DNA of 64,000 nucleotides from Perkinsela sp. CCAP 1560/9 (taxonomy: Eukaryota > Protista > Euglenozoa: Kinetoplastea), in contig CBFFSA010000027.1 in the NCBI GenBank assembly GCA_965644495.1, forward strand, positions 1 to 64,000, in the 5' to 3' direction. Of the stretch, positions 1-64,000 are shown in pieces. The notes below the pieces were generated by a model. It made no database searches and was not told the origin of the DNA. It saw only the letters and a program-made list of their open reading frames with translations. Position numbers and translations under genes: made by a program. How positions within the stretch are numbered: position 1 is the first letter of the stretch; every line of letters begins with the position of its first letter.

Positions 1-120
1 CGATTTGTTTCAAATACTGTAAGTTTGATTGAAATGGCCAGGTACCTTAATTTCTTTTCATGGATAGGTGGTGACGATACTAAAGCAGTTGAATTCTTTG
101 AATTGCTTTATGAAGAATGA
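1..120 (+). CDS. possible 3' end of an unidentified host ORF
   Basis: Frame 1 is open from the window edge to TGA at 118-120 (RFVSNTVSLIEMARYLNFFSWIGGDDTKAVEFFELLYEE*); no recognisable motif. Confidence 0.2.
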   Translation, partial: RFVSNTVSLIEMARYLNFFSWIGGDDTKAVEFFELLYEE

Positions 121-195
121 TATTACATGATTTAGGAATTGGTTTCATTTTATGTATTCTTGTTCATTATGTGTGAGAAAGAAGACGCTGATTTC

Positions 196-405
196 CTTTT
201 GTTAAGACCCTTTCTTTTGTTAAGACCCTTTCTTTTGTTAAGACCCTTTCTTTTGTTAAGACCCTTTCTTTTGTTAAGACCCTTTCTTTTGTTAAGACCC
301 TTTCTTTTGTTAAGACCCTTTCTTTTGTTAAGACCCTTTCTTTTGTTAAGACCCTTTCTTTTGTTAAGACCCTTTCTTTTGTTAAGACCCTTTCTTTTGT
401 TAAGA
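196..405. repeat. 18-bp tandem repeat type 1 (TTAAGACCCTTTCTTTTG)n, ~11.5 units
   Basis: Direct inspection. Confidence 0.97.
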
Positions 406-2760
406 GGGCACTAATCTGGTGGAGGAGGCCAGCGACGTGTAACTTCCTTTAGCACTTGTAGCTCGTAATATGTCGGCTTGGCGTGGTTCTTCCATCAATT
501 TGTCGCGTATGTATTTGTGGTGCAGGTCTTCTGTTGTTGGTTCATCAGCGGAAGGGTTATTATGATTTGGCTGAGTAGTTAGCTGTGTGGCCAAACCCGT
601 GCAAGGGGCGCGAGCTGAAAGATATATTGGTCGCTCCTTTGCCATTTGCTTGGATTTAGTATACGCTGCTTCCCTAATTGGTTCGGAAGGAGTGATACCT
701 AACCCGCCTTTCTTAAGAGGAAGCCGTGTCCATGAGATTTGTTTTTCTGTTAGTCCGCCAAACCATGAGGAAAGAGTGTTGGAAACTTCTCCGTCAAATT
801 GTCTCGTGAGCTCCGATGTATTTTCCGGATGATGTACGCGGATATGATATCGGTGGCGTACATTAATGCACTTGGAAAGCAAAAGAACAGAAACATTGTT
901 TGCCCCCATTTGCTGAAGACGTCGGAATGCTGTACGGTGTTTTTGAAGCATCTGAACGAGTTTTTCGCTGACCAGATGACTGTCGCCCACGAATGCTCCT
1001 AGAACCTTTGTGGCGCCTGGCTCCCAGTTTACACCTTCCTGCATTAACTGATGCGGCAAAGGGATATGATTGATTCCCCCGAACCAAATACATTTACTGG
1101 AGGAAGTCTCTACGCGTTTCGACGTCAACAGTTCCTTAAGCCGTAAGAATGCATTGGATACCATTTCTGCGTCAGTCGATGCAAAATTGATGTCATCAAC
1201 GAATGCATAAATACGTAGCGTGGGAAATTCGGACGCGATTGTTTCCAAGATTGGTTGAAGAAAAGCGCAGAACAAGATAGTGGATAAGGGGGACCCTTGG
1301 CGCACGCCAGCAGCGCTCATTACAGTGTTGCAAAGTCGGCCATCTTTTCCATAGTAAAGCAGCTCGGATGGAGACCCGTACTCCGCATTGAAGAGACGTA
1401 AGAATGGACGTAGGCTGTGGAATCCAAAGACTGCTCTGGCAATCTCGTCCCGTGATGGGGAGTTGAAGGCGTTCTTAAGGTCAATCGATAAGATGGCGCA
1501 TCCTTCCGCGTAGCGTTCATCAAGTTCCTGCACAACTTTTTCGCAGCCGGATTTAATCATCACTCCGAACTGATGTGGCGAAAACAGAGGGGGTAATGTT
1601 TTCTCGTGGCGCTGTAGTAATACAATTTCGGCGATTTTGAGCCACACCTCACCGACGGCAATCGGTCGAATTCCTTGCGCTGTTTTCGGAATTGCGACGA
1701 GTCGCGCTCTTTTAAGACGCTTCATTACTTCTTCAGGCAGTACCCCGTTGATCAGGTCTGTGAACATATGAGTTAAGCTCAAACAGCAAACCTCATCGTC
1801 CAGGAGAATACGTAGTATCGAGTCCGTCGTACCCGTAGGCCCCGGTGAAGCACCTTTCGCGAGTCGTCTGCCAGCCTCTCTCAGCTCGCTGGGGGTAATG
1901 CATGCGGTGATAGGGGCGTCTTGTGGCAATCGGAAACTCGTTGGGAGATTCGGGTGGAGTGCTATGAGTTTTTCCACGATTTCTTCGTCGCTTTGTGATT
2001 TCGCCGTAATTTCTCGGTCCATAATTTGCGAAGCTTTCGAGACACACCCGTCGAGGACCAGGCTTGTCGCCTTTTTAATAGCGCGTTTATCGTTCGCGTC
2101 AGCGTTCGGTACAGTTCCTTCTGATCTTTGTAATTCATGATTCTCTTGCGATGATTCTTGATCGTCATGTGAGTCCAATGGACGGCGACGGCGGCGCTTC
2201 ACCGTAACTTTTCGAATAGTTGCCAGAGAGTATTTCATGGCAGAGAGAACTCTATGCCAGATGCGGTAGCGGTGTGGATAAGAACTATCGGCATATTCCC
2301 GCATTATGTCGCGATAAATCGCAACGACGCAAGGAATATATTCTGGAGACACTGTGCGTAATGTCGGCATCGGTTCGCGATCGAGATCGTCCTCAGTATG
2401 TTGTCGGCGCGAGTACGTTTTACTCGGTTCGCTATTCTGTTGTACGCGCGGTTCCCACAACAGTCGAAAGATGCGAACGTTGGAATGAGGGGGAATATGC
2501 CCATCAAACACCTCACCAATATTGTGTCCAATGATGCCTTCGTAACTTAACGCTAGTTTTCGAACGTTTCGCACTTTCCGAGATGTTTTAACAGTGCCAC
2601 TCGATACGTTTAGGATGGGCGTGCAGTCAAAGCTCCATGCTACCAGGCACCGATCCCCTGGCTTCGCGTTGTGAGACAATCTGGATACTTCGTCCGGGGG
2701 AATGGGAAAGTGAACAGCAGGATCAATTTCTTGACACATGGAGTTGGCAAGAATTGTCAA
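400..2760 (-). CDS. Reverse transcriptase, CRE/SLACS-like, C-terminally truncated (A copy 1)
   Basis: Motifs GASPGPTG, RPIAVGE, IDLKNAFN, GVRQGSPLS, FVDD, KVLG, LPLKKGGLG; the stop codon is supplied by the repeat. Confidence 0.9.
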   Translation of the reverse strand: MTILANSMCQEIDPAVHFPIPPDEVSRLSHNAKPGDRCLVAWSFDCTPILNVSSGTVKTSRKVRNVRKLALSYEGIIGHNIGEVFDGHIPPHSNVRIFRLLWEPRVQQNSEPSKTYSRRQHTEDDLDREPMPTLRTVSPEYIPCVVAIYRDIMREYADSSYPHRYRIWHRVLSAMKYSLATIRKVTVKRRRRRPLDSHDDQESSQENHELQRSEGTVPNADANDKRAIKKATSLVLDGCVSKASQIMDREITAKSQSDEEIVEKLIALHPNLPTSFRLPQDAPITACITPSELREAGRRLAKGASPGPTGTTDSILRILLDDEVCCLSLTHMFTDLINGVLPEEVMKRLKRARLVAIPKTAQGIRPIAVGEVWLKIAEIVLLQRHEKTLPPLFSPHQFGVMIKSGCEKVVQELDERYAEGCAILSIDLKNAFNSPSRDEIARAVFGFHSLRPFLRLFNAEYGSPSELLYYGKDGRLCNTVMSAAGVRQGSPLSTILFCAFLQPILETIASEFPTLRIYAFVDDINFASTDAEMVSNAFLRLKELLTSKRVETSSSKCIWFGGINHIPLPHQLMQEGVNWEPGATKVLGAFVGDSHLVSEKLVQMLQKHRTAFRRLQQMGANNVSVLLLSKCINVRHRYHIRVHHPENTSELTRQFDGEVSNTLSSWFGGLTEKQISWTRLPLKKGGLGITPSEPIREAAYTKSKQMAKERPIYLSARAPCTGLATQLTTQPNHNNPSADEPTTEDLHHKYIRDKLMEEPRQADILRATSAKGSYTSLASSTRLVPS

Positions 2761-2909
2761 CGACTCACTCGAAGATAGTGCCAGCGTCTTTGCTGAAGCA
2801 GTGTCGTCAGCGTTTCCTTCGCAGTCGAAAAATTGTTCTGGTTCTTCACTGTCGTTATGGTTATTGTTTTCCGACGGCGGGTTCTCGTGGTGTCCTTCCT
2901 CTTCTGCAT

Positions 2910-3830
2910 CTATCTGCTAATTCCTCTATCTGCTAAAACTGGTGCGTTTACCGTCGCTTTCTTGCCGCGTCGACAAAAAAGGTTCGAAAACAGGTCCTTC
3001 GAAAACAATTTCGCGAGTATTTTAACCGTTGCTTTGTTCGCTGGAGTTGGCGGGGGGAGCGGTGGAGGGAGAAGTGGGGTATGCGGCTGGGGGGTATGAG
3101 ACTCAGTTGTGATACGCGACTCGATGACTTCCTCCGGAAGAGGCGACGTGTTACACGGCTCAGAAATTCTATGCGACTCGATGTCCTGTGCAGCGGGGAG
3201 TTTCGCTAGCCTTTCTTGGCGTAAAGCTTCGTGAAATTCCCAGCGAGCTTGTTTGCGCTCTTTTCTTTGGAGGTAGAATTCTTCGTCAGAAAGAATCCGA
3301 GCTGACGGATTTAGCGGCCGCAGAACTATATCATTGATCGGTACCTCTGCGTCTTCTTCTCTAACGGCACCGGCTCTGTGTGGCGATCTGGGGGCGGGGG
3401 AGCAGGAAAGCGCCTTAGCATAAGTAAGCGAAGTGTCAGTTGACGAAAGCTTTTCCACCCTTTGCATTTGTTTTAAGATAGGCGAGGGGTTATCGGATCT
3501 TAGCGACGTGTTAGCCCTCACCCGCGCTCTCCGGGATAACGTGTGCATGCTGGTACGTGGAGGTGGTGGCGAAAAGGGATGCGCAGGCGGCGGTGGCGGA
3601 CATGTTCTCATTTTACACCGTACGGATGCTGACGTTGATGGTGGTGATGGCGTCGTCGGCGGTGGCGGCCGTGGTGGTGATTGTTCGGGTGATTGTTCGA
3701 GCGGCGGGGGTGGTGACGGTGGTGGTTGTGGGGTGGGCTTCTCTTTCTTCTTCCGGCGTGTGGGGGGAAGCGACTGGACAATGGGAGCTACCCCGGCATC
3801 CTTCGCCTTGGCACGCGTCAGCATGCCCAT
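2910..3830 (-). CDS. Pro-rich N-terminal ORF of family A copy 1
   Basis: First ATG 27 nt after the SL remnant; VLRPLNPSA matches the N-terminus of the single ORF of family C. Confidence 0.7.
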   Translation of the reverse strand: MGMLTRAKAKDAGVAPIVQSLPPTRRKKKEKPTPQPPPSPPPPLEQSPEQSPPRPPPPTTPSPPSTSASVRCKMRTCPPPPPAHPFSPPPPRTSMHTLSRRARVRANTSLRSDNPSPILKQMQRVEKLSSTDTSLTYAKALSCSPAPRSPHRAGAVREEDAEVPINDIVLRPLNPSARILSDEEFYLQRKERKQARWEFHEALRQERLAKLPAAQDIESHRISEPCNTSPLPEEVIESRITTESHTPQPHTPLLPPPLPPPTPANKATVKILAKLFSKDLFSNLFCRRGKKATVNAPVLADRGISR

Positions 3831-3857
3831 TTTCGGAAAAAGAGTAGGAAAAAAAAA

Positions 3858-3872
3858 CAACAAGGTACAGAA
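3858..3872 (-). other. Spliced-leader 3' remnant TTCTGTACCTTGTTG (also 7786-7800, 11711-11725, 15657-15671, 20161-20175)
   Basis: Identical to the 3' end of the longer SL-like copies at 36081 and 57896. Confidence 0.85.
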
Positions 3873-3874
3873 GG

Positions 3875-4333
3875 TTGTTAAGACCCTTTCTTTTGTTAAG
3901 ACCCCTTCTATTGTTAAGACCCTTTCTTTTGTTAAGACCCTTTCTTTTGTTAAGACCCTTTCTTTTGTTAAGACCCTTTCTTTTGTTAAGACCCTTTCTT
4001 TTGTTATGACCCTTTCTTTTGTTAAGACCCTTTCTTTTGTTAAGACCCTTTCTTTTGTTAAGACCCTTTCTTTTGTTAAGACCCTTTCTTTTGTTAAGAC
4101 CCTTTCTTTTGTTAAGACCCTTTCTTTTGTTAAGACCCTTTCTTTTGTTAAGACCCTTTCTTTTGTTAAGACCCTTTCTTTTGTTAAGACCCTTTCTTTT
4201 GTTAAGACCCTTTCTTTTGTTAAGACCCTTTCTTTTGTTAAGACCCTTTCTTTTGTTAAGACCCTTTCTTTTGTTAAGACCCTTTCTTTTGTTAAGACCC
4301 TTTCTTTTGTTAAGACCCTTTCTTTTGTTAAGA
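3875..4333. repeat. Type 1 18-bp repeat, ~25.5 units
   Basis: Direct inspection. Confidence 0.97.
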
Positions 4334-6688
4334 GGGCACTAATCTGGTGGAGGAGGCCAGCGACGTGTAACTTCCTTTAGCACTTGTAGCTCGTAATATG
4401 TCGGCTTGGCGTGGTTCTTCCATCAATTTGTCGCGTATGTATTTGTGGTGCAGGTCTTCTGTTGTTGGTTCATCGGCGGAAGGGTTATTATGATTTGGCT
4501 GAGTAGTTAGCTGTGTGGCCAAACCCGTGCAAGGGGCGGGAGCTGAAAGATATATTGGTCGCTCCGTTGCCATTTGCTTGGATTTAGTATACGCTGCTTC
4601 CCTAATTGGTTCGGAAGGAGTGATACCTAACCCGCCTTTCTTAAGAGGAAGCCGTGTCCATGAGATTTGTTTTTCTGTTAGTCCGCCAAACCATGAGGAA
4701 AGAGTGTTGGAAACTTCTCCGTCAAATTGTCTCGTGAGCTCCGATGTATTTTCCGGATGATGTACGCGGATATGATATCGGTGGCGTACATTAATGCACT
4801 TGGAAAGCAAAAGAACAGAAACATTGTTTGCCCCCATTTGCTGAAGACGTCGGAATGCTGTACGGTGTTTTTGAAGCATCTGAACGAGTTTTTCGCTGAC
4901 CAGATGACTGTCGCCCACGAATGCTCCTAGAACCTTTGTGGCGCCTGGCTCCCAGTTTACACCTTCCTGCATTAACTGATGCGGCAAAGGGATATGATTG
5001 ATTCCCCCGAACCAAATACATTTACTGGAGGAAGTCTCTACGCGTTTCGACGTCAACAGTTCCTTAAGCCGTAAGAATGCATTGGATACCATTTCTGCGT
5101 CAGTCGATGCAAAATTGATGTCATCAACGAATGCATAAATACGTAGCGTGGGAAATTCGGACGCGATTGTTTCCAAGATTGGTTGAAGAAAAGCGCAGAA
5201 CAAGATAGTGGATAAGGGGGACCCTTGGCGCACGCCAGCAGCGCTCATTACAGTGTTGCAAAGTCGGCCATCTTTTCCATAGTAAAGCAGCTCGGATGGA
5301 GACCCGTACTCCGCATTGAAGAGACGTAAGAATGGACGTAGGCTGTGGAATCCAAAGACTGCTCTGGCAATCTCGTCCCGTGATGGGGAGTTGAAGGCGT
5401 TCTTAAGGTCAATCGATAAGATGGCGCATCCTTCCGCGTAGCGTTCATCAAGTTCCTGCACAACTTTTTCGCAGCCGGATTTAATCATCACTCCGAACTG
5501 ATGTGGCGAAAACAGAGGGGGTAATGTTTTCTCGTGGCGCTGTAGTAATACAATTTCGGCGATTTTGAGCCACACCTCACCGACGGCAATCGGTCGAATT
5601 CCTTGCGCTGTTTTCGGAATTGCGACGAGTCGCGCTCTTTTAAGACGCTTCATTACTTCTTCAGGCAGTACCCCGTTGATCAGGTCTGTGAACATATGAG
5701 TTAAGCTCAAACAGCAAACCTCATCGTCCAGGAGAATACGTAGTATCGAGTCCGTCGTACCCGTAGGCCCCGGTGAAGCACCTTTCGCGAGTCGTCTGCC
5801 AGCCTCTCTCAGCTCGCTGGGGGTAATGCATGCGGTGATAGGGGCGTCTTGTGGCAATCGGAAACTCGTTGGGAGATTCGGGTGGAGTGCTATGAGTTTT
5901 TCCACGATTTCTTCGTCGCTTTGTGATTTCGCCGTAATTTCTCGGTCCATAATTTGCGAAGCTTTCGAGACACACCCGTCGAGGACCAGGCTTGTCGCCT
6001 TTTTAATAGCGCGTTTATCGTTCGCGTCAGCGTTCGGTACAGTTCCTTCTGATCTTTGTAATTCATGATTCTCTTGCGATGATTCTTGATCGTCATGTGA
6101 GTCCAATGGACGGCGACGGCGGCGCTTCACCGTAACTTTTCGAATAGTTGCCAGAGAGTATTTCATGGCAGAGAGAACTCTATGCCAGATGCGGTAGCGG
6201 TGTGGATAAGAACTATCGGCATATTCCCGCATTATGTCGCGATAAATCGCAACGACGCAAGGAATATATTCTGGAGACACTGTGCGTAATGTCGGCATCG
6301 GTTCGCGATCGAGATCGTCCTCAGTATGTTGTCGGCGCGAGTACGTTTTACTCGGTTCGCTATTCTGTTGTACGCGCGGTTCCCACAACAGTCGAAAGAT
6401 GCGAACGTTGGAATGAGGGGGAATATGCCCATCAAACACCTCACCAATATTGTGTCCAATGATGCCTTCGTAACTTAACGCTAGTTTTCGAACGTTTCGC
6501 ACTTTCCGAGATGTTTTAACAGTGCCACTCGATACGTTTAGGATGGGCGTGCAGTCAAAGCTCCATGCTACCAGGCACCGATCCCCTGGCTTCGCGTTGT
6601 GAGACAATCTGGATACTTCGTCCGGGGGAATGGGAAAGTGAACAGCAGGATCAATTTCTTGACACATGGAGTTGGCAAGAATTGTCAA
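4328..6688 (-). CDS. Reverse transcriptase, truncated (A copy 2)
   Basis: As copy 1. Confidence 0.9.
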   Translation of the reverse strand: MTILANSMCQEIDPAVHFPIPPDEVSRLSHNAKPGDRCLVAWSFDCTPILNVSSGTVKTSRKVRNVRKLALSYEGIIGHNIGEVFDGHIPPHSNVRIFRLLWEPRVQQNSEPSKTYSRRQHTEDDLDREPMPTLRTVSPEYIPCVVAIYRDIMREYADSSYPHRYRIWHRVLSAMKYSLATIRKVTVKRRRRRPLDSHDDQESSQENHELQRSEGTVPNADANDKRAIKKATSLVLDGCVSKASQIMDREITAKSQSDEEIVEKLIALHPNLPTSFRLPQDAPITACITPSELREAGRRLAKGASPGPTGTTDSILRILLDDEVCCLSLTHMFTDLINGVLPEEVMKRLKRARLVAIPKTAQGIRPIAVGEVWLKIAEIVLLQRHEKTLPPLFSPHQFGVMIKSGCEKVVQELDERYAEGCAILSIDLKNAFNSPSRDEIARAVFGFHSLRPFLRLFNAEYGSPSELLYYGKDGRLCNTVMSAAGVRQGSPLSTILFCAFLQPILETIASEFPTLRIYAFVDDINFASTDAEMVSNAFLRLKELLTSKRVETSSSKCIWFGGINHIPLPHQLMQEGVNWEPGATKVLGAFVGDSHLVSEKLVQMLQKHRTAFRRLQQMGANNVSVLLLSKCINVRHRYHIRVHHPENTSELTRQFDGEVSNTLSSWFGGLTEKQISWTRLPLKKGGLGITPSEPIREAAYTKSKQMATERPIYLSAPAPCTGLATQLTTQPNHNNPSADEPTTEDLHHKYIRDKLMEEPRQADILRATSAKGSYTSLASSTRLVPS

Positions 6689-7800
6689 CGACTCACTCGA
6701 AGATAGTGCCAGCGTCTTTGCTGAAGCAGTGTCGTCAGCGTTTCCTTCGCAGTCGAAAAATTGTTCTGGTTCTTCACTGTCGTTATGGTTATTGTTTTCC
6801 GACGGCGGGTTCTCGTGGTGTCCTTCCTCTTCTGCATCTATCTGCTAATTCCTCTATCTGCTAAAACTGGTGCGTTTACCGTCGCTTTCTTGCCGCGTCG
6901 ACAAAAAAGGTTCGAAAACAGGTCCTTCGAAAACAATTTCGCGAGTATTTTAACCGTTGCTTTGTTCGCTGGAGTTGGCGGGGGGAGCGGTGGAGGGAGA
7001 AGTGGGGTATGCGGCTGGGGGGTATGAGACTCAGTTGTGATACGCGACTCGATGACTTCCTCCGGAAGAGGCGACGTGTTACACGGCTCAGAAATTCTAT
7101 GCGACTCGATGTCCTGTGCAGCGGGGAGTTTCGCTAGCCTTTCTTGGCGTAAAGCTTCGTGAAATTCCCAGCGAGCTTGTTTGCGCTCTTTTCTTTGGAG
7201 GTAGAATTCTTCGTCAGAAAGAATCCGAGCTGACGGATTTAGCGGCCGCAGAACTATATCATTGATCGGTACCTCTGCGTCTTCTTCTCTAACGGCACCG
7301 GCTCTGTGTGGCGATCTGGGGGCGGGGGAGCAGGAAAGCGCCTTAGCATAAGTAAGCGAAGTGTCAGTTGACGAAAGCTTTTCCACCCTTTGCATTTGTT
7401 TTAAGATAGGCGAGGGGTTATCGGATCTTAGCGACGTGTTAGCCCTCACCCGCGCTCTCCGGGATAACGTGTGCATGCTGGTACGTGGAGGTGGTGGCGA
7501 AAAGGGATGCGCAGGCGGCGGTGGCGGACATGTTCTCATTTTACACCGTACGGATGCTGACGTTGATGGTGGTGATGGCGTCGTCGGCGGTGGCGGCCGT
7601 GGTGGTGATTGTTCGGGTGATTGTTCGAGCGGCGGGGGTGGTGACGGTGGTGGTTGTGGGGTGGGCTTCTCTTTCTTCTTCCGGCGTGTGGGGGGAAGCG
7701 ACTGGACAATGGGAGCTACCCCGGCATCCTTCGCCTTGGCACGCGTCAGCATGCCCATTTTCGGAAAAAGAGTAGGAAAAAAAAACAACAAGGTACAGAA
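4334..7800 (-). mobile_element. Family A copy 2
   Basis: Near-identical to copy 1, offset 3928 bp. Confidence 0.92.
6838..7758 (-). CDS. Pro-rich N-terminal ORF (A copy 2)
   Basis: As copy 1. Confidence 0.7.
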   Translation of the reverse strand: MGMLTRAKAKDAGVAPIVQSLPPTRRKKKEKPTPQPPPSPPPPLEQSPEQSPPRPPPPTTPSPPSTSASVRCKMRTCPPPPPAHPFSPPPPRTSMHTLSRRARVRANTSLRSDNPSPILKQMQRVEKLSSTDTSLTYAKALSCSPAPRSPHRAGAVREEDAEVPINDIVLRPLNPSARILSDEEFYLQRKERKQARWEFHEALRQERLAKLPAAQDIESHRISEPCNTSPLPEEVIESRITTESHTPQPHTPLLPPPLPPPTPANKATVKILAKLFSKDLFSNLFCRRGKKATVNAPVLADRGISR

Positions 7801-7802
7801 GG

Positions 7803-8261
7803 TTGTTAAGACCCTTTCTTTTGTTAAGACCCCTTCTATTGTTAAGACCCTTTCTTTTGTTAAGACCCTTTCTTTTGTTAAGACCCTTTCTTTTGTTAAG
7901 ACCCTTTCTTTTGTTAAGACCCTTTCTTTTGTTATGACCCTTTCTTTTGTTAAGACCCTTTCTTTTGTTAAGACCCTTTCTTTTGTTAAGACCCTTTCTT
8001 TTGTTAAGACCCTTTCTTTTGTTAAGACCCTTTCTTTTGTTAAGACCCTTTCTTTTGTTAAGACCCTTTCTTTTGTTAAGACCCTTTCTTTTGTTAAGAC
8101 CCTTTCTTTTGTTAAGACCCTTTCTTTTGTTAAGACCCTTTCTTTTGTTAAGACCCTTTCTTTTGTTAAGACCCTTTCTTTTGTTAAGACCCTTTCTTTT
8201 GTTAAGACCCTTTCTTTTGTTAAGACCCTTTCTTTTGTTAAGACCCTTTCTTTTGTTAAGA
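7803..8261. repeat. Type 1 18-bp repeat, ~25.5 units
   Basis: Direct inspection. Confidence 0.97.
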
Positions 8262-10616
8262 GGGCACTAATCTGGTGGAGGAGGCCAGCGACGTGTAACT
8301 TCCTTTAGCACTTGTAGCTCGTAATATGTCGGCTTGGCGTGGTTCTTCCATCAATTTGTCGCGTATGTATTTGTGGTGCAGGTCTTCTGTTGTTGGTTCA
8401 TCGGCGGAAGGGTTATTATGATTTGGCTGAGTAGTTAGCTGTGTGGCCAAACCCGTGCAAGGGGCGGGAGCTGAAAGATATATTGGTCGCTCCGTTGCCA
8501 TTTGCTTGGATTTAGTATACGCTGCTTCCCTAATTGGTTCGGAAGGAGTGATACCTAACCCGCCTTTCTTAAGAGGAAGCCGTGTCCATGAGATTTGTTT
8601 TTCTGTTAGTCCGCCAAACCATGAGGAAAGAGTGTTGGAAACTTCTCCGTCAAATTGTCTCGTGAGCTCCGATGTATTTTCCGGATGATGTACGCGGATA
8701 TGATATCGGTGGCGTACATTAATGCACTTGGAAAGCAAAAGAACAGAAACATTGTTTGCCCCCATTTGCTGAAGACGTCGGAATGCTGTACGGTGTTTTT
8801 GAAGCATCTGAACGAGTTTTTCGCTGACCAGATGACTGTCGCCCACGAATGCTCCTAGAACCTTTGTGGCGCCTGGCTCCCAGTTTACACCTTCCTGCAT
8901 TAACTGATGCGGCAAAGGGATATGATTGATTCCCCCGAACCAAATACATTTACTGGAGGAAGTCTCTACGCGTTTCGACGTCAACAGTTCCTTAAGCCGT
9001 AAGAATGCATTGGATACCATTTCTGCGTCAGTCGATGCAAAATTGATGTCATCAACGAATGCATAAATACGTAGCGTGGGAAATTCGGACGCGATTGTTT
9101 CCAAGATTGGTTGAAGAAAAGCGCAGAACAAGATAGTGGATAAGGGGGACCCTTGGCGCACGCCAGCAGCGCTCATTACAGTGTTGCAAAGTCGGCCATC
9201 TTTTCCATAGTAAAGCAGCTCGGATGGAGACCCGTACTCCGCATTGAAGAGACGTAAGAATGGACGTAGGCTGTGGAATCCAAAGACTGCTCTGGCAATC
9301 TCGTCCCGTGATGGGGAGTTGAAGGCGTTCTTAAGGTCAATCGATAAGATGGCGCATCCTTCCGCGTAGCGTTCATCAAGTTCCTGCACAACTTTTTCGC
9401 AGCCGGATTTAATCATCACTCCGAACTGATGTGGCGAAAACAGAGGGGGTAATGTTTTCTCGTGGCGCTGTAGTAATACAATTTCGGCGATTTTGAGCCA
9501 CACCTCACCGACGGCAATCGGTCGAATTCCTTGCGCTGTTTTCGGAATTGCGACGAGTCGCGCTCTTTTAAGACGCTTCATTACTTCTTCAGGCAGTACC
9601 CCGTTGATCAGGTCTGTGAACATATGAGTTAAGCTCAAACAGCAAACCTCATCGTCCAGGAGAATACGTAGTATCGAGTCCGTCGTACCCGTAGGCCCCG
9701 GTGAAGCACCTTTCGCGAGTCGTCTGCCAGCCTCTCTCAGCTCGCTGGGGGTAATGCATGCGGTGATAGGGGCGTCTTGTGGCAATCGGAAACTCGTTGG
9801 GAGATTCGGGTGGAGTGCTATGAGTTTTTCCACGATTTCTTCGTCGCTTTGTGATTTCGCCGTAATTTCTCGGTCCATAATTTGCGAAGCTTTCGAGACA
9901 CACCCGTCGAGGACCAGGCTTGTCGCCTTTTTAATAGCGCGTTTATCGTTCGCGTCAGCGTTCGGTACAGTTCCTTCTGATCTTTGTAATTCATGATTCT
10001 CTTGCGATGATTCTTGATCGTCATGTGAGTCCAATGGACGGCGACGGCGGCGCTTCACCGTAACTTTTCGAATAGTTGCCAGAGAGTATTTCATGGCAGA
10101 GAGAACTCTATGCCAGATGCGGTAGCGGTGTGGATAAGAACTATCGGCATATTCCCGCATTATGTCGCGATAAATCGCAACGACGCAAGGAATATATTCT
10201 GGAGACACTGTGCGTAATGTCGGCATCGGTTCGCGATCGAGATCGTCCTCAGTATGTTGTCGGCGCGAGTACGTTTTACTCGGTTCGCTATTCTGTTGTA
10301 CGCGCGGTTCCCACAACAGTCGAAAGATGCGAACGTTGGAATGAGGGGGAATATGCCCATCAAACACCTCACCAATATTGTGTCCAATGATGCCTTCGTA
10401 ACTTAACGCTAGTTTTCGAACGTTTCGCACTTTCCGAGATGTTTTAACAGTGCCACTCGATACGTTTAGGATGGGCGTGCAGTCAAAGCTCCATGCTACC
10501 AGGCACCGATCCCCTGGCTTCGCGTTGTGAGACAATCTGGATACTTCGTCCGGGGGAATGGGAAAGTGAACAGCAGGATCAATTTCTTGACACATGGAGT
10601 TGGCAAGAATTGTCAA
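8256..10616 (-). CDS. Reverse transcriptase, truncated (A copy 3)
   Basis: As copy 1. Confidence 0.9.
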   Translation of the reverse strand: MTILANSMCQEIDPAVHFPIPPDEVSRLSHNAKPGDRCLVAWSFDCTPILNVSSGTVKTSRKVRNVRKLALSYEGIIGHNIGEVFDGHIPPHSNVRIFRLLWEPRVQQNSEPSKTYSRRQHTEDDLDREPMPTLRTVSPEYIPCVVAIYRDIMREYADSSYPHRYRIWHRVLSAMKYSLATIRKVTVKRRRRRPLDSHDDQESSQENHELQRSEGTVPNADANDKRAIKKATSLVLDGCVSKASQIMDREITAKSQSDEEIVEKLIALHPNLPTSFRLPQDAPITACITPSELREAGRRLAKGASPGPTGTTDSILRILLDDEVCCLSLTHMFTDLINGVLPEEVMKRLKRARLVAIPKTAQGIRPIAVGEVWLKIAEIVLLQRHEKTLPPLFSPHQFGVMIKSGCEKVVQELDERYAEGCAILSIDLKNAFNSPSRDEIARAVFGFHSLRPFLRLFNAEYGSPSELLYYGKDGRLCNTVMSAAGVRQGSPLSTILFCAFLQPILETIASEFPTLRIYAFVDDINFASTDAEMVSNAFLRLKELLTSKRVETSSSKCIWFGGINHIPLPHQLMQEGVNWEPGATKVLGAFVGDSHLVSEKLVQMLQKHRTAFRRLQQMGANNVSVLLLSKCINVRHRYHIRVHHPENTSELTRQFDGEVSNTLSSWFGGLTEKQISWTRLPLKKGGLGITPSEPIREAAYTKSKQMATERPIYLSAPAPCTGLATQLTTQPNHNNPSADEPTTEDLHHKYIRDKLMEEPRQADILRATSAKGSYTSLASSTRLVPS

Positions 10617-11725
10617 CGACTCACTCGAAGATAGTGCCAGCGTCTTTGCTGAAGCAGTGTCGTCAGCGTTTCCTTCGCAGTCGAAAAATTGTTCTGGTTC
10701 TTCACTGTCGTTATGGTTATTGTTTTCCGACGGCGGGTTCTCGTGGTGTCCTTCCTCTTCTGCATCTATCTGCTAATTCCTCTATCTGCTAAAACTGGTG
10801 CGTTTACCGTCGCTTTCTTGCCGCGTCGACAAAAAAGGTTCGAAAACAGGTCCTTCGAAAACAATTTCGCGAGTATTTTAACCGTTGCTTTGTTCGCTGG
10901 AGTTGGCGGGGGGAGCGGTGGAGGGAGAAGTGGGGTATGCGGCTGGGGGGTATGAGACTCAGTTGTGATACGCGACTCGATGACTTCCTCCGGAAGAGGC
11001 GACGTGTTACACGGCTCAGAAATTCTATGCGACTCGATGTCCTGTGCAGCGGGGAGTTTCGCTAGCCTTTCTTGGCGTAAAGCTTCGTGAAATTCCCAGC
11101 GAGCTTGTTTGCGCTCTTTTCTTTGGAGGTAGAATTCTTCGTCAGAAAGAATCCGAGCTGACGGATTTAGCGGCCGCAGAACTATATCATTGATCGGTAC
11201 CTCTGCGTCTTCTTCTCTAACGGCACCGGCTCTGTGTGGCGATCTGGGGGCGGGGGAGCAGGAAAGCGCCTTAGCATAAGTAAGCGAAGTGTCAGTTGAC
11301 GAAAGCTTTTCCACCCTTTGCATTTGTTTTAAGATAGGCGAGGGGTTATCGGATCTTAGCGACGTGTTAGCCCTCACCCGCGCTCTCCGGGATAACGTGT
11401 GCATGCTGGTACGTGGAGGTGGTGGCGAAAAGGGATGCGCAGGCGGCGGTGGCGGACATGTTCTCATTTTACACCGTACGGATGCTGACGTTGGTGGTGA
11501 TGGCGTCGTCGGCGGTGGCGGCCGTGGTGGTGATTGTTCGGGTGATTGTTCGAGCGGCGGGGGTGGTGACGGTGGTGGTTGTGGGGTGGGCTTCTCTTTC
11601 TTCTTCCGGCGTGTGGGGGGAAGCGACTGGACAATGGGAGCTACCCCGGCATCCTTCGCCTTGGCACGCGTCAGCATGCCCATTTTCGGAAAAAGAGTAG
11701 GAAAAAAAAACAACAAGGTACAGAA
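8262..11725 (-). mobile_element. Family A copy 3
   Basis: Near-identical; 3-bp deletion in the Pro-rich ORF. Confidence 0.92.
10766..11683 (-). CDS. Pro-rich N-terminal ORF (A copy 3)
   Basis: As copy 1. Confidence 0.7.
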   Translation of the reverse strand: MGMLTRAKAKDAGVAPIVQSLPPTRRKKKEKPTPQPPPSPPPPLEQSPEQSPPRPPPPTTPSPPTSASVRCKMRTCPPPPPAHPFSPPPPRTSMHTLSRRARVRANTSLRSDNPSPILKQMQRVEKLSSTDTSLTYAKALSCSPAPRSPHRAGAVREEDAEVPINDIVLRPLNPSARILSDEEFYLQRKERKQARWEFHEALRQERLAKLPAAQDIESHRISEPCNTSPLPEEVIESRITTESHTPQPHTPLLPPPLPPPTPANKATVKILAKLFSKDLFSNLFCRRGKKATVNAPVLADRGISR

Positions 11726-11727
11726 GG

Positions 11728-12204
11728 TTGTTAAGACCCTTTCTTTTGTTAAGACCCCTTCTATTGTTAAGACCCTTTCTTTTGTTAAGACCCTTTCTTT
11801 TGTTAAGACCCTTTCTTTTGTTAAGACCCTTTCTTTTGTTAAGACCCTTTCTTTTGTTATGACCCTTTCTTTTGTTAAGACCCTTTCTTTTGTTAAGACC
11901 CTTTCTTTTGTTAAGACCCTTTCTTTTGTTAAGACCCTTTCTTTTGTTAAGACCCTTTCTTTTGTTAAGACCCTTTCTTTTGTTAAGACCCTTTCTTTTG
12001 TTAAGACCCTTTCTTTTGTTAAGACCCTTTCTTTTGTTAAGACCCTTTCTTTTGTTAAGACCCTTTCTTTTGTTAAGACCCTTTCTTTTGTTAAGACCCT
12101 TTCTTTTGTTAAGACCCTTTCTTTTGTTAAGACCCTTTCTTTTGTTAAGACCCTTTCTTTTGTTAAGACCCTTTCTTTTGTTAAGACCCTTTCTTTTGTT
12201 AAGA
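11728..12204. repeat. Type 1 18-bp repeat, ~26.5 units
   Basis: Direct inspection. Confidence 0.97.
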
Positions 12205-14559
12205 GGGCACTAATCTGGTGGAGGAGGCCAGCGACATGTAACTTCCTTTAGCACTTGTAGCTCGTAATATGTCGGCTTGGCGTGGTTCTTCCATCAATTT
12301 GTCGCGTATGTATTTGTGGTGCAGGTCTTCTGTTGTTGGTTCATCGGCGGAAGGGTTATTATGATTTGGCTGAGTAGTTAGCTGTGTGGCCAAACCCGTG
12401 CAAGGGGCGGGAGCTGAAAGATATATTGGTCGCTCCTTTGCCATTTGCTTGGATTTAGTATACGCTGCTTCCCTAATTGGTTCGGAAGGAGTGATACCTA
12501 ACCCGCCTTTCTTAAGAGGAAGCCGTGTCCATGAGATTTGTTTTTCTGTTAGTCCGCCAAACCATGAGGAAAGAGTGTTGGAAACTTCTCCGTCAAATTG
12601 TCTCGTGAGCTCCGATGTATTTTCCGGATGATGTACGCGGATATGATATCGGTGGCGTACATTAATGCACTTGGAAAGCAAAAGAACAGAAACATTGTTT
12701 GCCCCCATTTGCTGAAGACGTCGGAATGCTGTACGGTGTTTTTGAAGCATCTGAACGAGTTTTTCGCTGACCAGATGACTGTCGCCCACGAATGCTCCTA
12801 GAACCTTTGTGGCGCCTGGCTCCCAGTTTACACCTTCCTGCATTAACTGATGCGGCAAAGGGATATGATTGATTCCCCCGAACCAAATACATTTACTGGA
12901 GGAAGTCTCTACGCGTTTCGACGTCAACAGTTCCTTAAGCCGTAAGAATGCATTGGATACCATTTCTGCGTCAGTCGATGCAAAATTGATGTCATCAACG
13001 AATGCATAAATACGTAGCGTGGGAAATTCGGACGCGATTGTTTCCAAGATTGGTTGAAGAAAAGCGCAGAACAAGATAGTGGATAAGGGGGACCCTTGGC
13101 GCACGCCAGCAGCGCTCATTACAGTGTTGCAAAGTCGGCCATCTTTTCCATAGTAAAGCAGCTCGGATGGAGACCCGTACTCCGCATTGAAGAGACGTAA
13201 GAATGGACGTAGGCTGTGGAATCCAAAGACTGCTCTGGCAATCTCGTCCCGTGATGGGGAGTTGAAGGCGTTCTTAAGGTCAATCGATAAGATGGCGCAT
13301 CCTTCCGCGTAGCGTTCATCAAGTTCCTGCACAACTTTTTCGCAGCCGGATTTAATCATCACTCCGAACTGATGTGGCGAAAACAGAGGGGGTAATGTTT
13401 TCTCGTGGCGCTGTAGTAATACAATTTCGGCGATTTTGAGCCACACCTCACCGACGGCAATCGGTCGAATTCCTTGCGCTGTTTTCGGAATTGCGACGAG
13501 TCGCGCTCTTTTAAGACGCTTCATTACTTCTTCAGGCAGTACCCCGTTGATCAGGTCTGTGAACATATGAGTTAAGCTCAAACAGCAAACCTCATCGTCC
13601 AGGAGAATACGTAGTATCGAGTCCGTCGTACCCGTAGGCCCCGGTGAAGCACCTTTCGCGAGTCGTCTGCCAGCCTCTCTCAGCTCGCTGGGGGTAATGC
13701 ATGCGGTGATAGGGGCGTCTTGTGGCAATCGGAAACTCGTTGGGAGATTCGGGTGGAGTGCTATGAGTTTTTCCACGATTTCTTCGTCGCTTTGTGATTT
13801 CGCCGTAATTTCTCGGTCCATAATTTGCGAAGCTTTCGAGACACACCCGTCGAGGACCAGGCTTGTCGCCTTTTTAATAGCGCGTTTATCGTTCGCGTCA
13901 GCGTTCGGTACAGTTCCTTCTGATCTTTGTAATTCATGATTCTCTTGCGATGATTCTTGATCGTCATGTGAGTCCAATGGACGGCGACGGCGGCGCTTCA
14001 CCGTAACTTTTCGAATAGTTGCCAGAGAGTATTTCATGGCAGAGAGAACTCTATGCCAGATGCGGTAGCGGTGTGGATAAGAACTATCGGCATATTCCCG
14101 CATTATGTCGCGATAAATCGCAACGACGCAAGGAATATATTCTGGAGACACTGTGCGTAATGTCGGCATCGGTTCGCGATCGAGATCGTCCTCAGTATGT
14201 TGTCGGCGCGAGTACGTTTTACTCGGTTCGCTATTCTGTTGTACGCGCGGTTCCCACAACAGTCGAAAGATGCGAACGTTGGAATGAGGGGGAATATGCC
14301 CATCAAACACCTCACCAATATTGTGTCCAATGATGCCTTCGTAACTTAACGCTAGTTTTCGAACGTTTCGCACTTTCCGAGATGTTTTAACAGTGCCACT
14401 CGATACGTTTAGGATGGGCGTGCAGTCAAAGCTCCATGCTACCAGGCACCGATCCCCTGGCTTCGCGTTGTGAGACAATCTGGATACTTCGTCCGGGGGA
14501 ATGGGAAAGTGAACAGCAGGATCAATTTCTTGACACATGGAGTTGGCAAGAATTGTCAA
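12199..14559 (-). CDS. Reverse transcriptase, truncated (A copy 4)
   Basis: As copy 1. Confidence 0.9.
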   Translation of the reverse strand: MTILANSMCQEIDPAVHFPIPPDEVSRLSHNAKPGDRCLVAWSFDCTPILNVSSGTVKTSRKVRNVRKLALSYEGIIGHNIGEVFDGHIPPHSNVRIFRLLWEPRVQQNSEPSKTYSRRQHTEDDLDREPMPTLRTVSPEYIPCVVAIYRDIMREYADSSYPHRYRIWHRVLSAMKYSLATIRKVTVKRRRRRPLDSHDDQESSQENHELQRSEGTVPNADANDKRAIKKATSLVLDGCVSKASQIMDREITAKSQSDEEIVEKLIALHPNLPTSFRLPQDAPITACITPSELREAGRRLAKGASPGPTGTTDSILRILLDDEVCCLSLTHMFTDLINGVLPEEVMKRLKRARLVAIPKTAQGIRPIAVGEVWLKIAEIVLLQRHEKTLPPLFSPHQFGVMIKSGCEKVVQELDERYAEGCAILSIDLKNAFNSPSRDEIARAVFGFHSLRPFLRLFNAEYGSPSELLYYGKDGRLCNTVMSAAGVRQGSPLSTILFCAFLQPILETIASEFPTLRIYAFVDDINFASTDAEMVSNAFLRLKELLTSKRVETSSSKCIWFGGINHIPLPHQLMQEGVNWEPGATKVLGAFVGDSHLVSEKLVQMLQKHRTAFRRLQQMGANNVSVLLLSKCINVRHRYHIRVHHPENTSELTRQFDGEVSNTLSSWFGGLTEKQISWTRLPLKKGGLGITPSEPIREAAYTKSKQMAKERPIYLSAPAPCTGLATQLTTQPNHNNPSADEPTTEDLHHKYIRDKLMEEPRQADILRATSAKGSYMSLASSTRLVPS

Positions 14560-15671
14560 CGACTCACTCGAAGATAGTGCCAGCGTCTTTGCTGAAGCAG
14601 TGTCGTCAGCGTTTCCTTCGCAGTCGAAAAATTGTTCTGGTTCTTCACTGTCGTTATGGTTATTGTTTTCCGACGGCGGGTTCTCGTGGTGTCCTTCCTC
14701 TTCTGCATCTATCTGCTAATTCCTCTATCTGCTAAAACTGGTGCGTTTACCGTCGCTTTCTTGCCGCGTCGACAAAAAAGGTTCGAAAACAGGTCCTTCG
14801 AAAACAATTTCGCGGGTATTTTAACCGTTGCTTTGTTCGCTGGAGTTGGCGGGGGGAGCGGTGGAGGGAGAAGTGGGGTATGCGGCTGGGGGGTATGAGA
14901 CTCAGTTGTGATACGCGACTCGATGACTTCCTCCGGAAGAGGCGACGTGTTACACGGCTCAGAAATTCTATGCGACTCGATGTCCTGTGCAGAGGGGAGT
15001 TTCGCTAGCCTTTCTTGGCGTAAAGCTTCGTGAAATTCCCAGCGAGCTTGTTTGCGCTCTTTTCTTTGGAGGTAGAATTCTTCGTCAGAAAGAATCCGAG
15101 CTGACGGATTTAGCGGCCGCAGAACTATATCATTGATCGGTACCTCTGCGTCTTCTTCTCTAACGGCACCGGCTCTGTGTGGCGATCTGGGGGCGGGGGA
15201 GCAGGAAAGCGCCTTAGCATAAGTAAGCGAAGTGTCAGTTGACGAAAGCTTTTCCACCCTTTGCATTTGTTTTAAGATAGGCGAGGGGTTATCGGATCTT
15301 AGCGACGTGTTAGCCCTCACCCGCGCTCTCCGGGATAACGTGTGCATGCTGGTACGTGGAGGTGGTGGCGAAAAGGGATGCGCAGGCGGCGGTGGCGGAC
15401 ATGTTCTCATTTTACACCGTACGGATGCTGACGTTGATGGTGGTGATGGCGTCGTCGGCGGTGGCGGCCGTGGTGGTGATTGTTCGGGTGATTGTTCGAG
15501 CGGCGGGGGTGGTGACGGTGGTGGTTGTGGGGTGGGCTTCTCTTTCTTCTTCCGGCGTGTGGGGGGAGGCGACTGGACAATGGGAGCTACCCCGGCATCC
15601 TTCGCCTTGGCACGCGTCAGCATGCCCATTTTCGGAAAAAGAGTAGGAAAAAAAAACAACAAGGTACAGAA
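12205..15671 (-). mobile_element. Family A copy 4
   Basis: Near-identical with a few SNPs. Confidence 0.92.
14709..15629 (-). CDS. Pro-rich N-terminal ORF (A copy 4)
   Basis: As copy 1; the longer ORF call is read-in from the repeat. Confidence 0.7.
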   Translation of the reverse strand: MGMLTRAKAKDAGVAPIVQSPPPTRRKKKEKPTPQPPPSPPPPLEQSPEQSPPRPPPPTTPSPPSTSASVRCKMRTCPPPPPAHPFSPPPPRTSMHTLSRRARVRANTSLRSDNPSPILKQMQRVEKLSSTDTSLTYAKALSCSPAPRSPHRAGAVREEDAEVPINDIVLRPLNPSARILSDEEFYLQRKERKQARWEFHEALRQERLAKLPSAQDIESHRISEPCNTSPLPEEVIESRITTESHTPQPHTPLLPPPLPPPTPANKATVKIPAKLFSKDLFSNLFCRRGKKATVNAPVLADRGISR

Positions 15672-15673
15672 GG

Positions 15674-16708
15674 TTGTTAAGACCCTTTCTTTTGTTAAGA
15701 CCCCTTCTATTGTTAAGACCCTTTCTTTTGTTAAGACCCTTTCTTTTGTTAAGACCCTTTCTTTTGTTAACACCCTTTCTTTTGTTAAGACCCTTTCTTT
15801 TGTTAAGACCCTTTCTTTTGTTAACACCCTTTCTTTTGTTAAGACCCTTTCTTTTGTTAAGACCCTTTCTTTTGTTAAGACCCTTTCTTTTGTTAAGACC
15901 CTTTCTTTTGTTAAGACCCTTTCTTTTGTTAAGACCCTTTCTTTTGTTAAGACCCTTTCTTTTGTTAAGACCCTTTCTTTTGTTAAGACCCTTTCTTTTG
16001 TTAAGACCCTTTCTTTTGTTAAGACCCTTTCCTTTGTTAAGACCCTTTCTTTTGTTAAGACCTTTTCTTTTTTTAAGACCCTTTCTTTTTTTAAGACCCT
16101 TTCTTTTGTTAAGACCCTTTCTTTTGTTAAGACCCTTTCTTTTGTTAAGACCCTTTCTTTTGTTAAGACCCTTTCTTTTGTTAAGACCCTTTCTTTTGTT
16201 AAGACCCTTTCTTTTGTGAAGACCCTTTCTTTTGTTAAGACCCTTTCTTTTGTTAAGACCCTTTCTTTTGTTAAGACCCTTTCTTTTGTTAAGACCCTTT
16301 CTTTTGTTAAGACCCTTTCTTTTGTTAAGACCCTTTCTTTTGTTAAGACCCTTTCTTTTGTTAAGACCCTTTCTTTTGTTAAGACCCTTTCTTTTGTTAA
16401 GACCCTTTCTTTTGTTAAGACCCTTTCTTTTGTTAAGACCCTTTCTTTTGTTAAGACCCTTTCTTTTGTTAAGACCCTTTCTTTTGTTAAGACCCTTTCT
16501 TTTGTTAAGACCCTTTCTTTTGTTAAGACCCTTTCTTTTGTTAAGACCCTTTCTTTTGTTAAGACCCTTTCTTTTGTTAAGACCCTTTCTTTTGTTAAGA
16601 CCCTTTCTTTTGTTAAGACCCTTTCTTTTGTTAAGACCCTTTCTTTTGTTAAGACCCTTTCTTTTGTTAAGACCCTTTCTTTTGTTAAGACCCTTTCTTT
16701 TGTTAAGA
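15674..16708. repeat. Type 1 18-bp repeat, ~57.5 units
   Basis: Direct inspection. Confidence 0.97.
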
Positions 16709-19063
16709 GGGCACTAATCTGGTGGAGGAGGCCAGCGACGTGTAACTTCCTTTAGCACTTGTAGCTCGTAATATGTCGGCTTGGCGTGGTTCTTCCATCA
16801 ATTTGTCGCGTATGTATTTGTGGTGCAGGTCTTCTGTTGTTGGTTCATCGGCGGAAGGGTTATTATGATTTGGCTGAGTAGTTAGCTGTGTGGCCAAACC
16901 CGTGCAAGGGGCGGGAGCTGAAAGATATATTGGTCGCTCCGTTGCCATTTGCTTGGATTTAGTATACGCTGCTTCCCTAATTGGTTCGGAAGGAGTGATA
17001 CCTAACCCGCCTTTCTTAAGAGGAAGCCGTGTCCATGAGATTTGTTTTTCTGTTAGTCCGCCAAACCATGAGGAAAGAGTGTTGGAAACTTCTCCGTCAA
17101 ATTGTCTCGTGAGCTCCGATGTATTTTCCGGATGATGTACGCGGATATGATATCGGTGGCGTACATTAATGCACTTGGAAAGCAAAAGAACAGAAACATT
17201 GTTTGCCCCCATTTGCTGAAGACGTCGGAATGCTGTACGGTGTTTTTGAAGCATCTGAACGAGTTTTTCGCTGACCAGATGACTGTCGCCCACGAATGCT
17301 CCTAGAACCTTTGTGGCGCCTGGCTCCCAGTTTACACCTTCCTGCATTAACTGATGCGGCAAAGGGATATGATTGATTCCCCCGAACCAAATACATTTAC
17401 TGGAGGAAGTCTCTACGCGTTTCGACGTCAACAGTTCCTTAAGCCGTAAGAATGCATTGGATACCATTTCTGCGTCAGTCGATGCAAAATTGATGTCATC
17501 AACGAATGCATAAATACGTAGCGTGGGAAATTCGGACGCGATTGTTTCCAAGATTGGTTGAAGAAAAGCGCAGAACAAGATAGTGGATAAGGGGGACCCT
17601 TGGCGCACGCCAGCAGCGCTCATTACAGTGTTGCAAAGTCGGCCATCTTTTCCATAGTAAAGCAGCTCGGATGGAGACCCGTACTCCGCATTGAAGAGAC
17701 GTAAGAATGGACGTAGGCTGTGGAATCCAAAGACTGCTCTGGCAATCTCGTCCCGTGATGGGGAGTTGAAGGCGTTCTTAAGGTCAATCGATAAGATGGC
17801 GCATCCTTCCGCGTAGCGTTCATCAAGTTCATGCACAACTTTTTCGCAGCCGGATTTAATCATCACTCCGAACTGATGTGGCGAAAACAGAGGGGGTAAT
17901 GTTTTCTCGTGGCGCTGTAGTAATACAATTTCGGCGATTTTGAGCCACACCTCACCGACGGCAATCGGTCGAATTCCTTGCGCTGTTTTCGGAATTGCGA
18001 CGAGTCGCGCTCTTTTAAGACGCTTCATTACTTCTTCAGGCAGTACCCCGTTGATCAGGTCTGTGAACATATGAGTTAAGCTCAAACAGCAAACCTCATC
18101 GTCCAGGAGAATACGTAGTATCGAGTCCGTCGTACCCGTAGGCCCCGGTGAAGCACCTTTCGCGAGTCGTCTGCCAGCCTCTCTCAGCTCGCTGGGGGTA
18201 ATGCATGCGGTGATAGGGGCGTCTTGTGGCAATCGGAAACTCGTTGGGAGATTCGGGTGGAGTGCTATGAGTTTTTCCACGATTTCTTCGTCGCTTTGTG
18301 ATTTCGCCGTAATTTCTCGGTCCATAATTTGCGAAGCTTTCGAGACACACCCGTCGAGGACCAGGCTTGTCGCCTTTTTAATAGCGCGTTTATCGTTCGC
18401 GTCAGCGTTCGGTACAGTTCCTTCTGATCTTTGTAATTCATGATTCTCTTGCGATGATTCTTGATCGTCATGTGAGTCCAATGGACGGCGACGGCGGCGC
18501 TTCACCGTAACTTTTCGAATAGTTGCCAGAGAGTATTTCATGGCAGAGAGAACTCTATGCCAGATGCGGTAGCGGTGTGGATAAGAACTATCGGCATATT
18601 CCCGCATTATGTCGCGATAAATCGCAACGACGCAAGGAATATATTCTGGAGACACTGTGCGTAATGTCGGCATCGGTTCGCGATCGAGATCGTCCTCAGT
18701 ATGTTGTCGGCGCGAGTACGTTTTACTCGGTTCGCTATTCTGTTGTACGCGCGGTTCCCACAACAGTCGAAAGATGCGAACGTTGGAATGAGGGGGAATA
18801 TGCCCATCAAACACCTCACCAATATTGTGTCCAATGATGCCTTCGTAACTTAACGCTAGTTTTCGAACGTTTCGCACTTTCCGAGATGTTTTAACAGTGC
18901 CACTCGATACGTTTAGGATGGGCGTGCAGTCAAAGCTCCATGCTACCAGGCACCGATCCCCTGGCTTCGCGTTGTGAGACAATCTGGATACTTCGTCCGG
19001 GGGAATGGGAAAGTGAACAGCAGGATCAATTTCTTGACACATGGAGTTGGCAAGAATTGTCAA
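16703..19063 (-). CDS. Reverse transcriptase, truncated (A copy 5)
   Basis: As copy 1. Confidence 0.9.
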   Translation of the reverse strand: MTILANSMCQEIDPAVHFPIPPDEVSRLSHNAKPGDRCLVAWSFDCTPILNVSSGTVKTSRKVRNVRKLALSYEGIIGHNIGEVFDGHIPPHSNVRIFRLLWEPRVQQNSEPSKTYSRRQHTEDDLDREPMPTLRTVSPEYIPCVVAIYRDIMREYADSSYPHRYRIWHRVLSAMKYSLATIRKVTVKRRRRRPLDSHDDQESSQENHELQRSEGTVPNADANDKRAIKKATSLVLDGCVSKASQIMDREITAKSQSDEEIVEKLIALHPNLPTSFRLPQDAPITACITPSELREAGRRLAKGASPGPTGTTDSILRILLDDEVCCLSLTHMFTDLINGVLPEEVMKRLKRARLVAIPKTAQGIRPIAVGEVWLKIAEIVLLQRHEKTLPPLFSPHQFGVMIKSGCEKVVHELDERYAEGCAILSIDLKNAFNSPSRDEIARAVFGFHSLRPFLRLFNAEYGSPSELLYYGKDGRLCNTVMSAAGVRQGSPLSTILFCAFLQPILETIASEFPTLRIYAFVDDINFASTDAEMVSNAFLRLKELLTSKRVETSSSKCIWFGGINHIPLPHQLMQEGVNWEPGATKVLGAFVGDSHLVSEKLVQMLQKHRTAFRRLQQMGANNVSVLLLSKCINVRHRYHIRVHHPENTSELTRQFDGEVSNTLSSWFGGLTEKQISWTRLPLKKGGLGITPSEPIREAAYTKSKQMATERPIYLSAPAPCTGLATQLTTQPNHNNPSADEPTTEDLHHKYIRDKLMEEPRQADILRATSAKGSYTSLASSTRLVPS

Positions 19064-20175
19064 CGACTCACTCGAAGATAGTGCCAGCGTCTTTGCTGAA
19101 GCAGTGTCGTCAGCGTTTCCTTCGCAGTCGAAAAATTGTTCTGGTTCTTCACTGTCGTTATGGTTATTGTTTTCCGACGGCGGGTTCTCGTGGTGTCCTT
19201 CCTCTTCTGCATCTATCTGCTAATTCCTCTATCTGCTAAAACTGGTGCGTTTACCGTCGCTTTCTTGCCGCGTCGACAAAAAAGGTTCGAAAACAGGTCC
19301 TTCGAAAACAATTTCGCGGGTATTTTAACCGTTGCTTTGTTCGCTGGAGTTGGCGGGGGGAGCGGTGGAGGGAGAAGTGGGGTATGCGGCTGGGGGGTAT
19401 GAGACTCAGTTGTGATACGCGACTCGATGACTTCCTCCGGAAGAGGCGACGTGTTACACGGCTCAGAAATTCTATGCGACTCGATGTCCTGTGCAGAGGG
19501 GAGTTTCGCTAGCCTTTCTTGGCGTAAAGCTTCGTGAAATTCCCAGCGAGCTTGTTTGCGCTCTTTTCTTTGGAGGTAGAATTCTTCGTCAGAAAGAATC
19601 CGAGCTGACGGATTTAGCGGCCGCAGAACTATATCATTGATCGGTACCTCTGCGTCTTCTTCTCTAACGGCACCGGCTCTGTGTGGCGATCTGGGGGCGG
19701 GGGAGCAGGAAAGCGCCTTAGCATAAGTAAGCGAAGTGTCAGTTGACGAAAGCTTTTCCACCCTTTGCATTTGTTTTAAGATAGGCGAGGGGTTATCGGA
19801 TCTTAGCGACGTGTTAGCCCTCACCCGCGCTCTCCGGGATAACGTGTGCATGCTGGTACGTGGAGGTGGTGGCGAAAAGGGATGCGCAGGCGGCGGTGGC
19901 GGACATGTTCTCATTTTACACCGTACGGATGCTGACGTTGATGGTGGTGATGGCGTCGTCGGCGGTGGCGGCCGTGGTGGTGATTGTTCGGGTGATTGTT
20001 CGAGCGGCGGGGGTGGTGACGGTGGTGGTTGTGGGGTGGGCTTCTCTTTCTTCTTCCGGCGTGTGGGGGGAAGCGACTGGACAATGGGAGCTACCCCGGC
20101 ATCCTTCGCCTTGGCACGCGTCAGCATGCCCATTTTCGGAAAAAGAGTAGGAAAAAAAAACAACAAGGTACAGAA
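16709..20175 (-). mobile_element. Family A copy 5
   Basis: Near-identical; followed by only ~1.4 repeat units (20178-20203). Confidence 0.92.
19213..20133 (-). CDS. Pro-rich N-terminal ORF (A copy 5)
   Basis: As copy 1. Confidence 0.7.
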   Translation of the reverse strand: MGMLTRAKAKDAGVAPIVQSLPPTRRKKKEKPTPQPPPSPPPPLEQSPEQSPPRPPPPTTPSPPSTSASVRCKMRTCPPPPPAHPFSPPPPRTSMHTLSRRARVRANTSLRSDNPSPILKQMQRVEKLSSTDTSLTYAKALSCSPAPRSPHRAGAVREEDAEVPINDIVLRPLNPSARILSDEEFYLQRKERKQARWEFHEALRQERLAKLPSAQDIESHRISEPCNTSPLPEEVIESRITTESHTPQPHTPLLPPPLPPPTPANKATVKIPAKLFSKDLFSNLFCRRGKKATVNAPVLADRGISR

Positions 20176-20203
20176 GGTTGTTAAGACCCTTTCTTTTGTT
20201 AAG

Positions 20204-23200
20204 CATAATGTTTGCCCTCCTGAATTTCAAATCGTAAACTTATAGAAATACAATCACTATTTTACACAAGTTTACATATTATAAAGGAACCTAATATTCT
20301 GATCTGCGTATTAGGAGGAAGAGGAGGATGGGAGTAGCTCGGCTAGCGCATCGTCTTTGGCTAGGAAAGAGCAAGCAACTAGGCGGAAGAAGCAAAGTGA
20401 AAGAAGAAGCAAAGTGAGAGAAGACTGGGGGAGGGAGAGTATTCGAACACACTTAGTGACCTTCTAGAAGCGAAGTCCACCTATCCAGTTATCCTTCGGA
20501 ATGTACTCACGTAGTTGAGATACCACCGTGTATGCGGACATCTTTTCAATCTCAAGTTGAAATCCCTGTCGTACATTGTCGTAGTTCATTTTTGCGCGCT
20601 GCGCTATTGCCTTTAAAAGTGCCTTGGTGTCATTGTGTAGAAGGCCACAGTCTGAGGTGGCCAGACAACGGAAGTATTCACTATCGACACCCTTTTCGGA
20701 GACATATTTCTTGATTTTTCGATCGATCGCTTGTTGTATGAGTGCTGAACTGGTCTGTTTCGCGTAACTGTTGCAACAGGTGTGCACCACCGTGAAGTCA
20801 TAGAGCACTTCCCCCATGTGTGGCCACATGATGGCGAGATCAGGTCCCGAGCGGATACGGCGTGCTTTACATGGATGCTGTTCGGCTACGTCGGCGGCGA
20901 TGGAGCATTTACATTTGGTGCAGTAATATGAGGAGTGAATGCGCGGTTCAGTGACGTTCGGAAGACCTGCTTTGGAACATAACTCTGATAGGTAGCGGAC
21001 GATGTGGGAATGTTTGCGTGTGCAGTTCATACCAGAGCAACGAGAGCAGCCTGCAACATGTGGAATGATGCTGGATGGGGATTCTTGGGTGCAGCATCCA
21101 GGGCATGTGACTTTGGCAGGAGCTTGGGGTAAACTGATTCCTAACCGCATCATGAGTGTGTATCGAAATAAATAAGGATTGATATAATTGCTCGTGCTTT
21201 CGAGATGCAAGTTGTTCTCCATAGTGCGTTTCATTACAAGCTCCAATTGCGAATTCTTCCGTAGCTCGTAAGCCTTCTTTTCGTGTTCTTCTTTCATCTT
21301 CTTTTTCAGCAGCTTCTGGGCGACTTCACTACGACTTTGTCCGTTGGCGTGTACTTTATCTCCACCTTTTATACCTACTGGAGCGTTATTGGGTTTTGGG
21401 TGCTCAACAATAGATTTCCGGGCAGTTTCAAAGTAGTATTTCTGCTTCAAAGTCGAGGAGATCAATCCTAGGCCGCCTAGTTTCTGAGGAAGTACCGCTA
21501 GTTGCAAGGCTTGTGTGTCAGCTCCGCACCATTTCTTAAGAACTTGTTGAACGTGGTCTTCGAAGGCTTCGGCTAGCCGCGTGGTTGCTTCCGGACGATG
21601 AACTCGCAGATGATAATCTTGTCGCGGAATTGTGCATCGACGTAGAATTGCGAGGGACAGATTGCTTGGACCCATTAGCAGGAGTCGACGGAAGAGGCAT
21701 TTGTGTTTTTCCATCTTCCGTAGAAGAAGATCTTTTATCACCTCATTTGCTCCTATGTACGCTCCCAATATTTTAAGCGCATCATTCCGGGAGTTAACAC
21801 CTAAGCGGTTCAGGGACAATAGTTCGTCATCAAATGTAGTATTCTTTTGGAACCATTCACATTTCTGAAACTTGACATGCAGGTTAAGATCACTGGTAAG
21901 TTCGCGCAAGTGCAAGAACGCTGCCCCAAGTGACAACACGTTTTTCGAGCTTAGGGTCACGTCATCCTGGTATGCTCTGATCGTTACGTCGGGATATAGG
22001 CTGGCTACTTCTCGTATTGGGCTTTGTAGAAGGGCACAGAAGTACATGGAGGATAGAGCTGAACCTTGGCGGATTCCGGAAGAACTTTCCAAGACGGCGT
22101 AGAGGGCATTATGCGCGAAGAAGAGGAGCTCCGAAGGTAGCCCATACTCAAAGTAGAACAGGCGCAGGAAAGGTTTGAATATGGGATTGCTTACCAGTAT
22201 TTGTGCAATGGCATCGCGTCGCGGGGTATTATACGCATTGCTGAAATCTACCGTAAGCAACGCATGTCCGTCCTCGTATTCTTGAAGCAATTCGTGGACG
22301 ATGGATTCGCAGGCATTTTTGTGTAGGACTCCTCGTTGAATTGGCGCAAAGAATGTCTTCAAGGTGGTTTCATGTCGCTGCAGTAGAATAGATCCACAGA
22401 TTTTCAAAATAGTGTCTCCCATGGCAACTGGACATATCCCGTTCTGCGGCTTTGGTAGGGCGATGATTCTGCAGCGAGTAAGGCGCTTCCGGACGCTTAG
22501 TGGAACTTCTCCGTTGATTACATCTCGAACCATGTGGCACAGTGAAAGGCATGATACATCATCGTCTACAAGCAACCGCATCATACTCTCACTTAGCCCG
22601 CTTGGTCCGGGGGAAGCTCCACGAGCCAATTTCTCAACTGCCAGACGAAGTTCCGAACTTTCAACAACTCCGATGCGTGGGAAGTCAGCTTCCGGTATTT
22701 GGATAGGGGGTCCATCAGGATGCAATTCTCGTAGTTTCTGAAATTTTTCTTCGGCCGAAAGAGTGGAGTCCTTGTAAACGTTATCTAGAATTCGAGTGGC
22801 TTTCCCCAGATTCCCTGCTTTGGCTGTTCGCAACGCGTTTCGGATCGCGCGCCTGTCGATTTCTAGTTCGGCTCGTTGTTCTGCACTTAGATTTATGCCA
22901 TCTGATAGCTCGTTACGTTCCTTTCGCACGTGTCCCACTCTTTGGGTTCTTCTAATTGCATCCCGCACTGTAGCAAGTGAGTCTCGCGGCGCATTCATAA
23001 ATTTGTGCCAGATCGCTGCTTTCTCAGAATCAAGTTCAACAGTGGCATAGCCTCGGATAATCGCACGGAAGATTGCTACCACATGCACCGCGAAGGATGG
23101 CTCGATGTTGGGAAGGTCCGGGAGGGGGTCGAGATCGCAGCCACTGTCGTCAGACGAGACATTTTCTGATTCGAAATCCACACCGAGGGGCCGCACAGGA

Positions 23201-24408
23201 CATAAAAGAAAATAACTATAAAGATGAAATAATAATTTGCACCCGCCAAACCCGGCGGCTATAGGATGGGGGTTTGGTGGGTGGGACAAAAAACGCGTAA
23301 AGGAAAAAGATTCTACAAGTAAGTAATCAGTAAATATGTAAATTTTCAGAATACATATTGTAGCTTTTATACATGATTCAATTACAACCCCCTTTCGGGG
23401 AAAAGAAACAATGAAAATTATAACCCCCTTCCGGGGCATTTGACCCGATATTAGCCCCTCGGTTAAATTTCCATGCGTAGACTTCTACTCCTCCAGGTTC
23501 TGGATCGCCGTCTCCACTTGAAGAAGTTTCGTCGCCCGAAGACTGTAGATTTTAATTTTGTCCGACTGTGGAAGGTATAAGACGCCGGCGTTGGAAGGCC
23601 CCGCGTGGACACCCGTTCGAGAAAGGGAGGGAAGGGAGTTCTCTCCAGGAAAAAGTTCATGAGGTATATAAAATAGGTTTGATACTTACTTCGCGAAGTT
23701 GATATTACAGTACTGGTGAAGATAATGTCTTTTACTCTGTTGTCCATGATGGATGTTATATTTCGGTAGCTCTGTAGTTCTACAGATTAAACATTACAGT
23801 TTACATACGCTTACTATATCTGATTGACTATATGTTTTTCTTCCGGAAGTGCAATTCAGTGCCTTTCCCCCATTTCGCCACAGTGTTGTGAACTTGATCT
23901 GCTGCTTTTGTGCTGTTGTTTCGCATCGCCATTTCTCCCTGATCAGCGTCGGAATCACTGTCTAGCGTCATTTGAACACGCTCACTTTCGATGTCACTCT
24001 CTTGCCCGTTTTCAGCTGTTGGAAACGCAAATTGTGTATTGATTTCGCGTGCGTTTCCAGAGTTTTCTTGGTTCGAGACTATTTTGAATTTTTGCGGAGT
24101 AATTTTGATGATGTTCTTTACCGGGGTGATGGTGGGTGTTCCGTGATCGACCCAGTTCTTCGATAAAGGTTCGGCTCCAATGACTCGGATGCGTGGTGTT
24201 TTCTTCGGCTTTTCCGTGGTAGAATTCTTAATTACTGCATCGCTTTTTACGATCTTTTCTTTGCTGTTCGTGTCTTGCGTCCGTATTTTTACAGTTACAC
24301 GACCAGATTTCACATTCATGCTCTTCGGTGTGTTGGCGGATCCCCGAGCAGGGCGCGTCATAGTGATTAAATCGATATAAAAAAAAATCAACCAACAAGG
24401 TACAGAAA
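20204..24408 (-). mobile_element. Non-LTR retrotransposon family B1, SL remnant at 5' end, disrupted at ~23190-23860
   Basis: RT-RLE ORF plus an N-terminal piece (23828-24361, KPKKTPRIRVI..WGKGT) homologous to B2; SL remnant 24393-24408. Confidence 0.85.
20464..23190 (-). CDS. RT + Zn-knuckle + restriction-like endonuclease (B1), native N-terminus detached
   Basis: VDFSNAYN, GIRQGSALS, YQDD, CPGC..H..GC..C, GPDL..YDFTVVH..K; the first ~85 aa of the 991-aa call are non-homologous read-in. Confidence 0.88.
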   Translation of the reverse strand, partial: PLGVDFESENVSSDDSGCDLDPLPDLPNIEPSFAVHVVAIFRAIIRGYATVELDSEKAAIWHKFMNAPRDSLATVRDAIRRTQRVGHVRKERNELSDGINLSAEQRAELEIDRRAIRNALRTAKAGNLGKATRILDNVYKDSTLSAEEKFQKLRELHPDGPPIQIPEADFPRIGVVESSELRLAVEKLARGASPGPSGLSESMMRLLVDDDVSCLSLCHMVRDVINGEVPLSVRKRLTRCRIIALPKPQNGICPVAMGDTILKICGSILLQRHETTLKTFFAPIQRGVLHKNACESIVHELLQEYEDGHALLTVDFSNAYNTPRRDAIAQILVSNPIFKPFLRLFYFEYGLPSELLFFAHNALYAVLESSSGIRQGSALSSMYFCALLQSPIREVASLYPDVTIRAYQDDVTLSSKNVLSLGAAFLHLRELTSDLNLHVKFQKCEWFQKNTTFDDELLSLNRLGVNSRNDALKILGAYIGANEVIKDLLLRKMEKHKCLFRRLLLMGPSNLSLAILRRCTIPRQDYHLRVHRPEATTRLAEAFEDHVQQVLKKWCGADTQALQLAVLPQKLGGLGLISSTLKQKYYFETARKSIVEHPKPNNAPVGIKGGDKVHANGQSRSEVAQKLLKKKMKEEHEKKAYELRKNSQLELVMKRTMENNLHLESTSNYINPYLFRYTLMMRLGISLPQAPAKVTCPGCCTQESPSSIIPHVAGCSRCSGMNCTRKHSHIVRYLSELCSKAGLPNVTEPRIHSSYYCTKCKCSIAADVAEQHPCKARRIRSGPDLAIMWPHMGEVLYDFTVVHTCCNSYAKQTSSALIQQAIDRKIKKYVSEKGVDSEYFRCLATSDCGLLHNDTKALLKAIAQRAKMNYDNVRQGFQLEIEKMSAYTVVSQLREYIPKDNWIGGLRF

Positions 24409-24409
24409 G

Positions 24410-25923
24410 TTTGTTAAGACCCTTTCTTTTGTTAAGACCCTTTCTTTTGTTAAGACCCTTTCTTTTGTTAAGACCCTTTCTTTTGTTAAGACCCTTTCTT
24501 TTGTTAAGACCCTGTCTTTTGTTAAGACCCTTTCTTTTGTTAACACCCTTTCTTTTGTTAACACCCTTTCTTTTGTTAACACCCTTTCTTTTGTTAAGAC
24601 CCTTTCTTTTGTTAAGACCCTTTCTTTTGTTAAGACCCTTTCTTTTGTTAAGACCCTTTCTTTTGTTAAGACCCTTTCTTTTGTTAAGACCCTTTCTTTT
24701 GTTAACACCCTTTCTTTTGTTAACACCCTTTCTTTTGTTAAGACCCTTTCTTTTGTTAAGACCCTTTCTTTTGTTAAGACCCTTTCTTTTGTTAAGACCT
24801 TTTCTTTTGTTAAGACCCTTTCTTTTGTTAAGACCCTTTCTTTTGTTAAGACCCTTTCTTTTGTTAAGACCCTTTCTTTTGTTAAGACCCTTTCTTTTGT
24901 TAAGACCCTTTCTTTTGTTAAGACCCTTTCTTTTGTTAAGACCCTTTCTTTTGTTAAGACCCTTTCTTTTGTTAAGACCCTTTCTTTTGTTAACACCCTT
25001 TCTTTTGTTAACACCCTTTCTTTTGTTAAGACCCTTTCTTTTGTTAACACCCTTTCTTTTGTTAACACCCTTTCTTTTGTTAAGACCCTTTCTTTTGTTA
25101 AGCCCCTTTCTTTTGTTAAGCCCCTTTCTTTTGTTAAGCCCCTTTCTTTTGTTAAGCCCCTTTCTTTTGTTAAGCCCCTTTCTTTTGTTAAGCCCCTTTC
25201 TTTTGTTAAGCCCCTTTCTTTTGTTAAGCCCCTTTCTTTTGTTAAGCCCCTTTCTTTTGTTAAGCCCCTTTCCTTTGTTAAGCCCCTTTCTTTTGTTAAG
25301 CCCCTTTCTTTTGTTAAGACCCTTTCTTTTGTTAAGACCCTTTCTTTTGTTAAGACCCTTTCTTTTGTTAAGACCCTTTCTTTTGTTAAGACCCTTTCTT
25401 TTGTTAAGACCTTTTCTTTTGTTCAGACCCTTTCTTTTGTTAACACCCTTTCTTTTGTTAAGACCCTTTCTTTTGTTAAGACCTTTTCTTTTGTTAAGAC
25501 CCTTTCTTTTGTTAAGACCCTTTCTTTTGTTAAGACCCTTTCTTTTGTTATGACCCTTTCTTTTGTTATGACCCTTTCTTTTGTTAAGACCCTTTCTTTT
25601 GTTAAGACCCTTTCTTTTGTTAAGACCCTTTCTTTTGTTAAGACCCTTTCTTTTGTTAAGACCCTTTCTTTTGTTAAGACCCTTTCTTTTGTTAAGACCC
25701 TTTCTTTTGTTAAGACCCTTTCTTTTGTTAAGACCCTTTCTTTTGTTAAGACCCTTTCTTTTGTTATGACCCTTTCTTTTGTTAAGACCCTTTCTTTTGT
25801 TAAGACCCTTTCTTTTGTTAAGACCCTTTCTTTTGTTAAGACCCTTTCTTTTGTTAAGACCCTTTCTTTTGTTAAGACCCTTTCTTTTGTTAAGACCCTT
25901 TCTTTTGTTAAGACCCTTTCTTT
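24410..25923. repeat. Type 1 18-bp repeat, ~84 units, with blocks of variant units (TTAACACCC, TTAAGCCCC, TTATGACCC)
   Basis: Direct inspection. Confidence 0.97.
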
Positions 25924-26335
25924 ACCCTTTCTGTACCTTGTTGTTTTCTTACTCTTACAATTATGTCCACCGCCCACGGCAACACTCTCCCAGGGGTGAA
26001 CTTTTCACACGCTGATCGGAAGAATAGCTTACAATCCAATCCCAAGAAGATTCCGCGAATCAGAATAGTGACGAGTGAGAAGGAACTTTCGAAATCATGG
26101 GCAGACCATGGAGCGTACGACTTTCCACCTCGAGAACGAATCAAGGCCAGAGCACGCGATGATGCCGAAATATATTTGTCTCCAATAGATTGTCCGTCGA
26201 ATGTAAGCTCAGATGCCGATTCACGAGACAGCCTTGACAGCGATACCTCAGATACGATGTCCACGGACGGTGACCAGCTAGCAACTGTGTCTTGTTCTAG
26301 ATCAGCTCCGACTTTGTCGTTAAATGAAAAAAAGG

Positions 26336-28031
26336 AACAAAAACAAAGGTCTTAACAAAAGCCCGTGGAGCGCATATATTATATACGCGCCGATTACTAT
26401 CAAATGTTCACATTCTAATAAACTAATATCCCTTTCTTTTCTTAAGAAGTATTTGAGATGACAAGCTTAAAAACTTGTCCCAGTGTATTGGTCGTGAGCT
26501 AGAAACTGGCGGAGTTGAGCGTGGAGGATAGTTCCTGCCTGTTCCTGGTGGAGTAGCGTAAATGTTTCCATTACGCTGTGTCTCTCTAGCCCGCAACGGT
26601 CCGCAATAGCCCACAGGAGATTCCGAGTGGCGTTGTGCATGGAACCGCAGGACAGAACAGGGATACATTCAAAGCATTCCTTGTTTATCATGCCACTGTC
26701 AACATAGCGTACACGCTTGCGCTTTATCGCTTCGTTCATGAGGAATGTCGTATTGTGTTTGATATTCGAGGGAGCCAGTTCGTGAACTACTGTGAGGTCG
26801 TAGTATTTCTCTCCTGAAGCCCATTGAATTGCAAGGTCGGGGCCCGTGCGACGCAGAGTACTTCCAACACATGTCCTGGTATGTTCCGTTTTGTTTTCAG
26901 GGTGGATCGTGGCTGCGCACGCAGAGCACTCATAGTAACTGAACTGACGAGGTTCACGTTCACACGGCAATCCAGCTCGGAGGCATAGCTCGTAAAGGTA
27001 GCGAACAAGGGCATGATGCTTCGTAGTTACATTGTGTCCTGCACATTTGACGCATCCAGGTATGTGGGTTAGCGCTTCCGAGGAGCTTAGGAGCTTTTTG
27101 CATCCCGGGCATAGCAACGAGTTTGGCAGTTGTGGGTGGCTTATTTTTAGTCGTGACATGATGTTTAGCGTGTAGATGTGCGAAGGAATGATTTTGCGAT
27201 TCCCGATAAGCCATTCATAGCTCCCTTTCTTGCTGCAAGCTTTAATCGTCGGAGCCCACTCCTTGTTTTTGAGAAGATTTGTCTGGATTTCTGTGGCTCT
27301 TTTGGTCTCCGTCACCACCTCGTCCTCAGGTGTCTTATGTGATTCCTCCAACGTCCCTGCAGGTGCTGGCGGTTCCATGCGTTGTGCCATCCGAGCTGAA
27401 AAGGTTTTTTGATGCTCAAAAACGGCATGTCGCGATGAAGTGTACGCAGCGTTCCGCAAGGGTTCTGTTTCTGGAATACCCAATCCACCTTTCTTTAAAG
27501 GTAGTCTTGCTATCATTTCTTGCTCTGGACTCAGAGGTCCCAACCACGATGTGACGACATTCTTGATCTCGTGGTCAAATTTTTGCGCTAGCTCAAGTGA
27601 GGCCTCTGGTTTATGTACCCGTACGTGATAACGGTGCCGAACGTTTACGCTGCGCGATAGCAAAAGCAGGGACGCGTTGTTGGCACCCATCTTTTTAAGA
27701 CGTCTGAATATCGTATGGTGTTTTTCCAGCGTTCGGATTAATTCGGATCCTATGCGCTGTTCCTCCCCAACGAATGCACCCAGTACTTTAATGACTTCGC
27801 TCTCTGTACGCACACCTTCTTCTTTGAGGGTTGATGGAATGGGGGCGTCGCTTTTCCCTTCAAACCAGATGCATTTTTCGTTATTGAGTTGAATTCCTTC
27901 AGTGAGAAGCAGGGTTTGTAACCGGTGGTATGCCGCCTCGACCTCTTTTCCACTAGGAGAAGTGAGGCTGACGTCGTCGACGTAAGCTAGAACTTTGACG
28001 TTTGGAAATTCCTGCGCTATGGTCTCCAACA
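26336..28031 (-). mobile_element. Family F copy 1, 5'-truncated, inserted in B3
   Basis: RT C-terminal half + RLE; insert flanked by CTAGCAAC duplication (26278-26285, 28042-28049). Confidence 0.88.
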
Positions 28032-28032
28032 T
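26467..28032 (-). CDS. Partial RT (YVDD) + Zn-knuckle + RLE (family F)
   Basis: YVDD, LPLKKGGLG, CPGC..HIPGC..C, GPDL..YDLTVVH. Confidence 0.85.
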   Translation of the reverse strand: MLETIAQEFPNVKVLAYVDDVSLTSPSGKEVEAAYHRLQTLLLTEGIQLNNEKCIWFEGKSDAPIPSTLKEEGVRTESEVIKVLGAFVGEEQRIGSELIRTLEKHHTIFRRLKKMGANNASLLLLSRSVNVRHRYHVRVHKPEASLELAQKFDHEIKNVVTSWLGPLSPEQEMIARLPLKKGGLGIPETEPLRNAAYTSSRHAVFEHQKTFSARMAQRMEPPAPAGTLEESHKTPEDEVVTETKRATEIQTNLLKNKEWAPTIKACSKKGSYEWLIGNRKIIPSHIYTLNIMSRLKISHPQLPNSLLCPGCKKLLSSSEALTHIPGCVKCAGHNVTTKHHALVRYLYELCLRAGLPCEREPRQFSYYECSACAATIHPENKTEHTRTCVGSTLRRTGPDLAIQWASGEKYYDLTVVHELAPSNIKHNTTFLMNEAIKRKRVRYVDSGMINKECFECIPVLSCGSMHNATRNLLWAIADRCGLERHSVMETFTLLHQEQAGTILHAQLRQFLAHDQYTGTSF

Positions 28033-28888
28033 GGGGAAGGTCTAGCAACGAGCGGAAGGTTTCCCAAGGCGCCGGATCGCGTTCTCGACATCATAAAGGA
28101 CTGGGGAAAGGGTAGCACGTGCGAAATACGATGGGGATTCAATGAGAAAGAGACATATACCAGTGAAGGTGCGGTGTCCAAGAGAACGGTGCGTCGAGGT
28201 TTAGTGAAGCTCACGATTGCATACAAGCCTAAAGAGGGTAGCGAAGGACCCGCTGGTCTTCTTCACCTTCCGCAATCCGCGAAGATCAAAATTTGGTCGA
28301 TTAACGAAGTGAAGATTAACAAATCAAGACTCCCTCCGTTGAATCCGTAGAAGAGAAGAACTCAGACCTGAATGAAAGCTTTGAGACAGCGGACGACGGT
28401 TGCGACCTAGATCCCCTCCCCAGATTTTCGCAAATTGATTCTTCGTTCTCAGTACATGTTGTTGCAATTTTTCGCTCGATTATTGGTGCTTATCCGAAAG
28501 CCAAGACAGAATCAGAGAAATCCGCTATCTGGCACAAACTTTTAAATGCTCCCAGGGATTCTTTAGCAACTTGGAGGCATTTCTCCTGTGAAATCCTATG
28601 ACAGGAAGCCACGGGCGAAACATCACCTTCCCCCCTTCTCTCGTGAGAGAAACTACCTCCAAAAATAACTAGAACAGAACTTACAAGTAAATGAATAAAT
28701 AAATAGATAAATAGATACTTTCGTGTGAGAAAGATGATTCCGTTTTTTTTTTTGCAATTTTTTTTTTATTCTGTAATACGATCTATAACTTTTCTCTCTC
28801 CGTATCCCCCTAACGGGGATTCTGACTTTCTTCACTCACTTTTCAAATCGCGAGGAATTGGGTGGCCCGAATGTCGCTGCTGGTTGTC

Positions 28889-29375
28889 ATCCGTTGAAGT
28901 CGTGGCGCAGAAAACCTCACGAGCGAATTCACAAATGGTCCGAGCAGAAAGAAATTTTAGAGGCTCAAGAACTATCTGCAAATCCACTGCCGAGAGATGC
29001 GGTCCGGTACATCGAGAATACACCGATTTTCGTTTCCTGAGCAGAAAAGGATTTTTGGCGCTCGAAAGAAACACAAACATGATGTTAACCCAACGTCCCA
29101 TACGCAAACTCTGCGCAGCAGCTTTACGAATTGTACCTGTCGTCACGCACGTCGACTTGTCCCTCGGCACTTCGACATCCGTTGAAATCATAGCGCAAAG
29201 AACCCCGCAAAGAATGATTTGGCACATGGTCCGAGCAGAAAGAGATTTTAAAGGCTCAAGAACTATTTGCGACACATCCGTTGCCGAGATATGCGAACCT
29301 GCCCACCGAGAATACACCAACGCATTCTGTTTCCTGAGCAGAAAAGGACTTTTGGCGCTCGAAAGAAACATAAAC
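28889..29375 (-). repeat. ~290-bp degenerate duplication carrying four GAGC-N17-GCTC motifs; probable non-autonomous retrocopy (poly-T at 28743-28768)
   Basis: Motifs at 28942, 29039, 29233, 29336. Confidence 0.75.
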
Positions 29376-30049
29376 TTTTTTTTTTTTCGTACATGGAGAA
29401 AATCTTTGCCTCAACCGCCTCGACCGCCACCCGGTGTCCAACCGGAAGGCTTTTCTTGGTCGAGTGAGCTGGCCACCTTCCAGTGGCAAGATGAATGGGT
29501 GTTTCCACCCACGCACCTCAGGGGAGACACCCCATTACAGGGTAGTGCGAGACTTGCTTACCAGAGTTTTGTTGAATCTCGGATTGCGTCAGAGACTCTG
29601 GTAGCTCACTCGCTAAAAACTCCACTGCTCCGGATTGTTAGTCCAGGAGCGCTCCTAGCGTGGAGAAACGAAGGACCTAGCCTAGAAAAAAGGATCTAGT
29701 CCCTTCGCTTCTCCGGGAGATGGGGAGGGATAAAACCTCAGCTAGCACCAATGCCGTTCCACCTCCACCGAGGGGGTAGGGTTAGCGCGCTTGCTAACGA
29801 CATACATGCCTCGGCGACGGGATGCTACCCCGTCTATGCCCCGGAACGCGGTTAACGACGCCGCGAACAAGGGTTGAACAGGAATAGGAACGGACACATT
29901 CCCTCCTGCCAGCTCGGAAACCCTTACGTCGGAAGGCTGGGGTCGCCACGCCCCATCACCGGCAACGGTCCAATGCCGGGCTCCTGACCTCATCTTCCCC
30001 TTCTGACGCACCCAAAAGGATATGCCGTGGCAGTGGCGACCCAGTTAGG
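29376..30049 (-). ncRNA. Structured poly(A)+ non-coding RNA retrocopy; candidate repeat-template (telomerase-RNA-like) 3' domain
   Basis: T12 at 29376-29387, many hairpins, no credible ORF, runs directly into the type 2 repeat. Confidence 0.6.
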
Positions 30050-30926
30050 ATAAACAAAAAGGGGGTAATAAACAAAAAGGGGGTAATAAACAAAAAGGGG
30101 GTAATAAACAAAAAGGGGGTAATAAACAAAAAGGGGGTAATAAACAAAAAGGGGGTAATAAACAAAAAGGGGGTAATAAACAAAAAGGGGGTAATAAACA
30201 AAAAGGGGGTAATAAACAAAAAGGGGGTAATAAACAAAAAGGGGGTAATAAACAAAAAGGGGGTAATAAACAAAAAGGGGGTAATAAACAAAAAGGGGGT
30301 AATAAACAAAAAGGGGGTAATAAACAAAAAGGGGGTAATAAACAAAAAGGGGGTAATAAACAAAAAGGGGGTAATAAACAAAAAGGGGGTAATAAACAAA
30401 AAGGGGGTAATAAACAAAAAGGGGGTAATAAACAAAAAGGGGGTAATAAACAAAAAGGGGGTAATAAACAAAAACGGGGTAATAAACAAAAAGGGGGTAA
30501 TAAACAAAAAGGGGGTAATAAACAAAAAGGGGGTAATAAACAAAAAGGGGGTAATAAACAAAAAGGGGGTAATAAACAAAAAGGGGGTATAAACAAAAAG
30601 GGGGTAATAAACAAAAAGGGGGTAATAAACAAAAAGGGGGTAATAAACAAAAAGGGGGTAATAAACAAAAAGGGGGTAATAAACAAAAAGGGGGTAATAA
30701 ACAAAAAGGGGGTAATAAACAAAAAGGGGGTAATAAACAAAAAGGGGGTAATAAACAAAAAGGGGGTAATAAACAAAAAGGGGGTAATAAACAAAAAGGG
30801 GGTAATAAACAAAAAGGGGGTAATAAACAAAAAGGGGGTAATAAACAAAAAGGGGGTAATAAACAAAAAGGGGGTAATAAACAAAAAGGGGGTAATAAAC
30901 AAAAAGGGGGTAATAAACAAAAAGGG
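30050..30926. repeat. 18-bp tandem repeat type 2 (TAATAAACAAAAAGGGGG)n, ~49 units
   Basis: Direct inspection. Confidence 0.97.
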
Positions 30927-30927
30927 C

Positions 30928-32055
30928 TAGGGGGGACCTTCGATGAATCTTCATCGAAAGTTGTACACTTTCGATGAAGCACATCGAAAGTTGTACACTT
31001 TCGATGAATCTTCATCGAAGGTGTTTTTGACTTTTTTTGACTTTTTTAACTTTTTGTTTTTGAACGAATTTTTCCATTGGCTGTTGAAAACACGTTGCAT
31101 GAAACATATAATTTCATTTTAAATTCAATAATTTTTTGTTTTTTTGTCTGAATTCTGACTTTCCGTTTTTTTTCACATTTTGGCTTGGGGGTACGTTCGT
31201 TGATTTCTCAACGAACGTACCCTGTGACCGTAAAAAATCTGCAGGACCTTAGAGGGAGGAGGAAGAAAGGCCCAACTGATAACTACTTGATAATCTTGAT
31301 AATCTTGACCAACTACCTTGATAACAAATTTTAGTACCCATTCGTGGGAAGCAATTTGCGAAGCCCAACTACTTGATAACAAATTTTAGTACCCATTTTG
31401 GCCGCGCGGGGGCCCCCGCGTGAGCGGGGGTGCGCGCGGCCGCGAAACGGCGAGGGCCCGCGTGAGCGGGCCTGAGCCGTACCCCGCTTAGGGTTCCCCT
31501 GTGCGTCGTTAGTGGGAAGCAATTTGCGAAGCTCACTGAATTTCGTAGTTTTCGCTACGCAGGCGTTGTCAACGTATATAGCGAAGTGTAGGATACTGAA
31601 CGCACGGAAAATGAAAATCAAAAAAAATTCTTGGATGTTCCACAAAAGTCCTTGACTTATGCAAAAGTCCTTGATTTCCACCGTGAATTTCCGTTCGTTG
31701 AGTACTCAACGAAAATCCGGCACTTCGTTGAGTGCTCAACGAAAATCCTGTGTTTACCCCTTCCGCAGGATTGTCGCTCAAAATATGTATATGGATCAGT
31801 CAAAAACGCTTCGATGAAGATAAACTGAAGAAACGGTGAAATTCCTCTACGAGCCTTCACAAAACACTTCGATGATGCACCAAAAAAGTCAAAATGTCTA
31901 TATGCATCCGCGAAAAACGTTTGCGTGAAGATTTGAAAAAATAAAAAAAAAGTCAAAAACACCTTCGATGAAGATTCATCGAAAGTGTACAACTTTCAAT
32001 GTGCTTCATCGAAAGTTGTACACTTTCGATGAAGCTTCATCGAAGGTCCCCCCTA
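30928..32055. mobile_element. 1.13-kb non-coding element with ~110-bp terminal inverted repeats (MITE-like)
   Basis: TAGGGGGGACCTTCGATGAA... and ...TTCATCGAAGGTCCCCCCTA; internal palindromes and direct repeats; no ORF. Confidence 0.75.
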
Positions 32056-32058
32056 CCC

Positions 32059-32189
32059 ACAAAAAGGGGGTAATAAACAAAAAGGGCATTAGCCCTCATG
32101 CCGAGACTAGGGATCACACATCCAGATCTTCCTTCTCAACTGCTTTGCCCAGGATGTAACATTCTTTTGAAAGACGAATCAATATTGCC
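32059..32189 (-). ncRNA. Candidate template (~1.5 repeat units), boundary hairpin and 5' domain of the template RNA
   Basis: AGGGC-ATTA-GCCCT hairpin abuts the repeat; 32100-32107 can pair with 29808-29815. Confidence 0.5.
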
Positions 32190-32591
32190 TTTTTTTTTTG
32201 TTCTCTTCATCGAAGGTCCCCACTACCCAACATCATCTGGTATTTTTATCTTATGAGCCGTCATTACTGTTTTTTTTTTTGTGTTATCTTGTGTGCTTTT
32301 GGCCCGATTTCCGGAGTAACTTCAAAGATTCAGCATTGTAGACTTCCTACCCAATGTTCTTGGGCCATATATATAAACTTTTAGAACTTGATAAAATTGA
32401 TAACCATTGCACATACTCAGTTCCACTTTTTATCTATCTTTATCACCAATGACTGTCCTAAGATGTTGCAACGTCTTGAGATTAAAACCAAATCATCATC
32501 TAGCATTTTAGCTTATGTGCCGTCATCACTGTTTTTTTTTGTGTGTTATCTTGTGTGCTTTTGGCACGATTTCCGGAGTAACTTCAAAGAT

Positions 32592-35500
32592 TCAGCATTG
32601 CAGACTTCCTACCCAATGTTCTTGGGCCATATATTGCCGCAGTTGCGAGAAGATAGTGTATGCGGAGAATTTTTCAATTTCCAATTGGAATGCTTCTCGA
32701 GTGTTTTCTACGTCTAGGCCTGCCCTATTTGCCAGTGTCTTGAGGAGTTCCTTAGTTTCCTTGTGAAGAAGACCACAATCTGTTACTGGTATGCAGCGAA
32801 AGTATTCTTGGTCCAATCCTTTTTCCTGCACATATTTCCGTTGCTTACGGTCTACCGCATTTTGGAGGAGGGCAACGCTTGTCTGCCGCTTGTAGCTCCC
32901 ACAACAAGTGTGCACCACTGTCACATCGTAGAGTATCTCCCCAACATTTGGCCACATTATGGCCAGATCAGGGCCTGAACGAATTCTCCGAGCACGACAA
33001 GGATGATGTTCTGCAGCTTCAGGTGAAATGGAACATTTGCACTTCGTGCAGAAGAAGGAAGAATGAAGGCGTGGTTCTATAGCGCAGGGTACTCCAGCTT
33101 TGGCACAAAGATCGGAAAGGTAGCGCACGATGTGGGAGTGCTTTCTCGTACAGTTCATCCCTGCACATCTTGAACACCCAGCTACATGTGAAATGATTCC
33201 ATGTGGTGTTTCCGTGGCGCCGCATCCTGGACAAGTAATTTCATTCGGCGCACCTTGGAGTGCGATACCAAGCCGCATCATGAGTGTATATCGGAAGAGA
33301 TACGGATTCACGTAATTATTTGTCGCTGCCAAGTGGAGATTTGCTTCTTTTGATCGCTTCATAATGCCCGCAAATCTATCCTTTTGCATCAGTTCTGAAG
33401 CCAGTGTTTCATGTTCTAACTTAATCTGCTTTTTGAAATCAGTACGTGCAGCTTGGCTGGAAATTTTCTTGTGGTTGGCACCTTTCCGCTCTCCCGTGAT
33501 ATCTACTGGAGCGTTAGTGGGTTTAAGTTGCTCATCAATAGATTTACGGGAAATCGCAAAAAGATAGCGTTGCTTCAATATCGTCGATGTTATGCCTAAG
33601 CCGCCCATCTTACATGGTAGAGAAGCTAGTCGGAGGGCTTCATCATCTGCATTGCACCATCGTCTCAACACTTTGTGGATTTCTTTATCAAATACCTCAG
33701 CGAGGGAAAACGTTGCCTCTGGAACGTGCACTCTAAGATGATAATCGTGACGTGGAAGAGTACACCGACGCAGGATTGCTAGCGACAGGTTACTTGGCCC
33801 CATCACCCGCAGACGACGAAAAAGGCATTCATGTTTACTCAGCTTTTCAATCAGTTTATGTTCCACAACTTTCGCACTTCCTATGTATCCACCTAACACT
33901 TTGATGGACTGTTCGCATGTTGTGACGCCAAGCTCCTTGAGGTTGGTTTTATTTAATACTTCGTTTGTGTTTCGGAACCACTCGCATTTTCCGTAGTTTA
34001 TATGTAAATTCAAATCCTGGGTAAGTTCACGTAAATGATGAAAAGCTGCCTCCAGTGACTTTACATTCTTTGAGCTCATTGTAACGTCGTCTTGGTACGC
34101 TCGAATTTTTACTTCGGGATAATTTTTGGAGACCTCCTTCAACGGTTGTTGCAGGAGAGAGCAAAAATAGAGCGATGAAAGTGCTGATCCCTGTCTTACT
34201 CCTGAAGAACTTTCTATAATCGAGTGTAATGCATTATTGGCGAAGAAAAGGAGTTCGGAAGGCTGGCCATATTCTAGATAAAAAAGCCGCATGAAGTGTT
34301 TAAAGATCGGCTCCTTAAGCAGTGATTTCGCTATTTCCGTACGATGTGGCGTATTATAAGCATTCTTGAAATCAACTGTGAGTATAGTGTATCCGTCTTT
34401 TCGTTCCTCTAACAACTCATGCACTATTGACTCACAGGCTCTTTCTTGTAGAATACCCCGTTGGATTGGCTGGAAAAGGGTTTTGAGGGAGCTTTCGTGT
34501 CTGTTTAAGAGAATCGAACCGCATATTTTTAGAATTGTGTCGCCCATTGCAACTGGTCGTATGCCGTTTTGCGGCTTTGCTAGAGCAATTATTCTGCAGC
34601 GTGTCAGTCGTTTACGTACGCTTTCTGCCACATCACCATTTATGACGTCACGAAACATGTGGCAAAGCGCTAGGCAGGATTCCTCATCTTCCACTAAAAG
34701 TCGCATCATGCTTTCGCTGAAGCCTGTTGGTCCCGGCGCTGCTCCTCGAGATAGTTTTTCTGTTGCCACCCGAAGCTCTGATTGCTCAACTACCCCAATT
34801 CGTGGAAAATCTTCTTCTAAACGTTTGGGGGTGGGTCCTGTAGGATGGAGCTCTTTCAACTTGAAAACTTTCTCATGCGGTTCTAGAGATGACTCTCGGT
34901 ATACATTGTCCAAAATCCGTGTTGCTTTACTCAAATTTCCTGCTTTTGCTGCTGTCAGTGCGTTTCTTATTGACCGCTGATCGATTGCAAGTTCTTGACG
35001 TTGTTCTTCACTCAGATTTTGGTCATCTAAGAGCTCGCGGTGTCTACGGCGGTGGGCTGAACTCTGTTTTCTTTTCAAAGTGAGACGAACTGTGGCCAGC
35101 GAATCCCTTGGAGCATCCAGTAATTTGTGCCATATGGCAGTTTTCTCTGATTCTAAAATGGTTTTAGGGTAGTCTCGTACAATGGATCGGAAGATGGCTA
35201 CTACATGAACTCCAAATGATGGATCGATTTGAACGAATGTCGGTAGAGGTTCATAGTCTCGGTTATTCTCGGCGCTTTCTTCTTCTTCGTCTTGATCTTC
35301 ATTCTTCTCGTCCAGGAAATTCCCAATCGCCTTTATCTTATTCAGCTTAACAGCACCTAGCGACCATATTTTAATTCTGTCTGACGGCGGTAAGTGTAGG
35401 ATACCTTGTGGACCCTCTCCTTTCCCCTCCTTATAAGAAATCTGAATCTTTACCATTCCTTTCCGTGAGGATCTTTTTACGACTTCGCCAACGGAGTGAT

Positions 35501-36053
35501 ACATCTCTTTATTCCTGCTAAATCCCCATCGCACCTCGCAAGTCGTACCTTTGCCCCATTCTCTAATAATTTGTTGGACTTGGTCAGGGGCTTTTGCGAA
35601 ACATGGGTTGCTCTTGTTTTCTTCACCGTCTGTCGACATAGAATCCGATTGTGTCGCTTTTTCGTCTTCGGACTTTGAGGCGTTCGATTCATCATTTTCC
35701 GAAGTTTCTATATCGATATTTCCTCGTTCAATTCTGTTTCGCATCGTGTATCTCTTCAACTTGATGAGATTCGAATTCTTCGCTTCTACTTGATCATGAA
35801 TTTCGTGGTCAGCCCAAATTGGAGAAATGTCTTTTCCTGTGCTTTGACTGATAACCCTAATTCGTGGTGTCTTCTTGGGTTTCGGTGCGGTCTCACTTTT
35901 ATTGTAGCTCGGCTCGGTGATTCTGGTGTTCGGAGAAGCTCTACAGCGTCCTTCGCTACAATCATCCTTCCGGGTAGCTTGCAGAAAATTTCCCGATGTC
36001 GCCCCGATGTCGTCCGTGAAGTGTTTTCCAAATCTCGCTTGACGAGCGAACAT
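32592..36053 (-). CDS. RT + Zn-knuckle + RLE polyprotein, 1153 aa (B2)
   Basis: RPVAMGD, VDFKNAYN, GVRQGSALS, YQDD, CPGC..HVAGC..C, GPDL..YDVTVVH..RK. Confidence 0.93.
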   Translation of the reverse strand: MFARQARFGKHFTDDIGATSGNFLQATRKDDCSEGRCRASPNTRITEPSYNKSETAPKPKKTPRIRVISQSTGKDISPIWADHEIHDQVEAKNSNLIKLKRYTMRNRIERGNIDIETSENDESNASKSEDEKATQSDSMSTDGEENKSNPCFAKAPDQVQQIIREWGKGTTCEVRWGFSRNKEMYHSVGEVVKRSSRKGMVKIQISYKEGKGEGPQGILHLPPSDRIKIWSLGAVKLNKIKAIGNFLDEKNEDQDEEEESAENNRDYEPLPTFVQIDPSFGVHVVAIFRSIVRDYPKTILESEKTAIWHKLLDAPRDSLATVRLTLKRKQSSAHRRRHRELLDDQNLSEEQRQELAIDQRSIRNALTAAKAGNLSKATRILDNVYRESSLEPHEKVFKLKELHPTGPTPKRLEEDFPRIGVVEQSELRVATEKLSRGAAPGPTGFSESMMRLLVEDEESCLALCHMFRDVINGDVAESVRKRLTRCRIIALAKPQNGIRPVAMGDTILKICGSILLNRHESSLKTLFQPIQRGILQERACESIVHELLEERKDGYTILTVDFKNAYNTPHRTEIAKSLLKEPIFKHFMRLFYLEYGQPSELLFFANNALHSIIESSSGVRQGSALSSLYFCSLLQQPLKEVSKNYPEVKIRAYQDDVTMSSKNVKSLEAAFHHLRELTQDLNLHINYGKCEWFRNTNEVLNKTNLKELGVTTCEQSIKVLGGYIGSAKVVEHKLIEKLSKHECLFRRLRVMGPSNLSLAILRRCTLPRHDYHLRVHVPEATFSLAEVFDKEIHKVLRRWCNADDEALRLASLPCKMGGLGITSTILKQRYLFAISRKSIDEQLKPTNAPVDITGERKGANHKKISSQAARTDFKKQIKLEHETLASELMQKDRFAGIMKRSKEANLHLAATNNYVNPYLFRYTLMMRLGIALQGAPNEITCPGCGATETPHGIISHVAGCSRCAGMNCTRKHSHIVRYLSDLCAKAGVPCAIEPRLHSSFFCTKCKCSISPEAAEHHPCRARRIRSGPDLAIMWPNVGEILYDVTVVHTCCGSYKRQTSVALLQNAVDRKQRKYVQEKGLDQEYFRCIPVTDCGLLHKETKELLKTLANRAGLDVENTREAFQLEIEKFSAYTIFSQLRQYMAQEHWVGSLQC

Positions 36054-36080
36054 GTTTAAGTAATCTCAATAAAAAAAAAT

Positions 36081-36115
36081 CAACAAGGTACAGAAACTGT
36101 ATCTTTATCGTTAAA
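36081..36115 (-). other. Spliced-leader exon, near full length
   Basis: TTTAACGATAAAGATACAGTTTCTGTACCTTGTTG shares AACG...ACAGTTTCTGTAC...TTG with trypanosomatid SL. Confidence 0.88.
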
Positions 36116-37001
36116 AAGGGGGTAATAAACAAAAAGGGGGTAATAAACAAAAAGGGGGTAATAAACAAAAAGGGGGTAATAAACAAAAAGGGGGTAATAA
36201 ACAAAAAGGGGGTAATAAACAAAAAGGGGGTAATAAACAAAAAGGGGGTAATAAACAAAAAGGGGGTAATAAACAAAAAGGGGGTAATAAACAAAAAGGG
36301 GGTAATAAACAAAAAGGGGGTAATAAACAAAAAGGGGGTAATAAACAAAAAGGGGGTAATAAACAAAAAGGGGGTAATAAACAAAAAGGGGGTAATAAAC
36401 AAAAAGGGGGTAATAAACAAAAAGGGGGTAATAAACAAAAAGGGGGTAATAAACAAAAAGGGGGTAATAAACAAAAAGGGGGTAATAAACAAAAAGGGGG
36501 TAATAAACAAAAAGGGGGTAATAAACAAAAAGGGGGTAATAAACAAAAAGGGGGTAATAAACAAAAAGGGGGTAATAAACAAAAAGGGGGTAATAAACAA
36601 AAAGGGGGTAATAAACAAAAAGGGGGTAATAAACAAAAAGGGGGTAATAAACAAAAAGGGGGTAATAAACAAAAAGGGGGTAATAAACAAAAAGGGGGTA
36701 ATAAACAAAAAGGGGGTAATAAACAAAAAGGGGGTAATAAACAAAAGGGGGGTAATAAACAAAAAGGGGGTAATAAACAAAAAGGGGGTAATAAACAAAA
36801 AGGGGGTAATAAACAAAAAGGGGGTAATAAACAAAAAGGGGGTAATAAACAAGAAGGGGGTATAAACAAAAAGGGGGTAATAAACAAAAAGGGGGTAATA
36901 AACAAAAAGGGGGTAATAAACAAAAAGAGGGTAATAAACAAAAAGGGGGTAATAAACAAAAAGGGGGTAATAAACAAAAAGGGGGTAATAAACAAAAAGG
37001 G
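36113..37001. repeat. Type 2 18-bp repeat, ~49 units
   Basis: Direct inspection; exits into CATTAGCCCTCATGCC. Confidence 0.97.
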
Positions 37002-37149
37002 CATTAGCCCTCATGCCATTTTGTATTTGAATAGTCCCTAAGCACATACACATCCGTTAATAACTTTTCTAATGAATTTACGAAATCAATCAATCAGCAG
37101 TCCCAGCCACGTCTATCTGGAATATTTATTTATTTATTTATTTATTTAT

Positions 37150-38845
37150 AACAAAAACAAAGGTCTTAACAAAAGCCCGTGGAGCGCATATATTATATAC
37201 GCGCCGATTACTATCAAATGTTCACATTCTAATAAACTAATATCCCTTTCTTTTCTTAGGAAGTATTTGAGATGACAAGCTTAAAAACTTGTCTCAGTGT
37301 ATTGGTCGTGAGCTAGAAACTGGCGGAGTTGAGCGTGGAGGATACTTCCTGCCTGTTCCTGGTGGAGTAGCGTAAATGTTTCCATTACGCTGTGTCTCTC
37401 TAGCCCGCAACGGTCCGCAATAGCCCACAGGAGATTTCGAGTGGCGTTGTGCATGGAACCGCAGGACAGAACAGGGATACATTCAAAGCATTCCTTGTTT
37501 ATCATGCCACTGTCAACATAGCGTACACGCTTGCGCTTTATCGCTTCGTTCATGAGGAATGTCGTATTGTGTTTGATATTCGAGGGAGCCAGTTCGTGAA
37601 CTACTGTGAGGTCGTAGTATTTCTCTCCTGAAGCCCATTGAATTGCGAGGTCGGGGCCCGTGCGACGCAGAGTACTTCCAACACATGTCCTGGTATGTTC
37701 CGTTTTGTTTTCAGGGTGGATCGTGGCTGCGCACGCAGAGCACTCATAGTAACTGAACTGACGAGGTTCACGTTCACACGGCAATCCAGCTCGGAGGCAT
37801 AGCTCGTAAAGGTAGCGAACAAGGGCATGATGCTTCGTAGTTACATTGTGTCCTGCACATTTGACGCATCCAGGTATGTGGGTTAGCGCTTCCGAGGAGC
37901 TTAGGAGCTTTTTGCATCCCGGGCATAGCAACGAGTTTGGCAGTTGTGGGTGGCTTATTTTTAGTCGTGACATGATGTTTAGCGTGTAGATGTGCGAAGG
38001 AATGATTTTGCGATTCCCGATAAGCCATTCATAGCTCCCTTTCTTGCTGCAAGCTTTAATCGTCGGAGCCCACTCCTTGTTTTTGAGAAGATTTGTATGG
38101 ATTTCTGTGGCTCTTTTGGTCTCCGTCACCACCTCGTCCTCAGGTGTCTTATGTGATTCCTCCAACGTCCCTGCAGGTGCTGGCGGTTCCATGCGCTGTG
38201 CCATCCGAGCTGAAAAGGATTTTTGATGCTCAAAAACGGCATGTCGCGATGAAGTGTACGCAGCGTTCCGCAAGGGTTCTGTTGCTGGAATACCCAATCC
38301 ACCTTTCTTTAAAGGTAGTCTTGCTATCATTTCTTGCTCTGGACTCAGAGGTCCCAACCACGATGTGACGACATTCTTGATCTCGTGGTCAAATTTTCGC
38401 GCTAGCTCAAGTGAGGCCTCTGGTTTATGTACCCGTACGTGATAACGGTGCCGAACGTTTACGCTGCGCGATAGCAAAAGCAGGGACGCGTTGTTGGCAC
38501 CCATCTTTTTAAGACGTCTGAATATCGTATGGTGTTTTTCCAGCGTTCGAATTAATTCGGATCCTATGCGCTGTTCCTCCCCAACGAATGCACCCAGTAC
38601 TTTAACGACTTCGCTCTCTGTACGCACACCTTCTTCTTTGAGTGTTGATGGAATGGGGGCGTCGCTTTTCCCTTCAAACCAGATGCATTTTTCGTTATTG
38701 AGTTGAATTCCTTTAGTGAGAAGCAGGGTTTGTAACCGGTGGTATGCCGCCTCGACCTCTTTTCCACTAGGAGAAGTGAGGTTGACGTCGTCGACGTAAG
38801 CTAGAACTTTGACGTTTGGAAATTCCTGCGCTATGGTCTCCAACA
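37150..38845 (-). mobile_element. Family F copy 2, 5'-truncated (ORF 37281 to ~38843)
   Basis: Near-identical to 26336-28031 with the same truncation point; (ATTT)n at its 3' junction. Confidence 0.88.
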
Positions 38846-39004
38846 AAAAGGGGGTAATAAACAAAAAGGGGGTAATAAACAAAAAGGGGGTAATAAACAA
38901 AAAGGGGGTAATAAACAAAAAGGGGGTAATAAACAAAAAGGGGGTAATAAACAAAAAGGGGGTAATAAACAAAAAGGGGGTAATAAACAAAAAGGGGGTA
39001 ATAA
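38842..39004. repeat. Type 2 18-bp repeat, ~9 units
   Basis: Direct inspection. Confidence 0.96.
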
Positions 39005-39934
39005 TCTTTTTATGAGAACCTTTCTTTTTATGTATATATTATCGGAATTACTAATGTGAACACTATTGTGGTATTCTTGATTTATCGTGTATTCAAAATT
39101 CACCGTTAAAGATTTCCTATTTTTTTTTTAACGCACCTCGCTAACGGCATTCAACTGGTATTCACAGGGCCGTTTCATCTCCATCGACCGGTGCCAAGTA
39201 TTTCCTAAATTGAGACATTGCGACCGAACCATTCAGTTCTTGCAATTGCAAAGCGAAATCCTGGTGAATCTTATCGCGTGCCAGTCCACATGCAACTGCA
39301 AGAGCCGACAATAATTCCTTGGTGTTTGGATGCATGGCGCCTCCAGAAAGCATGGGAATGCACAAAAACTGCTGTTTCGGAATTAAGCTCGACACGACGT
39401 ACCGGTTAATCTTACGATTGATAGCGTCTCGCATGAGAATTGCGCCGCTGCGTTTGATGTTGGATTGTGAAAGCTCGTGTATGACGGTAAAATCATAAAA
39501 GATGTCCCCGTCTGCCCAATGGATGACTAAATCTGGCCCGGAATGGTGGAATGAACCAGATCCGCAAGTCCTTTGGTGTGACGCTTTATTTTCACCGTCA
39601 ACAGTGGTACCGCACTTTCCGCAGGTGTATGTCGCGAATTGTCTAGGTTCGAGCTCGCAGGGAATGCCGGCCTTAATACATAGCGCATAGAGTTGACGCA
39701 CCATTCTGTTGTGTTTTGTGGTAGCGTTAATCCCAGAGCATTTAACGCATCCGGACACGTGAGCAATTGCGCTGCTGGAGGTGAGGAGAACGTGGCACCC
39801 AGGACATTGTACCTTCGATGGTAGCAACGGATGCTCTATTCCGAAACGGGGCATTATCGCCAACGTGAAAAGTCGCGAAGGAATGAATTTGGTGCAAGCG
39901 GTGAGCCAATTGTAATTCCCTTTCGCACTGGCCA

Positions 39935-42900
39935 AGTGGAGCGCATATATTATATACGCGCCGATTACTATCAAATGTGAGACATGTTCACCTTCCCCCC
40001 TTCTCTCAATTTTCAAAGAGAAACTATCCCGAAAATGAAATCTATATAATTTTATAAGCTGACTCAGCTTATAGTGATATTGTGTTTAGAACTTATATAC
40101 TATATTCTTGAGTTTGCGTGCAGCCGTCTAAGTATTTCTTTAGCTGCGCATAAATCCCTAATCCATTAAGCTCCTGAATCGTCAGCTTCATTTCGAGTTC
40201 GACCTGTTTCCTGTTTAGCATGGCCGCGTCTGCTAGCGAGTGTACCAAGTTCTGCGTATTGCGGTGCAAAGCGCCTCCTGCCAGTACGGGTAAACATTGA
40301 AATGAGTCTTCACGAATTAAGTTCGTACGTACATATGTGTTGGACTTTCGCTGCAGCGCGTCATTCATGAGCTGTGTGCATTTCTTTCCACGATTAGACA
40401 TTGAGAGTTCGTGAATAACTGTCAGATCATAGAAGACCGCACCCGTGTTCCAATAGATCACGAGATCGGGGCCAGACCGACAAAGTTTTTTTCCTGCACA
40501 AGTCTTCTGATGTACCAACTGGTTTTCCGGACTGATTGTGGATCGGCAAGCGATGCACTTCCACGTAGAAAAGTTTCTAGGTTCCGTTTCACATGGGATG
40601 CCTGCTTTCACGCATAGACGATGTAAAAATCCGACAAGTGAGTTATGTTTCACGGTCGTATTTATACCTGAACATTGAGCACAGCCTGGGATATGGGTGA
40701 GGGCGTTTCGGTTATTGAGGAGAATACCGCACCCTGGACACAATAGACTGGTAGGTAGATCTGGGTGTTGGGCATTTAGTCGTGGCATAATCGCGAGTTT
40801 GAAGAGATGGGAAGGGATGTACTTCGCGTTGGAAAGGATCCAGTCGCTGTTTCCTTTGAAGGATGTGGCTTGTAGAATGGGCTTAATGTCGGGATCCGTT
40901 TGCAACTCTTTCAATACTTCGACATGATGAATGCTGGTGGAAGCTTTTTCGTCCACTGGTATGACTTTCATTGTCGAGTTCTTAGGAATAGACGGGTGTG
41001 ATGGCACCGCGTTGTCGATCCGAGCTGAAAAAGAGTTTCGGCGCTCAAGAACCGAGTAGCGGGATGCCACATATGCCGTCTCCCTAAGGGGACTGCTCGC
41101 TGTCAAACCCATTCCTCCCTTCTTAACGGGTAATCGTACAATTTTCATTTGATCAGGAGAGAGTGGACCAATCCAAGTCTCTACCACATTTTCAACCTCT
41201 TGATCGAATTGTGATGATGCTTTCTCTGTTGTTTCGGGCGGGTGGACACGAATCAGGTATTGTTGACGAACATTGGCACATTTTGCTAAAAGAATCATCG
41301 ATATATTATTGATGCCCATTCGTTTTAGCCGCCGAAAAGCTGTGACCTGCTTCTCTAGTTGACGCAAAAGTCGTTCACTTATTGTGTTGTTTTCTCCAAT
41401 ATACGCTCCGAGTACTTTGACCGCTTCGTCCTCCGACTTTACACCTTGGGTGCTCAGCGAATTCGGTATGGAATTTCCGGATTTTCCTCTGAACCAAACG
41501 CATTTTGCCTCGGCTAGTTTCACCTGTTTTTCTTCTAGGAGACCTTTGAGCCTAAAGAATGCTTTCTCCAGTTCGGTTGAATCTCGAGACACTAACGTTA
41601 TATCGTCAATGTATGCATTTATTTCAATACCTGGAAATTCGGAGGCCAGTGTCTCGAGTATTGGTTGACAGAATACGCAAAAGTAAAGACTAGCCAGAGC
41701 GGACCCTTGCCGTACACCTGCTGAGCTCATTATAATGTCCGTCAGGCTGCCATCGGAGCCATAAAATAAAAGTTCGGAAGCATTTGAATATTCGGCCGCA
41801 AAGAACCTTTGAAAGGGTTTCAGTGTAGCGAAAGCAAAAACGCACTTTGCAATTTCCTCTCGTGAGGGTGAGTTGAATGCATTTTGCATATCCACAGTCA
41901 GGATTGAGTGTCCGTCAAGCCAGCGGTCCCGCAACTTGTGTACGATTCGTTCGCACCCCGCTTGAGAGAATACGCCTTGTTGCATTGGTGCAAAGAGGGG
42001 TTCCAGTGACTTTTCGTATCTTTGCAGCAGAATTATTCCAGCTAATTTGCTAAATATTTCTCCAATAGCTACTGGGCGTACTCCCCCGTTGGGCTTGTCG
42101 ATGGCTACGAGTCTTGCCCGATTTAGACGCTGTAGAACTTGTCTAGATAGGAATCCGTTGATCAGATCGCTCATCATGTGACAAAGACTATTGCAACATG
42201 GCTCGTCGTCTATGAGAAGTCTAACGATGCTGTCGGTCGTACCTGTAGGCCCAGGGCTCACACCTTTTGCCAGTCGTCTACTTGCACATCTTAATTCTTG
42301 TACGGCTATTCCTGCGATAATCGGTGCATCTTCCGGAACTTTGAAATTGCAGTTTTGTTCTGGATGAAGTGCACGTAGTTTTTGGACTTTTTCTTGATCA
42401 GTCAACGTGCTCTTCTGAAAAGAACAGTCCAAAATCCTTGAAGCCTTCGATGTACAGTTTTCTAGCACCAAACGAGTGGCCCGTTTGATTGCTCGCTTGT
42501 CCTCATGAAAAAACTCGTCTTCTGGTTGATTGTGTTCAACTGTCTCTTGTTGTATGGGTCTTCGCCGCCGTTGTCTACTATTGGCTTGACGCACAGAAGC
42601 TAATGAAAGTTTCATTGCAGACAAAACTTTATTCCAAATTTGATTTCTTTGTACGTAGTCGCTTTCTGCATAGATGTGCATGATGTCCCTGTATATGGCA
42701 ATCACACTGGAGATAAAATCAGGACTAATGGTTTTCGCGGTTGGAATTGGGAGATGGTCTACGTCTGCAGCTCCTGTGTCCAGCTTAAGCGCTCTGGCCT
42801 TTTTAACATGTGTTTCTTCGCGGGTCTCAATAGGAAGGTTCTCGTCAATGGCTGGAGGAGCTCTGTACCAACGGATCTGATATACACGGATATTTTCTTG

Positions 42901-43906
42901 CGGAGGAAGAAAACCTGGAAAACTTTCTTCTGCACGATGGCCGAACAGACCTTTATAGCTCAAATGTAGTTTCGACGCCCCGGTCCGATTCGCGGATCGT
43001 GTTACGGTTCCTTCGGAGATGTTCAAGGCGGTTTGTTTATCGAATGTCCACGCCACTGTGCATTTGGTTCCTTTTTTTATTGAAGAACAAGACTTCTGTA
43101 TGCGCTCGAAAGGAATGGGGAATTCGGTGTCTGGATTTATCGATTTTATGATGCCACCGATGTGGTTGTCTTGTTCCGGATTTCCTTCGCTATAAAGTAT
43201 GCTGATGACTTGATTTGTTGTTTCAGTTGGTTTGTCCTTTTCTTGTGTGTCTGGCGTGATGCAGTCGTAGAACTCGGTGTTACTTCCATACTCCTTGGTT
43301 TTGGGGCCCGGAGTCGTGCTAATTACCTGTATTTCGCTCGATGTGTCAGGTCGGAAACCTTCGTCGCCGTTGGGCGCAATTTCGCCGTACTGAATCGGTT
43401 CGTTGTTTTGTACGCGTCCGTTTTCCTGGACGTTCTTTGTACTCTTGTTGTGCTCGTTTTCCTTTTGGATGATAGCATCCTGCAGAACTTTAGCCTTCTT
43501 ACGGTAACTGTCCATGGCAACGGCCGACGGATTTAACGGTCGTAAAACGAGTTCATCCAGAGTAGTGGGATCTTTTGGTGGAGGGGTGGCCGCCTGAGCG
43601 TACGTTGGTTCCTTGCTCCAGTTCGTAAATGCTGTGTTCCGAGCGGTGTTCGTTCTTATTTTGATGCATCCTTCTGGGTGACGAATGGTTGGGCTCTCGT
43701 CTTGCGACACTTTGTCAGCTCTTGTCTGAAGAAGGTTGAGTTGTTTGTTTCGCCGATTGAAGAAATTTGAAGACAGCAGTGCGTTCTTAATTGTGACTTT
43801 GCAGTCACTTTTCGGCAGTGGGGTCGGCGATCGACGCATCGACGGAGGAGGAGATTGTGGACACTCAGATGGCGTTGATGGTGGTGACTCAGATGGCGTT
43901 GATGGT
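39935..43906 (-). mobile_element. Family C copy 1, nested in D with TGGCCA duplication
   Basis: TGGCCA at 39929-39934 and 43907-43912. Confidence 0.9.
40093..43839 (-). CDS. RT + Zn-knuckle + RLE polyprotein, 1248 aa (family C, slightly 5'-truncated)
   Basis: RPVAIGE, VDMQNAFN, GVRQGSALA, YIDD, CPGC..HIPGC..C, GPDL..YDLTVIH. Confidence 0.92.
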   Translation of the reverse strand: MRRSPTPLPKSDCKVTIKNALLSSNFFNRRNKQLNLLQTRADKVSQDESPTIRHPEGCIKIRTNTARNTAFTNWSKEPTYAQAATPPPKDPTTLDELVLRPLNPSAVAMDSYRKKAKVLQDAIIQKENEHNKSTKNVQENGRVQNNEPIQYGEIAPNGDEGFRPDTSSEIQVISTTPGPKTKEYGSNTEFYDCITPDTQEKDKPTETTNQVISILYSEGNPEQDNHIGGIIKSINPDTEFPIPFERIQKSCSSIKKGTKCTVAWTFDKQTALNISEGTVTRSANRTGASKLHLSYKGLFGHRAEESFPGFLPPQENIRVYQIRWYRAPPAIDENLPIETREETHVKKARALKLDTGAADVDHLPIPTAKTISPDFISSVIAIYRDIMHIYAESDYVQRNQIWNKVLSAMKLSLASVRQANSRQRRRRPIQQETVEHNQPEDEFFHEDKRAIKRATRLVLENCTSKASRILDCSFQKSTLTDQEKVQKLRALHPEQNCNFKVPEDAPIIAGIAVQELRCASRRLAKGVSPGPTGTTDSIVRLLIDDEPCCNSLCHMMSDLINGFLSRQVLQRLNRARLVAIDKPNGGVRPVAIGEIFSKLAGIILLQRYEKSLEPLFAPMQQGVFSQAGCERIVHKLRDRWLDGHSILTVDMQNAFNSPSREEIAKCVFAFATLKPFQRFFAAEYSNASELLFYGSDGSLTDIIMSSAGVRQGSALASLYFCVFCQPILETLASEFPGIEINAYIDDITLVSRDSTELEKAFFRLKGLLEEKQVKLAEAKCVWFRGKSGNSIPNSLSTQGVKSEDEAVKVLGAYIGENNTISERLLRQLEKQVTAFRRLKRMGINNISMILLAKCANVRQQYLIRVHPPETTEKASSQFDQEVENVVETWIGPLSPDQMKIVRLPVKKGGMGLTASSPLRETAYVASRYSVLERRNSFSARIDNAVPSHPSIPKNSTMKVIPVDEKASTSIHHVEVLKELQTDPDIKPILQATSFKGNSDWILSNAKYIPSHLFKLAIMPRLNAQHPDLPTSLLCPGCGILLNNRNALTHIPGCAQCSGINTTVKHNSLVGFLHRLCVKAGIPCETEPRNFSTWKCIACRSTISPENQLVHQKTCAGKKLCRSGPDLVIYWNTGAVFYDLTVIHELSMSNRGKKCTQLMNDALQRKSNTYVRTNLIREDSFQCLPVLAGGALHRNTQNLVHSLADAAMLNRKQVELEMKLTIQELNGLGIYAQLKKYLDGCTQTQEYSI

Positions 43907-46119
43907 TGGCCACACGAATGATATCAGCCTGACCCTTGTCTTTCATCAAAGACTCGCGCACTGCATTGTGGTGGACTTCTTCCGTAACCGCTTCATCAGT
44001 GAGAGGTCGTTGGCTGGAGAGCGAGTTCAGCGCTGGCAAATCCATTAGAGTAGCGGGAGCTGAAAGATGAATTGGTCGCTCCATAGCTGCTCGTTTGGAT
44101 TTGAAGAACGCTGCTTCGCGAATCGGTTCAGTTGGGGTGAGCCCGAGTCCTCCTTTCTTCAGTGGTAGCCTCATCCATGATATTTGGTCTTCGTTGAGGT
44201 TCCCGAACCATGAACATAGCGTGTTTGCCACCTGGGAATCAAACTGCCGACTGAGTTCCAAAGACGCATCAGGATGATGCACGCGTATGTCGTACCTGTG
44301 ACGCATATTCACGCAGTGCGATAGTAAAACGATAGAGACGTTGCTGGCCCCCATGTGCTGTAGGCGCCGGAAAGCTGCTTGATGCTTCACAACTTTTTGG
44401 ACTAATTTTTCGCTAACGCTTTCTTTCTCTCCGACGAAGGCCCCCAAAATGTTGGTAGCCCGGCTTTCGGATAAAACTCCCGCCTCCTGCAAGACGTGCG
44501 GAATGGGGATTCTTTCGATGCCTTCAAACCAGGCGCATTTTGTTGGGGATAATTCCACTAGCTTAGCAGTCAATAAAACTCGAAGACGGTTGTAAGCGTT
44601 GGCAATTAGTTCTGAGTCCTTTGATGCGAAGCTGATGTCGTCGATGTAGGCGTATATGCGAAGTGCCGGGAATTCTGAAGCAACGATCTCTAAAATTGGT
44701 TGCATAAACGCGCAGAACATAATCGTGGACAACGGCGACCCCTGCCTCACCCCGGCTGAACTTTTCAAGGTGGCTCCAAGATTGCCGTTGCTCCCGTAAT
44801 AAAGAAGTTCTGATGGACTGGAGTATTCGGCATTAAAGAGACGCTGAAAGGGGCGGAGACCATGGAATCCGAACACGGCTCTTGCAATTTCATCCCTGGC
44901 TGGTGAATTGAAGGCGTTTCTGAGATCAATAGCCAGAATGGCGCATCCCTCTGTGTATTTCTCGTTAAGCTTATGCACGACATGCTCGCAGCCAGACTTT
45001 ATCATAACACCAAACTGATAAGGCGCAAAGAGCGGGACAAGCTGTTTCTCGTGCCGCTGCAGAAGGACGATTTCGGCAAGCTTCAACCAGACCTCCCCCA
45101 CAGCGATTGGACGAATTCCGTTTCCAGGTTTGGGAATCGCTACAAGTCGCGCTCTCTTCACGCGTTTCATTACTTCTTCAGACAGTGATCCATTAATCAG
45201 GTCGGTAATCATGTGACACAAACTTAACGAGCACACCTCGTCGTCTAACAGGATGCGCAAAATTGAATCCGTTGTGCCTGTTGGTCCTGGCGCCGCCCCT
45301 TTGGCCATGCGTCTTCCGGCCTCCCGAAGCTCGACAGGCGTAATACACGCTGTCATCGGAGCATCTTGCGGGAGGCGAAATGTGGTGGGGAGATCTGGAT
45401 GCAAAGCACGAAGTTTTTCAATGGTTTCCGAGTCGCTGAGTGTTCGTGGTGTAATTTCCTGGTAATAACTCGGGACGCTTTGGAAACACACCCGTCTAAT
45501 GCCAGACTAGTTGCTTTCTTGATGGCCCGTTTGTCATCTATAAGACGTGGTCCGTTGGCGGTGGAGGTGTGTCCGTTTTGAGATTCGCCGTCTTGCAATG
45601 ACGAAAAATCGCGCGGGCGACGTCGACGTCGTTTCGCCGTTGCCTTCCGAATTGTGGCAAGAGAATATTTCATGGCTGATAACGTTCGATGCCATATGCG
45701 GTTCCTTTGTGGGTATGGGGATTCTGCGTAATCTCGAACGATGTCTCGGTAAATTGCAACTACGCAAGGAATGAATTCCGGTGCAACTGATCGCAGAGTA
45801 GGCATGGGCTCAAGATCTAGGTCGTTTTCTGTGTGTTGATAATTAACGCGAAGCGCCCGGTTAATTCTTTCTTCAGACCGGCAGCTTTTTATACTTCCAG
45901 GATCACTTTCCTGATGTGTGTTATTTTCCCACACGATCTTAAAGACGCGAACGTTTGCTTGCGGGGGAATATGACCAGTGAAGGTTGTTCCGATCTTGTG
46001 TCCCACAATCCCCACATACTCCATGGTCCATTTGTTCAAGTGCTTTCTTTTCTGCGACGCTTTAACGATTCCTTGTGATACGTTGAGGCTTGGCGAACAA
46101 TCAAAGCTCCAAGCCAAAA

Positions 46120-46211
46120 TAATAAACAAAAAGGGGGTAATAAACAAAAAGGGGGTAATAAACAAAAAGGGGGTAATAAACAAAAAGGGGGTAATAAACA
46201 AAAAGGGGGTA
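46120..46211. repeat. Type 2 18-bp repeat, ~5 units
   Basis: Direct inspection. Confidence 0.95.
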
Positions 46212-46283
46212 GAACATAAACTTGATGTCATTTTTTTTGGTACGTAACGTGCGGTAGGTTCAAGGTTCTCCCTTAAGCCTTCA

Positions 46284-47038
46284 TTTTTTTTTTTTTTTTT
46301 TTTTTACATATAAAAAATCCTCTCTTTTTATGTATATATTATCGGAATTACTAATGTGAACACTATTGTGGTATTCTTGATTTATCGTGTATTCAAAATT
46401 CACCGTTAAAGATTTCCTATTTTTTTTTTAACGCACCTCGCTAACGGCATTCAACTGGTATTCACAGGGCCGTTTCATCTCCATCGACCGGTGCCAAGTA
46501 TTTCCTAAATTGAGACATTGCGACCGAACCATTCAGTTCTTGCAATTGCAAAGCGAAATCCTGGTGAATCTTATCGCGTGCCAGTCCACATGCATCTGCA
46601 AGAGCCGACAATAATTCCTTGGTGTTTGGATGCATGGCGCCTCCAGAAAGCATGGGAATGCACAAAAACTGCTGTTTCGGAATTAAGCTCGACACGACGT
46701 ACCGGTTAATCTTACGCTTGATAGCGTCTCGCATGAGAATTGCGCCGCTGCGTTTGATGTTGGATTGTGAAAGCTCGTGTATGACGGTAAAATCATAAAA
46801 GATGTCCCCGTCTGCCCAATGGATGACTAAATCTGGCCCGGAATGGTGGAATGAACCAGATCCGCAAGTCCTTTGGTGTGACGCTTTATTTTCACCGTCA
46901 ACAGTGGTACCGCACTTTCCGCAGGTGTATGTCGCGAATTGTCTAGGTTCGAGCTCGCAGGGAATGCCGGCCTTAATACATAGCGCATAGAGTTGACGCA
47001 CCATTCTGTTGTGTTTTGTGGTAGCGTTAATCCCAGAG
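46284..47038 (-). mobile_element. Family D copy 2, 3' part with poly(A); continues at 57932-58277
   Basis: T22 at 46284-46305; near-identical to 39024-39738; RLE ORF 46462-47004. Confidence 0.88.
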
Positions 47039-47098
47039 ACGAAGTGAGAACTTCCGCAATGGCATTGTCAAAATTGAACGTTAATGCCTCAGTCGCAG

Positions 47099-48984
47099 TT
47101 TTTTTTTTTTTTTTTTTTTTATGAATCGCGGCATTGCCTCTATATTTTGACCCAGTAGACGAACCAAGTACATAGTAGGTCCATTGGGGGGTATACGAAT
47201 TTAAAACAAGCAATCAAATTAGCAAATCTTTTTATTTCCACAGAAGTATATTTTCTTTTTCTTTTTTCTCAGCCCAAAACTAGCAATTCAATCTCCCCTA
47301 GGTATATGATGATGATGATGTATTGGGCCTTTTGACTCCGAAAAGTTATGGCCCCTCAACTCCCCAAACGGGCAGTCCGAATACGTCTTGCGACGTATCC
47401 GGAGAGCCAGCCATAGCAAGCTACGGCTGACCTCCGCTTGGAGAGGAGTTAGGTTACAGCTAGGGAGGTGGGGTGCGCTATACCCCTGCGCCTTAGGTAA
47501 TGCAAATAAGGCGCCCCTTGACCAAAAAAAAACCACTCTATCTTTTGAGGGTGGATAAAAAAAAAACACAAACACATTCCAAAGATTAGCCCGAATGGCA
47601 CCCACCCTAGTTTCTTAGTACCTTGTTATATTCGGTACCGGGCGGTGCCACCCATTCTACGTTGCCAGAATGATATCCACCCTAATTATTTAGTGCCTCG
47701 TTTTACTGGCACCGGGTAGTGTCATCCATATTGTCTTCGTTGTGCTCACCCTAGTTCTTTAGCGTCTTGTTATGCGACGCCGGGTGAGTTAGCTCGGGAA
47801 GCTGGGATCGCTAAGTCCCATCATCCGACATAAGCCGGATGCCCTGACATAACCCCTAGGTATATACGACAAACAAGACACAGTAAAAATAAAAACAAGC
47901 AATCCAGGCCCAATCCATTCGCGCGTTCCGGACCGGGTCTTTCGACCACTCCACGGCCTGACTTGTGAACCCGTCCCTTGCTATACGGGAGGGCGCAGGC
48001 GCGGGCCTGTGTCGACAGCGACACGGTCGCGAAACAGGATGCTGGCCGACGGGGAGGAGATTCACTGCCCGTGTACTACCTCACTTGGGGTACCTAGCCC
48101 TCGCGGGCTAGGCGTGAGCATAGACTCTGTCGACCCGACCAGCACCCGTCCTGGATACCATGGCGTCTTCGTGCTGAAATAGGACTGTCAGTAGAGGCTT
48201 AAGCCTCTACCAAAGGATCCGCTGGGTCCTCTACGCGGATGCGCGAAACCATCATCCTGGCTTGAGAACGCATTAGCGTCACGTTCAGATCTGTTAGGAG
48301 ATCGTTTCGCGCTTGGTGTCGTGAAAGGAGCCCTTTGAATGCATTCGCCCGTTGGGTTCCGATGTCCCGGAGTAACGCTAGCGCACTCTCGCTCCAGGAA
48401 CCAAAGGATTCCACCACCATCGCTGTGAAGAGGTGTCCTGCTTTTTCTGCTTCTTGTCGCTGTCGCGCCTTGGTCTCCGCGAAGTGCTCGGCAAAAGACC
48501 CCGGGGTCACCCAGCTAGCATTGTGGACTGAGTCCAAATACTTTGTTTGCTGTGCGTGAGTGACCGCAAAATCTAGGACCATGCCTTGCGCTAAAGATCC
48601 TTTGGCGATGGAGGCATTTGGCAGAAATACGTCTGCTGGTCTCGTGAGAGCCCCCCCAGGACCCCGATTTCCCAAACTCTTCTCTCTCTGTGGCGCCAGG
48701 AAGGCTCTGCTGCAGAACGATGTAAATTGTTGGGCCAGAGCGTTGTGCCGTGAGATGATACCATGGCCGTTCTTGCAGAGCAAAGCGTGCTCTCCATTCT
48801 TGAGCAAGGGAAGGGTGCACCCGTCAGCTGGGCAAGGCCGATCTTCGGGGAAGACGTCCATGCCTAGCCACCAGCGTGTTAGGGTACGAAACTCCGTGTG
48901 GGTGAAAGCGTAGCCTCTGGTCTTGGAGGGAGTTGCGAAAGCCCAGTTTCCGGCCCCTTTTCCGGACTGCGAGATCCATCGCAG
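47099..48984 (-). mobile_element. Family E2, 5'-truncated CRE-like element (CCHC + RLE ORF 48199 to ~48984)
   Basis: Poly-T at 47099-47120, 3' UTR homologous to E, CPADGC..HALLC, RPAD..LDFAV. Confidence 0.85.
47308..47852 (-). mobile_element. 545-bp structured SINE-like insertion with 13-bp TSD and (ATC)n tail
   Basis: CCCCTAGGTATAT at 47295-47307 and 47853-47865; absent from family E UTRs. Confidence 0.75.
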
Positions 48985-49727
48985 TTTTTTTTTTTCTTTT
49001 TTTTTTTTTTATTGTTCCCCAACTTTGTGACCAACAACGCCCCGATACGAGATAGATAACTTACCAAATCCTTTTTTTTTTTTTTTTTTTTTTTGAACCT
49101 AGATCTTGTTTACATTACAACCGGTTAATAATTTCACCTTTGTGCTTTCCCTCTAATAATTTCACCGGTGCTCGCTGTTTCCCGTCGCTGTCTAGGCGTT
49201 TGGTTTTTTTTTTTTGGGGGGGGGAGTAGTATTGATTCTAATGTTTATATCTATGTTTCGAACTTTCCACCACTTAAAACCTTTCACCCTACTTCCTTCC
49301 TTCCCCTACTTCCTTCCCCTCACCGCACTCACTTCCCTTCCCCCACTTACGCCCTACCGACTGACGCGTCCCTACTGACCGGCTCGTCCGCACTGTGGCC
49401 CATGTGGTCCAGGACCTCCGCTCCCACCCCGTTAGCAGTATAAGATACTTTGAGTTGCTGTACGAGGGTGGGAGACTTAGAGGAGACGAAACGCATAGCC
49501 GCCGTCACGCCGAGGGCAAAAAGCGGGAAGAGGGACATGGCGGGACGGACGCGGGGACAAGGAGAAACGACGCCCGAGCCCATCGGTCTGGACCTCTGCC
49601 CCGACCCCGTGAGCAAGTATACAATACTTTGGGCTGCTGGCACGGGGGTGGGGGACGCAAGAAACGTTAAAAGAAAAGTTTTTTTTTTTTTTTTTTTTTT
49701 TTTGCAATTAATAAGGGGGGAGAAGTA

Positions 49728-50850
49728 TGAATCGCGGCATTGCCTCTATATTTTGACCCAGTAGACGAACCAAGTAGGTCCATTGGGGGGGGTATACGAG
49801 TTGAAAACAAACAATCAAATTAGCAATTCTTTTTCTGTCCACAGATGTACCTTTTTTCTCAGCCCAAAACTAGCAATTTAGTCTCCCCTAAGTATATACT
49901 ACAAACAAGAAAAACAGTAAAAATTAAAACAAGCAATCCATGCCCAATCCATTCGCGCGTTCCGGACCGGGTCTTTCGACCTCTCCACGGCCTGACTTGT
50001 GAACCCTTCCCTTGCTATACGGGAGGGCGCAGGCGCGGGCCTGTGTCGACAGCGACACGGTCACGAAACAGGATGCTGGCCGACGGGGAGGAGATTCACT
50101 ACCCGTGTACTACCTCACTTGGGGTACCTAGCCCTCGCGGGCTAGGCGTGAGTATAGACTCTGTCGACCCGACCAGCACCCGTCCTGGATACCATGGCGT
50201 CTTCGTGCTGAAATAGGACTGTCAGTCCGAATCCCTACCTATCTCACCTTGGGGTACCTCACTCACGAAGGCGAGGCGTGAGAATAGGCACTGTAGGCTC
50301 GATCGCTCCTGCCGGTCCGCAGCTGGCACGATTTGGTGTGGTGTCAGAGGGTGCCTCGTTCAGTAAAGCGAGACTGGCATGGATATCCACGTCTGCCATG
50401 CGTCTTACAAGCATTCGTGCCTGAGACCGCATGAGCGTAACGTTCATGTCCTGGAGAAGAAAAAACATTGACGCTTGCTCGGACATATCACCCTTACATG
50501 CTGCGGCTCTTTTTCCCGCGATCTTCTTCAGCATATGGAGGGACGTCGGGCTCCATGATCCGTACGATTCCACTACCATGGCGGTGAAATCATGTCCGGC
50601 CTCTATAGCCTCTTGCCTTTGTCCACGCTTGTGGTTCGTTGCATATTTCTCTGCGAAGGCCCCTGCAGCTACCATGCCAGCAGAACGGACCAGGTCCGTA
50701 TATTTCTGTTGCTGGACGTGGGTCACCGCAAAATCAAAGACAAGGCCTTTACCGAGCGTGTAGCTCGGAAGGAACACATCCCCTGGTCTTGTGAGTGCCC
50801 CCCCTGGACCTCTGTTGCCGAGGCTGTGCTCCCTTTTCGGAGACAAATTG

Positions 50851-50853
<3 letters not shown>
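49728..50853 (-). mobile_element. Family E 5'-truncated copy (RLE ORF end + 3' UTR)
   Basis: Matches the 3' 1.1 kb of the long E copy. Confidence 0.88.
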
Positions 50854-50881
<28 letters not shown>

Positions 50882-51971
50882 GTAGACGAACCAAGTAGGT
50901 CCATTGGGGGGGGTATACGAGTTGAAAACAAACAATCAAATTAGCAATTCTTTTTCTGTCCACAGATGTACCTTTTTTCTTAGCCCAAAACTAGCAATTT
51001 AGTCTCCCCTAAGTATATACTACAAACAAGAAAAACAGTAAAAATTAAAACAAGCAATCCATGCCCAATCCATTCGCGCGTTCCGGACCGGGTCTTTCGA
51101 CCTCTCCACGGCCTGACTTGTGAACCCTTCCCTTGCTATACGGGAGGGCGCAGGCGCGGGCCTGTGTCGACAGCGACACGGTCACGAAACAGGATGCTGG
51201 CCGACGGGGAGGAGATTCACTACCCGTGTACTACCTCACTTGGGGTACCTAGCCCTCGCGGGCTAGGCGTGAGTATAGACTCTGTCGACCCGACCAGCAC
51301 CCGTCCTGGATACCATGGCGTCTTCGTGCTGAAATAGGACTGTCAGTCCGAATCCCTACCTATCTCACCTTGGGGTACCTCACTCACGAAGGCGAGGCGT
51401 GAGAATAGGCACTGTAGGCTCGATCGCTCCTGCCGGTCCGCAGCTGGCACGATTTGGTGTGGTGTCAGAGGGTGCCTCGTTCAGTAAAGCGAGACTGGCA
51501 TGGATATCCACGTCTGCCATGCGTCTTACAAGCATTCGTGCCTGAGACCGCATGAGCGTAACGTTCATGTCCTGGAGAAGAAAAAACATTGACGCTTGCT
51601 CGGACATATCACCCTTACATGCTGCGGCTCTTTTTCCCGCGATCTTCTTCAGCATATGGAGGGACGTCGGGCTCCATGATCCGTACGATTCCACTACCAT
51701 GGCGGTGAAATCATGTCCGGCCTCTATAGCCTCTTGCCTTTGTCCACGCTTGTGGTTCGTTGCATATTTCTCTGCGAAGGCCCCTGCAGCTACCATGCCA
51801 GCAGAACGGACCAGGTCCGTATATTTCTGTTGCTGGACGTGGGTCACCGCAAAATCAAAGACAAGGCCTTTACCGAGCGTGTAGCTCGGAAGGAACACAT
51901 CCCCTGGTCTTGTGAGTGCCCCCCCTGGACCTCTGTTGCCGAGGCTGTGCTCCCTTTTCGGAGACAAATTG

Positions 51972-51974
<3 letters not shown>
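50854..51974 (-). mobile_element. Family E 5'-truncated copy with poly(A)
   Basis: T28 followed by the same 1.09-kb segment. Confidence 0.88.
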
Positions 51975-52003
<29 letters not shown>

Positions 52004-55000
52004 GTAGACGAACCAAGTAGGTCCATTGGGGGGGGTATACGAGTTGAAAACAAACAATCAAATTAGCAATTCTTTTTCTGTCCACAGATGTACCTTTTTT
52101 CTTAGCCCAAAACTAGCAATTTAGTCTCCCCTAAGTATATACTACAAACAAGAAAAACAGTAAAAATTAAAACAAGCAATCCATGCCCAATCCATTCGCG
52201 CGTTCCGGACCGGGTCTTTCGACCTCTCCACGGCCTGACTTGTGAACCCTTCCCTTGCTATACGGGAGGGCGCAGGCGCGGGCCTGTGTCGACAGCGACA
52301 CGGTCACGAAACAGGATGCTGGCCGACGGGGAGGAGATTCACTACCCGTGTACTACCTCACTTGGGGTACCTAGCCCTCGCGGGCTAGGCGTGAGTATAG
52401 ACTCTGTCGACCCGACCAGCACCCGTCCTGGATACCATGGCGTCTTCGTGCTGAAATAGGACTGTCAGTCCGAATCCCTACCTATCTCACCTTGGGGTAC
52501 CTCACTCACGAAGGCGAGGCGTGAGAATAGGCACTGTAGGCTCGATCGCTCCTGCCGGTCCGCAGCTGGCACGATTTGGTGTGGTGTCAGAGGGTGCCTC
52601 GTTCAGTAAAGCGAGACTGGCATGGATATCCACGTCTGCCATGCGTCTTACAAGCATTCGTGCCTGAGACCGCATGAGCGTAACGTTCATGTCCTGGAGA
52701 AGAAAAAACATTGACGCTTGCTCGGACATATCACCCTTACATGCTGCGGCTCTTTTTCCCGCGATCTTCTTCAGCATATGGAGGGACGTCGGGCTCCATG
52801 ATCCGTACGATTCCACTACCATGGCGGTGAAATCATGTCCGGCCTCTATAGCCTCTTGCCTTTGTCCACGCTTGTGGTTCGTTGCATATTTCTCTGCGAA
52901 GGCCCCTGCAGCTACCATGCCAGCAGAACGGACCAGGTCCGTATATTTCTGTTGCTGGACGTGGGTCACCGCAAAATCAAAGACAAGGCCTTTACCGAGC
53001 GTGTAGCTCGGAAGGAACACATCCCCTGGTCTTGTGAGTGCCCCCCCTGGACCTCTGTTGCCGAGGCTGTGCTCCCTTTTCGGAGACAAATTGGCCTTTT
53101 GACAAACGTCAAAGAACTGGAGGGCCAAGGCATTATGCCTCGCAGAGATCCCGTAGTCGTGTTTACAGACCAATGCGTGGTCTCCTTGTGGTCCCATCGG
53201 AAGCGTGCAGCCTGAGACGGGACAGGGGTGTGTTTCTGGATATACTTTTTGTCCTAGCCACCAGGTGCACAGGGTGCGGAACTCCGTTTTAGTAAAGGCG
53301 TGCCCCTTTTCCCTGGAGGGCGTGACAAACAGCCAGTCACCTGCCCCTTTTCCAGATTGAGATATCCAACGTGCCCTCGTTTGAGGATCAGCTTTCTGAT
53401 ATGCATCGGTGTACTCGCGGGAAGAAATTGCACGGCTGAGCACCTTTTGGCGTGCGACTCGGTCGTTGGAAGATGAAAACTCGTGGTCGAGTTTCGTTTG
53501 TTCAAAGTAAGGGGTCGTCGTGTCTCCGGGTGGTGCTACGGGAAGATTCGCCGGGAGAGGTCGTTTTGATCCACGGAGACCCAGTACTTTTTTGAGGTGA
53601 GAGAGAGAGGAAGCGTGCTGAGGGGAAATTAGACCGGTTTTCTCTTCCAGGACGCTGGTGCCCGCTCGTGAATTGACGTCCAGTACTGCATCAGCAAAAT
53701 CTTTTGCGTCGAGGGAGTTCCAGTTGTCCTTATCCGCTGCGAAAGAGACTGAGGAAACGTACGCCGATGAGGCATGCATCGCTGAAGAGCGCAGCCCGAA
53801 TCCACCGTAAGATTTTGGACGTTGTACTTGTGCGGCAGCATCTTCATTTAAAGGACATATAGAGCGTTCCGTGGTATGTAGTATTGCTGTGTCAAGTTCT
53901 TCGCATAACTCATGGACGGAATTGGTGGGTGTGGTTCTAAGAGAATATGCCATTTGGCTGAAACCAGCACACTGTCGGATGAGTGCGAGGGAAACTTGCG
54001 GGTCTTCCATGTATTCGATCGCGGCTAGGGATTCTTCAGCAGGCAACAGGGTGTGTTCACGGAGAAATTCTGTGCAGAAATCAGTCGTTCCTACAGGGCT
54101 ACCTAAAATTGAAAAATTTCCCTCGCTTGTCTTTTTAGTCGTCGGGATGTTGCCGAAGCTGTCCAGGTGTTCGGCGGATTCAGGATGTGTGATCGCCTCG
54201 CACTTGTTGGCGTTTAGGAAGATGCCCCACTGTGGGCCGACTCGTTCGATGATGTCTAAAGCTCGTCTGACGTCTTGAGCCTTCCCCCCGAGAATGCCGT
54301 CATCCAAATACCACAGATTAAGCTTAAGAAGACCAGGAAGTTGTCGATCTATCTCGGTAGTAACCAGTTGCATGACGAGGGAAAAAAGTAAAGGACCCAA
54401 CGGATCCCCTTGTTGCACACCCTCCTTTGAAGAAATCTGACGGAAACCGTAAGTGAGAATACTCTCGGTGGTGTAACACCATTCAACCCACGGGGAGAGC
54501 TCCGGGAAGTGCTCCCTCGTAAGTGCAGCAAAGGCAGTTCTTGAGATGTTGTTAAAGGCATTTCGCAGATCCACTTTACATAGCGTGAAATCAGAACTTC
54601 CCGCCTGAGAGGCCATCACGTGCCTACACAGGTGGATCAGGCGTTCGGCCCCTGCAGGTGTTGCGACTCCGTATTGATGAGGCCAGAGTAGTTTGCTTGC
54701 CTTTTCCTTTACTGCGGAGCAGGCCGCTTTGCTCACAAGTCGCCTTATTGTTTCGCCGGCAGCAATAGGACGGACATCATTTTCTCCTTTTTCTAAGGCA
54801 CATAGTCTGGCGCCGCCGAAGAACTTCTGGACTTGGAGACAACCTTTCCCGGACAGCAAGAGGTTCATGACTTCCTTGAGATAGAAAAGCGGCTGTACCT
54901 TGTCATCAGGGTGTGCTGCTAAGGCGCTCTGGAGATGCTCAGGGCGGAGGCCCATGGTGCCAGCCGATGTTCCGCGCCGGAAACTGCGTAGTGCCTTTTC

Positions 55001-55998
55001 AACTTCGCCTTCGGATAGATGTAAAGGCTCTCCTTCTATGGGTCGGAATGTGACGGAAGATGATAAAGGCAATCTACCTGGGTGCTTCGATTGGAGTTTT
55101 TCGTAAGTTTCTTCGGATTCAGGTGCCATCGGTGCTGCTGTAAGGGCTGCCATCGCACGGGAAAACTCCCCTTGTCTGGCCAGCCACTCGACTCGTTTCG
55201 CCGCCTTGCCGGACTCGTCCACTTCCTCATCGTCGCTCCTCTCCCGCTTCTTTACCATTTGCGCAACAGATTCGTTCCACAGTGCCGCGTATTCCCTGGA
55301 TTCCCAGCGATCCATGCGTTGGCTCGTTTTCGTGGTATAGGACGAATTTCCTTTTCGTCCCCCTCTTTTGGGCGCGGGCAGGACACATTTTGGGAGCATC
55401 GCTAAGCGTGTCCAGGCCTCAACCGAGTTCTCTCTAACCACTGCAGCCATTGTTTGAGTCAAAACAGAGGCCCACTGTTGTCTGCATCGGAATGGTACAT
55501 CTTTGCATGTGTTGATGGCGTAAGAGCAGACACAATCAAGAGACGGGAGCGAATCCTTGTAAATTTGGGAAATGGAAGCCTCTTCGGTTTCTGGCTCACA
55601 GGTTAGCGACGAGGTGTAAGAGCCCAAGGAGTCTTGACATTTTTCCTCATGGGAAGCTTTTTTATTGTGATCATAGTGCTTGCCGCATGAGGGGCATAAG
55701 AAACGTCCTTCTTTTTCCCACCATTCCGAAGGCACAGTATCGCTATGTTGGCTTGCGACGTGATGGTAGTAGGCCTGCCACTTCCCTCCGTGTGATGCGG
55801 TGCTCCAGTTGCACACTTCGACTGGACAGGTGCGACGTCTCATTGTGTCTCGTCTAGCTGGTTGGCGAGTCTTGGAATCTTTACTAACCCCTCTCTCGAA
55901 AATTTTGGGCGTCGACTTTTGGCTAGAAAGAGGGCTTTTTCGTGGGAGAAGCCTCGCTGTGGCCATGGAATGTGGTTCGTACCGCTCTGGGGTTTGGC
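51975..55998 (-). mobile_element. Family E near-full-length CRE-clade retrotransposon
   Basis: T29, ~500-nt 3' UTR, intact ORF. Confidence 0.92.
52502..55966 (-). CDS. Zn fingers + RT + CCHC + RLE polyprotein (family E)
   Basis: CPVEVC..HVASQH, CPSC..H...C, RPIAAGE, VDLRNAFN, GVQQGDPLG, YLDD, CPVSGC..HALVC, RPGD..FDFAV. Confidence 0.92.
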   Translation of the reverse strand: MATARLLPRKSPLSSQKSTPKIFERGVSKDSKTRQPARRDTMRRRTCPVEVCNWSTASHGGKWQAYYHHVASQHSDTVPSEWWEKEGRFLCPSCGKHYDHNKKASHEEKCQDSLGSYTSSLTCEPETEEASISQIYKDSLPSLDCVCSYAINTCKDVPFRCRQQWASVLTQTMAAVVRENSVEAWTRLAMLPKCVLPAPKRGGRKGNSSYTTKTSQRMDRWESREYAALWNESVAQMVKKRERSDDEEVDESGKAAKRVEWLARQGEFSRAMAALTAAPMAPESEETYEKLQSKHPGRLPLSSSVTFRPIEGEPLHLSEGEVEKALRSFRRGTSAGTMGLRPEHLQSALAAHPDDKVQPLFYLKEVMNLLLSGKGCLQVQKFFGGARLCALEKGENDVRPIAAGETIRRLVSKAACSAVKEKASKLLWPHQYGVATPAGAERLIHLCRHVMASQAGSSDFTLCKVDLRNAFNNISRTAFAALTREHFPELSPWVEWCYTTESILTYGFRQISSKEGVQQGDPLGPLLFSLVMQLVTTEIDRQLPGLLKLNLWYLDDGILGGKAQDVRRALDIIERVGPQWGIFLNANKCEAITHPESAEHLDSFGNIPTTKKTSEGNFSILGSPVGTTDFCTEFLREHTLLPAEESLAAIEYMEDPQVSLALIRQCAGFSQMAYSLRTTPTNSVHELCEELDTAILHTTERSICPLNEDAAAQVQRPKSYGGFGLRSSAMHASSAYVSSVSFAADKDNWNSLDAKDFADAVLDVNSRAGTSVLEEKTGLISPQHASSLSHLKKVLGLRGSKRPLPANLPVAPPGDTTTPYFEQTKLDHEFSSSNDRVARQKVLSRAISSREYTDAYQKADPQTRARWISQSGKGAGDWLFVTPSREKGHAFTKTEFRTLCTWWLGQKVYPETHPCPVSGCTLPMGPQGDHALVCKHDYGISARHNALALQFFDVCQKANLSPKREHSLGNRGPGGALTRPGDVFLPSYTLGKGLVFDFAVTHVQQQKYTDLVRSAGMVAAGAFAEKYATNHKRGQRQEAIEAGHDFTAMVVESYGSWSPTSLHMLKKIAGKRAAACKGDMSEQASMFFLLQDMNVTLMRSQARMLVRRMADVDIHASLALLNEAPSDTTPNRASCGPAGAIEPTVPILTPRLRE

Positions 55999-56119
55999 TT
56001 TTTTTTTTTTTTTTTTTTTTTAAGTCTTTTTTTTTTACGTGACTCGATAAGTTCATCTCGCACATCAACTTCTTATCGACTTTACATCACAACTTGCGGG
56101 AGGACGCAGACTAGTCCTC

Positions 56120-57822
56120 ACGTTTCTCTTAGCTTTCCGTGAGCGCGAAGATTGCTCATCCGGAAGTTGACGAAACCCAGCCGAGCTGAAAGGAGGTTTG
56201 GGCGCTCGAGGCCAGAAATCACAACCTGCGGATAAGACACCAACACGCTTCGCGCAGACAAGTCCTCATGGCACGTTTCCCGTAGCTTTCCGTGAGCGCG
56301 AAGATTACTCATCCGGAAGTTGACGAAACCAAGCCAAGCTGAAAGGAGGTTTGGGCGCTCGAGGTCAGAAATCACAACCTGCGGATAAGAAACCAACACG
56401 CTTCGCGCAGACAAGTCCTCATGGCACGTTTCCCGTAGCTTTCCGTGAGCGCGAAGATTACTCATCCGGAAGTTGACGAAACCCAGCCGAGCTGAAAGGA
56501 GGTTTGGGCGCTCGAGGCCAGAAATCACAACCTGCGGATAAGAAACCAACACGCTTCGCGCAGACAAGTCCTCATGGCACGTCTCCCGTAGCTTTCCGTG
56601 AGCGCGAAGATTACTCATCCGGAAGTTGACGAAACCCAGCCGAGCTGAAAGGAGGTTTGGGCGCTCGAGGCCAGAAATCACAACCTGCGGATAAGAAACC
56701 AACACGCTTCGCGCAGACAAGTCCTCATGGCACGTTTCCCGTAGCTTTCCGTGAGCGCGAAGATTGCTCATCCGGAAGTTGACGAAACCAAGCCAAGCTG
56801 AAAGGAGGTTTGGGCGCTCGAGGTCAGAAATCACAACCTGCGGATAAGAAACCAACACGCTTCGCGCAGACAAGTCCTCATGGCACGTTTCCCGTAGCTT
56901 TCCGTGAGCGCGAAGATTACTCATCCGGAAGTTGACGAAACCCAGCCGAGCTGAAAGGAGGTTTGGGCGCTCGAGGCCAGAAATCACAACCTGCGGATAA
57001 GAAACCAACACGCTTCGCGCAGACAAGTCCTCATGGCACGTCTCCCGTAGCTTTCCGTGAGCGCGAAGATTACTCATCCGGAAGTTGACGAAACCCAGCC
57101 GAGCTGAAAGGAGGTTTGGGCGCTCGAGGCCAGAAATCACAACCTGCGGATAAGAAACCAACACGCTTCGCGCAGACAAGTCCTCATGGCACGTTTCCCG
57201 TAGCTTTCCGTGAGCGCGAAGATTGCTCATCCGGAAGTTGACGAAACCCAGCCGAGCTGAAAGGAGGTTTGGGCGCTCGAGGCCAGAAATCACAACCTGC
57301 GGATAAGAAACCAACACGCTTCGCGCAGACAAGTCCTCATGGCACGTTTCCCGTAGCTTTCCGTGAGCGCGAAGATTGCTCATCCGGAAGTTGACGAAAC
57401 CCAGCCGAGCTGAAAGGAGGTTTGGGCGCTCGAGGCCAGAAATCACAACCTGCGGATAAGAAACCAACACGCTTCGCGCAGACAAGTCCTCATGGCACGT
57501 TTCCCGTAGCTTTCCGTGAGCGCGAAGATTACGCATCCGGAAGTTGACGAAACCCAGCCGAGCTGAAAGGAGGTTTGGGCGCTCGAGGCCAGAAATCACA
57601 ACCTGCGGATAAGAAACCAACACGCTTCGCGCAGACAAGTCCTCATGGCACGTTTCCCGTAGCTTTCCGTGAGCGCGAAGATTGCTCATCCGGAAGTTGA
57701 CGAAACCCAGCCGAGCTGAAAGGAGGTTTGGGCGCTCGAGGCCAGAAATCACAACCTGCGGATAAGACAACGACACGCTTCGCGCAGACATGTCCTCATG
57801 GCACGTTTCCCGTAGCTTTCCG
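56120..57822. repeat. 153-bp tandem repeat, ~11 units
   Basis: 51-aa periodicity in the ORF track; direct inspection. Confidence 0.95.
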
Positions 57823-57895
57823 GGAGCCTTTCTCCTCTTTCGAATGATGGGGCGCGTGCCCCCGGCAGACATCAGGTTTAAAAACTTAAAAAAAA

Positions 57896-57931
57896 CAACA
57901 AGGTACAGAAACTGTATCTTTATCGTTAAAG
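57896..57931 (-). other. Spliced-leader exon, 36 nt
   Basis: CTTTAACGATAAAGATACAGTTTCTGTACCTTGTTG, ending exactly at a TSD. Confidence 0.88.
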
Positions 57932-58277
57932 TCCCAGAGCATTTAACGCATCCGGACACGTGAGCAATTGCGCTGCTGGAGGTGAGGAGAACGTGGCACC
58001 CAGGACATTGTACCTTCGATGGTAGCAACGGATGCTCTATTCCGAAACGGGGCATTATCGCCAACGTGAAAAGTCGCGAAGGAATGAATTTGGTGCAAGC
58101 GGTGAGCCAATTGTAATTCCCTTTCGCACTGGCCACACGAATGATATCAGCCTGACCCTTGTCTTTCATCAAAGACTCGCGCACTGCATTGTGGTGGACT
58201 TCTTCCGTAACCGCTTCATCAGTGAGAGGTCGTTGGCTGGAGAGCGAGTTCAGCGCTGGCAAATCCATTAGAGTAGC
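57932..58277 (-). mobile_element. Family D copy 2, upstream part
   Basis: Continues 47031-47038 through the TCCCAGAG duplication. Confidence 0.85.
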
Positions 58278-58305
58278 ATAAAAATCCTTTTATGACTAAA
58301 ATATC

Positions 58306-61300
58306 TTTTTTTTTTGCCCGTGGAGCGCATATATTATATACGCGCCGATTACTATCAAATGTGAGACATGTTCACCTTCCCCCCTTCTCTCAATTTTCAA
58401 AGAGAAACTATCCCGAAAATGAGATCTATATAATTTTATAAGCTGATTCAGCTTATAGTGATATTGTGTTTAGAACTTATATACTATATTCTTGAGTTTG
58501 CGTGCAGCCGTCTAAGTATTTCTTTAGCTGCGCATAAATCCCTAATCCATTAAGCTCCTGAATCGTCAGCTTCATTTCGAGTTCGACCTGTTTCCTGTTT
58601 AGCATGGCCGCGTCTGCTAGCGAGTGTACCAAGTTCTGCGTATTGCGGTGCAAAGCGCCTCCTGCCAGTACGGGTAAACATTGAAATGAGTCTTCACGAA
58701 TTAAGTTACTCCACGAGCCAAAAGACTCGACAACCATGGCCGTGAACCCTAGTTGTGCTTCTTCTTTTTTTTTTTTTTTTTTTTTTTTAGGTCCTCGCCG
58801 GTGTTCTCTTCATCGAAGGTCCCCACTACCCAACATCATCTGGTATTTTTATCTTATGAGCCGTCATTACTGTTTTTTTTTGTGTTATCTTGTGTGCTTT
58901 TGGCCCGATTTCCGGAGTAACTTCAAAGATTCAGCATTGTAGACTTCCTACCCAATGTTCTTGGGCCATATATATAAACTTTTAGAACTTGATAAAATTG
59001 ATAACCATTGCACATACTCAGTTCCACTTTTTACCTATCTTTATCACCAATGTCTGTCCTAAGATGTTGCAACGTCTTGAGATTAAAACCAAATCATCAT
59101 CTAGCATTTTAGCTTATGTGCCGTCATCACTGTTTTTTTTTTGTGTGTTATCTTGTGTGCTTTTGGCACGATTTCCGGAGTAACTTCAAAGATTCAGCAT
59201 TGCAGACTTCCTACCCAATGTTCTTGGGCCATATATTGCCGCAGTTGCGAGAAGATAGTGTATGCGGAGAATTTTTCAATTTCCAATTGGAATGCTTCTC
59301 GAGTGTTTTCTACGTCTAGGCCTGCCCTATTTGCCAGTGTCTTGAGGAGTTCCTTAGTTTCCTTGTGAAGAAGACCACAATCTGTTACTGGTATGCAGCG
59401 AAAGTATTCTTGGTCCAATCCTTTTTCCTGCACATATTTCCGTTGCTTACGGTCTACCGCATTTTGGAGGAGGGCAACGCTTGTCTGCCGCTTGTAGCTC
59501 CCACAACAAGTGTGCACCACTGTCACATCGTAGAGTATCTCCCCAACATTTGGCCACATTATGGCCAGATCAGGGCCTGAACGAATTCTCCGAGCACGAC
59601 AAGGATGATGTTCTGCAGCTTCAGGTGAAATGGAACATTTGCACTTCGTGCAGAAGAAGGAAGAATGAAGGCGTGGTTCTATAGCGCAGGGTACTCCAGC
59701 TTTGGCACAAAGATCGGAAAGGTAGCGCACGATGTGGGAGTGCTTTCTCGTACAGTTCATCCCTGCACATCTTGAACACCCAGCTACATGTGAAATGATT
59801 CCATGTGGTGTTTCCGTGGCGCCGCATCCTGGACAAGTAATTTCATTCGGCGCACCTTGGAGTGCGATACCAAGCCGCATCATGAGTGTATATCGGAAGA
59901 GATACGGATTCACGTAATTATTTGTCGCTGCCAAGTGGAGATTTGCTTTTTTGATCGCTTCATAATGCCCGCAAATCTATCCTTTTGCATCAGTTCTGAA
60001 GCCAGTGTTTCATGTTCTAACTTAATCTGCTTTTTGAAATCAGTACGTGCGGCTTGGCTGGAGGATTAAGTTCGTACGTACATATGTGTTGGACTTTCGC
60101 TGCAGCGCGTCATTCATGAGCTGTGTGCATTTCTTTCCACGATTAGACATTGAGAGTTCGTGAATAACTGTCAGATCATAGAAGACCGCACCCATGTTCC
60201 AATAGATCACGAGATCGGGGCCAGACCGACAAAGTTTTTTTCCTGCACAAGTCTTCTGATGTACCAACTGGTTTTCCGGACTGATTGTGGATCGGCAAGC
60301 GATGCACTTCCACGTAGAAAAGTTTCTAGGTTCCGTTTCACATGGGATGCCTGCTTTCACGCATAGACGATGTAAAAATCCGACAAGTGAGTTATGTTTC
60401 ACGGTCGTATTTATACCTGAACATTGAGCACAGCCTGGGATATGGGTGAGGGCGTTTCGGTTATTGAGGAGAATACCGCACCCTGGACACAATAGACTGG
60501 TAGGTAGATCTGGGTGTTGGGCATTTAGTCGTGGCATAATCGCGAGTTTGAAGAGATGGGAAGGGATGTACTTCGCGTTGGAAAGGATCCAGTCGCTGTT
60601 TCCTTTGAAGGATGTGGCTTGTAGAATGGGCTTAATGTCGGGATCCGTTTGCAACTCTTTCAATACTTCGACATGATGAATGCTGGTGGAAGCTTTTTCG
60701 TCCACTGGTATGACTTTCATTGTCGAGTTCTTAGGAATAGACGGGTGTGATGGCACCGCGTTGTCGATCCGAGCTGAAAAAGAGTTTCGGCGCTCAAGAA
60801 CCGAGTAGCGGGATGCCACATATGCCGTCTCCCTAAGGGGACTGCTCGCTGTCAAACCCATTCCTCCCTTCTTAACGGGTAATCGTACAATTTTCATTTG
60901 ATCAGGAGAGAGTGGACCAATCCAAGTCTCTACCACATTTTCAACCTCTTGATCGAATTGTGATGATGCTTTCTCTGTTGTTTCGGGCGGGTGGACACGA
61001 ATCAGGTATTGTTGACGAACATTGGCACATTTTGCTAAAAGAATCATCGATATATTATTGATGCCCATTCGTTTTAGCCGCCGAAAAGCTGTGACCTGCT
61101 TCTCTAGTTGACGCAAAAGTCGTTCACTTATTGTGTTGTTTTCTCCAATATACGCTCCGAGTACTTTGACCGCTTCGTCCTCCGACTTTACACCTTGGGT
61201 GCTCAGCGAATTCGGTATGGAATTTCCGGATTTTCCTCTGAACCAAACGCATTTTGCCTCGGCTAGTTTCACCTGTTTTTCTTCTAGGAGACCTTTGAGC

Positions 61301-62510
61301 CTAAAGAATGCTTTCTCCAGTTCGGTTGAATCTCGAGACACTAACGTTATATCGTCAATGTATGCATTTATTTCAATACCTGGAAATTCGGAGGCCAGTG
61401 TCTCGAGTATTGGTTGACAGAATACGCAAAAGTAAAGACTAGCCAGAGCGGACCCTTGCCGTACACCTGCTGAGCTCATTATAATGTCCGTCAGGCTGCC
61501 ATCGGAGCCATAAAATAAAAGTTCGGAAGCATTTGAATATTCGGCCGCAAAGAACCTTTGAAAGGGTTTCAGTGTAGCGAAAGCAAAAACGCACTTTGCA
61601 ATTTCCTCTCGTGAGGGTGAGTTGAATGCATTTTGCATATCCACAGTCAGGATTGAGTGTCCGTCAAGCCAGCGGTCCCGCAACTTGTGTACGATTCGTT
61701 CGCACCCCGCTTGAGAGAATACGCCTTGTTGCATTGGTGCAAAGAGGGGTTCCAGTGACTTTTCGTATCTTTGCAGCAGAATTATTCCAGCTAATTTGCT
61801 AAATATTTCTCCAATAGCTACTGGGCGTACTCCCCCGTTGGGCTTGTCGATGGCTACGAGTCTTGCCCGATTTAGACGCTGTAGAACTTGTCTAGATAGG
61901 AATCCGTTGATCAGATCGCTCATCATGTGACAAAGACTATTGCAACATGGCTCGTCGTCTATGAGAAGTCTAACGATGCTGTCGGTCGTACCTGTAGGCC
62001 CAGGGCTCACACCTTTTGACAGTCGTCTACTTGCACATCTTAATTCTTGTACGGCTATTCCTGCGATAATCGGTGCATCTTCCGGAACTTTGAAATTGCA
62101 GTTTTGTTCTGGATGAAGTGCACGTAGTTTTTGGACTTTTTCTTGATCAGTCAACGTGCTCTTCTGAAAAGAACAGTCCAAAATCCTTGAAGCCTTCGAT
62201 GTACAGTTTTCTAGCACCAAACGAGTGGCCCGTTTGATTGCTCGCTTGTCCTCATGAAAAAACTCGTCTTCTGGTTGATTGTGTTCAACTGTCTCTTGTT
62301 GTATGGGTCTTCGCCGCCGTTGTCTACTATTGGCTTGACGCACAGAAGCTAATGAAAGTTTCATTGCAGACAAAACTTTATTCCAAATTTGATTTCTTTG
62401 TACGTAGTCGCTTTCTGCATAGATGTGCATGATGTCCCTGTATATGGCAATCACACTGGAGATAAAATCAGGACTAATGGTTTTCGCGGTTGGAATTGGG
62501 AGATGGTCTA
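58306..62510 (-). mobile_element. Family C copy 2 (58306-58707 + 60065-62510), 5'-truncated, interrupted
   Basis: Near-identical to 39936-42760; ATTAAGTT duplication. Confidence 0.9.
58765..60062 (-). mobile_element. Family B2 5'-truncated copy (RLE ORF 59194-59934) nested in C
   Basis: Poly-T, then near-identity to 32200-33461. Confidence 0.88.
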
Positions 62511-63041
62511 ATAATAATAATAATAACAAAAGACTATACACATGCAACTTTCAACGTACACTCTCCTTAGCGCACTGAAACATCTATCCACATCACGAAT
62601 AGGCCAAACCGCGGATTATGCGAATGGAGGTAGGAGACCTATCCTCTTTTGCAATTAGGAGAAAACGTGTACAAACGAGCACAAGCAAACCAGAACAATC
62701 TTACAATTAGCCATTTTCAGCTCAATATTTCACCATCGATATTCAACGCGGTACCAAGGGTTAAGCAGTGCGCAAGTTCTTGCCTTCATTGCCGCGTCAT
62801 ATGCCCGAAGAGCAACTCAGCGCCAACTTGTTCTCTGCTTGCCAAATAAACCACCGTATACTATCAATATTACGTACCCCACTCAGTGTTTTCGATGAGT
62901 ACGGATATTTAGCAATGAAATATACATAAATGCTCCAGAATATTATTAACGCGTTGATAAATAAATGTACCAAGAGGACATAACACTCCTGAAAATAAGC
63001 GTTCCAGATTAATGCGCAAAGTTATACACAGCAAATTTCGA

Positions 63042-63473
63042 TTACATATAGCGGCTTTTCTTCACAAAAATGGGGGCATTCGTCAGTCTACCCCGTGATG
63101 TCTTGTACTGAGAAAACGTTACTGGATCCCCGGTATTAGCTTCTGGGTTGAGTGAACGAGCAATCCTGACTGTGCTGCCTTCTTCTGTATTTTTCAGTTT
63201 CCCTTTTTTCATATTCACTTTGTGTGGAGATTTTTCTTGGAGATCATGCTCCCTTTTTTGACCGTGATTAGATTTGTTTCCCTCCCTTTGCGTGTGAATG
63301 ACGCATGAAAAACGACGTGCAGCTGTTCTCTGTGCTTTGCGTGCTATTTCATCAGCTTTTTCATTGAAGGAATTCCCGCAGTGTGCCCGCACTTTAATAA
63401 CGTAGAGACTACTATCTGTACAACGCTCTTTAATTGCTCCTTGTATCTGCGTGAGTAGGTCAGCATTTGGCAT
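63042..63473 (-). pseudogene. RNase H (type I) C-terminal fragment
   Basis: NADLL..I....KVRAHCGNSFNEKADEIAR; the N-terminal catalytic residues are missing, replaced by the repeat. Confidence 0.7.
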
Positions 63474-63536
63474 GCCACCGTATCCAATGATTGAAAAACG
63501 AACCCTAACATTATGATACCAGTCCCATACATAATG

Positions 63537-64000
63537 AGATCAAGTTTTTTGTAAGATCAAGTTTTTTGTAAGATCAAGTTTTTTGTAAGATCAAGTTTTT
63601 TGTAAGATCAAGTTTTTTGTAAGATCAAGTTTTTTGTAAGATCAAGTTTTTTGTAAGATCAAGTTTTTTGTAAGATCAAGTTTTTTGTAAGATCAAGTTT
63701 TTTGTAAGATCAAGTTTTTTGTAAGATCAAGTTTTTTGTAAGATCAAGTTTTTTGTAAGATCAAGTTTTTTGTAAGATCAAGTTTTTTGTAAGATCAAGT
63801 TTTTTGTAAGATCAAGTTTTTTGTAAGATCAAGTTTTTTGTAAGATCAAGTTTTTTGTAAGATCAAGTTTTTTGTAAGATCAAGTTTTTTGTAAGATCAA
63901 GTTTTTTGTAAGATCAAGTTTTTTGTAAGATCAAGTTTTTTGTAAGATCAAGTTTTTTGTAAGATCAAGTTTTTTGTAAGATCAAGTTTTTTGTAAGATC
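63537..64000. repeat. 17-bp tandem repeat type 3 (AGATCAAGTTTTTTGTA)n, >27 units, runs off the window
   Basis: Direct inspection. Confidence 0.97.

Follow-up and report, generated by a model that had tools for sequence, protein, structure and literature searches.

Tandem 17–18-bp repeats of Perkinsela are retroelement 5′ ends, possibly multiplied by a LINE reverse transcriptase

Three 17–18-bp repeats in a 64,000-nucleotide stretch of the Perkinsela sp. CCAP 1560/9 genome (hereafter the window) are the 5′-terminal 17–19 nt of three different retroelement families. The repeats are real, yet they are not telomerase products, and the three are a sample from at least 24 related units of this genome. 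From the genomic sequences, we consider it probable (roughly 60%) that a LINE reverse transcriptase (RT) writes the arrays by jumping back about 18 nt after run-off, with growth at the DNA level coming later.

Three repeats and their parent elements

An earlier note on this DNA had described three distinct but related 17–18-bp repeats, sharing an ACAAAA core and lying at element junctions, and this description was borne out. Exact copies numbered 185 for type 1 and 27 for type 3, both with the purine strand on the minus strand, and 104 for type 2, with the purine strand on the plus strand; no opposite-strand exact copies of any type were found in the window. Type 2 is indeed reversed relative to the others, as had been claimed, but this merely reflects the strand of its SINE. 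TRF detected 11 arrays (identity 98–100%). ACAAAA is present in all three units, which have 9–12 of 18 positions in common in element register, and all window arrays adjoin element ends; one or two further units stand near 20178 and near 32059, and the window also has a type-1-like variant, at 26336 and at 37150. TTAGGGTTAGGG was absent from the window in an exact-copy search, in agreement with the earlier statement that none of the repeats is TTAGGG, and the suggested kinetoplastid host was confirmed by a spliced-leader (SL) RNA gene with a GT intron start.

The type-3 array is not a long-read artefact, because short-read contigs are also enriched for its unit, at ~70–500× the depth of the element body in four short-read runs from one study, possibly of the same sample as the assembly. 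With the unit carried at high depth in these contigs, an assembly artefact was rejected for type 3; the type-2 unit was likewise enriched in two of three DNA-like short-read runs.

Type 2 belongs to a 662-nt structured SINE (29388–30049; fold z = −4.7), which with its poly(A) tail occupies 29378..30049 on the minus strand and whose 5′ end is one type-2 unit. This SINE has 47 matches in the genome, 13 of them near full length, with poly(A) and target-site duplications (TSDs). Its own TSD, AACATAAACTT, adjoins the poly(A) tail at 29367..29377 (plus strand) and recurs at 46213..46223 (plus strand), the two copies enclosing the SINE and all type-2 pieces. These pieces, all on the minus strand, are a proximal one of 49 units fused to the SINE 5′ end (30050..30926), a second of 49 units (36113..37001) adjoined by the full SL of a CRE-like element (36081–36112), a third of nine units (38842..39004), which meets a 5′-truncated CRE-like element over a 4-nt microhomology, and a distal one of five units (46120..46211). 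Inside the array lies a non-coding, unstranded element (30925..32058), bounded by terminal inverted repeats and accompanied by an 8-bp duplication, ACAAAAAG. The window's four type-2 arrays originated as a single array that later insertions broke up. Type 2 is also not the 3′ tail of CRE-like elements, a reading excluded by the two TSD copies at 29367 and 46213. Among 13 SINE copies, seven have a TSD abutting the distal array end and six have none abutting. No 5′ arrays were found on diverged SINE relatives (20 loci), nor was an autonomous partner; pattern searches gave 51 matches, of which 30 were retrieved and 14 inspected, and revealed no LINE with type 2.

Type 1 heads a LINE subfamily that is sister to the type-3 LINE and located elsewhere in the genome; its parent LINE outside the window is L216 (G000:C22:5670). 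The unit, GACCCTTTCTTTTGTTAA in element sense, forms an array of 11.7 units at 196..405 (plus strand; TRF and exact copies). Beyond it, five near-identical 3.47-kb copies of a 3′-truncated CRE-like RT element with a 5′ SL remnant (406..20177, minus strand) alternate with type-1 arrays at 3875–4333, 7803–8261, 11728–12204 and 15674–16708. Because these arrays have common variants at the same unit index, the 406..20177 block is a DNA-level tandem duplication. Another array of 84 units (24410..25923, plus strand) has its variants in blocks and SL remnants on both sides. A TSD was looked for at the window's type-1 arrays and was not found. The SL gene and the type-1 parent LINE rule out type 1 as a spliced-leader remnant.

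The LINE that type 3 heads lies just beyond the window; it is full-length, encodes APE, RT and RNase H in that order and ends in (GGATT)n. The type-3 array occupies 63537..64000 (plus strand) and continues to C27:68978, reaching about 318 units; the 20 closest to the element measure 18 nt and almost all the rest 17 nt. The insertion split an older LINE, whose RNase H end lies at 63042..63539 (minus strand) and whose RT part picks up again after C27:73291; the TSD of the type-3 LINE, ATACATAATGAGA, is found at 63527..63539 (plus strand) and again at C27:73279, directly after the LINE tail.

The proposed tie between arrays and retroelement ends also holds in a genome survey. Sixty LINE loci were examined, 53 of them with an intact 5′ end; arrays of 2 to ~450 units were found on 44 of these 53 copies and a single unit only on nine. 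The 24 LINE representatives yield 24 units, with a period of 18 in 21, 17 in two and 19 in one. These LINEs carry the domains PF03372, PF00078 and PF00075 in the order APE-RT-RNase H, have TSDs of 8–18 nt and end in (GGATT)n, (GGATA)n, (GT)n, (GTT)n or (TTGG)n, poly(A) being found only on the SINE; with APE and RT in one ORF, a 3′ tail and a TSD, the LINE is an APE-type non-LTR retrotransposon. The arrays sit within the insertion's TSD. Of 26 visibly tailed copies, 15 have a match to the tail-adjacent TSD ≤30 nt from the far end of the array, and the other 11 have no abutting TSD; in no copy did a match lie where the array meets the element. This tail-anchored test supersedes a looser one (own pairs 16/43 vs cross pairs 96/1806). 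The two best metagenomic relatives also have 5′ arrays, of 18- and 19-mers, with the same pairings. Because the relative L271 has a 19-mer array without RNase H, the idea of the element's own RNase H as an obligatory 18-nt ruler is weakened, and this domain is not the required ruler.

A predicted ribozyme at the array boundary

HDV-like ribozymes have nested helices P1, P1.1, P2, P3 and P4, a G at +1 and a C in J4/2. The LINE 5′ end is predicted to fit this consensus, with the unit beginning at base 1 of the putative ribozyme and the helices covarying with the unit. In 21 of 24 representatives, helix P1 begins where one array period ends and the next starts, a boundary that was fixed from the DNA sequence alone. 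With anchors that are regular expressions composed after the sequences were seen, P1 shows 117/144 WC pairs, vs 80.4 (maximum 102) for shuffled partners, the shuffles ignoring relatedness, and 28–44 in shifted registers. Pairing was seen at 68/69 positions of P3 and 122/138 of P2; P1′ is followed by GG or GT in 24/24, the first pair is G-C in 21/21, and a C stands at J4/2 position 2 in 23/23 parsed rows, two of these being mis-anchored. P4 was recognised by eye only, and the unit ends at the top of a hairpin arm. Because the region is also coding, some of its conservation is protein-driven. The fold requires an atypical insertion of ~45 nt in L3, and Rfam gave no HDV-family match on a LINE 5′ end and nothing in 19000–64000. 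In the SINE, a P1 partner with GG behind it was looked for and not found, and the type-2 unit begins with T.

How the arrays may be written

We propose that the ribozyme would cut the LINE RNA just before the first base of the unit, and that an 18-nt 5′ fragment with a weak U-rich hybrid would be released, through a cut in the hairpin loop or the action of an RNase H. The LINE RT would run off the ribozyme-cut end and return by about 18 bases, repeating this step tens to hundreds of times through end-to-end template jumping on this fragment, all before the insertion is sealed. The SINE would use the LINE machinery in trans, and old arrays would lengthen by DNA-level duplication, in blocks of up to 35 kb, and gather later insertions. 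In vitro, non-LTR RTs have been firmly shown to jump between templates; a point against the proposal is that, for the R2 RT, the usual non-templated A overhang is described as non-productive for jumping (PMC8857657).

DNA-level amplification itself is clear from a duplicated block in L133, from 3.9-kb tandem units and from higher-order structure in L092, at the C1 end and in a 35-kb C4 block, and it could account for most array length. One alternative, which we consider possible but unlikely, is that the RT adds no more than one or two 5′ units at insertion, as occasionally happens with R2, and that replication slippage, recombination or break-induced replication expands them later; the block duplications and higher-order repeats in several arrays fit such expansion, as do the 35-kb block on C4 and one of at least 33 kb on C35, and in R2 the ribozyme cut is known to determine how long the 5′ duplications are (PMC3774820). 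Against this, LINE copies that are 98.7–99.6% identical bear 4, 45, ~318 and ~450 units, so that near-identical young copies vary 100-fold; two arrays, of 249 and 194 units, are free of variants, many variants are unshared singletons, and arrays head 44/53 intact copies across 24 units, yet the 3′ microsatellite tails are short.

The long arrays are not inherited, because internal variants are not common at the same index between sister arrays (six groups). This observation also counts against the least probable alternative, in which the ribozyme pairs with an upstream unit and daughters keep part of the parent array through the RNA: the P1 strand is present in every unit and upstream cleavage has been proposed for R2 duplications (PMC3774820), but such inheritance offers no source of array growth.

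Unit length can switch abruptly and lastingly, from 18-mers near the element to 17-mers farther out in three type-3 insertions and from 18 to 19 in the L179 array, a pattern that counts in favour of the main proposal. Such switches, and the very long uniform runs, would also be accounted for if the 18-nt fragment, with a 5′-OH left by the ribozyme and a cyclic phosphate from the loop cut, were closed by ligation to a tiny RNA circle and copied by rolling circle. We regard this as improbable: a circle of 18 nt offers an RT very little room, and an extra G or T at unit junctions in three arrays favours, weakly, end-to-end jumps. Variants fell at unit junctions in 47 of 115 events, a figure inflated by repeated counting and homopolymer error.

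The earlier note had inferred several paralogous template RNAs for telomerase. That each repeat has its own RNA template stands, but the reading of these templates as telomerase RNAs found no support: the candidate locus 29388–30049 is a dispersed, multicopy, poly(A)-tailed and TSD-flanked SINE and was ruled out on this ground, and the search of its 15 closest and 20 diverged homologues found 0 with type-1 or type-3 unit heads. Template loci for types 1 and 3 do exist, as the 5′ ends of protein-coding LINEs; no arrays matching the SINE's internal CTAACCCTA 9-mer were found. Arrays of 17–18-mers occupy only three of 69 inspected contig ends (two purine-out, one reversed), the others being internal, while a 10-mer is found at 6/69. 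The TTAGGG premise fails here, with 0 matches to (TTAGGG)4 genome-wide, and the 10-mer is likely the telomere of this kinetoplastid. It is very improbable that host telomerase, with these or paralogous RNAs, adds the repeats at retrotransposition breaks. The lack of TTAGGG arrays, the two contig ends with the purine strand outward and the orphan arrays that meet unrelated DNA over 3–4-nt microhomologies would suit it; however, the templates are coding-LINE 5′ ends matching whichever element they precede, most units have no alignment repeat, and the separate 10-mer behaves as a telomere. Two Pfam models, uncontrolled for sensitivity to kinetoplastid TERT, also revealed no TERT, PF12009 giving one weak match (an exportin-like protein) and PF21399 none.

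Known systems and implications

In published descriptions (PMC4035085, PMC3820030, PMC12278014), the ingi/L1Tc elements resemble the present LINEs in their APE-RT-RNase H ORF, 5′ HDV-like ribozyme and TSD near 12 bp and, with RIME/NARTc/SIDER, in having a short non-autonomous partner and a kinetoplastid (trypanosomatid) host. The tails are poly(A) there and microsatellite here, the ribozyme is a 76–79-nt signature there and spans 130–250 nt of coding sequence here, and SIDER2 bears two 77-nt signatures vs tens to hundreds of 18-mers. A word-based search, which is weak evidence, found no named ingi among 72 homologues. RTE-like LINEs have a single ORF, a 3′ microsatellite tail, a 5′ HDV-like ribozyme and DUF6451 after the RT. 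The LINE has the single ORF and the microsatellite tail, and L172 has a weak DUF6451 match (E 4e-5, under the cut-off); an RNase H is atypical for that group, and the tree contained no named references.

The R2 duplications described in PMC3774820 likewise start at the P1 cleavage site, measure 13–26 nt and arise at insertion; what R2 duplicates, however, is 28S target sequence, in most cases a single time and often in few of the copies, whereas in the present elements it is their own 5′ end that recurs, up to ~450 times, and most copies are affected. DRT2 (PMC12039810) and DRT10 (10.1101/2025.10.16.682844) are reported to turn an RNA segment with structural boundaries into tandem cDNA of kilobase length, and the LINE RT may be similarly processive, judging from its genomic products. 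The bacterial systems, as described, use a UG-class RT, a separate ncRNA (with an A-B-A alignment pattern in DRT10) and free cDNA in an antiviral role, in contrast to an eukaryotic non-LTR RT with an APE domain, the element's own mRNA end as template and an integrated product. As with telomerase, a short RNA template would be recopied onto a DNA 3′ end with synthesis of the purine-rich strand; unlike telomerase, the RT is of another class, at least 24 templates serve mainly internal sites, usually without an alignment region, and the arrays are bounded by TSDs. No comparable system was found in searches of freely accessible papers.

Short-template repeat addition has been regarded as a speciality of telomerase and of a few RTs in bacterial defence, and retrotransposon RTs to copy their own mRNA once (10.1101/2025.10.16.682844). 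We lean, by a little, towards the broader view that in a LINE clade of at least three organisms the RT produces, processively and at the majority of insertions, kilobases of tandem DNA from the ribozyme-defined first 18 nt of its own RNA, and that the products seed new satellites and now and then cap chromosome ends. If true, telomerase and the bacterial DRTs would be joined by a third kind of RT that writes repeats, and these LINEs would be a living model of the transition from retrotransposon to telomerase. Such a LINE would also offer a direct, testable path to de novo satellite DNA, represented here by 24 units and by blocks that reach 35 kb, together with a natural template series for learning what fixes repeat boundaries and possibly a programmable repeat writer. 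The likely 10-mer telomere, instead of TTAGGG, in a kinetoplastid is a second surprise. Even if the RT made the first duplication alone, each satellite would be traceable to a named element and an RNA-defined boundary.

Retroelement families behind the arrays

Examination of the assembly (21 Mb in 110 contigs, with the window at the beginning of contig C27) confirmed the three repeat units and the strands described in the earlier note; the units form 11 arrays. The window consists of nested non-LTR reverse transcriptase (RT) elements, which are CRE-like for the most part (RT, zinc knuckle and restriction-like endonuclease motifs). The assembly contains a spliced leader (SL) RNA gene whose intron starts with GT, and elements bear remnants of the SL at their 5' ends; together these show a kinetoplastid host. 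SL-capped CRE-like elements land again and again in the arrays (window 406-46119; loci L124, L172, L214 and L216), often with the SL end adjoining them, and the type-3 unit is similar to the middle of the SL exon; there may be a target preference. One CRE-like element carries, in its 5' part, 11 in-frame copies of a 153-bp tandem repeat (56119-57827). A non-coding element that has terminal inverted repeats together with an 8-bp duplication was observed at window 30925-32058, in L122/L237, at L220:2837-3781 and L221:6417-7424, and also after a type-1 array, and IS1595/Merlin-type transposases are present in the assembly. Since DNA transposons are reported absent from trypanosomatids (PMC12278014), the host may lie outside that group.

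Beyond the window the type-3 array extends for another 5 kb; it leads into an APE-RT-RNase H ORF of 1359 aa, and this LINE has a (GGATT)n tail. Array and LINE together lie between the two copies of a 13-nt duplication, at 63527 and C27:73279, and the target split by this insertion is an older LINE. In the type-1 parent (L216/L172), 14 units precede the same set of 5' motifs, after which come a CRE-like insertion and an APE-RT-RNase H ORF. An APE search gave 153 matches, from which 60 loci were taken across the similarity range, favouring matches that reach the N-terminus; 44 carried their own 5' array of at least two units, nine had a single unit, and seven had an unrecognisable 5' end. Twenty-four representative LINEs had 24 different units, which track the protein tree loosely. 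Among 26 copies with a visible tail, a target-site duplication (TSD) lay no more than 30 nt from the distal end of the array in 15 (12 of them carrying 5 to ~450 units, three a single unit); two others matched 160-180 nt further out, one had a 7-nt match within the element, and eight had none. A TSD between array and element was found in none of the 26 (the position for L149 comes from a separate TSD test).

Type 2 heads a SINE at 29388-30049 (47 matches in the assembly, 13 near full length), which, read on the minus strand, ends in poly(A) and folds strongly (z = -4.7). The opposite orientation noted for type 2 is simply the strand of the SINE. Of the 13 near-full copies, 12 have a type-2 unit or a variant of it as their 5' end (single in nine; 4, 49+ and 78 units in three), and seven have a 9-12-nt duplication that adjoins the tail and, on the other side, the outer limit of the unit or array. 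In the window copy this duplication lies at 29367 and 46213, indicating that the four type-2 arrays of the window are a single array split by later insertions. A copy truncated at base 342 (L041/L262; G000:C17:34676, C10:41283) still bears a variant type-2 array on its cut 5' end, which suggests repeat addition in trans. A second dispersed non-coding family, with ~70% identity to the SINE body (L067-L069, L074, L076, L078, L079, L082, L083), differs in its 5' part and lacks arrays.

A predicted ribozyme at the unit boundary

The first six bases of the LINE unit pair with a hexamer ~90-140 nt downstream, followed by GG. The unit boundary, taken from periodicity alone, coincided with the start of this helix (P1) in 21 of 24 elements; two exceptions overran by 1-2 nt and one had a variant last unit. 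P1 showed 117 of 144 Watson-Crick pairs, versus 80.4 with shuffled partners and 28-44 in shifted registers, and two further helices covaried (P3, 68/69; P2, 122/138; 23 of 24 rows parsed, two mis-anchored rows retained). A C precedes the last strand of the fold. This is the layout of the HDV-like consensus, with an insertion in loop L3; an Rfam search gave no match. Pairing also joins the final 8 nt of the unit to an inverted copy that follows after a few bases (7-8 of 8 positions in 17 of 20 rows listed), and the unit spans a run of 3-8 U; it thus extends from the predicted cut as far as the top of the first hairpin. HDV-like ribozymes cut the 5' ends of ingi-clade and R2 elements (PMC4035085, PMC3774820).

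Telomeres and contig ends

The earlier note proposed several paralogous template RNAs for the repeats, and gave TTAGGG as the product of kinetoplastid telomerase. The arrays are real, yet not telomerase products, and (TTAGGG)4 is absent genome-wide. Inspection of 69 contig ends (37 starts, 32 ends) revealed (AGAGGAAGAA)n in telomere orientation at six (right of C8, C16 and C23; left of C21, C28 and C8), joined to unrelated DNA (L051, L059, L226, L352, L358, L008), in one case behind an inverted variant (first 1 kb of C8). The 10-mer AGAGGAAGAA is likely the true telomere. The 17-18-mer arrays occurred at just three of the 69 ends: C22, with its LINE attached; C5, reversed; and C1, where degenerate copies of a type-3 sister unit form a 7.4-kb array that reaches the contig end with its purine strand outward (G000:C1:4127935-4135367; L368, L044) and no parent LINE alongside. 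TERT was not detected with two Pfam models, which may miss kinetoplastid TERT. Two contig starts, and also a dispersed unit of ~950 bp, contain C-rich 12-13-mer arrays (CCCCCCCTGGA type; L006, L009, L011, L014, L047).

Array growth and relatives

LINE copies 98.7-99.6% identical carry from 4 to ~450 units; arrays of 249 and 194 units contain zero variants, and sister arrays compared by unit index share no internal variants. In three type-3 insertions, the 18-mers beside the element number 20, ~15 and 134 and give way to 17-mers farther out, and in L179 18-mers change to 19-mers; these switches fit outward synthesis with the template 3' end changing once. A duplicated block in L133, higher-order structure in old arrays and blocks as long as 35 kb count against a purely RT origin; the main rival is that one duplication was enlarged by DNA-level growth. 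We infer, with a probability of about 0.6, that the RT would reiterate the unit when the element inserts, and that DNA-level growth would then lengthen the arrays. Template jumping by R2 RT is established in vitro (PMC8857657), and DRT2 and DRT10 produce tandem cDNA (PMC12039810; 10.1101/2025.10.16.682844).

The best two of 80 metagenomic loci start with similar arrays (L270, 5.9 x 18 nt; L271, 6.5 x 19 nt), which precede the ORF in sense orientation and, as judged by eye, have a P1 partner that matches; no such array was found in the other 78, many of which have no 5' end. Both fall within one RT clade with the Perkinsela elements (support 0.99; FastTree, midpoint root), and L271 has no RNase H. 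A metagenomic 17-mer array at L301:9157-9213, with G first and AA at the end, precedes a hairpin and apparently non-coding DNA, and is possibly another such element.

No LINE with reiterated 5'-terminal units was found in the largely open-access literature searched, and a description may exist in Repbase or a subscription journal; the nearest reports are of R2 5' duplications (PMC3774820) and of the SIDER2 double signature (PMC4035085, PMC3820030, PMC12278014). Satellite blocks built of type-1 units, 33-35 kb long and showing higher-order structure (G000:C4:678000-712600, C35:29800-64900+), are candidates for centromeric or heterochromatic DNA. Overall, these LINEs make up an unclassified clade, and their 5' ends seed satellites, likely through telomerase-like repeat synthesis.

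Follow-up and report, generated by a model that had tools for sequence, protein, structure and literature searches.

The window analysed here comprises the first 64 kb (64,000 nucleotides) of contig CBFFSA010000027.1 (C27) in the 21 Mb assembly GCA_965644495.1 of Perkinsela sp. CCAP 1560/9, and within it the region 29376–32189 is a nested mosaic rather than a single retrocopy. As every reverse transcriptase (RT) gene in the window sits on the minus strand, the minus strand is taken as RNA sense. On this strand, a poly(A) tail of A12 (29376–29387; T12 on the plus strand), located where the full-length copies of a retroposon end with A7–A28, adjoins the structured ORF-less body of this non-autonomous retroposon, 662 nt in length (29388–30049), of which at least 12 copies with 96–100% identity occur on different contigs. 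The native 5′ head of the RNA, a single 18-nt unit TACCCCCTTTTTGTTTAT in RNA sense (30050–30067, minus strand), is followed by the main part of an array of such reiterated 5′ units (30068–30923, minus strand), detected by TRF and including two variant units. A MITE-like element of 1,135 bp (30924–32058) lies inside the array, the 5′-most 1.2 units of which, recognized by sequence, are found at 32066–32086 on the minus strand. Beyond them, a plus-strand LINE ORF fragment of 103 bp from a CCHC zinc-knuckle region (32087–32189) shows 99% identity to C3:382009–382111. The sequence-only reading had combined these components into a retrocopy of a telomerase-RNA-like template, and its observations of the T12 stretch, the self-complementary ORF-less body of ~660 nt, the intervening inverted-repeat element and all named RNA-sense hairpins are accurate.

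The 18-mer array is reported by TRF at 30050–30926 as 48.8 units with 99% matches, consistent with the ~49 units counted before, and 48.5 units lie between 30050 and the edge of the inserted element at 30923. Its units are real, but the terminal GGGC previously ascribed to the array represents the first four bases of the insertion. With terminal inverted repeats of ~120 nt (94% identity), a 7-bp target duplication ACAAAAA at 30917–30923 and 32059–32065 and no transposase (no ORF of at least 150 aa is present within 30985–32058), the stretch 30924–32058 is a MITE. After subtraction of the MITE and one copy of the duplication the array runs uninterrupted over 895 nt, or 49.7 units; the MITE landed after the array had formed and split it. 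Behind the MITE there are 1.2 units rather than the ~1.5 units proposed, while the adjoining palindrome GGGC-ATTA-GCCC exists as described. A short-read contig (run X2) covers 32006–32115 with zero differences and crosses the array/flank junction unchanged, so that this junction is no assembly artefact.

On its right side, at 32189, the flank borders directly on the A10 tail (32190–32199) of LINE-B, an autonomous LINE on the minus strand (32190–36112; RVT_1, E = 2e-20; designated B2 in the sequence-only reading), whose 3′ end is established by another copy at 58802. It consists further of an RT ORF (32592–36053, minus strand, RVT_1) and, recognized by sequence, a spliced-leader relic (36081–36112, minus strand). 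Protein Atlas and PDB searches revealed a LINE-type RT and nothing more; an AP endonuclease domain is not detectable in the LINEs here, and in our own reading the window LINEs appear to combine a CCHC motif with a PD..D..K region. LINE-B is capped by a second array of 49.4 units (36113–37001, minus strand) with the same junction as the first array, followed by 16 nt of LINE fragment (37002–37017, minus strand) identical to 32087–32102. Because of this common 16-nt junction and the near-equal unit number (49.4 versus 49.7), the second array was probably copied from the first array with its flank, for which a long target duplication or repair synthesis would be the route.

Two shorter arrays, likewise on the minus strand and recognized by sequence, cap 5′-truncated LINEs of a second and a third family, namely nine units starting with ATTACCCCC at 38842–39004 and five units starting with TACCCCC at 46120–46211. 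Both caps adjoin exactly the points at which the LINEs are 5′-truncated, and these two LINEs are 35–37% identical to LINE-B and 42% identical to each other. The second array is present in one of seven LINE-B copies, being absent from the other six, which rules it out as a LINE-encoded feature. Another copy, 99% identical to the LINE at 32592–36053 (L041, C52:42287–45747), has a different cap, consisting of the 14-nt repeat CTAATATACTATAA and an adjoining partial leader. As the same unit caps LINEs with 35–37% identity, but occurs on only one of seven LINE-B copies while another copy carries the 14-nt repeat, the array is not encoded by the LINEs. Arrays as insertion targets were likewise considered and ruled out, as an array was never seen behind a poly(A) tail. 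One LINE family is represented at 27950–28050 and 38800–38841 by copies with 99% identity which break off at the same base, one being array-capped and the other joined to unrelated sequence.

The element at the core of the mosaic is a ~680-nt non-coding, polyadenylated and strongly structured retroposon. A genome search retrieved at least 12 full-length near-identical dispersed copies (96–100% identity, 12 contigs) besides truncated and diverged ones, and several copies are surrounded by clean target duplications of 8–11 bp (GTAAGAAAG, TGTGCAATCGA and GTTCCCCA); dispersed copies, poly(A), target duplications and lack of coding capacity characterize a non-autonomous non-LTR element. The window copy itself is without target duplication. 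The body holds no stop-free stretch longer than 102 aa in any frame, folds far more stably than its shuffled versions (z = -8.2) and possesses a core which is kept in relatives of ~72% identity with 11 compensatory base pairs. It has no blastx match to the window LINE ORFs and matches nothing else within the window, and Rfam searches over 29300–37300 with E up to 1 gave no family match for the retroposon, only chance hairpin matches in the MITE ends. Three loci on contigs C5, C10 and C3 (L020, L021 and L022) hold retroposon core bases 66–488 at ~72% identity within a family whose conserved stretch is bordered by an inverted repeat of ~10 nt, and judged from these copies a structured RNA module may be common to a DNA transposon and the retroposon.

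In nine of the 12 full-length copies there is exactly one 18-nt unit, located at the extreme 5′ end, with TA, ATA or ATTA in front of it and unrelated flanks beyond, which provides the source form with at most two units that the sequence-only reading had predicted. One copy (L008) begins at body base 3 with zero units, and long arrays are restricted to two full-length copies, the window copy with 49.7 units and a copy on contig C17 with ~78 units. The RNA of the element starts with one unit, (AU)UACCCCCUUUUUGUUUAU, a 5′ end deduced from DNA copies only; the sequence is absent from one doubtful RNA run, and four further runs, all of one study and of unrecorded type, are probably DNA. Among the Rfam families there is no match to the head of a strict SINE (tRNA, 7SL or 5S with a Pol III promoter), and the head contains T5, a Pol III terminator. 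An HDV-like ribozyme, Pr77 included, has no Rfam match at base 1 either, in a class that sequence models often miss; an HDV-like fold at the RNA start was also searched for by eye and dropped, as the best helices start elsewhere than at base 1.

In trypanosomatids, RIME and NARTc are the non-autonomous partners of the LINEs ingi and L1Tc (PMC3383444, PMC3185411). The retroposon resembles them in role, as a short, non-coding, polyadenylated element with a precise 5′ end and target duplications which uses LINE machinery in a kinetoplastid-type genome. On the other hand, it has no end in common with any LINE seen here, neither a detectable 5′ nor a 3′ end, the genome matches beside RT genes being chimeras or neighbours; moreover, Pr77 or HDV-like ribozymes are not recognized by Rfam and the LINEs are without detectable AP endonuclease. 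We know of no report of RIME or NARTc with reiterated 5′ units.

For the 103-bp flank, the sequence-only reading had assumed that it forms the 5′ region of one continuous RNA, in which a boundary hairpin precedes an internal template of 1.5–2 units and a 660-nt 3′ domain, and that an RT escaped through the boundary while copying it. The palindrome indeed abuts the array, and the identical 16 nt behind the first and the second window array would be expected if the flank belonged to the RNA. Yet the flank is an in-frame, stop-free plus-strand ORF segment with a CCHC zinc knuckle, and the palindrome falls within its LINE codons. The one other copy of the flank, on C3, resides in a long plus-strand ORF ~48% identical to the LINE ORF at 40093–43839 and continues into more ORF with no adjoining array; a retroposon copy 1.8 kb away on C3 bears one unit and is flanked by a target duplication of its own. 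A 19-mer tested in this connection occurs only three times in the genome, the flank is joined to the body in no other full-length copy, nine of which begin at the unit itself, and the C17 array stops directly at a target duplication. The proposed pairing of 32100–32107 with 29808–29815 is at chance level, with five such 8-bp flank-body helices compared to 4.4 when the flank is shuffled. The flank is an ORF fragment of an unrelated, oppositely oriented LINE that served as insertion target and lies outside the retroposon RNA.

The expectation that the repeat caps chromosome ends is not borne out either, with the unit at none of 39 sampled contig ends, which need not be true chromosome ends. The lack of an Rfam family match speaks weakly in the same direction, as telomerase RNAs diverge fast. 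A search for the TERT RNA-binding domain PF12009 gave no match and says little, as its controls were silent too, and four consecutive TTAGGG units do not occur in the assembly, a result treated as uninformative. An architecture of internal template, 5′ boundary helix and core-enclosing helix is contradicted by the nine copies starting at the unit and by the LINE origin of the flank, and a telomerase-RNA-like cDNA is considered highly improbable. As to the contig ends themselves, the starts of C6 and C9 and the end of C17 (L075, L078 and L106) consist of 12–13-nt C7-9TGGA(T/C) repeats, while others stop in 17–18-bp arrays or purine-rich repeats.

That the array belongs to the insertion follows from the C17 copy, in which a 10-bp target duplication, CAGCCTAGAT, surrounds ~78 units, the body and A18. 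In a diverged copy (L013) the duplication CCTAT(AA), 5–7 bp in length, encloses three extra units together with the native unit. The two array-bearing full-length copies have no private substitutions in common, which indicates that their arrays arose independently from a single-unit source. An array-bearing master that is transcribed through and passes varying unit numbers to its daughters would account for the variation between copies, and read-through transcription is the rule in kinetoplastids. However, the array-bearing copies form no subfamily, nine of 12 copies show exactly one unit with the same start base, and the arrays on truncated LINEs of other families are left unexplained, so that inheritance of arrays is judged quite improbable.

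An alternative is that the arrays are ordinary minisatellites which expanded from the 5′ unit once the element had inserted, through replication slippage or unequal exchange. On C17 the 5′ end of the array shows eight identical variant units of 17 nt in one block, beside one 18-nt variant, and this block counts against a constant template unless the template end changed; speculatively, these units at the last-made end of the array could reflect a template one base shorter. Copying of arrays in the DNA itself takes place as well, as proven by a segmental duplicate on C17 (L109 versus L039; C17:196500–199500 and 205000–214999) which comprises at least 1.18 kb of flank and the first ~37 units and in which the array continues into unrelated sequence; the second window array equally has the appearance of a copy of the first. 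On the other hand, the single-unit copies hold no second unit to seed slippage, and the array-bearing copies are among the youngest, with two to five private changes in 661 nt, yet possess 50 and ~78 nearly perfect units. [quoted passage not shown] Post-insertion growth is therefore regarded as unlikely.

Of four independent arrays, three start at (AT)TACCCCC, in register with the 5′ end of the single-unit copies, which is expected from run-off at the RNA 5′ end. Both LINE caps begin at the same (AT)TACCCCC, a pattern that fits run-off on the RNA and not an array copied from DNA. In addition, retroposon bases 1–412 are joined to the 3′ part of a LINE in a chimera (L014), which shows template switching from LINE RNA onto retroposon RNA. 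Short stutters of their own 5′ ends in copies headed by the spliced leader (L056, L063, L043 and L044) suggest that re-copying is a general habit of these RTs.

Judged by these sequence features, the array most likely arose when a retroelement RT re-copied the terminal 18 nt of the RNA many times at the 5′ junction. [quoted passage not shown] If the RNA starts with AUUA, the AU of bases 1–2 recurs at bases 19–20, which would provide 1.1 units of terminal redundancy for re-pairing and a unit of exactly 18 nt. Once the RT had switched templates, this RNA end probably also templated the arrays which cap the cDNAs of other LINEs, and the retroposon RNA end may thus also act as template in trans. 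[quoted passage not shown]

As a whole, a nested mosaic with a retroposon core, an RT-reiterated 5′ unit and capping in trans after template switching is considered the probable explanation. Against it stand the window copy without target duplication, the confinement of arrays of at least two units to two genome neighbourhoods, this window (C27) and one C17 region, all of them internal, as well as the DNA-level copying, the 17-nt block on C17 and an autonomous partner not having been found. The more far-reaching proposition, that the 5′ end is a telomerase-like terminal template of which LINE RTs re-copy the first 18 nt dozens of times in cis and in trans, so that a parasitic RNA writes arrays onto insertions of several families, is put forward tentatively, as a possibility we would sooner doubt than assume.

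Telomerase RNA and TERT similarly copy a short RNA stretch many times into a pure tandem array, and the redundancy of ~1.1 units could realign the product. In contrast to telomerase, a mobile RNA provides the template with its extreme 5′ end, without boundary element, the product resides within target duplications at internal sites and not at chromosome ends, and a LINE RT is the most probable enzyme. RT synthesis past the RNA end, variable junctions and chimeras recall the template jumping of R2 and R1, in which, however, the known 5′-junction additions consist of a few untemplated nucleotides or result from a jump onto the 3′ end of a different RNA (PMC2718515), in contrast to the 50–78 ordered repeats of the terminal 18 nt here. 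The bacterial defence RT DRT2 repeatedly copies a short template within a structured non-coding RNA into concatemeric cDNA (PMC12039810), which is the feature in common. This system, however, serves defence in prokaryotes, relies on a longer template and a stem-guided, rolling-circle-like jump, and is unconnected with transposition. In the literature consulted, no report was found of LINEs that reiteratively copy 5′-terminal RNA, which is no proof of absence. The I factor, CR1 and UnaL2 acquire 3′-end repeats by RT slippage at initiation, with units of 3–8 nt in few copies. Common to these elements and the retroposon would be RT slippage on a terminal RNA repeat that results in tandem units at the element end; the difference is that their repeats are at the 3′ end while the long arrays are at the 5′ end.

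If true, a non-LTR RT would make repeats processively in a telomerase-like manner from the last 18 nt of an RNA, which would constitute a functional bridge between retrotransposon RTs and telomerase. Equally, if true, minisatellites would have a new source, and the family-specific 17–19-bp arrays across the genome could be explained in this way. For annotation, the retroelement-adjoining arrays here are to be treated as parts of insertions and not as separate satellites, and neighbouring fragments of nested elements can mimic an RNA architecture, which calls for caution.

Besides the retroposon, a spliced-leader-like mini-exon heads hundreds of retro-copies in this genome (395 first-look candidates), in line with the hundreds of spliced-leader gene fragments, some beside retrotransposons, reported in the Perkinsela genome paper (PMC5601477). 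With the core CAGTTTCTGTACCTTGTTG (36081–36112, the 57903 region and loci L041–L069), it heads many LINE copies, often right after the poly(A) of another element. In one copy (L046) a full leader is followed by a partial one, which suggests that repeated rounds of trans-splicing and retroposition may have taken place. A second 18-bp repeat occurs between five tandem LINE units (196–405, 3875–4333 and onwards, with a period of ~3,925 bp), in which the stop of the RT ORF lies within ~10 nt of the next array without poly(A). The unit of this second repeat resembles the first bases of the spliced leader, and at one locus (L052) the array passes directly into the leader in this same register. The 3′ end of another LINE family (26336–26407 and 37150–37215) holds about two units of the second repeat in the orientation opposite to the arrays. 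On contig C1, tandem units of 5.09 kb (L110, C1:2474500–2484400) each carry four related 18-mers, CACCCCCTTTTTGTTTAT, which head a different element.

Follow-up and report, generated by a model that had tools for sequence, protein, structure and literature searches.

The closest described systems are non-autonomous partners of non-LTR retrotransposons. In Drosophila, the R2 and R2/R1 SIDEs are poly(A)-tailed, are not transcribed by Pol III and rely on the RT of their partner, with template jumps in vivo; they retain the partner's 5' ribozyme and 3' UTR (PMC3414825). MoTeR2 of Magnaporthe (PMC7367193) and the FoTeRs (PMC12857005) show a non-coding partner of an RLE-type, CRE-related element, arranged in head-to-tail arrays with short repeats between. 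MoTeR2 has an 860 bp 5' and a 77 bp 3' terminus in common with MoTeR1 (PMC7367193). The RIME, NARTc and SIDER elements of trypanosomatids are non-autonomous and derived from ingi, whose 5' signature is the 77-nt Pr77, and the CRE clade (SLACS, CZAR, CRE1, CRE2) combines a kinetoplastid-type host with an RLE-type C-terminus and poly(A) (PMC12278014).

The repeat RNA reported here is, like the SIDEs, non-autonomous, poly(A)-tailed and not of Pol III type. It differs from SIDEs and MoTeR2 in having neither end of an RT element: one ORF-internal hairpin of about 45 nt is carried many times over, and the 5' end is made by trans-splicing. Self-blastn found only the spliced leader (SL) and the U-run in common with an RT. 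Neither the 5' self-cleaving ribozyme of a SIDE nor the Pol III head of a SINE (tRNA, 7SL, 5S) was found, as there was no Rfam match in 55500-58500 at E 10 or better and the 5' end is the spliced SL. The repeat RNA would work like a SIDE or MoTeR2 but lacks the feature by which these are defined, because its ends are not shared. The RTs around it resemble the CRE clade in host type, RLE-type C-terminus and poly(A). CRE elements are further characterised by a C-terminal CCHC motif and by insertion at a fixed site in SL RNA genes. The internal repeats of CRE elements belong to the element itself, whereas the repeat RNA is a separate SL-capped RNA, and no ORF-internal hairpin is named for CRE or ingi elements in the excerpt of PMC12278014.

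The window, that is the whole stretch of 64,000 nucleotides that was analysed, is a stack of non-LTR retrotransposon copies, almost all on the minus strand, which sit within each other and within the arrays of 17/18-bp repeats that space them. We labelled its RT families A, B, C, D, E, F and G. An RVT_1 domain is present in all four families tested (A, D, E and G), and RLE-type C-terminal motifs are found in families B-E (C-x2-C-x10-H-x3-C and GPD-x12/13-D) and G (RPGD). These motifs are RLE-type yet off the SLACS/CRE consensus of PMC12857005, and our RT tree was built without any named CRE protein. The 5' ends of the RT elements carry a full or partial leader with a core matching the Perkinsela SL primer (PMC5601477). 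The host is therefore probably a kinetoplastid-type protist, although of another strain than the one with that primer. In families A and B and in one inverted element, the leader at the start is reduced to its final ~15 nt, with the break at almost the same position (3872, 7800, 11725, 15671, 20175, 24407 on the minus and 25929 on the plus strand).

Several other features of the window were recorded. Family A forms five near-identical units of ~3.9 kb at 400-20245, each ending ~78 codons past the hairpin and without endonuclease; these were likely amplified by recombination. Three kinds of 17/18-bp arrays lie between elements (196-25923, 30050-46211, 63537-64000), of which two look related, on opposite strands; the arrays abut leader ends and truncated 3' ends. 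By analogy with the tracts between MoTeRs, they may be telomere-like. The word TTAAC recurs at the F insertion site (39722-39745), where the 3' end of A meets the 18-bp array (16695-16720) and near the SL 5' end (57918-57935), and is a possible endonuclease target. A MITE-like element of ~1.1 kb with ~124-bp terminal inverted repeats (30925-32058) is inserted in an 18-bp array. At 63042-63473 on the minus strand, a 143-aa frame from another element resembles by eye the C-terminal half of RNase H (HCGN..NE.AD..A).

The coordinates of the repeat RNA copy and of the related features are presented in Table 1. A reading of the bare sequence (the sequence-only reading) had described the copy as a complete SL-to-poly(A) retrocopy, and this was confirmed: on the minus strand, a 36-nt SL is followed by 11.2 units with an open frame and by A23, and the copy has no target site duplication (TSD) of its own. 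It has no RT coding capacity. The leader, read from 57931 to 57896, agrees in 35 of 36 nucleotides with that of the full-length RT D (36116-36081). It has the core CAGTTTCTGTAC in common with the SL primer of Perkinsela sp. CCAP 1560/4 (PMC5601477), which otherwise differs. In contigs from public runs, many unrelated sequences part ways at 57887-57896, the pattern that the 3' terminus of a leader should give. Every one of the 11 units carries the motif. Its core on the plus strand begins with GAGC in nine units and with AAGC in two, the latter retaining a G-U pair on the RNA strand, so that the claim of eleven motif copies in 153-bp units holds. The 584-aa open frame indeed reads the motif as ERPNLLSAR, in the same frame as the RTs do. 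Units 6-8 and 9-11 have a common variant pattern, from which we infer a duplication of three units within the array.

Table 1. Coordinates of the repeat RNA copy, of the hairpin motif and of associated elements in the window.
Feature	Position	Strand	Remarks
Spliced leader (SL), kinetoplastid-type, 36 nt	57896..57931	-	no intron before U-rich 5' UTR
Unique 5' part	57828..57895	-	U-run, ATG at 57872, basic N-terminus (MSAGGTRPIIRKRRKAPG)
Tandem units	56119..57827	-	11.2 copies x 153 bp, 97% matches
First of 11 motif cores, GAGC-N17-GCTC/T	56183..56207	-	
Remaining motif cores, end positions	56360, 56513, 56666, 56819, 56972, 57125, 57278, 57431, 57584, 57737	-	
Open frame, 51-aa repeats, 584 aa	56118..57872	-	ATG 57872 to TGA 56118
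Degenerate last unit / 3' UTR	56022..56118	-	ends in A10-GACTT
Poly(A), 23 nt	55999..56021	-	5' UTR of element G follows directly
Predicted ~100-nt rod of one unit, motif at tip	57063..57164	-	z -3.3, 0/200 shuffles as good
Second motif RNA-like insert, x29	28740..29375	-	four hairpins, two ~295-bp units, A-rich 3' end, 179-codon open frame
x29 hairpin cores, end positions	29360, 29257, 29063, 28966	-	
Motif core, RT family A	612-636, 4540-4564, 8468-8492, 12411-12435, 16915-16939		
Motif core, RT family B	21381-21405		
Motif core, RT family C	27393-27417, 38207-38231		
Motif core, RT family D	33509-33533		
Motif core, RT family E	41022..41046	-	
Motif core, second E copy	60771-60795		
Motif core, RT family F	44057-44081		
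RT family A	400-19042		five tandem copies
RT element G, full-length	52004..55998	-	RT, RLE-type C-terminus, poly(A) 51975-52003; without hairpin
Chain of poly(A)-joined pieces, 10,893 bp	47039..57931	-	inserted in one F-type RT copy
8-bp duplication flanking chain	57932-57939 and 47031-47038		compared with uninterrupted F piece

The pattern GAGC-N17-GCTC was seen 25 times on the minus strand of the window, compared with 0.54 expected in ~42 kb of shuffled window. In RT families A-F it always lies 29 codons past LPxxxGGxG; it is missing from G. Alignment of 14 distinct copies with their flanks revealed a common layout of a lower stem, a 2-nt 5' bulge, the GAGC/GCUC stem and a G-poor loop. An inner A-U pair in the loop is invariant in all 14 copies, and the bulge before the G-C, A-U step consists of two pyrimidines in 10 of them. 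Pairing is found in 88.7% of 168 cells, against 27-43% for slid registers, and seven of the 12 pairs are altered on both sides. The covariation score was reached by none of 500 shuffles, a test inflated by the relatedness of the copies and applied to a structure derived from the same sequences. In the fixed register the lower stem is weak in families A (4/8 pairs) and F (5/8), both of which fold with a shifted bulge.

The core is also constrained at the codon level. RT families A-F are only 33-71% identical and have one invariant core. Synonymous sites are saturated among the six families, with pairwise same-codon rates of 0.25-0.38. Among the 43 residues invariant across A-F, three retain a single codon, and two of these are the GAG and GCT of the motif. 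Because these codons are fixed at such a low same-codon rate, conservation of the hairpin core is not explained by relatedness. When the RT peptides were recoded synonymously, core plus lower stem arose with p 0.002-0.017 per family (the families being related). The covariance model used as test had been trained on the six RT motifs alone; another, trained on its own hits, is circular. The test model found 11/11 units at 23-34 bits and 4/4 copies in the insert x29 at 26-38 bits, the best other of the 46 matches listed reaching 14 bits. The motif is thus supported as a nucleotide- and structure-level element common to the repeat RNA and the RT genes, and covariation, RT-only model and codon constraint together bear out the proposal that the two share it. 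Since the motif is constrained, the finding that the sequence-only reading had named as its refutation, a protein gene without motif constraint, is not what we observe.

Among 23 database RT homologues, compared at the protein level only, 11 have a matching peptide at the same place (two of them being the window's own families), three have the anchor without the motif, and nine are without the anchor. Motif-bearing RTs formed two well-supported groups in one larger clade, with G on a long distant branch, in a quick tree that left out P0020, P0001, P0010, P0011, P0013-15, P0017 and window family C. The 24-nt motif had no match in viral contigs or in JGI metagenome contigs, and an RT alignment searched against JGI contigs gave 599 pattern matches with none confirmed. 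A function as splice acceptor was rejected (no AG in B, D or x29), as was a -1 frameshift site (words resembling a slippery sequence fall within the loop, and A, D and F have none). One 5'-truncated F copy starts at 58277, 3 nt past the 3' foot of the hairpin core (compare 44054-44057), as if cDNA synthesis had stopped there; this is a single post-hoc case.

In the structure predicted for the RNA strand, every unit forms a rod whose tip is the motif. The motif stem has a pairing probability of at least 0.99 in the ensemble of the RNA strand, and the opposite strand of the rod region gives z -1.1. Of six unit variants at predicted rod pairs, five break the pair, and the variants thus lend no support to the lower part of the rod. 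The long hairpin that had been ascribed to each unit has to be given up for the RNA: it is an inverted repeat on the plus (antisense) strand, with a pair probability of 0.000 in the RNA-strand ensemble. On the antisense strand it has -17.0 kcal/mol and z -2.4 in one unit and z -0.5 in another variant. This GAGC/GCTC inverted repeat with a short loop is seen at 57346-57400 on the plus strand, and the majority variant weakens it.

Further copies were found in database proteins from other contigs, with frames of 4, 5 and 10 units and, on one 24.9-kb contig, 9+5+3 units in three frames. The search returned six database proteins on four other contigs, one of which, the 5-unit copy, is this locus in another assembly; the others may be alleles or a source gene as well as independent insertions. 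In public runs, three other sequences precede the 5' UTR as loose ends in X1, X2 and X3 contigs, one X3 contig runs on upstream of the 5' UTR in non-SL sequence and may be a source gene, and the run of a second study (X5) has the unit as a collapsed tandem. Contig depth over the repeat relative to the neighbouring RTs varies greatly between runs, and measures neither copy number nor expression. These data support a retrocopied, multi-copy, length-variable family.

The hairpin was also found on two other non-RT scaffolds, unrelated to the repeat RNA and to each other. At its 5' end, the insert x29 adjoins another poly(A) and carries no leader. Its motifs a and b are 103 nt apart, and thus the motif is not tied to one frame; its two units have 17/12/18 differences at codon positions 1/2/3. 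A 376-nt X3 contig (record 19) matches only the 37-nt hairpin at window positions 57708-57744. Its flanks are unrelated, occur also as loose ends in X2 and are complementary to each other by eye, and it is probably a third motif RNA. In all three carriers at least one motif lies within an open frame.

The copy described here heads a chain of poly(A)-joined pieces (Table 1). Its poly(A) abuts the 5' UTR of the full-length G element, which is followed by 3' fragments of G and further poly(A) pieces. The copy itself is not flanked by a TSD; the 8-bp duplication encloses the whole 10,893-bp chain. The chain was likely made by end-to-end template jumping, as known in vivo for R2 (PMC3414825), with the repeat RNA copied last and as far as its leader; successive insertions at the same site are a possible alternative. 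Copying in this chain does not show recognition via the hairpin, because G and several poly(A) passengers are without it; the motif is thus not required for copying here. On the minus strand, a stop-free frame of 716 aa spans the F fragment, the leader and the repeat (56118-58268); the same join, with 5 units, occurs in the other assembly (P0026).

Our tentative preference, based on sequence, is for a non-autonomous satellite RNA, retrocopied, SL-spliced and polyadenylated, which would multiply a hairpin likely bound by a hairpin-reading protein, most likely the RT. RT mRNAs would use the hairpin as the mark by which the RT recognises its own RNA. The site is a variable linker after the RT domain, and an RNA signal placed there should be of little cost to the protein. 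With 4-11 or more hairpins, an RNA would capture the RT in trans, be copied more and lower the activity of the autonomous elements, and its unit number would shift by slippage or unequal exchange. The present copy would have arisen by an end-to-end template jump from the 5' end of G onto the poly(A) of the RNA, a step not necessarily needing the hairpin, and the main effect of the open frame would be that the RNA stays stable and under translation.

The covarying hairpin, the codon constraint and the RT-only model that finds all units and x29 copies argue for the satellite RNA, as do the third carrier, the variable unit numbers, the tandem in a second study and the known template jumps of R2 (PMC3414825). 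It is also consistent with the lack of significant purifying selection on the unit protein (see below) and with the even spread of x29 differences over codon positions. On the other hand, the neighbouring G has no hairpin and is far from the motif clade, the chain also includes poly(A) pieces without the motif, and none of the copies showed a TSD of its own. The weak lower stem in A and F, the rod-pair variants, the open frame around a motif in all three carriers and the signs of a peptide discussed below also speak against it. Of the earlier proposal of a non-autonomous parasite, decoy or scaffold, the shared structured motif and the multi-copy retrocopied family stand, while the long hairpin was placed on the wrong strand and the copy adjoins a motif-less element.

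The first alternative, possible though unlikely, is a sponge kept by the host: a dedicated gene would make an abundant multi-hairpin RNA that titrates the RT or its RNA-binding factor, and retrocopies would be by-products. It draws on the same hairpin evidence, and repeated invention of decoys predicts what we find, at least three unrelated scaffolds with the hairpin. Four contigs with six database proteins do not make a large dispersed family, the X3 contig with non-SL upstream sequence is a candidate source gene, and the copy here is a passenger on G. The binding it predicts is, however, the same as for a parasite. In a more specific and rather unlikely form, an SL-spliced sponge RNA family, built at least three times on unrelated scaffolds, would soak up the RT as a decoy defence against retrotransposons.

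It is also conceivable, but we think it quite unlikely on the present sequences, that the hairpin binds a host protein (for export, localisation, stability or translation control), that RT mRNAs exploit this and that the repeat RNA serves this host protein, not the RT, as scaffold or buffer. One invariant core across RTs as divergent as families A-F would suit a single conserved reader, and the bulge is like the arginine-sandwich sites bound by basic peptides (PMC6189040). Against this, the hairpin was found within the 64 kb only in the RT clade and two repeat RNAs, and most RTs of the clade have an arginine run of their own upstream of the RT domain, as does one distant motif-less RT. A selfish RNA, a host sponge and a buffer for a host protein would look alike at the level of sequence.

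We regard as improbable that the RNA is the mRNA of a real 51-aa repeat protein, perhaps with a hairpin-binding basic N-terminus or a mimic of the RT linker, whose translation the hairpin regulates. From the first ATG past the SL onwards the frame has no interruption, and four database copies have the same stop. Of shuffled units, 13% had a given frame open and 37% at least one sense frame, so that the open frame alone is weak evidence. Four of ten unit variants are synonymous, compared with 26% expected (p 0.25), which gives no significant purifying selection on the protein; copies differ by many amino-acid changes, and one contig has frame breaks, possibly read errors.

No true homologue beyond the protein's own copies was found among 5.8 billion proteins, nor any among 1.84 billion, where nine of 11 matches were unrelated repeat proteins. 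Matches in an Atlas search with the repeat protein reached at most 0.82, and none of 1541 candidates scored in a search with a shorter protein. Seven Pfam matches to the repeat were rejected as summation artefacts, each with no significant stretch. AlphaFold2 modelled the repeat as all-beta with a best pLDDT of 70 and pTM of 0.66, compared with 40 and 0.22 for a control, one unrelated repeat protein of uncertain reality. The five models range from 70 to 28, however, and AlphaFold2 is reported to yield confident, unrealistic beta-solenoids for perfect repeats (PMC11795689). No PDB structure matched the model at an E value of 0.001 or lower, and TM did not exceed 0.16. The upstream flank of the 376-nt X3 contig reads KAPG-x-LR by eye, like the N-terminus of the repeat RNA, with differences mostly at third positions (one contig). 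This and the AlphaFold2 contrast point towards a role for a peptide.

A retrozyme-like self-cleaving RNA multiplying through circles is very improbable: unit size and tandem layout are like those of the non-autonomous animal (non-LTR) retrozymes (~170-400 nt; PMC7229834), but no hammerhead core was found on either strand of the unit, there was no Rfam match, an HDV-like ribozyme was rejected by eye (loop too long), the fold of a circular monomer is not superior to that of shuffled sequences (z -1.6), the copy represents an uncleaved transcript from SL to poly(A), and a cleaving element within RT genes would cut their own mRNA. A neutral minisatellite that arose by amplification of part of an RT gene and was copied accidentally would account for the shared frame and has a parallel in the internal repeat regions of CRE elements (PMC12278014), but is largely refuted: outside the motif the unit scores at most 1.2 bits against the surrounding RT region (the distant G scores 16) and has no blastn match to the window RTs, the rod is strand-specific, and the hairpin recurs on three unrelated scaffolds.

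Our verdict is that the repeat RNA is a real feature and, as we read it, a variety of non-autonomous retroelement partner. A search of full-text literature, by title and start of abstract and with most subscription papers outside its scope, gave no description of this hairpin or RNA. The sponge RNAs of the CsrB/RsmZ type, which are bacterial and whose bound protein is known, contain in multiple copies a hairpin that is present once in their target mRNAs. Their layout is like that of the repeat RNA, which differs in being eukaryotic and retrocopied and in having only a candidate ligand. The upper stem of HIV TAR also reads GAGC/GCUC. In an arginine-sandwich site of the TAR type, the pyrimidine bulge forms a base triple and binds arginine. 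The arginine-sandwich motif of TAR and 7SK has, as in our hairpin, a pyrimidine bulge 5' of a G-C, A-U step (PMC6189040). The hairpin differs from TAR in its 17-nt loop with an inner A-U pair instead of a hexaloop, and in four of 14 copies the bulge is something other than two pyrimidines; we regard the two as similar but not homologous.

If the decoy reading is true, the hairpin offers a first handle on how RT elements recognise their own mRNA. The candidate self-recognition signal of a CRE-like clade is testable, being an RNA of about 45 nt with natural variants from six families and natural arrays of varied length. Arrays that restrain the elements would amount to transposon control by decoy RNA, and arrays that only ride along would be retro-parasites of a new design. 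In the papers cited here, non-autonomous partners take over the ends of the non-LTR element on which they depend. At this locus, what is shared is a covarying hairpin from within the coding sequence of the RT, and separate RNAs have multiplied it.
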